DNA from: Desulfobacterales bacterium | GTDB lineage: Bacteria > Desulfobacterota > Desulfobacteria > Desulfobacterales > C00003060 | Reading direction: 5' to 3' | DNA length: 27,311 nucleotides | Assembly: GCA_030629475.1 (NCBI GenBank) | Contig: DAOVOU010000001.1 | Span: 1-27,311, forward strand | In this document: piece by piece, positions 1 to 27,311 of the stretch | How positions within the stretch are numbered: the stretch's first letter is position 1 | Layout of the letters: every line of letters starts with the position of its first letter | Position numbers and translations under genes: made by a program | The notes under the pieces: generated by a model | Seen by the model: the letters and a program-made list of their open reading frames with translations, nothing else | Databases searched by the model: none | What the model was told of the DNA's origin: nothing

Positions 1-150
1 ACTTCCTAAAACCCAAATACTATCTGGAACACCATTAGCTATTTTATTTGAACTTGAAACTTGATATTTACTAAGTTTGACTTTTTTGTTTGATTCATTA
101 TACTTTTTATGCTTTTTACAATTCCCATGTTTGCATTTGCACCTTCCCAT
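1..150 (-). CDS. Partial hypothetical Lys/Cys-rich protein, runs off the window edge
   Basis: The minus-strand ATG at 150-148 directly follows the TAA (153-151) of the upstream ORF. The frame stays open for 50 codons to position 1 (MGRCKCKHGNCKKHKKYNESNKK...GVPDSIWVLGS). Not in the ORF track; no family recognised. Confidence 0.35.
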   Translation of the reverse strand, partial: MGRCKCKHGNCKKHKKYNESNKKVKLSKYQVSSSNKIANGVPDSIWVLGS

Positions 151-516
151 TTATTTGTTTATTATTAATATTTTTTTACATTCAATTGGAAAATCTGTAA
201 TAAATGCATCTATCCCTAAATCGAAAAGTTGTTTAACTTCTTTAATTTGTCTAGTTTTATCTTCTCCATAAACCCAAACTTTTGTATTGTATAATTCTAT
301 TGATAATTTTTCATTTTGAATACGTTTCAAATCTATAGCATTTCTACCAACTACGACAACTGAAATATAAGGATATATTTCTAATGTTTGACTTAAATTC
401 ATAGTCAATCCTGAGAAAACCCAACCTACTTCCATTTCTGGAAAATCTTGATGAAAGATTTCAATTTCAGGATGTTGAAAACTAGTAACTATAAAATCTG
501 AAATTGAATATTCAGG
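151..516 (-). pseudogene. Glycerophosphodiester phosphodiesterase (GDPD)-like protein, 3' part only, AT-rich
   Basis: C-terminal ...VWVYGED...LFDLGIDAFITDFP matches the GDPD end motif (GVDGIITDxP). The catalytic N-terminal half is absent. The ORF-track start at 552 lies in antisense typA sequence, so it is not a native start. Confidence 0.6.
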
Positions 517-520
517 AGCG

Positions 521-2140
521 TATGACGGGTATCGGATCAACATCATCGACACGCCCGGCCATGCCGATTTCGGCGGTCAGGTCGAGCGGGTTCTGAATAT
601 GGCCGATGCTGCGTTGCTCCTCGTTGACGCTCAGGAAGGCCCAATGCCCCAGACGTACTTTGTGCTCAAGAAAGCCCTTGCCATCAAGCTACCAATCATC
701 GTGGTGATCAACAAGATCGACAAACCCAACCCCCGCCCGGACTGGGTCGTGGATCACGTATTTGACCTCTTTGTGAAACTGGACGCCCCTGATGACATCC
801 TCGATTTCCCGGTCATCTATGCCTCCGCAAAGCACGGTTACGCCGTAACGGATACAGGCGAACAGGGCTCGTCCATGGCGCCCCTTATGGAAACCATCAT
901 TTCTCACGTGCCGCCTCCGTCGGGCGATTCAACAGGCCCCCTGCAGCTGCAAGTAAGCTCCATCGACTATTCATCCTTTCTGGGTCGCCTCGGCATCGGC
1001 AAAATCACTTCAGGCTCTCTCAATGTTGGCCAGGCTGTTGTTGTAGCCGACCAGACAGGGGCGCTTGTCCCTGCCGCCATTTCCAAGGTGTATCGATTCG
1101 AGGGCAACCGCAAAGTAGCCGCAGCCCATGCCGGCGTGGGCGAGATCGTTGTCGTTGCCGGGATGGACTCCGTCGCAATCGGCGACACCTATACGGTCCC
1201 GGATAACCCATGCCCGTGCCCGCCGGTTCCCATTGATCCGCCAACGATTTCGGTGAACATCCTTCCCAATGATTCGCCCTTTGCGGGCAAGGAAGGAACC
1301 TTCGTGACATCTCGCCATCTTGCCGAGCGTTTGCATCGGGAAACCCTGGCGGATGTCGCGTTGGTCGTAGAAGAGTTGGCCGAAGACGTGGGTTTCAAGG
1401 TCTCGGGCCGCGGGGAACTGCATATAGCCATCTTGATTGAAAAAATGCGAAGAGAGGGTTACGAATTTCAGGTCTCTCGCCCCCAGGTTGTGATGAAACA
1501 GCAAGGTAACGACACCCTGGAGCCCTATGAGGAGCTGACCATTGATGTCGATGAGGAGTACATGGGCGCGGCAATGGAAGGGCTCGGCCTGCGCAAGGGC
1601 AGGCTCATTGATATGCAACAAGGAAACGGCAAGGCGCACCTCAAGTACAAAATACCTACCCGGGGCCTTATCGGCTACCGGTCTGAGTTCATGTCCAGCA
1701 CCAAGGGCATGGGCGTTATGAACTATGTTTTCCTGGGATACGGCCCCCACGCCGGCGAAATCCGCCATCGAAGAAATGGCGTCCTGATTTCCAAGTCCAT
1801 CTGCATGACCGTGGCCTATGCCCTGTTCAACCTGCAGGCCAGAGGCAAGCTCTTTCACGGGCCTGGCGTTGAGGTCTATGAAGGACAGATCATCGGTGAG
1901 CACAGCAGAGACACCGACCTGGTGGTGAACCCCGCCAAAGGAAAAAAGCTGACCAACATGCGGGCAGCAGGCTCCGATGAAAACGTTATTCTCACGCCAC
2001 CGTCGATCATGAGTCTGGAGGAATGCATTTCCTACATCAACCACGATGAGCTGGTCGAGGTCACCCCCAAAAACATACGGCTCAGAAAATGCCAACGGGG
2101 GCAAACCTGCACGCCCGCAGCCCTTCAAAATGCTGCATGA
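521..2140 (+). CDS. typA: Translational GTPase TypA/BipA, 5'-truncated (lacks G1/G2)
   Basis: The frame from 521 reads [29 protein letters not shown] (G3), then NKID (G4), [17 protein letters not shown] and [11 protein letters not shown]. There is an in-frame TGA at 476-478 and no AHVDHGKT N-terminus. Confidence 0.92.
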
Positions 2141-2206
2141 ACCGGGATGCCTAATCCGGTGTGCACATTAACTTTAGCTCACTTTTTGTTGAACAAGGCA
2201 ATATTT

Positions 2207-2335
2207 ATGAAAATCGGATTGATTGGTTTGCCGAATTCCGAAAAAACAACGATTTTTAATGCATTGACCAAAGCCGAGGCCCCGGTTACAGCTTATGCCA
2301 ATTGCAAGGCGAAGCCGAATCTGGCGGTTGTCGAT
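2207..2335 (+). pseudogene. ychF: YchF/Ola1 ATPase N-terminal stub (about 43 codons), in frame with the downstream helicase
   Basis: MKIGLIGLPNSEKTTIFNALTKAEAPVTAYANCKAKPNLAVV matches the YchF N-terminus (GLPNxGKxT, PNxxVV). The P-loop Gly is replaced by Glu, and similarity stops at about 2333. Confidence 0.8.
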
Positions 2336-2347
2336 AAGGAAACTATC

Positions 2348-3649
2348 ATGTCTTTTGAAAATTTGCAGTTAGCTTCGCCTATCCTGAAGGCCATTGGCGA
2401 ATGTGGTTACACCGCTCCGACGTCAATCCAGGCCAAGTCTATCCCGAAGGTCCTGGCCGGGCAGGATCTGATAGCCTCTGCCCAAACCGGCACCGGCAAG
2501 ACCGCAGCCTTCGTACTGCCCAGTCTCCAACACCTGAGCGCTCCTCGTCCGGGCCGAAAACGCGGTCCGCGAGCGCTCGTGTTGACGCCTACCCGCGAGT
2601 TAGCTGAGCAGATCACGCAGTCAGCTCGCGTCTATGGCAAATACCTGCGTGTTAAAAGCACTACCATTGTCGGTGGCATGCCGTACCCCGAGCAGCTCAG
2701 GGAATTGTCGAAGTCACCCGATCTGGTCATCGCAACACCGGGGCGCCTACTTGATCACCTGGAGCACGGACGCATCAATCTCTCAGGTCTGGAACTATTG
2801 GTGCTGGATGAGGCCGACCGTATGCTCGATATGGGATTTATCGAGGATGTGGAGAAAATTGTGCACAGTGCGCCGTCTGGACGCCAGACGCTCTTGTTTG
2901 CGGCGACAATGAACAACACCATAGTCAAACTGGCGCGGCGTATCCTGAAGCATCCGGAGCGCGTTGAAATTGCAGGCACAAAAACTACCCTGGAACGTAT
3001 CGAACAGCGCCTGCACGTGGCCGATAACCTTAAGCATAAGCACCGCATGCTGCAACACCTCATCGCTGACTCCGGCGTGACTAAGGCGATTATCTTCTCA
3101 GCTACGAAAAAGGACGCTGATAACCTGGCCCACGAACTTTACGCCCAGGGCCATGCCGCAGCAGCACTGCACGGCGATATGAAGCAGAGCGCTAGAAATC
3201 GCACTATGAGCAACATGCGGCGGGGGAAGATCAGGCTGTTGGTTGCAACGGATGTTGCCGCACGCGGTATTGACGTCGCCGGCATCAGCCACATCATTAA
3301 TTTTGATCTGCCTAAGTGTGCTGAAGATTACGTCCACCGCATAGGCCGCACCGGTAGGGCCGGCGCCTCAGGTATCGCCATCTCTTTTGCGTCGTCTAAA
3401 GAACTCAATGAGCTTTCCCGGATTGAACGCTATATAGGCGAGACTCTGCCCGAGCACGTAGTCCCTGGGCTTGAACCCACGCGTTCGCTGCGGCCCATGA
3501 CGGCGAAAAAGAAAGGGGGATGGCAGCAGCATACTGTAACTGCACGGTATTCCAGAGGCAAGAACTGGGGATCGACAAACAAGGAAAAGAACGTAATCGT
3601 AGAATACCGCAACAGTAAGGCAAGCCGGCAGGCGAGGAGGACCAGCTGA
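2348..3649 (+). CDS. DEAD-box ATP-dependent RNA helicase
   Basis: Own RBS (TAAGGAA) precedes ATG 2348 (MSFENLQL). Motifs: Q (GYTAPTSIQ), I (AQTGTGKT), Ia (PTRELA), Ib (TPGRLLD), II (DEAD), III (AAT), V (TDVAARGID), VI (HRIGRTGRAG); basic C-terminal tail. Confidence 0.95.
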   Translation: MSFENLQLASPILKAIGECGYTAPTSIQAKSIPKVLAGQDLIASAQTGTGKTAAFVLPSLQHLSAPRPGRKRGPRALVLTPTRELAEQITQSARVYGKYLRVKSTTIVGGMPYPEQLRELSKSPDLVIATPGRLLDHLEHGRINLSGLELLVLDEADRMLDMGFIEDVEKIVHSAPSGRQTLLFAATMNNTIVKLARRILKHPERVEIAGTKTTLERIEQRLHVADNLKHKHRMLQHLIADSGVTKAIIFSATKKDADNLAHELYAQGHAAAALHGDMKQSARNRTMSNMRRGKIRLLVATDVAARGIDVAGISHIINFDLPKCAEDYVHRIGRTGRAGASGIAISFASSKELNELSRIERYIGETLPEHVVPGLEPTRSLRPMTAKKKGGWQQHTVTARYSRGKNWGSTNKEKNVIVEYRNSKASRQARRTS

Positions 3650-3708
3650 GCTGCTGCCTGTTTTGCCTTGTAGAGTTCGGGTGCCGACTTCTGAAACCAG
3701 GGAGGCTT

Positions 3709-3972
3709 CTGCAAAGCATTATGCGCTCCGAACTCCCTCAGGGCTTTGACCCACAGGCCGGTCAGGTTTTGGCCCTCCGGAATCCTCGGGGCGGCCAGTT
3801 CCCGGCCAAGGTGAAGCATGCGGACGAGGAAAAGATCACTGTGGATCTAAATCACCCCCTGGCAGGTAAGGCGCTGACCTTTGAAGTAGAAGTCCTTGAG
3901 ATCAATGATGCGCCCAGTCCGTCCTCCTGTACGCCATCGGCCTGTAGCAGCTGCGGTTCTATCTGTTCGTGA
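3709..3972 (+). pseudogene. slyD: FKBP-type peptidyl-prolyl isomerase (SlyD-like), 3' half only
   Basis: LQSIMRSELP...VDLNHPLAGKALTFEVEV matches the SlyD IF domain and FKBP C-terminus (NHPLAG), with a Cys-rich tail (SCTPSACSSCGSICS). The N-terminal FKBP half is not seen upstream in this frame. Confidence 0.75.
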
Positions 3973-4000
3973 TCGCGTAAAAGAGCAAGACCTGAAACAC

Positions 4001-4033
4001 AAAGCCGGCTGATGAAAGCCGGCTTTACTTTTT
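4001..4033 (+). terminator. Rho-independent terminator-like hairpin after slyD
   Basis: AAAGCCGGCT-gatgaa-AGCCGGCTTT perfect 10 bp stem followed by a T-rich tract. Confidence 0.65.
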
Positions 4034-4040
4034 CTGTTAT

Positions 4041-4212
4041 GTGGGGACGTCCCCACTCTCGCTTGCTCTCCCTGTGAATTTGAACGCCAACTTATAGTAG
4101 TTCTCATGTTTGGTCATTTCGAATTCGAGCAAATGTCAATATTTCAGCGCGTCCCCTATTTCCCCCTGGGAAAGTTACGTTTTAAAGGGATGTCCCCCAC
4201 GAGCGTCCCCCA
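4041..4212. repeat. GGGGACGTCCCC-type REP-like palindrome and degenerate copies
   Basis: Perfect 16 bp palindrome GTGGGGACGTCCCCAC at 4041-4056. Related cgtcccc / gggatgtccccc / gagcgtccccc motifs at about 4150 and 4187-4212. Confidence 0.5.
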
Positions 4213-4221
4213 TCGTTCCCA

Positions 4222-4443
4222 CTTCGTTTTTGGTGTGCCAAGGAGGCTGCGGGAAAGATTATCGGTTCGGGAATCATAGGGCAAACCGGCAATATCAGGA
4301 TAGAAGAGCGCAGAATTGAATCAGGAAAAGTGACTGTCTCGGTCGAGGAGAAACTGGCTCGGAAGTTCAAGGACCTGAAAAAGAAAACGATCCGGGTCGC
4401 AACGTTCCAGAGTGATGGTCTGGTTGTCGGGATTTCGTGTTAA
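4222..4443 (+). pseudogene. 4'-phosphopantetheinyl transferase (Sfp/PfaE-like) C-terminal remnant
   Basis: The frame from 4222 reads LRFWCAKEAAGKIIGSG...VVGISC* (TAA 4441-4443), matching the PPTase WxxKEAxxKAxGxG motif. In-frame TAA at 4183-4185 and no start codon, so it is absent from the ORF track. Confidence 0.7.
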
Positions 4444-4526
4444 GATCTGTGAAACCCACCGACTTCAGCTCGCCATTTATGGCCTCGCGCAGTACAACCC
4501 GTTTCGCCGGTGGGGCTGGTTTGGCT

Positions 4527-4552
4527 TGTGGGAGCGGCTTTCTATCCGCGAT
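4527..4552. repeat. GTGG-type REP-like element
   Basis: TGTGGGAGCGGCTTTCTATCCGCGAT resembles the GT(A/G)G-class REP layout (GTGGGAGCGG...CCGCGAT). Confidence 0.45.
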
Positions 4553-4574
4553 TGTGGCCGTCGAGGTTTGAAGA

Positions 4575-4605
4575 TTGACTTATCACTTGTTAATTGATAC
4601 CTAAC
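4575..4605 (+). promoter_or_regulatory. Candidate promoter/operator upstream of pfaD (motif shared with pfaBC upstream)
   Basis: TTGACTTA-N12-TGATACCTAAC; near-identical bipartite motif at 14543-14574. Confidence 0.4.
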
Positions 4606-4607
4606 AA

Positions 4608-4691
4608 AATTGAGGAATTGCGAATTGAGGAATTAAGGAATTGAAGGTATTCTATTGATTTTAATCCCTGAATCCCTAAATTCCTGAATCT
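4608..4691. repeat. Octamer-periodic imperfect inverted repeat in the pfaD leader
   Basis: Left arm has AATTGAGG-like units (about 5). Right arm has AATCCCTG/AATTCCTG units (about 4), which are imperfect reverse complements. Confidence 0.6.
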
Positions 4692-4701
4692 GATATGCCG
4701 T

Positions 4702-6348
4702 ATGGACACAAGATCGCACAGCCAAAACGCCACACTCGGGTGGTGGCGGCACAATGGAACACTCCCTTCATCCAGGGAGGAGACCCTCCAAGAGGCGATT
4801 TACGATATTCACCGGCCGGTCGCGATCGTGGCAAAGGACGGAAAGTATGCCCTTGCAGAGAGCGGCGTGGCACTTATGGGTGAAGGGGAAAACAATGCCG
4901 GTGGACTTCCCATTGCCGCGTATGTCCCGTCGTGCCCTCTCAAGAACCTGGGAGACGCCACTTTTTGTGCCAACTATGGTCTTGAATATCCGTATCTTGC
5001 CGGATCAATGGCCAATGGCATCTGCTCGGCCGAGATCGTGGAGGCCATGGGAAGGGGCGGGATGCTCGGTTTTTTTGGCGCGGCCGGCCTTCCGCTTCAG
5101 GCCATTGAGGCAGCTATTGACCGCATTGCCTCTTCTCTTGGCGACCGTCCTTTTGGGTTTAACCTGATTCACAGCCCCAATGATCCGGATCTGGAAGCCG
5201 CCGTGGCGGACCTTTACCTTCGCAGGAATATCCGGCTCGTCGAGGCATCTGCCTATCTCGATTTGACCTTGCCCGTGGTCCGCTACAGGGTACATGGCAT
5301 CTACCAGGACCCTTCCGGGCGTATTATCACGCCCAATCGCATCATTGCCAAGGCCTCACGGGTCGAGGTGGCCTCCAAGTTCTTTGCCCCGCCGCCAGAG
5401 GAGTTCTTGACGACCCTGGTGGCATCAGGGGATATCACAGAAGAGCAGGCCGGGCTTGCCGGCAGAATCCCTATGGCCCAGGACCTTACTGCCGAGGCGG
5501 ATTCTGGCGGACACACGGACAACCGGCCGGCCATCACCCTGCTGCCGACCCTGCTGGCGCTACGTGATCGGCTGCAGGCCGAATACGGTTACGAGGAGCC
5601 CCTGCGCGTGGGCGCGGCAGGCGGGATCGCCACGCCTGCTTCTGCCTCAGCCGCCTTTTCCATGGGAGCCGCCTATGTGCTTACCGGGACCATTAACCAG
5701 GGCGCGGTCGAAGCCGGGACCTCTGACATGGTGCGCGAGATGCTTGCCGAGACTAAGCAGGCAGATATCACCATGGCCCCGGCGGCCGACATGTTTGAGA
5801 TGGGAGTAAGAGTCCAGGTCCTAAAACGTGGGACCATGTTTGCCATGCGGGCCGCAAGATTATACGATATCTATCATAGGTGTGAGAGCCTGGAAGCCAT
5901 CCCCCCAGCCGAGCGGAACACACTGGAACGAAGCATCTTTCGAGCCCCCCTTGAAAGAATCTGGGAAGAGACCAGGACCTATTTCCAGGAACGGGATCCA
6001 CGCCAGATCGCGCGGGCTGACAGCGATCCCAAGCATCGCATGGCCCTGGTTTTTCGTTGGTATCTTGGCCAGGCATCACGCTGGGCCACTCTTGGGGACG
6101 CTTCTCGCAAGATAGATTGCCAGGTGTGGTGCGGCCCTGCCATGGGGGCATTCAATGCATGGGTCAAGGGCTCTTTCCTGGAAGACCCAAAGAATCGTCG
6201 TGTCGTGACTATTGCCCTTAATATCCTTTACGGCACGGCAGTGATTGTGCGTCTCAATTCGTTGCGGTATCAAGGGGTCTCTTTGCCACCGGAATGGGTC
6301 GTACTGAAACCACTACGGTTGGAAAAAATCATGGACATCGTCAAATAG
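4702..6348 (+). CDS. pfaD: PUFA-synthase-type FMN-dependent enoyl reductase PfaD
   Basis: GSMANGI, FGAAGL, AEADSGGHTDNRP, VGAAGGIATP, VLKRGTMFAMRA, QVWCGPAMGAFN: PfaD/FabK-like family motifs. Exact start uncertain. Confidence 0.93.
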   Translation: MDTRSHSQNATLGWWRHNGTLPSSREETLQEAIYDIHRPVAIVAKDGKYALAESGVALMGEGENNAGGLPIAAYVPSCPLKNLGDATFCANYGLEYPYLAGSMANGICSAEIVEAMGRGGMLGFFGAAGLPLQAIEAAIDRIASSLGDRPFGFNLIHSPNDPDLEAAVADLYLRRNIRLVEASAYLDLTLPVVRYRVHGIYQDPSGRIITPNRIIAKASRVEVASKFFAPPPEEFLTTLVASGDITEEQAGLAGRIPMAQDLTAEADSGGHTDNRPAITLLPTLLALRDRLQAEYGYEEPLRVGAAGGIATPASASAAFSMGAAYVLTGTINQGAVEAGTSDMVREMLAETKQADITMAPAADMFEMGVRVQVLKRGTMFAMRAARLYDIYHRCESLEAIPPAERNTLERSIFRAPLERIWEETRTYFQERDPRQIARADSDPKHRMALVFRWYLGQASRWATLGDASRKIDCQVWCGPAMGAFNAWVKGSFLEDPKNRRVVTIALNILYGTAVIVRLNSLRYQGVSLPPEWVVLKPLRLEKIMDIVK

Positions 6349-6426
6349 CTAGTGCCTGTTCGTGCTTTGTATTTCGAGTTTTTGACGCGTGTAAATCAAG
6401 ATTGTTGGTTATTGAGTTCAATTGCC

Positions 6427-6491
6427 AGGTGTCAGTGTTCAGGTTTCAGCTCTTTAGGTTTCTCGATCCTGACACCCGAAACCTGACACCT
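6427..6491. repeat. Heptad-periodic hairpin element between pfaD and pfaA
   Basis: AGGTGTC-AGTGTTC-AGGTTTC-AG ... CTGACAC-CCGAAAC-CTGACAC-CT: imperfect inverted arms made of 7 bp units. Confidence 0.75.
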
Positions 6492-6614
6492 TTTCCCCAA
6501 ACCTAATACGCAGCAGATGGGCATGGATTTCCTCATTGCCAATAGACGTGATTTACACCCTTTTTGACCGAAAAACAGGGTTTTTGGTCAACCACTAACT
6601 AAGGATCATTTGTA

Positions 6615-9600
6615 ATGAAAAAGAACAAGCAGACAACTGAAGGTGGGGGAAATCCCCAGATTCCAGTTGCCATCATCGGTATTGGATGCCTTTTTCCCAA
6701 GGCCGAGAATCTTGGGGCCTATTGGGCGAATATCAAGAACCGTGTGGATGGCATTACCGATATTCCCAAGACCCACTGGGATCCTGACGACTATTATGAT
6801 CATGATCTGGGTGCAAAGGACCGTACCTGTGCCAGGCGTGGCGGTTTTCTTTCGCCTGTGGAGTTTAACCCACTTGAGTTCGGGATCTCGCCGCGGGACA
6901 TAGAGGCGATTGATACCACGCAGCTTCTGGGGCTCTTGATAGCCAGGGAGGCCCTTGAAGATGCCGGGTACGGCAGGAAACGGCAATTTGACAGGTCACG
7001 CACCAGTGTGATCCTGGGGGTGACCGGAGCACTGGAACTCGTCATCTCGCTGGGCGCGCGATTGGGTCACCCTCTGTGGCGCCGTGCGCTAAAGGAAGCC
7101 GGGGTAGATGAGGCAACAACTGAGGACGTGGTTGAGCGGCTTGGCGACTCTTATGTAGGCTGGCAGGAGAACTCCTTTCCGGGCCTCCTTGGAAACGTGG
7201 TTGCCGGGCGCATTGCAAATCAGCTCGATCTGGGCGGGACCAACTGTGTGGTTGACGCCGCCTGTGCCAGTTCGCTAAGCGCGCTTCATCTTGCAAACCT
7301 CGAACTGGCGGCCGGCCGGTCTGACATGGTGGTAACAGGCGGGCTTGACACCTTCAACCACATCTTTATGTATACCTGTTTCAGCAAGACCTTTGCCCTT
7401 TCTCAAGCCGGAGATGCCAGGCCCTTTGACCAGGAGGCAGACGGCACCATCCTGGGTGAAGGGATCGGTCTTGTGGTGCTAAAGCGTCTTGAAGATGCCA
7501 GGAGGGATGGGGATAAGATCTATGCCGTTATCCGCGGCCTCGGCACCTCCAGTGACGGCAAGGACAACGCCATTTATACCCCGAGCAGGGAGGGACAGAT
7601 CAGGGCCATGCAGCAAGCTTACCGCCTGGCCGGGGTGACTCCTGACACTATTGACCTGGTTGAAGCCCACGGGACAGGGACCAGGGTGGGGGATGAGATT
7701 GAGACAAAGGCCCTTGTGGACGTGTACCGATCCGGTCACAGGCAAGGGACCTGGTGTGCCCTGGGGTCGGTAAAATCACAGATCGGGCACGCCAAGGCAG
7801 CGGCAGGCGTGGCCGGACTGATCAAGGCCTCCATGGCCCTTTACCACAAAGTGCTGCCGCCCACCATAAAGGTTACCCGCCCGTTCAAAAGCGTGGCACC
7901 TGGAAACTCATCCTTTTACGTAAACATTGAAAAACGTCCCTGGATGCCGCGGACGGAGCATCCCCGCAGGGCCGTGGTGAGCTCTTTTGGTTTTGGCGGC
8001 AGTAACTTCCATTGTGCGCTCGAAGAGGATGAACGTGAAAAGCCGGGGATCGACTGGGACAACGATGTGCAGATCCTCGCATTCTCTGCCAATAGCAAGG
8101 ATGATCTCCTATCAGCCCTTGAGAAATGGCCTCTTGATCTCACCTGGGAAGAGATTGTATCCAGGGCCGCTGTGACACGGGGCGATTTTAGTCCTGAGCA
8201 CGGTTTTCGTCTGGTCCTGGTCATTGAAAAGGGCGGCACAGATCCGGCAAGCAGCATTCGCCAGGCCCTTTCCCGGCTTTCCGGGCAGGAGGAAGAAGCT
8301 TCGTGGCACACCCCTGATGGCGTCTATTTTGGCTCACAAGCAAATTCCGGAAAACTCTGTGTCCTTTTTCCCGGACAAGGTGCCCAGTACGTGGGCATGC
8401 TTCGAGACGTGGCCTGCCAGTTTCCCCAAATGCAGGATGCCCTCGCAGAGGCCGACACGGTTTTTTCGGAACACGGCAACGGAGATTCTGATTCACGGCT
8501 GAGTGACCATATCTATCCTCACCCGGAATTCAGCGATAACGAACGTCTCAAAAATGAAGATACCCTGCGGGATACGCGGGTGGCCCAGCCAGCGATCGGG
8601 GCGGTCAGTTTAGGGCTTTTCAGGATCCTGGAACACTTCGGTGTGGCTCCTGATGCGGTTGCCGGACACAGCTTCGGCGAACTCGTGGCCCTTTGTGTGT
8701 CTGGCCGTTACCAAACGACAACACTTCACAGCCTTTCTAATCTCCGCGGCCGGCTCATGGCCGGAAATGGCGGCCAACACGGCAGCATGCTTGCCGCACA
8801 GGCCCCGGCCGAGGATCTCGTGCATATCGTGCAAGCAAGTGGGCTTGGTCTTGTCATCGCCAACAAGAATGCCCCTGAACAAACCGTGGTTTCCGGGCCG
8901 ACCCATGAGATCGACCAGGCGGCCGGACTTCTTGGCGAGAAGGGGATCCGGCACAAGCGGCTCAACGTGTCTGCCGCCTTTCACAGCCCCCTCGTGTCGC
9001 ATGCGCTATCGCCGTTTAGCGAGGCCCTGGAAAACATCTATTTTTCAGCAGCCAGTATCCCGGTCTATGCCAATAGCACGGCCAGGGAGTATCCCCAGGA
9101 TGAAGCACAGGCCCGGGAGGTGCTGGCCTCCCAGTTGGTGAGCCCTGTGGAGTTTGTGCAAGAAATTGAGAATATGTACGAGGCTGGGGTGCGGGCGTTT
9201 GTTGAAGTCGGGCCGGGCCGTACGCTGACCGGACTTGTCACGTCGATTCTAAAGGATCGAAGGCATACGGCACTGGCAACTGATGCCGCAAGGGGTAAAC
9301 GATCAGGGATCATTGATCTGGCACGCCTTCTTGCCCATCTTGCCTCACTCGGTTTTGCGATTCAGTTGGATAAGTGGGAAGATGCCGCAAGAGAACCCAC
9401 AGAGACCGATGAGAAGAAACCTGCCTTTACGGTCTCTATTTGTGGGGCGAACTACTTTAAACCAAAGCCGGCAAAGCCGGCCGTAAGGCCTGTTAGTAAA
9501 CCTGTTAGTAAAATAGACAGATCTGTAAAAGAGATTCCGCATACCAGAGAGACCACGATACCGATGAATAGAGCTCATGTTTCTGAGCATGTTTCGTGTC

Positions 9601-12600
9601 GTTGCCAGGAGGATCAGGTGGATAGAGTGAGCAGCCCTTCCGAACCGGCACAGTTGCAGACGGACAGGCGCCCAATGCCAGAGGCGACACACGGGGTCGC
9701 AGCATCCCTGGCGGAGGCCTTGCGGCTTACCCAGAACAACATGGCCACGCTCGAGAGGTTTCAGGCCGAGACTGCAGAACTCCACCGTCAGTTTCTCGCG
9801 GGCCAGGAAAAGGCACAGAAAACCCTGCAATCGCTGATTGAACAACAGCAACAGCTCTTTCAAACGGCCTGGGGGGCCGGAGGGGCGATTCAAGCCGTGG
9901 AGACCGTACCAGAGCCTCCCCGCGATGGATTGGAACCGATTGCGGCATCAACACCCGACATGCCCGACATGCCCGACATGCCCGACAAGGCCGACATGCC
10001 CGACAAGGCCGCTCCGGCCGCAGAGGGTGATGAGGAGTATATTGAGAAGACGCTCCTTGAGGTGGTGGCAGAAAAGACCGGATACCCGGTGGAAATGCTT
10101 TCCTTAGAGATGGGGCTCGATTCTGACCTGGGTATTGACTCGATCAAGCGGGTGGAGATCCTCTCAGCCCTGGGCAAGAAGCTTCCTGATATGCCGTCAG
10201 TAGGGACCGAGCATTGGGGAAGCCTCCAGACGCTGGGACAAATTGCACAATTCCTGAGTGGCCAAAAGGATCTGGAAGAGAGCAAGGAGATTGAAGATGC
10301 CGCGGTTCAGACCTTGAGCCTGGAAGAAAGCGTATCCGAGAAGCCGGAGAGCCGAGAAGATACAGAAGATGCAATTGAAAGGCACGTACCCATGCCCGTA
10401 AGCCTCAATGACCACCCGGCTCGCAAGGGGATCACATTGCCCAGGGGGGGGCGCATCTGGGTGGCCGGGGACGGCTCTGCCCTGGCATCCGGGATCGTGG
10501 AAGAATTGAAACAGCGCGGTTATCGACCGGAATTGATTCATCTGGAAGCAGGAGGGCGGCTGGAGCCGCCTTCCCGGCTTGAGGGTTTGCTCATACTGTC
10601 GCAGGCGCCCAGGGTCGGGCATGATTTCCTGAAATCGGCATTTCATCTGCTGCAACAGGCCGGGCCTGTCTTGCGCCAGGCGGGGCGAAACCGCGGGGCT
10701 GTGCTTGCCACAGTGTCGCGTCTTGACGGGGCATTCGGACTCTACGGTCTTAATGGCAAGAGTGATCCCCTTTCCGGCGGGCTTGCCGGGCTCTCAAAGA
10801 CAGCGAGACATGAGTGGCCTGAAGTCCATTGCAAGGCCATGGACATTGATGCGGATGATGACAATGTGGAACAAATCGCCAGGGCCATCGCAGATGAGAT
10901 GTTCCTTACAGGCCCTGCAGAGGTTGGCATATCATCACGGGGCAGGATCAGCCTGGAGCTTTGCCCGGCGCCTATCAAGACCTGCCAGGTGACTACCGCG
11001 CTTCACCCTGGGGATGTGGTCGTCATCTCCGGGGGCGCCCGCGGGGTGACTGCCGAGGCTGCCGTGGCACTTGCCAGGGCATGGCAACCGGCTTTGGCGT
11101 TGTTGGGACGAAGCCCTCTCCCCCGTCCTGAGCCGGACTGGCTGGCCGGTCTTGTTGACGAGGTCTCCGTCAAGAAAGCCCTGCTTGAACACGCGGACAA
11201 GCCAATGGCCCCGAGAGAAATCGAGAGCGAGTACCACTCGATCATGGCCAACCGGGAAATCATCAAGAACCTTGAGCGTATCAATGCGGCTGGTTCGCGC
11301 CTGATTTACCGGTCAGTCGATGTCCGTGATCAGGAGGCCGTAGATGCGGTCATTAAGGAGATCCGGGCAGAACTCGGGCCGATCCGCGGGCTTATACACG
11401 GGGCAGGGACACTTGCCGATCGCCTGATTGAGGAAAAGACGCCTGAGCAGTTCGAGCTGGTCTACTCGACCAAGGTGAACGGGCTTATATCCCTCCTTTC
11501 CGCCCTTGAGTCAGAAGATCTCAAGTTTATGGGCCTCTTCTCATCGTCTACAGGCCGTTACGGCCGCACAGGTCAGGTCGACTATGCAGTGGCAAATGAG
11601 GTATTGAATAAGATGGCGCAAGAGCAGGCCCGTGAGCGGCCAGATTGTCGCGTGGTCGCCTTTAACTGGGGACCCTGGGACGGAGGGATGGTCACCCAGG
11701 CCTTAAAGAAGATGTTTCAGGACGAAGGTGTGGGACTGATCCCTCTTGAGGCAGGAGCCGAATACCTTGTCCGGGAACTCAGCTCCAACGGTGAACGGCC
11801 CGTGGAGGTGGTGGTTCTTGGAAAAGGCACTGCCATCCCGGCCGAGCAGACCGGGCATGGGTGCGAGGAAGGACCTTCAACATCCCCGTCGTACGCGGTG
11901 GCCCTGGAATATACGCTCTCGGTTGACGAGTATCCCTTCTTGAGGTCCCACGTGATTGATGGCCAGGCGGTCCTCCCAATGGCCGTCATCATCGAGTGGC
12001 TGGGCCACGGGGCCATGCACGGCAACCCGGGTTTGAAGTTTCATGGATTCAACGACCTTGAGATCCATTCCCGTTTGGCCCTTGACGGAAATGAGACCGT
12101 TCCCATTCGCATACGCGCAGGCAGGGCAAGAAGAGATGGGAGTGACTTGCTGGTCCCTGTGCAGTTGTGTTGCGTGGACGGCCCAGGAGAGATCGTTCAT
12201 GCCCAGGCAGATATTGTGCTGACCACTCGTATGGAGGCGGGGACACCGCGCTTTGCCGAGCCTGCCCTCAAACCGTATCCTCAAAATGGCAAGATTTACT
12301 CAAACGGCTCCCTCTTTCACGGCGAGGATTTTCCCGGCATAGAGAATATCGAAGGGTATTGCGATCAGGGGATGGTAGCCTGGAGCCGGTCAGCGCCTTC
12401 TCCCTCAGAGTGGATAAAACAACCCCTCCGGCAAAACTGGCTGTCAGACCCCCTTGTGCTTGATTCAAGCTTCCAGATGATGATCCTCTGGAGCCTGCAG
12501 GCGCATGGCGTCCCGTCACTTCCGGTATCGGCAAGCAGGTACCGCCAGTTTCAAACCGGCTTTTCCAAAAACGGAGTTCGAATCGTGATCCGGATTGCGG

Positions 12601-12743
12601 AGCAAAGCACTGCCCGTGTCCAGGCCGATATCGAATTCCTGGACCGCAATGGTCTACTCATTGCCCGCATGGAAGGCTATACGAGCCTTGAAAACCCATC
12701 ACTGGCTGAAACCTTCCGCCGGAACAGGTTGGATAGTGCCTGA
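6615..12743 (+). CDS. pfaA: PfaA-type iterative PKS/FAS: KS-AT(malonyl)-ACP(x1)-KR-DH
   Basis: KS: DAACASS, EAHGTGT, KSQIGH. AT: GHSFGE, SAAFHS. One ACP: DLGIDSIKRVEIL. KR: GGARGVT...GQVDYAVAN. DH: HVIDGQAVLP...DSSFQ. RBS-like TAAGGA upstream. Confidence 0.95.
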   Translation: MKKNKQTTEGGGNPQIPVAIIGIGCLFPKAENLGAYWANIKNRVDGITDIPKTHWDPDDYYDHDLGAKDRTCARRGGFLSPVEFNPLEFGISPRDIEAIDTTQLLGLLIAREALEDAGYGRKRQFDRSRTSVILGVTGALELVISLGARLGHPLWRRALKEAGVDEATTEDVVERLGDSYVGWQENSFPGLLGNVVAGRIANQLDLGGTNCVVDAACASSLSALHLANLELAAGRSDMVVTGGLDTFNHIFMYTCFSKTFALSQAGDARPFDQEADGTILGEGIGLVVLKRLEDARRDGDKIYAVIRGLGTSSDGKDNAIYTPSREGQIRAMQQAYRLAGVTPDTIDLVEAHGTGTRVGDEIETKALVDVYRSGHRQGTWCALGSVKSQIGHAKAAAGVAGLIKASMALYHKVLPPTIKVTRPFKSVAPGNSSFYVNIEKRPWMPRTEHPRRAVVSSFGFGGSNFHCALEEDEREKPGIDWDNDVQILAFSANSKDDLLSALEKWPLDLTWEEIVSRAAVTRGDFSPEHGFRLVLVIEKGGTDPASSIRQALSRLSGQEEEASWHTPDGVYFGSQANSGKLCVLFPGQGAQYVGMLRDVACQFPQMQDALAEADTVFSEHGNGDSDSRLSDHIYPHPEFSDNERLKNEDTLRDTRVAQPAIGAVSLGLFRILEHFGVAPDAVAGHSFGELVALCVSGRYQTTTLHSLSNLRGRLMAGNGGQHGSMLAAQAPAEDLVHIVQASGLGLVIANKNAPEQTVVSGPTHEIDQAAGLLGEKGIRHKRLNVSAAFHSPLVSHALSPFSEALENIYFSAASIPVYANSTAREYPQDEAQAREVLASQLVSPVEFVQEIENMYEAGVRAFVEVGPGRTLTGLVTSILKDRRHTALATDAARGKRSGIIDLARLLAHLASLGFAIQLDKWEDAAREPTETDEKKPAFTVSICGANYFKPKPAKPAVRPVSKPVSKIDRSVKEIPHTRETTIPMNRAHVSEHVSCRCQEDQVDRVSSPSEPAQLQTDRRPMPEATHGVAASLAEALRLTQNNMATLERFQAETAELHRQFLAGQEKAQKTLQSLIEQQQQLFQTAWGAGGAIQAVETVPEPPRDGLEPIAASTPDMPDMPDMPDKADMPDKAAPAAEGDEEYIEKTLLEVVAEKTGYPVEMLSLEMGLDSDLGIDSIKRVEILSALGKKLPDMPSVGTEHWGSLQTLGQIAQFLSGQKDLEESKEIEDAAVQTLSLEESVSEKPESREDTEDAIERHVPMPVSLNDHPARKGITLPRGGRIWVAGDGSALASGIVEELKQRGYRPELIHLEAGGRLEPPSRLEGLLILSQAPRVGHDFLKSAFHLLQQAGPVLRQAGRNRGAVLATVSRLDGAFGLYGLNGKSDPLSGGLAGLSKTARHEWPEVHCKAMDIDADDDNVEQIARAIADEMFLTGPAEVGISSRGRISLELCPAPIKTCQVTTALHPGDVVVISGGARGVTAEAAVALARAWQPALALLGRSPLPRPEPDWLAGLVDEVSVKKALLEHADKPMAPREIESEYHSIMANREIIKNLERINAAGSRLIYRSVDVRDQEAVDAVIKEIRAELGPIRGLIHGAGTLADRLIEEKTPEQFELVYSTKVNGLISLLSALESEDLKFMGLFSSSTGRYGRTGQVDYAVANEVLNKMAQEQARERPDCRVVAFNWGPWDGGMVTQALKKMFQDEGVGLIPLEAGAEYLVRELSSNGERPVEVVVLGKGTAIPAEQTGHGCEEGPSTSPSYAVALEYTLSVDEYPFLRSHVIDGQAVLPMAVIIEWLGHGAMHGNPGLKFHGFNDLEIHSRLALDGNETVPIRIRAGRARRDGSDLLVPVQLCCVDGPGEIVHAQADIVLTTRMEAGTPRFAEPALKPYPQNGKIYSNGSLFHGEDFPGIENIEGYCDQGMVAWSRSAPSPSEWIKQPLRQNWLSDPLVLDSSFQMMILWSLQAHGVPSLPVSASRYRQFQTGFSKNGVRIVIRIAEQSTARVQADIEFLDRNGLLIARMEGYTSLENPSLAETFRRNRLDSA
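9954..10010 (+). repeat. In-frame 9 bp tandem repeat (PDM/PDK) in the pre-ACP linker
   Basis: CCCGACATG x3, CCCGACAAG, GCCGACATG, CCCGACAAG = PDMPDMPDMPDKADMPDK. Confidence 0.9.
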
Positions 12744-12832
12744 ACCAAGAGTCCGTTCAGGCATGATTAAAGATAATTCCTGCAACGCTCTTGTCTTGAG
12801 ATTGTTGCAAGAATACCGTACAATCCAGCAGC

Positions 12833-13287
12833 ACGATACCAAGAATCTGCGATCTTCCCTTAAATCGGTCATTCTTCCTATTTGGACCTCGACAGACCGG
12901 AAAGAGTACCCTGGTCAATTCCGCTTATTATCCTTGAAACTTACCGTCTCTTGCGCTATCGCCAAAGTGAGGCCTGTATCTATGTTCTGGCGCACTAACC
13001 AGGGCGCGGGAGTGGATTTGATCATTGAAAAATATGGAAAAACAATCGGTGCCTTTGAGATTAAATCTCAGAGTCATATTACCGGCGCCCATCTAACCGG
13101 TCTCCGATCTTTTCAAACTGAATATCCGGAAGTCCCCCTGCACGTCATAGCCATGGTTGAGAATCCTTATCGTATTGAAGATATATTGATTGTATCCTGG
13201 AAGATATATCTGGAAGAGTTGGTTGAAAATTCCTTTAGGGCTCGGCAAGAAATAACTTCGCAGAATTGGCGCTCAGATTTGGGTTAG
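12833..13287 (+). pseudogene. AAA+ ATPase/DUF4143 family gene: internally deleted, frameshifted, start mutated
   Basis: ACG-IPRICDLPLNRSFFLFGPRQTGKSTLV (Walker A at 12884-12910) stops at 12935. A second frame gives LIILETYRLLRYRQSE from 12924. A third frame gives FWRTNQGAGVDLIIEK...AFEIKS (nuclease-like C-terminus). Confidence 0.75.
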
Positions 13288-13309
13288 ATTTGGTCGATCC
13301 GATTAATGA
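13235..13309. repeat. Dispersed TTAGGGCTCG...AGATTTGGGTT element, copy 1
   Basis: Aligns with 26756-26872; overlaps the 3' end of the DUF4143 remnant. Confidence 0.7.
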
Positions 13310-13363
13310 GAATCGATCAAAGATGACTTGAAGCTGAGATGCGAAAATCGCTAAATTACTACA

Positions 13364-13777
13364 ATGGAGAAAGCCTTGGAAACAACAACAGCGTCCCTGA
13401 TCCTGGCAGCAGGAAGGGGTACCCGAATGAAAGACTTCGATGGCAGCAAAACCCTTCTTCCCCTGCATCCGGGAAAATCACATTACGAAGGTAGCAACCC
13501 TATCCTATTGGAAATTCTAAACAATCTGCCCTCCGGGCCAAAGGCTGTGGTTGTCAATCACAGAAAGGAAGATGTGATAGATGCCACACGGAGGTTTAAC
13601 CTGACATACTGTGAACAACCAGTGTTGAACGGTACCGGCGGAGCATTGCTTGCGGCCCGTGAATTTGTGGAAGTCCAGGAATGCGATCACCTGATCATCA
13701 CCATGGGAGATGTGCCCCTGGTCAAGAGTGCCACATACAGGGAACTTGCCGAAAACCTGAAAAACAACAGCCTGACA
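13364..13777 (+). pseudogene. GlmU-like nucleotidyltransferase, 5' half (ORF reads into the insertion and stops at 13834)
   Basis: LILAAGRGTRMK, EQPVLNGTGGA and MGDVPLV are N-terminal motifs of sugar-phosphate nucleotidyltransferases. Confidence 0.85.
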
Positions 13778-13987
13778 CCTAAAGTGATCGGTTCCAGGTT
13801 CAGGGTTCAAGGTTCAAAGGTTATAGTCTACTGATATCCTTAACTTTATAACACAATGCTTAGATTAGCCTCTTTCACCCATTGGGTGAAACATAACATT
13901 CGTCCCTATTGACGCGTCATCCTTTTGCTAACAGCCAGTTAGGGCTCTTCAACCGGGAACCGTGAACGTTGAACCGCTCAACCCAGG
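13778..13987. mobile_element. 210 bp non-autonomous MITE-like insertion with 5 bp TSD (TGACA)
   Basis: TGACA at 13773-13777 and 13988-13992 flanks the insert. Ends CCT...AGG; imperfect ~40 bp inverted arms of GGTTCA-type heptads. Removing it restores the frame ...NSL-T-VLGFRPED. Confidence 0.85.
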
Positions 13988-13992
13988 TGACA

Positions 13993-14403
13993 GTGCTTGG
14001 ATTCAGGCCTGAGGATAAGAAGCAGTACGGTGTACTGGAAGTAGAAGGTGATCAGGTAAAAAAAATCATCGAATGGAAATACTGGAAAACATTCTCAGAA
14101 GGAAAGCAGGAAGAACTTCAGATCTGCAATTCAGGGATTTATGCTGTAAGGAAAAATGATCTTATCCACTGCCTCTCTGTACTTGCATCAAGACCTCACA
14201 TAGTGCACAAGGAAATTAACGGGAAACTGACCGAGGTGGAAGAATTTTTTATCACAGACATTGTGGAATATATGAATGACGATGATTTGCCTGTAGGATA
14301 CGTGATTGGGGATGAAAATGAGGTCATGGGTGTTGACGACCTTTCTGCGATCATAAAGGCCCAGGAGCTTTTTATGAAGGCTACTCAGAAAAACAACTTG
14401 TAG
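13993..14403 (+). pseudogene. GlmU-like nucleotidyltransferase, 3' half
   Basis: VLGFRPEDKKQYG, CNSGIY, FFITDIV and EVMGVDD match the GlmU uridyltransferase second half. No left-handed beta-helix acetyltransferase domain follows. In-frame TTG (13969) and GTG (13987) lie in the element arm. Confidence 0.85.
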
Positions 14404-14474
14404 CACAATTGGCAACGAATTTCCAGACTGCCTTGCTTAATCACACACATAAGAACTTAGGGGCTCCGCTTAGT

Positions 14475-14507
14475 TCCCCCTCCCCTCGCGGGAGAGGGTG
14501 AGGGGGA
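14475..14507. repeat. CCCCTCACCCTCTCCC...GGGAGAGGG-type REP-like hairpin
   Basis: TCCCCCTCCCCTCGCGGGAGAGGGTGAGGGGGA; C-rich/G-rich imperfect palindrome. Confidence 0.55.
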
Positions 14508-14542
14508 AAACGGCCGTCACCCTTGACCTCACGATGGTGTCC

Positions 14543-14574
14543 TTGCCTTAAGCTAATAGTTTGTGTTACCTAAC
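14543..14574 (+). promoter_or_regulatory. Candidate promoter/operator upstream of pfaBC-oleABCD
   Basis: TTGCCTTA-N13-TGTTACCTAAC; matches the motif at 4575-4605. Confidence 0.4.
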
Positions 14575-14669
14575 CAAGACGCTTTCTTGCTGTTCCGAAC
14601 GTTTTTGTTGTCATGTTGGGCTGACAGTAGATGCATGGATTTCGCAGGCTGGTTTAGGCACAATCACCA

Positions 14670-17600
14670 ATGAAAAAGGAGCCGACCATAGCCATTGTTG
14701 GAATCGGCGGGATCTTTCCGGGGGCGCACACGCTGGAGGATTTCTGGGACAACGTCTCTGGCGGCATTGATGCTGCACGAGACGTACCTGAGGGCCGCTG
14801 GCTGCTTGACCCCAGGGATGTGCTGAAGAGCACGCCTGGCGCTGCCGACAAGGTCTATTCGATTCGCGCATGCTTTATCGAGGATTTCAAGCTCGATGTT
14901 GCCGGGTTGGGCCTCGATCCTGACTCGATAGCCCGCCTTGATCCCATGTGCCATCTTCTCCTCCATGCCGGCAGGGAGGCCTTTTCCGATGCTGTCACGC
15001 AGAATTTGGACAAGCGCCGGGTCGGGGTCATTATTGGAAACATCGCCTTGCCGACCGAGAAATCGACGGCCCTGGCCCTGGAGATCCTGGGGCCGACTTT
15101 TGAAGAAAAGATCCCCGGTCTCAACAATGTGATCTCCCCTGTCGCCACCGAACCGATCAACCGGTACGTAACCGGGCTCCCTGGCGGGCTCCTGGCTAGA
15201 GCCCTCGGCCTGGCAGGAGCGACTTTTACGATAGATGCCGCGTGTGCTTCTTCTCTTTATGCCCTGAAACTCGGCGCAGATGCCTTAAAGGCCGGCCGGG
15301 CCGATGCCATGCTCGTGGGAGGGCTTTCCCGCCCCGATTGCATGTACACGCAGATGGGGTTTTCACAGCTCAGGGCCTTATCCGCGCAGGGACGGTGCGC
15401 GCCCTTTGATGTGCATGGCGACGGCCTTGTGGTGGGTGAGGGCGCAGGCATCGTGGTCATCAAGCGGCTTGAAGATGCTCTTCGCGACGGGGATCATATT
15501 TACGGGACGATTCGCGGCACAGGGCTTTCTAATGACGTGCGGGGCAATCTGCTCGCCCCAGATTCAGAAGGGCAGTTGAGGGCCATGCGGCCTGCATACA
15601 CCCAGGCGGGCTGGCGTCCCTGGGATGTCGATTTCATAGAGTGTCATGCCACTGGAACGCCCGTGGGGGACAGAGTGGAATTTGACAGCCTGCGCACACT
15701 TTGGGGTGATAATGATTCCAAAGGGCGCCAGTGTGTGCTCGGCGCGGTCAAATCGAATATAGGGCACCTCCTCACAGGGGCAGGCGCAGCAGGGCTCATC
15801 AAGGCGCTGCTGGCCATCAAGAACAAGACACTTCCGCCCACAGCCAATTTTGTCTCTCCCAATCCAGGCCTGAGAATGCCTGATTCGCCTTTTGAGGTCC
15901 TGTCGCAGAGCCGCCCATGGCAAGAGCGAGACAAGAAAGCGCCCCGCCGGGCAGCCGTAAGCGCCTTTGGATTCGGAGGGATCAATGCCCACGTCTTGAT
16001 CGAGGAATGGCTTCCCGAGACCGGGAACGTGAGAGTGCAGGTACCTGTACAGGTACCAGGGGTTCGTGCTATCCCGATTGCCATTGTCGGCATGGAAGCC
16101 TCTTTCGGACCATGGACCGGCCTCAGGGCCTTTCAGGAGAGGGTGCTCGGGGGAGATGCGACTGCAAGGCCGGGAGTTGATCGTCAATGGTGGGGTGTGG
16201 CAGAAAGCAATTGGTTTCAAGCCGGTGGTCTGACCCCTTCTCGCTTCCGGGGTTTTTTCATCGACAAACTCAGGGTGCCGTTAGGGAAGTACCGGATTCC
16301 TCCCAAAGAGTTGGAAGAGATGCTCCCCCAGCAGTTACTCATGCTGGAGGTGGCCGCAGGCGCCCTAAAAGATGGTGGATACTCAGATGAAGAGGGCCTT
16401 CAAACCGGGCTTTTTATCGGCATAGGGTTGGACCTTTGCACTACAAATTTTCATTTCCGATGGTCCCTTTCAGAACGGGCCAGGGAATGGACCAAGACAC
16501 TGGGCCTGGACCTCACACACGAAGATCTGGCAGCCTGGATTACGGCACTGCGTGACGCTGCCGGGGAACCACTCACTGCAAATCGCACCATGGGGGCCCT
16601 GGGGGGAATTGTGGCCAGCCGTATCGCCAGGGAGTTCCGGATCGGTGGGCCGAGTCATACTCTTTCCAGTGAAGAGAGTTCTGCCATGAGCGCCCTGGAA
16701 GTCGGGGTCCGTGCCCTTCAGAGAGGCGAAATCGACCAGGCCCTTGTGGGAGCGGTCGATTTCACTGGTGATATCCGCGCTCTTTTGAGCACGCATGCGG
16801 GTCGCCCATATTCGGCCACTGGCAGAGTGCGCCCCTTTGACATTGGGGCCGACGGCACGATCCCCGGCGAAGGTGCTGCAGCCGTGATGCTGAAAAAGCT
16901 GGACGATGCGGTCCGGGACGCAAACCGCATCTATGCTGTTATCCGCGGAATCGGGGCTGCCACCGGCGGCCGTGCCGACTCCCTTGTTCCGGGCACCCAT
17001 ACCTATGAGTCGGCCCTTGAGCGGGCCTATCAGGATGCGGGTGTGGATCCTGCCACAATCCGGTTGCTTGAAACCCATGGGAGTGGATCGCCCGAAGAGG
17101 ATTGCATGGAGGCGTCTTCATTAAGGCGTTTCTTTGGGCAGGACAAGGAGAGAACATCGCTTTTCTTGAGTAGTGTGAAGGCAGATATCGGCCATGCGGG
17201 TGCGGCCTCTGGGCTCGCCTCTCTTGTAAAGGCGAGCATATCTCTTTATCAGGAGATATTGCCCCCCCTTCGGAACTCAGAGAGTTGCCTGCCCGGCATA
17301 GAGAAATCCGGCTTTGTCTTGCCACAGGCCCCGCAATACTGGCTGCACAACCGGGCTGAAGGACCGCGGCGAGCAGGGGTGAGCTCGTTTAGTGTAGACG
17401 GAAACTGCACACACGTGGTCCTCGAGGCCTTTGAAGGCCCTTCAGGCCAAGCGCGGGCTGTCGATCGCCTCCAGCCCCTGGGCGTGCGGGATGAGGCCCT
17501 CTTTGCCATAGAGGGAGCTGATGCTGATGCCTTGAGGGCACAATTGGATCGGCTGCACCAGCATGTTGCATCCGATCCGTCACGGCCCATCGAGTACTGG

Positions 17601-20600
17601 GCACGCAAGTGGTGGCAAGACCAAGGGGCTGGTACTGCAAAGCCCCTTGGTCTCGCGCTGGTTGGCAGGGACGGACACGAATTGATGGCACAGCTCGGAA
17701 AGGCTCAAAAGGTAGTTCAGGGCAGATCAGGCAAACTTGCTCCCAATGAGCGCATCTTCTTCTCCTCTGCCCCCCTTGGGAAAGCCGGAGAGGTGGCCTT
17801 TGTCTTTCCCGGTTCCGGCAACCATTTTGTTGGTATGGGACAGGACTTATCAGCAGCCTGGCCTGAGATCTTTCGCCATCAGGACCAGGAGAACGATTAC
17901 CTCCACGATCAGTTTGTTTCTGATTACTTCTGGCACGGAACAAGTAAACCAGAGCATGACGGAGACCACAAGGCAATGCTCTTTGGCCAGGTCTGCCTGG
18001 GGGCTGCGGTGAGTGATATCCTTTGCCATCTGGGCATAAAGCCCGATGCGGTTATCGGCTACAGCCTGGGTGAATCTGTCGGGCTCTTTGCCTTCCGGGC
18101 ATGGCCTGCGCGCGATGAGATGCTGGAAAGAATGAACGCCTCTTCGCTTTTTACCGATGATCTGGCCGGGAGATGCCGAGCCGCGCGAAAAACATGGAAC
18201 GTTTCCGAGGATGCGAATATCACATGGGCTGTTGGGGTCGTTGATTGCCCGGCAGAAACGGTTCGTGAGGTCATAAAGAAAATCCCCCAGGTCTACCTGT
18301 TGATTGTAAACACACTGCATGAGTGCGTGGTGGGGGGTGAAAAGGACGCACTTTACGCCTTGGTGGAAGAATTAGGCTGTGGCTTTGTGCCTCTACACGG
18401 CGTGACCACAGCGCATTGCGAGGTCGTAAAGGCCGTTGAGAAAGAGTACAGGGACCTGCACCTTTTTGAGACCACGCCTCCTGCCGGTATCCGGTTTTAC
18501 AGCACGGCCTGGGGAAAGGCATATCCGGTTAATCGCGAAAACGCGGCGGATTCCATCCTGGCCCAGGTGCTGACGACTCTGGATTTCCCGAGAGTGATCA
18601 ACAATGCCTATGCCGATGGGGTGCGTCTTTTTCTGGAGATCGGACCAGGGGCGTCGTGTACACGGATGATCGCAAGCATTCTTGGCGATCGTCCTCACAT
18701 GGCCTCTTCGGCCTGCTTTTCCGGCAAGGGGAGTATCTCTTCAATACTGGAACTGCTCGGCCGGTTGATTGCCGAACGTGTGCCTGTTGATCTGGAGCCC
18801 CTTTACGGAAACGTCAGCCTTGCTTTGGGCCATCAGGATAGAGCTGAGAAAAAGGTGTCAAGATACCTCACCATACCAACGGACGGCCCGTCCTTCCAGG
18901 TGCCTCATCCTCCCGGGGCCCAAACGCCTCAGATCAAGACAACTCAGATCAAGATACCCCCTTCGGCCCGTAACTATTCAGTCCCCCCCTTTACGAAAGG
19001 GGGGAGCGAGCGGTTGCCTTTAGCCCGGCCGGTAAAAGAGGGTTTGTTTGAACCCCTCATGGACCAAATAGGCGCGGCCGGAGATGCCCGGGCAAAGGCC
19101 CACGGAGCGTACCTGCGCCTTTCTGACCAAATTGCGCACACGGTTTCAAAGAATCTCTCCTTTCAGATGGACCTCCTTGACATGATGAGGCGCTCAGGCA
19201 TCGTGCCTCACAAAGAGGCAGAATCGTCCTTACCTGAGCCTGCCGCCTCAATGCAGCCCGCTGCCAGCCTCACACGGCCGGATCGGGATGGGAAGCCCCC
19301 GGCCTTTGACCGTGACCTGTGCCTGGAGTTTGCCAGGGGATCGATCTCAAATGTCCTGGGGCCTGACTTTGTTGAGATAGATTCTCATCCCACCCGGGTC
19401 CGTTTGCCGGATGAGCCGCTCATGCTCGTGGACCGCATCCTCGAGGTCCACGGCCAACCCCGCTCCATGACCTCGGGAAGCGTAGTGACAGAACACGACA
19501 TCCACCCGGATGCATGGTATCTGGATAATGGCCGTATACCCACCTGTATCGCCGTAGAAGCAGGCCAGGCAGATCTCTTCTTGTCCGGCTACCTGGGGAT
19601 TGATTCTATGACCAGGGGTCTCGCTGTCTACAGGCTCCTGGATGCGGATGTGACCTTTCACAACCCATTGCCGGGGCAGGGAGAGGTGATCCGCTATGAT
19701 ATCCGGATTGAAGGCTTTTTCCAACAGGACAATACGTATCTGTTTCGATTCAACTTTGACGGCACCGTGGCGGGAGCGCCCATTTTGACCATGCGAAACG
19801 GCTGTGCCGGTTTTTTCACCCAGGCGGAACTCGCTGCAGGACGCGGTATCGTGCATACCGACCTTGACAAGAGGCCGCTAAAAGGACGGCGTCCGGAGGA
19901 TTGGAAAGACCTGGTGCCAATGAAAGCCGAGGCCTACAGTGACGAGCAGATCAGTGCTTTGCGGGCAGGCGATCTAACGCTTTGCTTTGGCGCGCCCTTT
20001 GAGGGGCTTTCCGTGGGCGATCCCCTTACAATTCCTGGAGGAAGGATGAAACTCGTGGATCGGGTGCTTCATCTTGATCCACACCGGGGGCGCTACGGGT
20101 TGGGGACGATCCGGGCCGAGGCCGACATACATCCTGATGACTGGTTCTTGACCTGCCACTTTGTGGATGACCGCGTGATGCCAGGAACACTTATGTTCGA
20201 GTGTTGCCAGCACACCTTGAGGATCTTCTTGCTCCGTATGGGGTGGGTGGGTGAAAAAGAAGAGGTGGTCTGTGAACCTGTCCCTGGCGTTACAAGCCGG
20301 CTGAAATGTCGCGGCCAGGTGATCGAGACAACAAAGAAGGCCGCATATGAGATCTCGATAAAGGAACTCGGTTACAACCCTGAACCGTACGCCATTGCAG
20401 ATGCCCTGATGTATGCGGACGGAAAACCGATAGTGGAGATCACGGACATGTCTGTCCGCCTTTCAGGGTTGACCCGCGAGAAAGTGACACGTCTATGGGA
20501 AGAAAAGACCCAATTGCGGCCTGCAAAAAAAGAGGCGATCTTTGACCGCGACAAGATACTCGCCTTTGCGGTTGGCAAGCCGTCAGAGGCCTTTGGAGAA

Positions 20601-21626
20601 CCGTACCGCATTTTTGACAAGGGGCGTGTCATCGCGCGTCTCCCTGGCCCGCCATACCAGTTCATAGACCGGATCACTGAAATTCACGCCGAACCGTGGA
20701 AGATGGCGCATGGCGGGAGGATCGAGTCGCAATACGATATCCCCTCTGATGCCTGGTATCTTGCAGCCAACCGGTACGGCATGCCCTTTGCCGTGCTCTT
20801 AGAGGTTGCCCTGCAGCCGTGCGGCTGGCTGGCCGCCTACATCGGCTCAGCCCTTACGAGCGACATTGACCTTTCCTTTCGGAACCTGGCCGGAACTGCC
20901 GTGCAACTGCAGCGTGTGGACGAGCACACAGGGACTTTGACTACAAAGGTGACAATTACAAAGGTTTCTGCTTCCGGTGGGATGATTATTCAGCATTATG
21001 ATTTTGATGTAAGCAGTAGTGCGGGCGCCGTGTATCAGGGAAACACGTATTTTGGTTTTTTCTCAAAGGCCGCCCTGGCCCAGCAGATCGGCATTGTTAA
21101 TGCTCAACCTTACCAGCCCAAAGAAGAGGAGATCGCCAGAGGCCGTTCTTTCCCCTTCCCCAGTGAACCACCGTATCCGGAAGAGATGCTCAGGATGATC
21201 GATCACGTTCGGCTTCTTGTCCCGGATGGGGGGCCGGACGGACTGGGGCTAATCCGGGGAACCAAAAGCGTGGATCCGGACGAATGGTTCTTTAAGGCCC
21301 ACTTCTACCAGGACCCGGTCTGTCCGGGTTCTCTCGGCCTTGAATCATTCCTGCAGTTGCTCAAGGTCGTTGCAGTTGAGAGATGGGGCATCCACCCTGA
21401 TGCACGAATAGAAACAGTTGCCATCGGAGAAGAGCACCGCTGGATATATCGCGGCCAGGTCATCCCAACAGACACAGAGGTGACAGTGGAAGCCGTAGTC
21501 ACACGCCTTGATGATGACCGCCGTATCCTCTATGCTGACGGATACCTGAGCGTTGACGGCCGTATTATCTACCGGATGGAGGGGTTTGCTGTACATATAC
21601 CATGCTATACACACATGTTTACTTAG
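14670..21626 (+). CDS. pfaBC: PfaBC-type fusion: KS-CLF-AT-(pseudo-DH/DH)x2 FabA-like
   Basis: KS1: DAACASS, ECHATGT, KSNIGH. Second KS has Cys replaced by Glu (LSSEESS, 16674-16676), i.e. a chain-length factor. AT: GYSLGE. FabA-like DH: CHFVDDRVMPGTL and AHFYQDPVCPGSL, each preceded by a His-less hot-dog fold. Confidence 0.93.
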   Translation: MKKEPTIAIVGIGGIFPGAHTLEDFWDNVSGGIDAARDVPEGRWLLDPRDVLKSTPGAADKVYSIRACFIEDFKLDVAGLGLDPDSIARLDPMCHLLLHAGREAFSDAVTQNLDKRRVGVIIGNIALPTEKSTALALEILGPTFEEKIPGLNNVISPVATEPINRYVTGLPGGLLARALGLAGATFTIDAACASSLYALKLGADALKAGRADAMLVGGLSRPDCMYTQMGFSQLRALSAQGRCAPFDVHGDGLVVGEGAGIVVIKRLEDALRDGDHIYGTIRGTGLSNDVRGNLLAPDSEGQLRAMRPAYTQAGWRPWDVDFIECHATGTPVGDRVEFDSLRTLWGDNDSKGRQCVLGAVKSNIGHLLTGAGAAGLIKALLAIKNKTLPPTANFVSPNPGLRMPDSPFEVLSQSRPWQERDKKAPRRAAVSAFGFGGINAHVLIEEWLPETGNVRVQVPVQVPGVRAIPIAIVGMEASFGPWTGLRAFQERVLGGDATARPGVDRQWWGVAESNWFQAGGLTPSRFRGFFIDKLRVPLGKYRIPPKELEEMLPQQLLMLEVAAGALKDGGYSDEEGLQTGLFIGIGLDLCTTNFHFRWSLSERAREWTKTLGLDLTHEDLAAWITALRDAAGEPLTANRTMGALGGIVASRIAREFRIGGPSHTLSSEESSAMSALEVGVRALQRGEIDQALVGAVDFTGDIRALLSTHAGRPYSATGRVRPFDIGADGTIPGEGAAAVMLKKLDDAVRDANRIYAVIRGIGAATGGRADSLVPGTHTYESALERAYQDAGVDPATIRLLETHGSGSPEEDCMEASSLRRFFGQDKERTSLFLSSVKADIGHAGAASGLASLVKASISLYQEILPPLRNSESCLPGIEKSGFVLPQAPQYWLHNRAEGPRRAGVSSFSVDGNCTHVVLEAFEGPSGQARAVDRLQPLGVRDEALFAIEGADADALRAQLDRLHQHVASDPSRPIEYWARKWWQDQGAGTAKPLGLALVGRDGHELMAQLGKAQKVVQGRSGKLAPNERIFFSSAPLGKAGEVAFVFPGSGNHFVGMGQDLSAAWPEIFRHQDQENDYLHDQFVSDYFWHGTSKPEHDGDHKAMLFGQVCLGAAVSDILCHLGIKPDAVIGYSLGESVGLFAFRAWPARDEMLERMNASSLFTDDLAGRCRAARKTWNVSEDANITWAVGVVDCPAETVREVIKKIPQVYLLIVNTLHECVVGGEKDALYALVEELGCGFVPLHGVTTAHCEVVKAVEKEYRDLHLFETTPPAGIRFYSTAWGKAYPVNRENAADSILAQVLTTLDFPRVINNAYADGVRLFLEIGPGASCTRMIASILGDRPHMASSACFSGKGSISSILELLGRLIAERVPVDLEPLYGNVSLALGHQDRAEKKVSRYLTIPTDGPSFQVPHPPGAQTPQIKTTQIKIPPSARNYSVPPFTKGGSERLPLARPVKEGLFEPLMDQIGAAGDARAKAHGAYLRLSDQIAHTVSKNLSFQMDLLDMMRRSGIVPHKEAESSLPEPAASMQPAASLTRPDRDGKPPAFDRDLCLEFARGSISNVLGPDFVEIDSHPTRVRLPDEPLMLVDRILEVHGQPRSMTSGSVVTEHDIHPDAWYLDNGRIPTCIAVEAGQADLFLSGYLGIDSMTRGLAVYRLLDADVTFHNPLPGQGEVIRYDIRIEGFFQQDNTYLFRFNFDGTVAGAPILTMRNGCAGFFTQAELAAGRGIVHTDLDKRPLKGRRPEDWKDLVPMKAEAYSDEQISALRAGDLTLCFGAPFEGLSVGDPLTIPGGRMKLVDRVLHLDPHRGRYGLGTIRAEADIHPDDWFLTCHFVDDRVMPGTLMFECCQHTLRIFLLRMGWVGEKEEVVCEPVPGVTSRLKCRGQVIETTKKAAYEISIKELGYNPEPYAIADALMYADGKPIVEITDMSVRLSGLTREKVTRLWEEKTQLRPAKKEAIFDRDKILAFAVGKPSEAFGEPYRIFDKGRVIARLPGPPYQFIDRITEIHAEPWKMAHGGRIESQYDIPSDAWYLAANRYGMPFAVLLEVALQPCGWLAAYIGSALTSDIDLSFRNLAGTAVQLQRVDEHTGTLTTKVTITKVSASGGMIIQHYDFDVSSSAGAVYQGNTYFGFFSKAALAQQIGIVNAQPYQPKEEEIARGRSFPFPSEPPYPEEMLRMIDHVRLLVPDGGPDGLGLIRGTKSVDPDEWFFKAHFYQDPVCPGSLGLESFLQLLKVVAVERWGIHPDARIETVAIGEEHRWIYRGQVIPTDTEVTVEAVVTRLDDDRRILYADGYLSVDGRIIYRMEGFAVHIPCYTHMFT
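18984..19004. repeat. CCCCCCTTT-nnn-AAAGGGGGG REP-like hairpin inside the pfaBC linker
   Basis: Perfect 9 bp stem with ACG loop, translated in frame as PPFTKGG between the AT and DH regions. Confidence 0.6.
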
Positions 21627-22645
21627 AGACAATCGGGTACGAACTGGCACCTGTAGTCGTTACAACAGCCAAACTGGAGGCACGGCTCAAGCCGTTGTAC
21701 GAAGCGCTCCATTTTCAGCCCGGGCAATTGGAGGCGCTGACAGGGATCGCGGAGCGCCGCTGGTGGGAGCCGGATACGCCTCTTTCAAAAGGAGCGATTG
21801 CGGCTGGACGCAAGGCCCTTGAGGCGAGCAGTGTGAGCGCCGGCGATATCGAGACATTGATATATGCGGGTGTGTGTCGCGAAAATTTTGAGCCGGCTAC
21901 GGCCTGCCGGGTGGCCCATGGGATCGGTGTGAGTCCAACAGCAGCGCTCTATGACATAAGCAACGCCTGCCTGGGCGTATTAAATGGAATGTTTGAAATC
22001 GCAAACCGCATAGAGTTAGGACAGATCCGGGCAGGCATGGTGGTCTCGTGCGAAACGGCCAGGGAGATTAACGAAACCATGATAGCCCGGATGCTGGAAG
22101 AAAAGAGGATGGATCATTTTATCTCGTCCCTGGCCACACTCACAGGCGGCGCAGGAGCGGTAGCCACTCTTCTTACGGACGGCACCTTTGCCGGTTCTTT
22201 AAGACATCGACTTCTCGGGGGCGTGATGCGATGCGCCCCGGAGTTTCATCACTTGTGTCACTGGGGCATGGAGACAAAATCTACAGGCGGTATGCGCCCC
22301 TTTATGGCCACGGACTCGGTCTCTGTCCTCAAGCACGGTGTGAAACTGGGACATCTGACGTGGCTTGATTTGCTCAACGAGATGGATTGGACCATCGACA
22401 AGGTCGATAGAGTCATCTGCCATCAGGTGGGAGCTGAACATCAAAAGCAGATTCTCAATGCCCTGGGCGTGCCGGAAGAAAAGGATTTTCCGACGTACGA
22501 ATATCTCGGCAATATCGGCACGGTGTCGTTGCCGATCACCGCAGCCCTGGCTGACGAACGAGGGTTTCTGCGAAACGGCGATCGTGTAGCATTTCTGGGG
22601 ATTGGGAGCGGGCTTAATTGTATGATGCTGGGATTGGAATGGTAG
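21602..22645 (+). CDS. oleA: OleA acyl-CoA:acyl-CoA alkyltransferase (thiolase/FabH fold, head-to-head condensation)
   Basis: OleA catalytic set visible: Glu in RENFEPATA, Cys in DISNACLG, His in ICHQVG, Asn in GNIGTVSLP. Starts 25 nt inside the pfaBC 3' end. Confidence 0.9.
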   Translation: MLYTHVYLETIGYELAPVVVTTAKLEARLKPLYEALHFQPGQLEALTGIAERRWWEPDTPLSKGAIAAGRKALEASSVSAGDIETLIYAGVCRENFEPATACRVAHGIGVSPTAALYDISNACLGVLNGMFEIANRIELGQIRAGMVVSCETAREINETMIARMLEEKRMDHFISSLATLTGGAGAVATLLTDGTFAGSLRHRLLGGVMRCAPEFHHLCHWGMETKSTGGMRPFMATDSVSVLKHGVKLGHLTWLDLLNEMDWTIDKVDRVICHQVGAEHQKQILNALGVPEEKDFPTYEYLGNIGTVSLPITAALADERGFLRNGDRVAFLGIGSGLNCMMLGLEW

Positions 22646-22729
22646 AGGAAATCGGCATCCTTCATTCCTCGATTTACACTTTTCAAGAATGCGGGCGCCA
22701 AGAGATAAATTCTTTTGTTCGTACTTTTT

Positions 22730-22822
22730 GGTGTCAGGTGTCAGGTGTCAGGTGTCAGGGGTGAATAAATGCCAGAGCTGAACACTGAAACCTGAACACT
22801 GAAACCTGAAACCTGAAACCTG
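22730..22822. repeat. Heptad-periodic hairpin element between oleA and oleB
   Basis: (GGTGTCA)x4 left arm; CTGAACA/CTGAAAC x6 right arm. Confidence 0.8.
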
Positions 22823-22890
22823 GGATGGTAAAAAAAGTGTAAACTACTTTACGGCGAAAATGAAGGATGCCAGGAAATCAATAGAAAGGT

Positions 22891-22924
22891 AACCTTGAAC
22901 GGTGAACTCTGAACCTGTGAACGC
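22891..22924 (+). repeat. Solo TGAAC-heptad arm overlapping the oleB start
   Basis: AACC-TTGAACG-GTGAACT-CTGAACC-TGTGAACG parallels the right arm of the 13778-13987 element (AACC-GGGAACC-GTGAACG-TTGAACC-GCTCAACC). Confidence 0.55.
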
Positions 22925-23795
22925 CTACCTCTATCCTTTCAAAAGCCACTACATGGACCTGGATGGTTTGAGATACCATTTCCTGGATGAGGGGGCCGGA
23001 GATCCTGTGGTCATGCTACACGGGAATCCTACCTGGTCGTTCTATTACAGGGATCTGGCCCTGGCCCTCAAAGATACGTGTCGCGTGGTTGTGCCGGATC
23101 ATATCGGCTGCGGGCTGTCAGACAAACCGGATGACAGGCGTTACGAGTATAGACTCCATCGCCGTGTCCAGGACTTAACCGCCCTGTTGGAGCATCTCGA
23201 TATCCATGATCGTATTACCCTAATTCTTCATGACTGGGGTGGCATGATCGGCATGACATACGCAACGCGTTTTCCGGAACGTATAAAGCGGCTGGTCGTG
23301 CTCAATACTGCCGCATTCCATTTGCCCGCATCCAAACCCCTTCCCCGTAGCTTGCGGATCTGCCGGCATGCGGTTATCGGTGCGCTCCTGATCAGGGGGC
23401 TTAACGCCTTTTGCTGGGCAGCCGCGTTCTTAGGATGCAAAGGGAGCCGCATGTCCCGTCAGGTGCGCCGGGGGTATCTCGCGCCCTATGACTCGTGGCG
23501 CAACCGGATTGCGGTTCACCGTTTTGTCCAGGATATCCCCTTAAAACCCAAAGACCTGAGTTACGCTCTGGTGACCGAAGTGCAACAGGGGCTCCACCGG
23601 TTACGCAAGATACCGATGCTCATTGTCTGGGGAGAAAAAGATTTTGTCTTCGACCGCCATTTCCTGCGCGAATGGACCCGCTATTTCCCTGAAGCCGAAC
23701 TCCACAGGTTTCCGTATGCGGGTCATTATGTGCTGGAAGACGCAGGTGATGAAGTTATTCCTTTGATAGAGGTTTTCCTGGAAGACACCGTGTGA
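22902..23795 (+). CDS. oleB: OleB beta-lactone decarboxylase (haloalkane dehalogenase-like alpha/beta hydrolase)
   Basis: YPF...LHGNPTWSFYYR, PDHIGCGLSDKP, nucleophile LHDWGG, WGEKDFVFD, AGHYVLED; lies between oleA and oleC. GTG start uncertain. Confidence 0.88.
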   Translation: MNSEPVNAYLYPFKSHYMDLDGLRYHFLDEGAGDPVVMLHGNPTWSFYYRDLALALKDTCRVVVPDHIGCGLSDKPDDRRYEYRLHRRVQDLTALLEHLDIHDRITLILHDWGGMIGMTYATRFPERIKRLVVLNTAAFHLPASKPLPRSLRICRHAVIGALLIRGLNAFCWAAAFLGCKGSRMSRQVRRGYLAPYDSWRNRIAVHRFVQDIPLKPKDLSYALVTEVQQGLHRLRKIPMLIVWGEKDFVFDRHFLREWTRYFPEAELHRFPYAGHYVLEDAGDEVIPLIEVFLEDTV

Positions 23796-24100
23796 TTGAA
23801 GATTGACGATCGAAGATTGGTTGTACCCGTTCACAGGTTTCAGGTGACGGGTGTCAGGTTTCAGGGAGAACGCAGTGACAACTAAGATAATTTCCGGGTG
23901 GAAAAAATTGCCTCTCACATGGACTTAAACAAGCTTACAGGTGTCAGGAATGAGAAACTTAAGATCTGAAACCCCTGGCCCAGACCCTGGTTGGTGCCTT
24001 GGTAGTCCATCGGAGACACCGAAGCGCCAGGGCAGGCTGAACACTGAAACCTGACACCTGAACACTGATACTCAACTTCTCAATTACTCAACCATAACTC
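23794..24100. repeat. Nested heptad-repeat element between oleB and oleC
   Basis: Left arm CAGGTTT/CAGGTGA/GGGTGTC at 23834-23865; right arm CTGAACA/CTGAAAC/CTGACAC at 24037-24068. Outer GATTGAA-type (23794-23823) and CTCAA-type (24071-24100) periodic tracts. Confidence 0.7.
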
Positions 24101-24116
24101 TAAGGCATAATCACAC

Positions 24117-25784
24117 ATGAACCATGCAAGTTTTACCAATATTGCTTCTTTCCTGCCGGCCATGGCAAAGAGCCGGCCCAATGCCCTGGCTGTGGTGTTT
24201 CCACACGGACGTGACCGGTATGGGCGCGTGAGTTATACACATCTTACGTTTACACAATTGGACCAGGAGAGTGGTCGATTGGCCCGCGGCCTTGAACGTA
24301 TCGGCATACGACGAGGAGTGCGGACAATTCTCATGGTGAGTCCGAGCCTGGAGTTCTTTGCGCTTACATTTGCCCTGTTCAAGGCGGGCGCTGTGCCCGT
24401 GATGATTGATCCGGGAGTAGGGATCAAGAACCTGGGCCGGTCTATTGCTGAAACAGGACCCCGTGCCTTTATCGGCACACCAAAGGCTCATGCGGCGCGT
24501 GTTATGTTCGGATGGGGACGAAGGACCATACGAATCAAGGTCATGGCCGGCCCAGGTCTTCTCCCTGGAGCTAAGACCCTTGGAGAGGTCCGACAGATAG
24601 GCAAAGATCCTGTCGCATACAGGATGGCCGAGACCGAAGCAGACGAGATGGCGGCCATCCTCTTTACAACCGGGAGCACCGGACCACCAAAGGGCGTGGT
24701 CTACACCCATGAGATTCTCGTTCAGCAGGTGGAACTCCTCAAAGAAGAATACGGCATTGAGCCGGGTGAGATTGATCTGCCGACCTTTCCCCTCTTTGCC
24801 CTGTTTGCCCCGGCACTGGGCATGACCGCGATTATTCCTGACATGGACGCCACCCGGCCAGGCCAGGTTGATCCGGAGCGGATCATCGAAGCTATTCGTG
24901 ATTTCGGGGTGACCAACATGTTCGGTTCTCCTGCATTGATCAACCGGGTAGGACGCTACGGGGCGCCACGCGGGATAAAATTCGCCACAATCAAACGCGT
25001 CATATCAGCCGGGGCACCAGTACATGCTGACACAATTTGGCGGTTTTCTCAGATGTTTTCTCCCGGTGTTCAGGTTTTTTCGGGCTATGGGGCTACGGAA
25101 GCGCTTCCGGTCTGTTCGGTCGGAAGTGACGCCATTCTCAATGAGACCCGGAATCAGACAGACCAAGGCAAAGGGGTGTGCGTGGGGCATCCTGTGAAAA
25201 GGATCACGGTCAAGATTATCAGGATTGTTGACACGCCGATCTCGTCATGGTCCGATGATCTCCTAATTCCCGCGGGTCACATTGGTGAGATAGTGGTAAA
25301 GGGTCCTATTGTAACACGCAAGTATTACCACCGGCCCGAATCGACTGCTCTTGCAAAGATCCCGGACCACAAAAACAACGGCTTTTACCATCGGATGGGT
25401 GATCTCGGCTACCTGGACAAGACAGGTCGTCTCTGGTTTTGCGGGCGCAAGTCCCAGCGGGTGATCCTTAAGGAGAGAACCCTCTTTACTATCCCTTGTG
25501 AGGGGGTGTTTAACACGCACAGGCAGGTTTTCCGTTCAGCCCTTGTGGGTGTTGCCAAAGGTGACTCGGTACTGCCGGTGCTGTGTGTGGAACTGGAACC
25601 GGAAGTTAGGATGGCGAACCGGCAAAAACTCCTGGAAGAACTCCTGGAACTCGGGCAGGGTTATGAGCACACACGGGACATCCGGACGATCCTCTTTCAC
25701 CCATCCTTTCCGGTGGACATTCGTCATAATGCCAAGATCTTTCGCGAAAAGCTCGCCGTATGGGCACGCAAGGAGTTGTCATGA
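24117..25784 (+). CDS. oleC: OleC beta-lactone synthetase (ANL adenylate-forming superfamily)
   Basis: ILFTTGSTGPPKG, YGATEA, HRMGDLGY, C-terminal DIRHNAKIFREKL typical of OleC; operon context. Confidence 0.9.
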   Translation: MNHASFTNIASFLPAMAKSRPNALAVVFPHGRDRYGRVSYTHLTFTQLDQESGRLARGLERIGIRRGVRTILMVSPSLEFFALTFALFKAGAVPVMIDPGVGIKNLGRSIAETGPRAFIGTPKAHAARVMFGWGRRTIRIKVMAGPGLLPGAKTLGEVRQIGKDPVAYRMAETEADEMAAILFTTGSTGPPKGVVYTHEILVQQVELLKEEYGIEPGEIDLPTFPLFALFAPALGMTAIIPDMDATRPGQVDPERIIEAIRDFGVTNMFGSPALINRVGRYGAPRGIKFATIKRVISAGAPVHADTIWRFSQMFSPGVQVFSGYGATEALPVCSVGSDAILNETRNQTDQGKGVCVGHPVKRITVKIIRIVDTPISSWSDDLLIPAGHIGEIVVKGPIVTRKYYHRPESTALAKIPDHKNNGFYHRMGDLGYLDKTGRLWFCGRKSQRVILKERTLFTIPCEGVFNTHRQVFRSALVGVAKGDSVLPVLCVELEPEVRMANRQKLLEELLELGQGYEHTRDIRTILFHPSFPVDIRHNAKIFREKLAVWARKELS

Positions 25785-26776
25785 AGGCACTGGTTACAGG
25801 AGGTGGGGGATTTCTGGGCGGGGCAATCGTGCGCCTGCTTCTCGAGCGCGGGGTAGAAGTTGTCAGCTTTTCCCGCCGGCATTATCCGGAACTTGAACAG
25901 ATTGGTGTCAAGCAGACGCAGGGCGATCTGGCTGACCAGGACGCAGTGGCCTCAGCGGTTGAAGGGTGCGATACGGTCTTTCATGTGGCAGGCAAGCCTG
26001 GAATCTGGGGACCGTATGAGGAGTACTACCGTACCAATGTAGAAGGGACGGAAAACGTCATTTCCGCCTGTCAAAGGCATGGGGTGAGGCGTCTTATCTA
26101 TACTAGCTCTCCAAGTGTAATCTTTGACGGCAAGGACATGGAAGGAGTGGATGAGTCGGTCCCGTATCCCGATCATTACGAAACCCACTATCCCAAGACC
26201 AAGGCCATTGCTGAAAGAATGGTCTTGAAGGCCAATGCTCCTGAACTCGCCACAGTGGTGTTGCGTCCGCATCTGATATGGGGGCCTGGAGACAATCACC
26301 TGGTGCCGCGTATTATTGACAGGGGCAAAAGAGGCCGGTTGTGTCAAATAGGCCATCGAGCAAACCTAATTGATTCAGTCTATGTCGACAATGCGGCAGA
26401 GGCGCATCTGCTGGCGGCAGAGCGACTCGCGCCCGGCTCCGCGGTGGCCGGCAAGGTCTACTTTGTCTCGCAGGGGGAACCGCTGCCGGTCTGGGAGCTT
26501 ATCAACCGGATATTGGCGGCGGCAGGACTCCCCCCCGTGACCCGACGGGTCCCGTCCGGGGCTGCCTATGCAGCAGGATGGATCCTGGAATCGCTATACA
26601 AGGGCTTCAAACTAAAGGGGGAGCCCCCGATGACCCGCTTTGTGGCCCGTGAACTCTCCACAGCCCACTGGTTCAATACTGATGCTGCCCGTCGCGATCT
26701 CGGTTATACCCCGCAGATATCGATTGATGAAGGGATGCAGCGATTGGCGCGATACTTAGGGCTCGCCCAAAAATAA
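25781..26776 (+). CDS. oleD: OleD 2-alkyl-3-oxoalkanoate reductase (extended SDR / 3-beta-HSD-like)
   Basis: AAGGAG RBS and ATG 25781 overlapping the oleC stop (ATGA). Motifs TGGGGFLG, YTSSPSV, YPKTK (YxxxK), LRPHLIWGPGD. Confidence 0.9.
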   Translation: MKALVTGGGGFLGGAIVRLLLERGVEVVSFSRRHYPELEQIGVKQTQGDLADQDAVASAVEGCDTVFHVAGKPGIWGPYEEYYRTNVEGTENVISACQRHGVRRLIYTSSPSVIFDGKDMEGVDESVPYPDHYETHYPKTKAIAERMVLKANAPELATVVLRPHLIWGPGDNHLVPRIIDRGKRGRLCQIGHRANLIDSVYVDNAAEAHLLAAERLAPGSAVAGKVYFVSQGEPLPVWELINRILAAAGLPPVTRRVPSGAAYAAGWILESLYKGFKLKGEPPMTRFVARELSTAHWFNTDAARRDLGYTPQISIDEGMQRLARYLGLAQK

Positions 26777-26872
26777 CTTTGGCAGACACGAAGTGCCTCT
26801 TCTCAAGCCGTCAGGCGCAACCTTTGCGCTATTCGCGCTTAGATTTGGGTTGGATTTGGTCAATACGAATGA
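26756..26872. repeat. Dispersed TTAGGGCTCG...AGATTTGGGTT element, copy 2, with an internal 45 nt insertion
   Basis: Aligns with 13235-13309. The extra segment is flanked by a CTTTG direct repeat (26777-26781, 26822-26826). Contains the oleD stop codon. Confidence 0.7.
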
Positions 26873-26888
26873 GCAAAACCACCCCGAA

Positions 26889-27001
26889 GGAATATGCTTC
26901 GCCCCGGAGGAATATGCTTCGCCCCGGAGGAATATGCTTCGCATTCCACAGGGTAAACATTCCACAGGGTAAACATTCCACGGGGTAAACATTCCACGGG
27001 G
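26889..27001. repeat. Composite spacerless tandem repeat (20 bp x2.6 then 16 bp x3.75)
   Basis: GGAATATGCTTCGCCCCGGA at 26889 and 26909 plus a partial copy; CATTCCAC(A/G)GGGTAAA at 26942, 26958 and 26974 plus a partial copy at 26990. Confidence 0.9.
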
Positions 27002-27009
27002 CAGGCAGG

Positions 27010-27029
27010 AATCCCGCCAGGGCGGGATT
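27010..27029. repeat. Short palindrome / possible terminator stem after oleD
   Basis: AATCCCGCC-ag-GGCGGGATT. Confidence 0.45.
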
Positions 27030-27075
27030 TCGCGGATTTTGCGAGTGAGTATCGGTAAAACAGGCATCTAGACAC

Positions 27076-27104
27076 TTGACATTGCAAAATAGCACCTGTA
27101 AATT
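27076..27104 (+). promoter_or_regulatory. Sigma70-like promoter pointing out of the window
   Basis: TTGACA (27076-27081), 17 bp spacer, TAAATT (27099-27104). Confidence 0.5.
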
Positions 27105-27186
27105 ATATTCTAAACTCGCAATCAGTTGCAAAAAACCAAAGTCATGACAAATCTCCTACAGCCATAATTCCTTTTTTTCAATGAAC

Positions 27187-27260
27187 TACCCCGCAGCAAG
27201 CTACGGGGTATCCCCTAAAAGGAAATCCTTCTATTATTACGCAGCAAGCTGCAAGGAATT
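27187..27260. repeat. Pair of GCAGCAAGCTGC-core REP-like hairpins
   Basis: TACCCCGCAGC-AA-GCTACGGGGTA (27187-27210) and GCAGC-AA-GCTGC-AAGGAATT (27241-27260). Confidence 0.65.
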
Positions 27261-27311
27261 AGACCCAAAGGGGATTAAAGTCTGCTAATATTTTTTGGAT
27301 TACGTTTACCC

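Follow-up and report, generated by a model that had tools for sequence, protein, structure and literature searches.

The stretch of DNA analyzed here (27,311 nucleotides; the window) carries a pfa-ole locus, a gene cluster that joins a Pfa-type synthase to the four Ole enzymes. By analogy with characterized systems, we consider it likely (probability roughly 0.8) that the locus represents a pfa-ole "supercluster" of the Geobacter bemidjiensis kind, making a very-long-chain polyene hydrocarbon. The layout itself is already known; it has been published for Geobacter, is common in many phyla, and is represented here by an ordinary further copy. The DNA stems from a cold-seep metagenome and belongs to an uncultured Desulfobacterales genus. 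This genus is a sulfate or sulfite reducer of cold-seep sediment; dsrA was found in all three of its near-complete genomes. The MAG carrying the cluster is 77% complete.

The initial annotation had described pfaD-pfaA-pfaBC followed by oleA-oleB-oleC-oleD on one strand with intact catalytic motifs. Profile matches recovered all seven genes as open frames on the + strand, together with several relics and repeats:

4222..4443, +, what is left of an Sfp-type PPTase gene (pfaE-like); PF01648 25.7 bits, the matched region containing a stop
4702..6348, +, pfaD, enoyl reductase of the Pfa synthase; TIGR02814 636 bits (cut-off 449)
6389..6561, no strand, dispersed repeat in the pfaD-pfaA spacer; sister genomes hold dozens of copies at 75-97% identity
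6615..12743, +, pfaA, KS - AT - one ACP - KR - PS-DH; TIGR02813 1427 bits (cut-off 1010)
12777..13240, +, AAA_14/DUF4143 ATPase gene, preserved as a relic; frames read, weak DUF4143 match
13364..13777, +, nucleotidyltransferase gene of GlmU-N-like (MobA-like) type, N-terminal half; PF12804 E 1e-15, GlmU profile positions 3-123
13778..13987, no strand, 210-bp MITE-like insertion splitting the nucleotidyltransferase gene; absent from sister genome G016
13988..14403, +, nucleotidyltransferase gene, C-terminal half, lying in a different frame; GlmU profile positions 118-248
14670..21626, +, fused pfaBC, KS - CLF - AT - two FabA-type DH; Pfam, NCBIfam and motifs
21602..22645, +, oleA, head-to-head Claisen-condensing thiolase; NF006720 485 bits (cut-off 285)
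22902..23795, +, oleB, haloalkane-dehalogenase-type alpha/beta hydrolase (beta-lactone decarboxylase); Pfam Abhydrolase_1
24117..25784, +, oleC, AMP-dependent beta-lactone synthetase; PRK09274 765 bits (cut-off 478)
25760..26776, +, oleD, NADPH-dependent 2-alkyl-3-oxoalkanoate reductase; Pfam 3Beta_HSD E 2.5e-61

The catalytic motifs of the Pfa and Ole proteins could be read directly in the translations. In the synthase, these comprise the KS motif DAACASS with two His motifs, the AT motifs GHSFGE (PfaA) and GYSLGES (PfaBC), HxxxGxxxxP in the PS-DH, and two HF..D...PG motifs in the FabA-type DH domains of PfaBC, each of which is paired with a partner hot-dog fold. The DAACASS motif is present in the first KS of PfaBC; since the second KS-type domain lacks the active-site Cys, we assigned it as a CLF. 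The gene for PfaD is single-copy in the MAG. Pfam domains of PfaA are KS (residues 17-420), AT (584-881), PP-binding (1146-1190), KR (1469-1689) and DH (1761-2023). Pfam, tblastn and a motif count each yielded a single ACP in this protein, compared with two to four in relatives; PUFA synthases are said to carry two to more than ten ACPs (PMC4882568). Flux or product could therefore differ. As initially reported, a C-terminal AGPAT is missing: the Pfam search detected no AGPAT (PF01553) domain in the window, and domain searches of the window revealed no thioesterase gene.

OleA matched the Xanthomonas OleA structures with 185 bits, and its Glu, Cys, His and Asn residues were aligned. The oleA gene starts 25 nt inside pfaBC, and an overlap of 25 nt also connects oleD to oleC. 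The oleB product scored 139-154 bits against haloalkane-dehalogenase models and possesses HDWGG and GHY motifs; relatives hold oleB at the syntenic position. Since an apparently intact OleB is encoded, the beta-lactone proposed at the outset as an alternative end product is unnecessary. OleC (NF045785, 686 bits; NF045786, 654 bits) and OleD (NF042422, 458 bits; NF042423, 449 bits) stayed under the NCBIfam equivalog cut-offs (850 and 900 for OleC, 580 for both OleD models), which are narrow.

The pfa-ole block is not seamless. Between pfaA and pfaBC lie 1.9 kb with broken passenger genes, and we found no convincing promoter or terminator in this spacer; with its MITE, it may uncouple the expression of pfaA from that of pfaBC. 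In the ATPase relic, a Walker A piece is fused to a C-terminal piece with about 760 bp lost between them; the pieces align to positions 1219-1364 and 2122-2437 of contig C124 of sister genome G008. The nucleotidyltransferase gene is intact in G016 as an ORF of 274 aa (L107:3620-4444), to whose residues 133-274 the C-terminal half is 96% identical; the G016 flanks of the MITE site overlap by 5 nt. This passenger was absent from 80 OleA loci (L001-L080) and is specific to the genus. The 210-bp MITE has 37 matches within the MAG, many of them at contig ends, and an extremely high word depth. MITE or repeat copies occupy the pfaD-pfaA, pfaA-pfaBC, oleA-oleB and oleB-oleC spacers, and the repeat at 6389..6561, where independent contigs break and depth peaks, pairs with the oleA-oleB spacer as an inverted repeat. 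Upstream of pfaD, the PPTase remnant consists of the last 73 codons only, without a start codon and with a TAA just upstream. G008 encodes an intact PPTase of 289 aa (PF01648 71 bits) at a different locus (L103:2685-3554), and the remnant shares 97% identity with residues 217-289 of that protein. No intact PPTase was found in the 77%-complete MAG, the relic being the sole signal.

The myxobacterial pfa1-pfa2-pfa3 genes show the same order as the cluster (ER / KS-AT-ACP-KR-DH / KS-CLF-AT-DH); Pfa3 carries a C-terminal AGPAT, and the system makes free or lipid-bound PUFA. Although the initial annotation had drawn this comparison, the cluster lacks the AGPAT, and its pfa genes are followed by ole genes instead; its closest comparator is the Geobacter or "Type I" cluster. 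The strict anaerobe G. bemidjiensis carries pfaD-A-B-C-oleABCD-pfaE in tandem and makes C31:9, hentriacontanonaene (Yoshida 2016, PMC4882568). Compared by its published description, Geobacter (Citrifermentans) bemidjiensis Bem is likewise an anaerobe with pfaD, pfaA, a pfaBC-type KS-CLF-AT-DH2 and oleABCD on one strand and without AGPAT, and channelling of its Pfa product to OleA is presumed (PMC4882568, PMC3098273); the nearest Desulfuromonadales proxy (L046) showed 57% (PfaBC) and 61% (OleA) identity. The initial proposal that a Pfa-type synthase of an anaerobe feeds OleABCD to give a very-long-chain polyene hydrocarbon matches the interpretation published for this organism (PMC4882568, PMC3098273). 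G. bemidjiensis possesses an intact pfaE after oleD, whereas the 73-codon PPTase relic here lies upstream of pfaD; the 1.9-kb spacer of broken passengers and the single ACP of PfaA are further differences. The same enzyme families occur in Shewanella and Photobacterium (pfaABCDE plus oleABCD; EPA and C31:9), where OleA condenses a Pfa-derived 16:4 chain and pfa-ole linkage is known (PMC6463001); in P. profundum SS9, both operons lie side by side with the thioesterase gene pfaT between them. In these bacteria, PfaB and PfaC are encoded by separate genes, PfaA contains several ACPs, pfaD is the last gene, a hot-dog thioesterase helps, and EPA or DHA is also placed in membranes; here, in contrast, a fused pfaBC overlaps oleA, and the window is devoid of a thioesterase gene.

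The nearest relatives outside the genus are pfaA-pfaBC-oleABCD operons in Verrucomicrobiota, Lentisphaerota and Planctomycetota MAGs (L002, L004, L006, L008, L011, L049 and others). They share the pfaBC/oleA overlap, show 55-61% (PfaBC) and 65-69% (OleA) identity, and fall into the same clade in the PfaBC and OleA trees, but their pfaA directly adjoins pfaBC, their PfaA shows at least two ACPs, and they lack the nucleotidyltransferase passenger. In 61 of the 75 closest OleA loci, pfaBC ends no more than 400 nt away from where oleA begins, mostly at -25 to +30 nt; these 61 represent at least eight phyla, including Verrucomicrobiota, Planctomycetota, Lentisphaerota, Pseudomonadota, Elusimicrobiota and Thermodesulfobacteriota. 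Together with the Geobacter precedent (PMC4882568), this bears out the earlier suspicion that the layout may not be new. The junction was also present in 14 of 20 sampled loci of the same order, in which 115 of 151 sampled genomes have OleA. Shulse and Allen (2011, PMC3098273) noted that ole genes are "often linked" to such pfa-type clusters and reported an association of Type I clusters with obligate anaerobes. The term "hard-wired", used initially for the whole cluster, fits pfaBC-oleABCD with its 25-nt overlap; the pfaD-pfaA half is only loosely linked to it, here and across the order. Within the genus, pfaD occurs in only five of 25 genomes (four of the 24 besides the host; the other 20 gave no match).

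Because of this patchy occurrence of pfaD and the placement of PfaBC in its tree, the genus probably gained the module by horizontal transfer. PfaBC grouped with Lentisphaerota/Verrucomicrobiota (100 SH-aLRT), apart from sequences of the same order, and an AU test rejected a clade with the latter (p 0.0115); this was a quick LG+G4 tree, and the tested group was named after the tree had been seen. For OleA alone, the AU test for transfer was not significant (p 0.295). After such a transfer, the module would have become littered with MITEs and gene relics, its seven reading frames still being unbroken.

Since the window is a MAG contig, the repeats are present in many genomic copies and independent contigs break at each of them, pfaD-pfaA and pfaBC-ole might stem from different places or strains and have been joined at a repeat. 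We regard such an artefact as highly improbable. In an independent assembly of another sample, unbroken contigs cover 6468-13264 and 13999-22681, crossing pfaA (6615..12743) and pfaBC-oleA; the breaks (6299-6468, 13264-13275, 13804-13999 and 22681-22901) fall at short repeats only, and the contiguity of the pfa and ole blocks is upheld. The repeat at 13778-13987 is flanked by consecutive halves of a single gene, which G016 carries intact between pfaA and the pfaBC side; a 98% identical MAG from a separate record (L001) has pfaBC-oleA-oleB on a single contig, word depth is even over the unique parts (about 79-92 in X1, 43-45 in X2), and identical gene order is the rule among relatives. It is conceivable, if unlikely, that in this organism the cluster has become inactive or is decaying, with its frames still open. 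The relic state of the PPTase gene, of which the MAG yielded no intact copy, the mobile repeats in four spacers, and the missing pfaD match in 20 of the 24 other genomes would agree with decay. However, about 6,400 codons of the seven genes contain neither a stop nor a frameshift beside visibly broken passengers, and the cluster is under purifying selection: comparison with close kin gave dN/dS values of 0.11-0.50 for stop-free frames of 166-2098 codons, and the rather high values for pfaBC (0.45) and oleB (0.5) against nearest kin come from comparisons with a dS of only 0.02-0.06, at which such values are inflated. Moreover, sister genome G008 has the intact, 97% identical PPTase, the MAG is incomplete, and other Sfp-type PPTases can replace PfaE (PMC4882568). 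A single "RNA" run is flagged as being probably DNA.

Slightly less likely still, to our minds, is that the Pfa synthase mainly feeds membrane lipids and OleABCD takes a side stream, so that the cluster would not be "dedicated" to hydrocarbons. One Pfa synthase gives both EPA and C31:9 in marine gammaproteobacteria such as EPA-producing Shewanella (PMC6463001), the AT within PfaBC could off-load chains, and the linkage of pfaD-pfaA to pfaBC-ole is loose. Yet the window contains neither an AGPAT domain nor a thioesterase gene, the pfaBC-oleA overlap is kept across phyla, and strict anaerobes with the same layout are reported to make C31:9, not LC-PUFA (PMC4882568).

We favor hydrocarbon synthesis, with a polyene olefin resembling C31:9 as the probable product. 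PfaD (ER), PfaA (KS-AT-ACP-KR-DH) and PfaBC (KS-CLF-AT-DH2) would iteratively build a medium-chain polyunsaturated acyl thioester; it is 16:4n-3 in characterized systems, from which we infer the chain length here. The single ACP of PfaA would be activated by a PPTase encoded elsewhere. OleA, which is supplied by the Pfa synthase in vivo (PMC6463001) and is probably co-translated with PfaBC since its gene overlaps the pfaBC end, would join two such chains head to head. OleD would reduce the beta-keto acid, OleC would close the beta-lactone, and OleB would decarboxylate it to an internal cis-olefin. For this cold-seep Desulfobacterales genus, such a pathway would amount to an oxygen-independent synthesis of a C31:9-type hydrocarbon.

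Open reading frames, profile searches and translations bear out the seven genes that the initial annotation had placed on one strand of this DNA, together with their coordinates and intact catalytic motifs. The window is contig C113 in full, and no other contig of its metagenome-assembled genome (MAG; 2.25 Mb in 351 contigs, 77% complete) is longer.

Genes of the pfa-ole cluster and the PPTase relic upstream of it
4222-4443, upstream of pfaD: relic of an Sfp-type PPTase gene, last 73 residues only, no start, a stop just before it
4702-6348, + strand: pfaD, PfaD-family FMN enoyl reductase (TIGR02814, 636 bits; cut-off 449)
6615-12743, + strand: pfaA (TIGR02813, 1427 bits; cut-off 1010)
14670-21626, + strand: pfaBC, two KS-type domains, AT and FabA-type dehydratases
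21602-22645, + strand: oleA, thiolase-fold condensing enzyme (NF006720, 485 bits; cut-off 285)
22902-23795, + strand: oleB, alpha/beta hydrolase of the haloalkane-dehalogenase kind, nucleophile Asp, syntenic position behind oleA
24117-25784, + strand: oleC, matched over its full length by ANL-superfamily beta-lactone synthetase models
25760-26776, + strand: oleD, matched over its full length by models of SDR-type 2-alkyl-3-oxoalkanoate reductases

All five Pfam domains of PfaA (KS, AT, one PP-binding, KR and PS-DH) were matched, and their motifs are readable. The AT domain of PfaBC was recognized by TIGR02816 (pfaB_fam; E 2e-31, residues 1031-1378) with a score of 109 bits, which lies below the whole-protein cut-off of 144 bits, as is expected when the family is present only as a domain. 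Its dehydratase part matched FabA with 253 bits across three stretches and contains two HF..D..PG motifs. Inspection of the translations revealed DAACASS in the first KS domain of both PfaA and PfaBC, the AT motifs GHSFGE and GYSLGES (the latter in PfaBC), and the PS-DH motif HxxxGxxxxP. Since the second KS domain of PfaBC lacks the active-site Cys, it represents a chain-length factor (CLF).

The OleA protein aligns over its full length with the Xanthomonas OleA structures (3fk5, 3row; 185 bits) and shares with them EP.TA, NACL, HQV and GNIG, and hence both the Cys/His/Asn triad and the Glu specific to OleA. The libraries that we searched contain no OleB-specific model; OleB matched HLD models with 139-154 bits and possesses HDWGG and a C-terminal GHY. 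The scores of OleC against its equivalog models (686 and 654 bits) fall below both cut-offs (850 and 900), while the protein passes the broader PRK09274 model (765 bits; cut-off 478), and its gene is 51-67% identical to the syntenic oleC of relatives. A search for solved structures similar to OleC found none at E 1e-30 or better. Likewise, OleD stays under the cut-off of both of its models (580), with scores of 458 and 449 bits, and oleD is syntenic in relatives, with 51-68% identity.

Judging from the characterized families, the Pfa synthase would build a polyunsaturated acyl chain on the ACP of PfaA without oxygen, and OleA would join two such chains head to head; OleD would then reduce the beta-keto acid, OleC would close it to the beta-lactone, and OleB would decarboxylate the beta-lactone to the olefin (Yoshida et al., 2016, PMC4882568; Allemann et al., 2019, PMC6463001). 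The oleA gene overlaps pfaBC by 25 nt, and this overlap is conserved across phyla. A Pfam profile search of the window proteins yielded no match to AGPAT, in agreement with the earlier statement that a C-terminal domain of this type is missing, and no thioesterase gene was found in the window. The conserved overlap and the lack of thioesterase and AGPAT genes in the window would fit a Pfa product that is passed straight on to OleA. The product in Shewanella and G. bemidjiensis is hentriacontanonaene (C31:9), made from two 16:4n-3 chains (PMC6463001, PMC4882568); for the window, neither chain length nor product is readable from the sequence. As to the host, dsrA scored above the cut-off in all three near-complete genomes of the genus (3/3) and was not found in the window's own, incomplete MAG. 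Its presence in the genus points to a sulfate or sulfite reducer and thereby supports the earlier description of the host as a probable anaerobe.

PUFA synthases carry tandem ACPs, from two to more than ten (PMC4882568), and we counted two to four, as lower bounds, in the PfaA proteins of relatives. The PfaA of the window possesses a single ACP (one PP-binding domain, one GIDS motif) and thus lacks the tandem array that is a trait of PUFA synthases; the wider "secondary lipid synthase" family explicitly includes single-ACP clusters (Shulse and Allen, 2011, PMC3098273). An assembly collapse of a longer array is disfavored because an independent contig crosses this region unbroken, so that the single ACP is probably real; a collapse retains some room, as the sister genome G016 has two ACPs and the word depths are contig means. 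At the ACP region itself, the window (10005-10259) and a second sister genome, G008, have one ACP, and G016 has two in tandem (L107:215-793) in a part of the genome around which its contigs break. The ACP copy number is either polymorphic within the genus or affected by assembly.

The absent PPTase is the main doubt about the function of the cluster. An intact cognate pfaE was not found in the MAG, nor was any other PPTase matched there (PF01648, tblastn), with the MAG being only 77% complete. The relic upstream of pfaD matches, at 97% identity, the final part of a 289-aa PPTase that G008 encodes intact at a different locus (L103:2685-3554). The neighbors of this intact gene are reverse-transcriptase (group II intron-like), IS200-like and DUF1538 genes. 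PfaA can be activated by other Sfp-type PPTases (PMC4882568). The seven frames of the cluster, about 6,400 codons, are unbroken, and the neighboring passenger genes are visibly decayed. In comparisons with close kin (dS 0.02-0.26), dN/dS was 0.11-0.22 for pfaD, 0.15-0.38 for pfaA, 0.45 for pfaBC, 0.27 for oleA and 0.50 for oleB; these ratios indicate purifying selection, perhaps somewhat relaxed. With respect to expression, the sole "RNA" run among the public runs that contains the sequence (X18) is flagged as probably DNA, and its contigs are thin and divergent.

The window sequence derives from cold-seep metagenomes, and an independent contig from another sample of the same study covers positions 6468-13264, all of pfaA into an ATPase relic, at even depth. 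A second independent contig, likewise of even depth, spans positions 13999-22681 and holds the C-terminal half of a nucleotidyltransferase gene, pfaBC and oleA. The independent contigs break only at short repeats. A chimera across these repeats is argued against by the flanks of a 210-bp insert, which are consecutive halves of one gene, by L001, a MAG of 98% identity that belongs to another record and has pfaBC-oleA-oleB on a single contig, and by a gene order that is the rule in relatives.

This rule emerges from the 80 closest OleA loci (L001-L080) of a one-genome-per-species collection, which belong to Verrucomicrobiota, Planctomycetota, Lentisphaerota, Gamma- and Betaproteobacteria, Elusimicrobiota, Nitrospirota, Desulfuromonadales and others. 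In 61 of the 75 loci with enough upstream sequence, a pfaBC homologue ends no more than 400 nt from where oleA starts; in most of these 61, the distance is -25 to +30 nt, and oleB, oleC and oleD follow. In a minority (L007, L009, L014, L015, L017, L018, L021, L026 and L071), no pfaBC precedes oleABCD within 10 kb; among these loci are some from Verrucomicrobiales, Isosphaeraceae, Desulfuromonadaceae and Nitrospirales. The chain supplier in such lineages is either unlinked or a different one.

Within the window's own order, OleA was found in 115 of 151 sampled genomes, and pfaBC abuts oleA in 14 of the 20 loci inspected. The pfaA-pfaBC junction is variable in the order, with 2.6-10 kb of other sequence lying in it; six further loci have no pfaA within about 10 kb. 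The annotated spacers of three other Desulfobacterales (L108, L119 and L127) contain unrelated genes that differ per lineage (holin-like, TauE, ADP-ribosylglycohydrolase, T2SS-C, hybrid histidine kinase and helicase). Because this junction is so variable, we regard pfaBC-oleABCD as a tightly coupled unit and pfaD-pfaA as a second, loosely linked one; the 1.9-kb spacer of the window is a local case of the same variability. Examples of the hotspot are L108:8841-11456, L119:7705-11260, L127:9088-16678 and L118:7117-17781, in all of which pfaBC is still joined to oleA.

The initial annotation had called the block hard-wired. The block is not seamless: the pfaA-pfaBC spacer is of lower GC content and carries two broken passenger genes. 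One is the relic of an AAA_14/DUF4143 ATPase, in which a Walker A piece is joined to a C-terminal piece with about 760 bp deleted. The second, a GlmU-N-like nucleotidyltransferase gene, lies in two frames and is split by a 210-bp repeat at 13778-13987. In G016 (97% DNA identity), the same place is taken by an intact ORF of 274 aa that is free of the insert, and at this empty site the flanks of the insert overlap by 5 nt, as in a target-site duplication. We rejected the nucleotidyltransferase as a conserved member of the cluster and treat it as a passenger because it is absent from all 80 loci L001-L080 and the three annotated same-order spacers hold other, unrelated genes.

The 210-bp insert is MITE-like and has heptamer-rich inverted ends. 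Its own MAG contains 37 matches to it and each sister genome dozens, often where contigs end, so that it is probably behind much of the assembly fragmentation in the genus. Related heptamer-rich repeats also occupy the pfaD-pfaA, oleA-oleB and oleB-oleC spacers. Dispersed repeats rich in tandem heptamers (CTGAAAC/CTGAACA type) were located at 6389-6561, 13237-13304, 22680-22900, 23831-23865, 24022-24071 and 26800-27311; they fill the end of the contig and almost all spacers between the genes of the cluster. In public runs, the word depth of the spacer repeats reaches up to about 50x that of unique sequence, and that of the 210-bp insert is higher still. A G+C-rich perfect hairpin of the CCCCCTCCCCTCGCGGGAGAGGGTGAGGGGG type is present at 14470-14520, about 150 nt upstream of pfaBC, with no T-run after it. 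A scan for promoters and terminators between pfaA and pfaBC was uninformative, the counts matching shuffle expectation. The genes at the start of the contig (1-3972) are truncated or fused. They comprise a GDPD fragment (151-552, - strand) in DNA of 41% GC, a BipA/TypA gene (599-2140) whose GTPase domain lacks its initial ~90 residues, a DEAD-box helicase gene (2147-3649) with a short GTPase-like (MMR_HSR1) N-terminal stub, and a C-terminal SlyD/FKBP fragment (3619-3972). They reflect either a deletion-rich genome or imperfect assembly joins.

In a carefully built OleA tree, the window and L001 group with Lentisphaerota and Verrucomicrobiota (99/95), outside a well-supported clade of 19 same-order sequences. 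A PfaBC tree (2245 columns, quick LG+G4) gave the same placement with an SH-aLRT of 100. When the window was united with the same-order sequences, the AU test did not reject this for OleA alone (p 0.295) and rejected it for PfaBC (delta lnL 68, p 0.0115); for these tests, the group had been named with a tree already in view, the sequences are heterogeneous in composition and the MAGs are not complete. The PfaBC protein of the window is 55-61% identical to those of PVC loci vs. 44-47% to those of same-order loci, and pfaD was found in only 4 of 24 further members of the genus vs. 15 of the order's 16 other families. These data suggest that the genus lacks the usual copy of the order and that some of its members may have gained a PVC-type module horizontally. 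One might take the PVC-derived module, the single-ACP PfaA and the genus-specific nucleotidyltransferase as signs of a product other than C31:9, with another chain length or as a nucleotide-activated or glycosylated derivative; we consider this highly improbable.

The functional reading, a Pfa synthase feeding OleABCD, is supported, and the suspicion that the layout may not be new proved correct, as it was published by Yoshida et al. (2016, PMC4882568) and Shulse and Allen (2011, PMC3098273). Adjacency of pfa and ole genes has also been described in Photobacterium profundum (Allemann et al., 2019, PMC6463001). The Type I clusters of Deltaproteobacteria and a planctomycete possess a pfaBC fusion and have been tied to obligate anaerobes (Shulse and Allen, 2011, PMC3098273). 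Like them, the window has its PfaB-type acyltransferase fused into pfaBC, and its putative assignment to Type I rests on architecture and a Desulfuromonadales proxy. The local peculiarities (single ACP, PPTase relic, MITE-split passenger and probable horizontal origin) are modest, and the cluster leaves existing knowledge of the pathway unchanged. It would add one more uncultured lineage, a repeat-ridden cold-seep genus of the Desulfobacterales, to the already long list of anaerobes in which very-long-chain polyene hydrocarbons can form without oxygen. Such hydrocarbons are potential sediment biomarkers, and a role in protection against oxidative stress has been proposed for them. The conserved unit is pfaBC-oleABCD rather than the full pfa-ole block, and it is this unit that seems to move between phyla.
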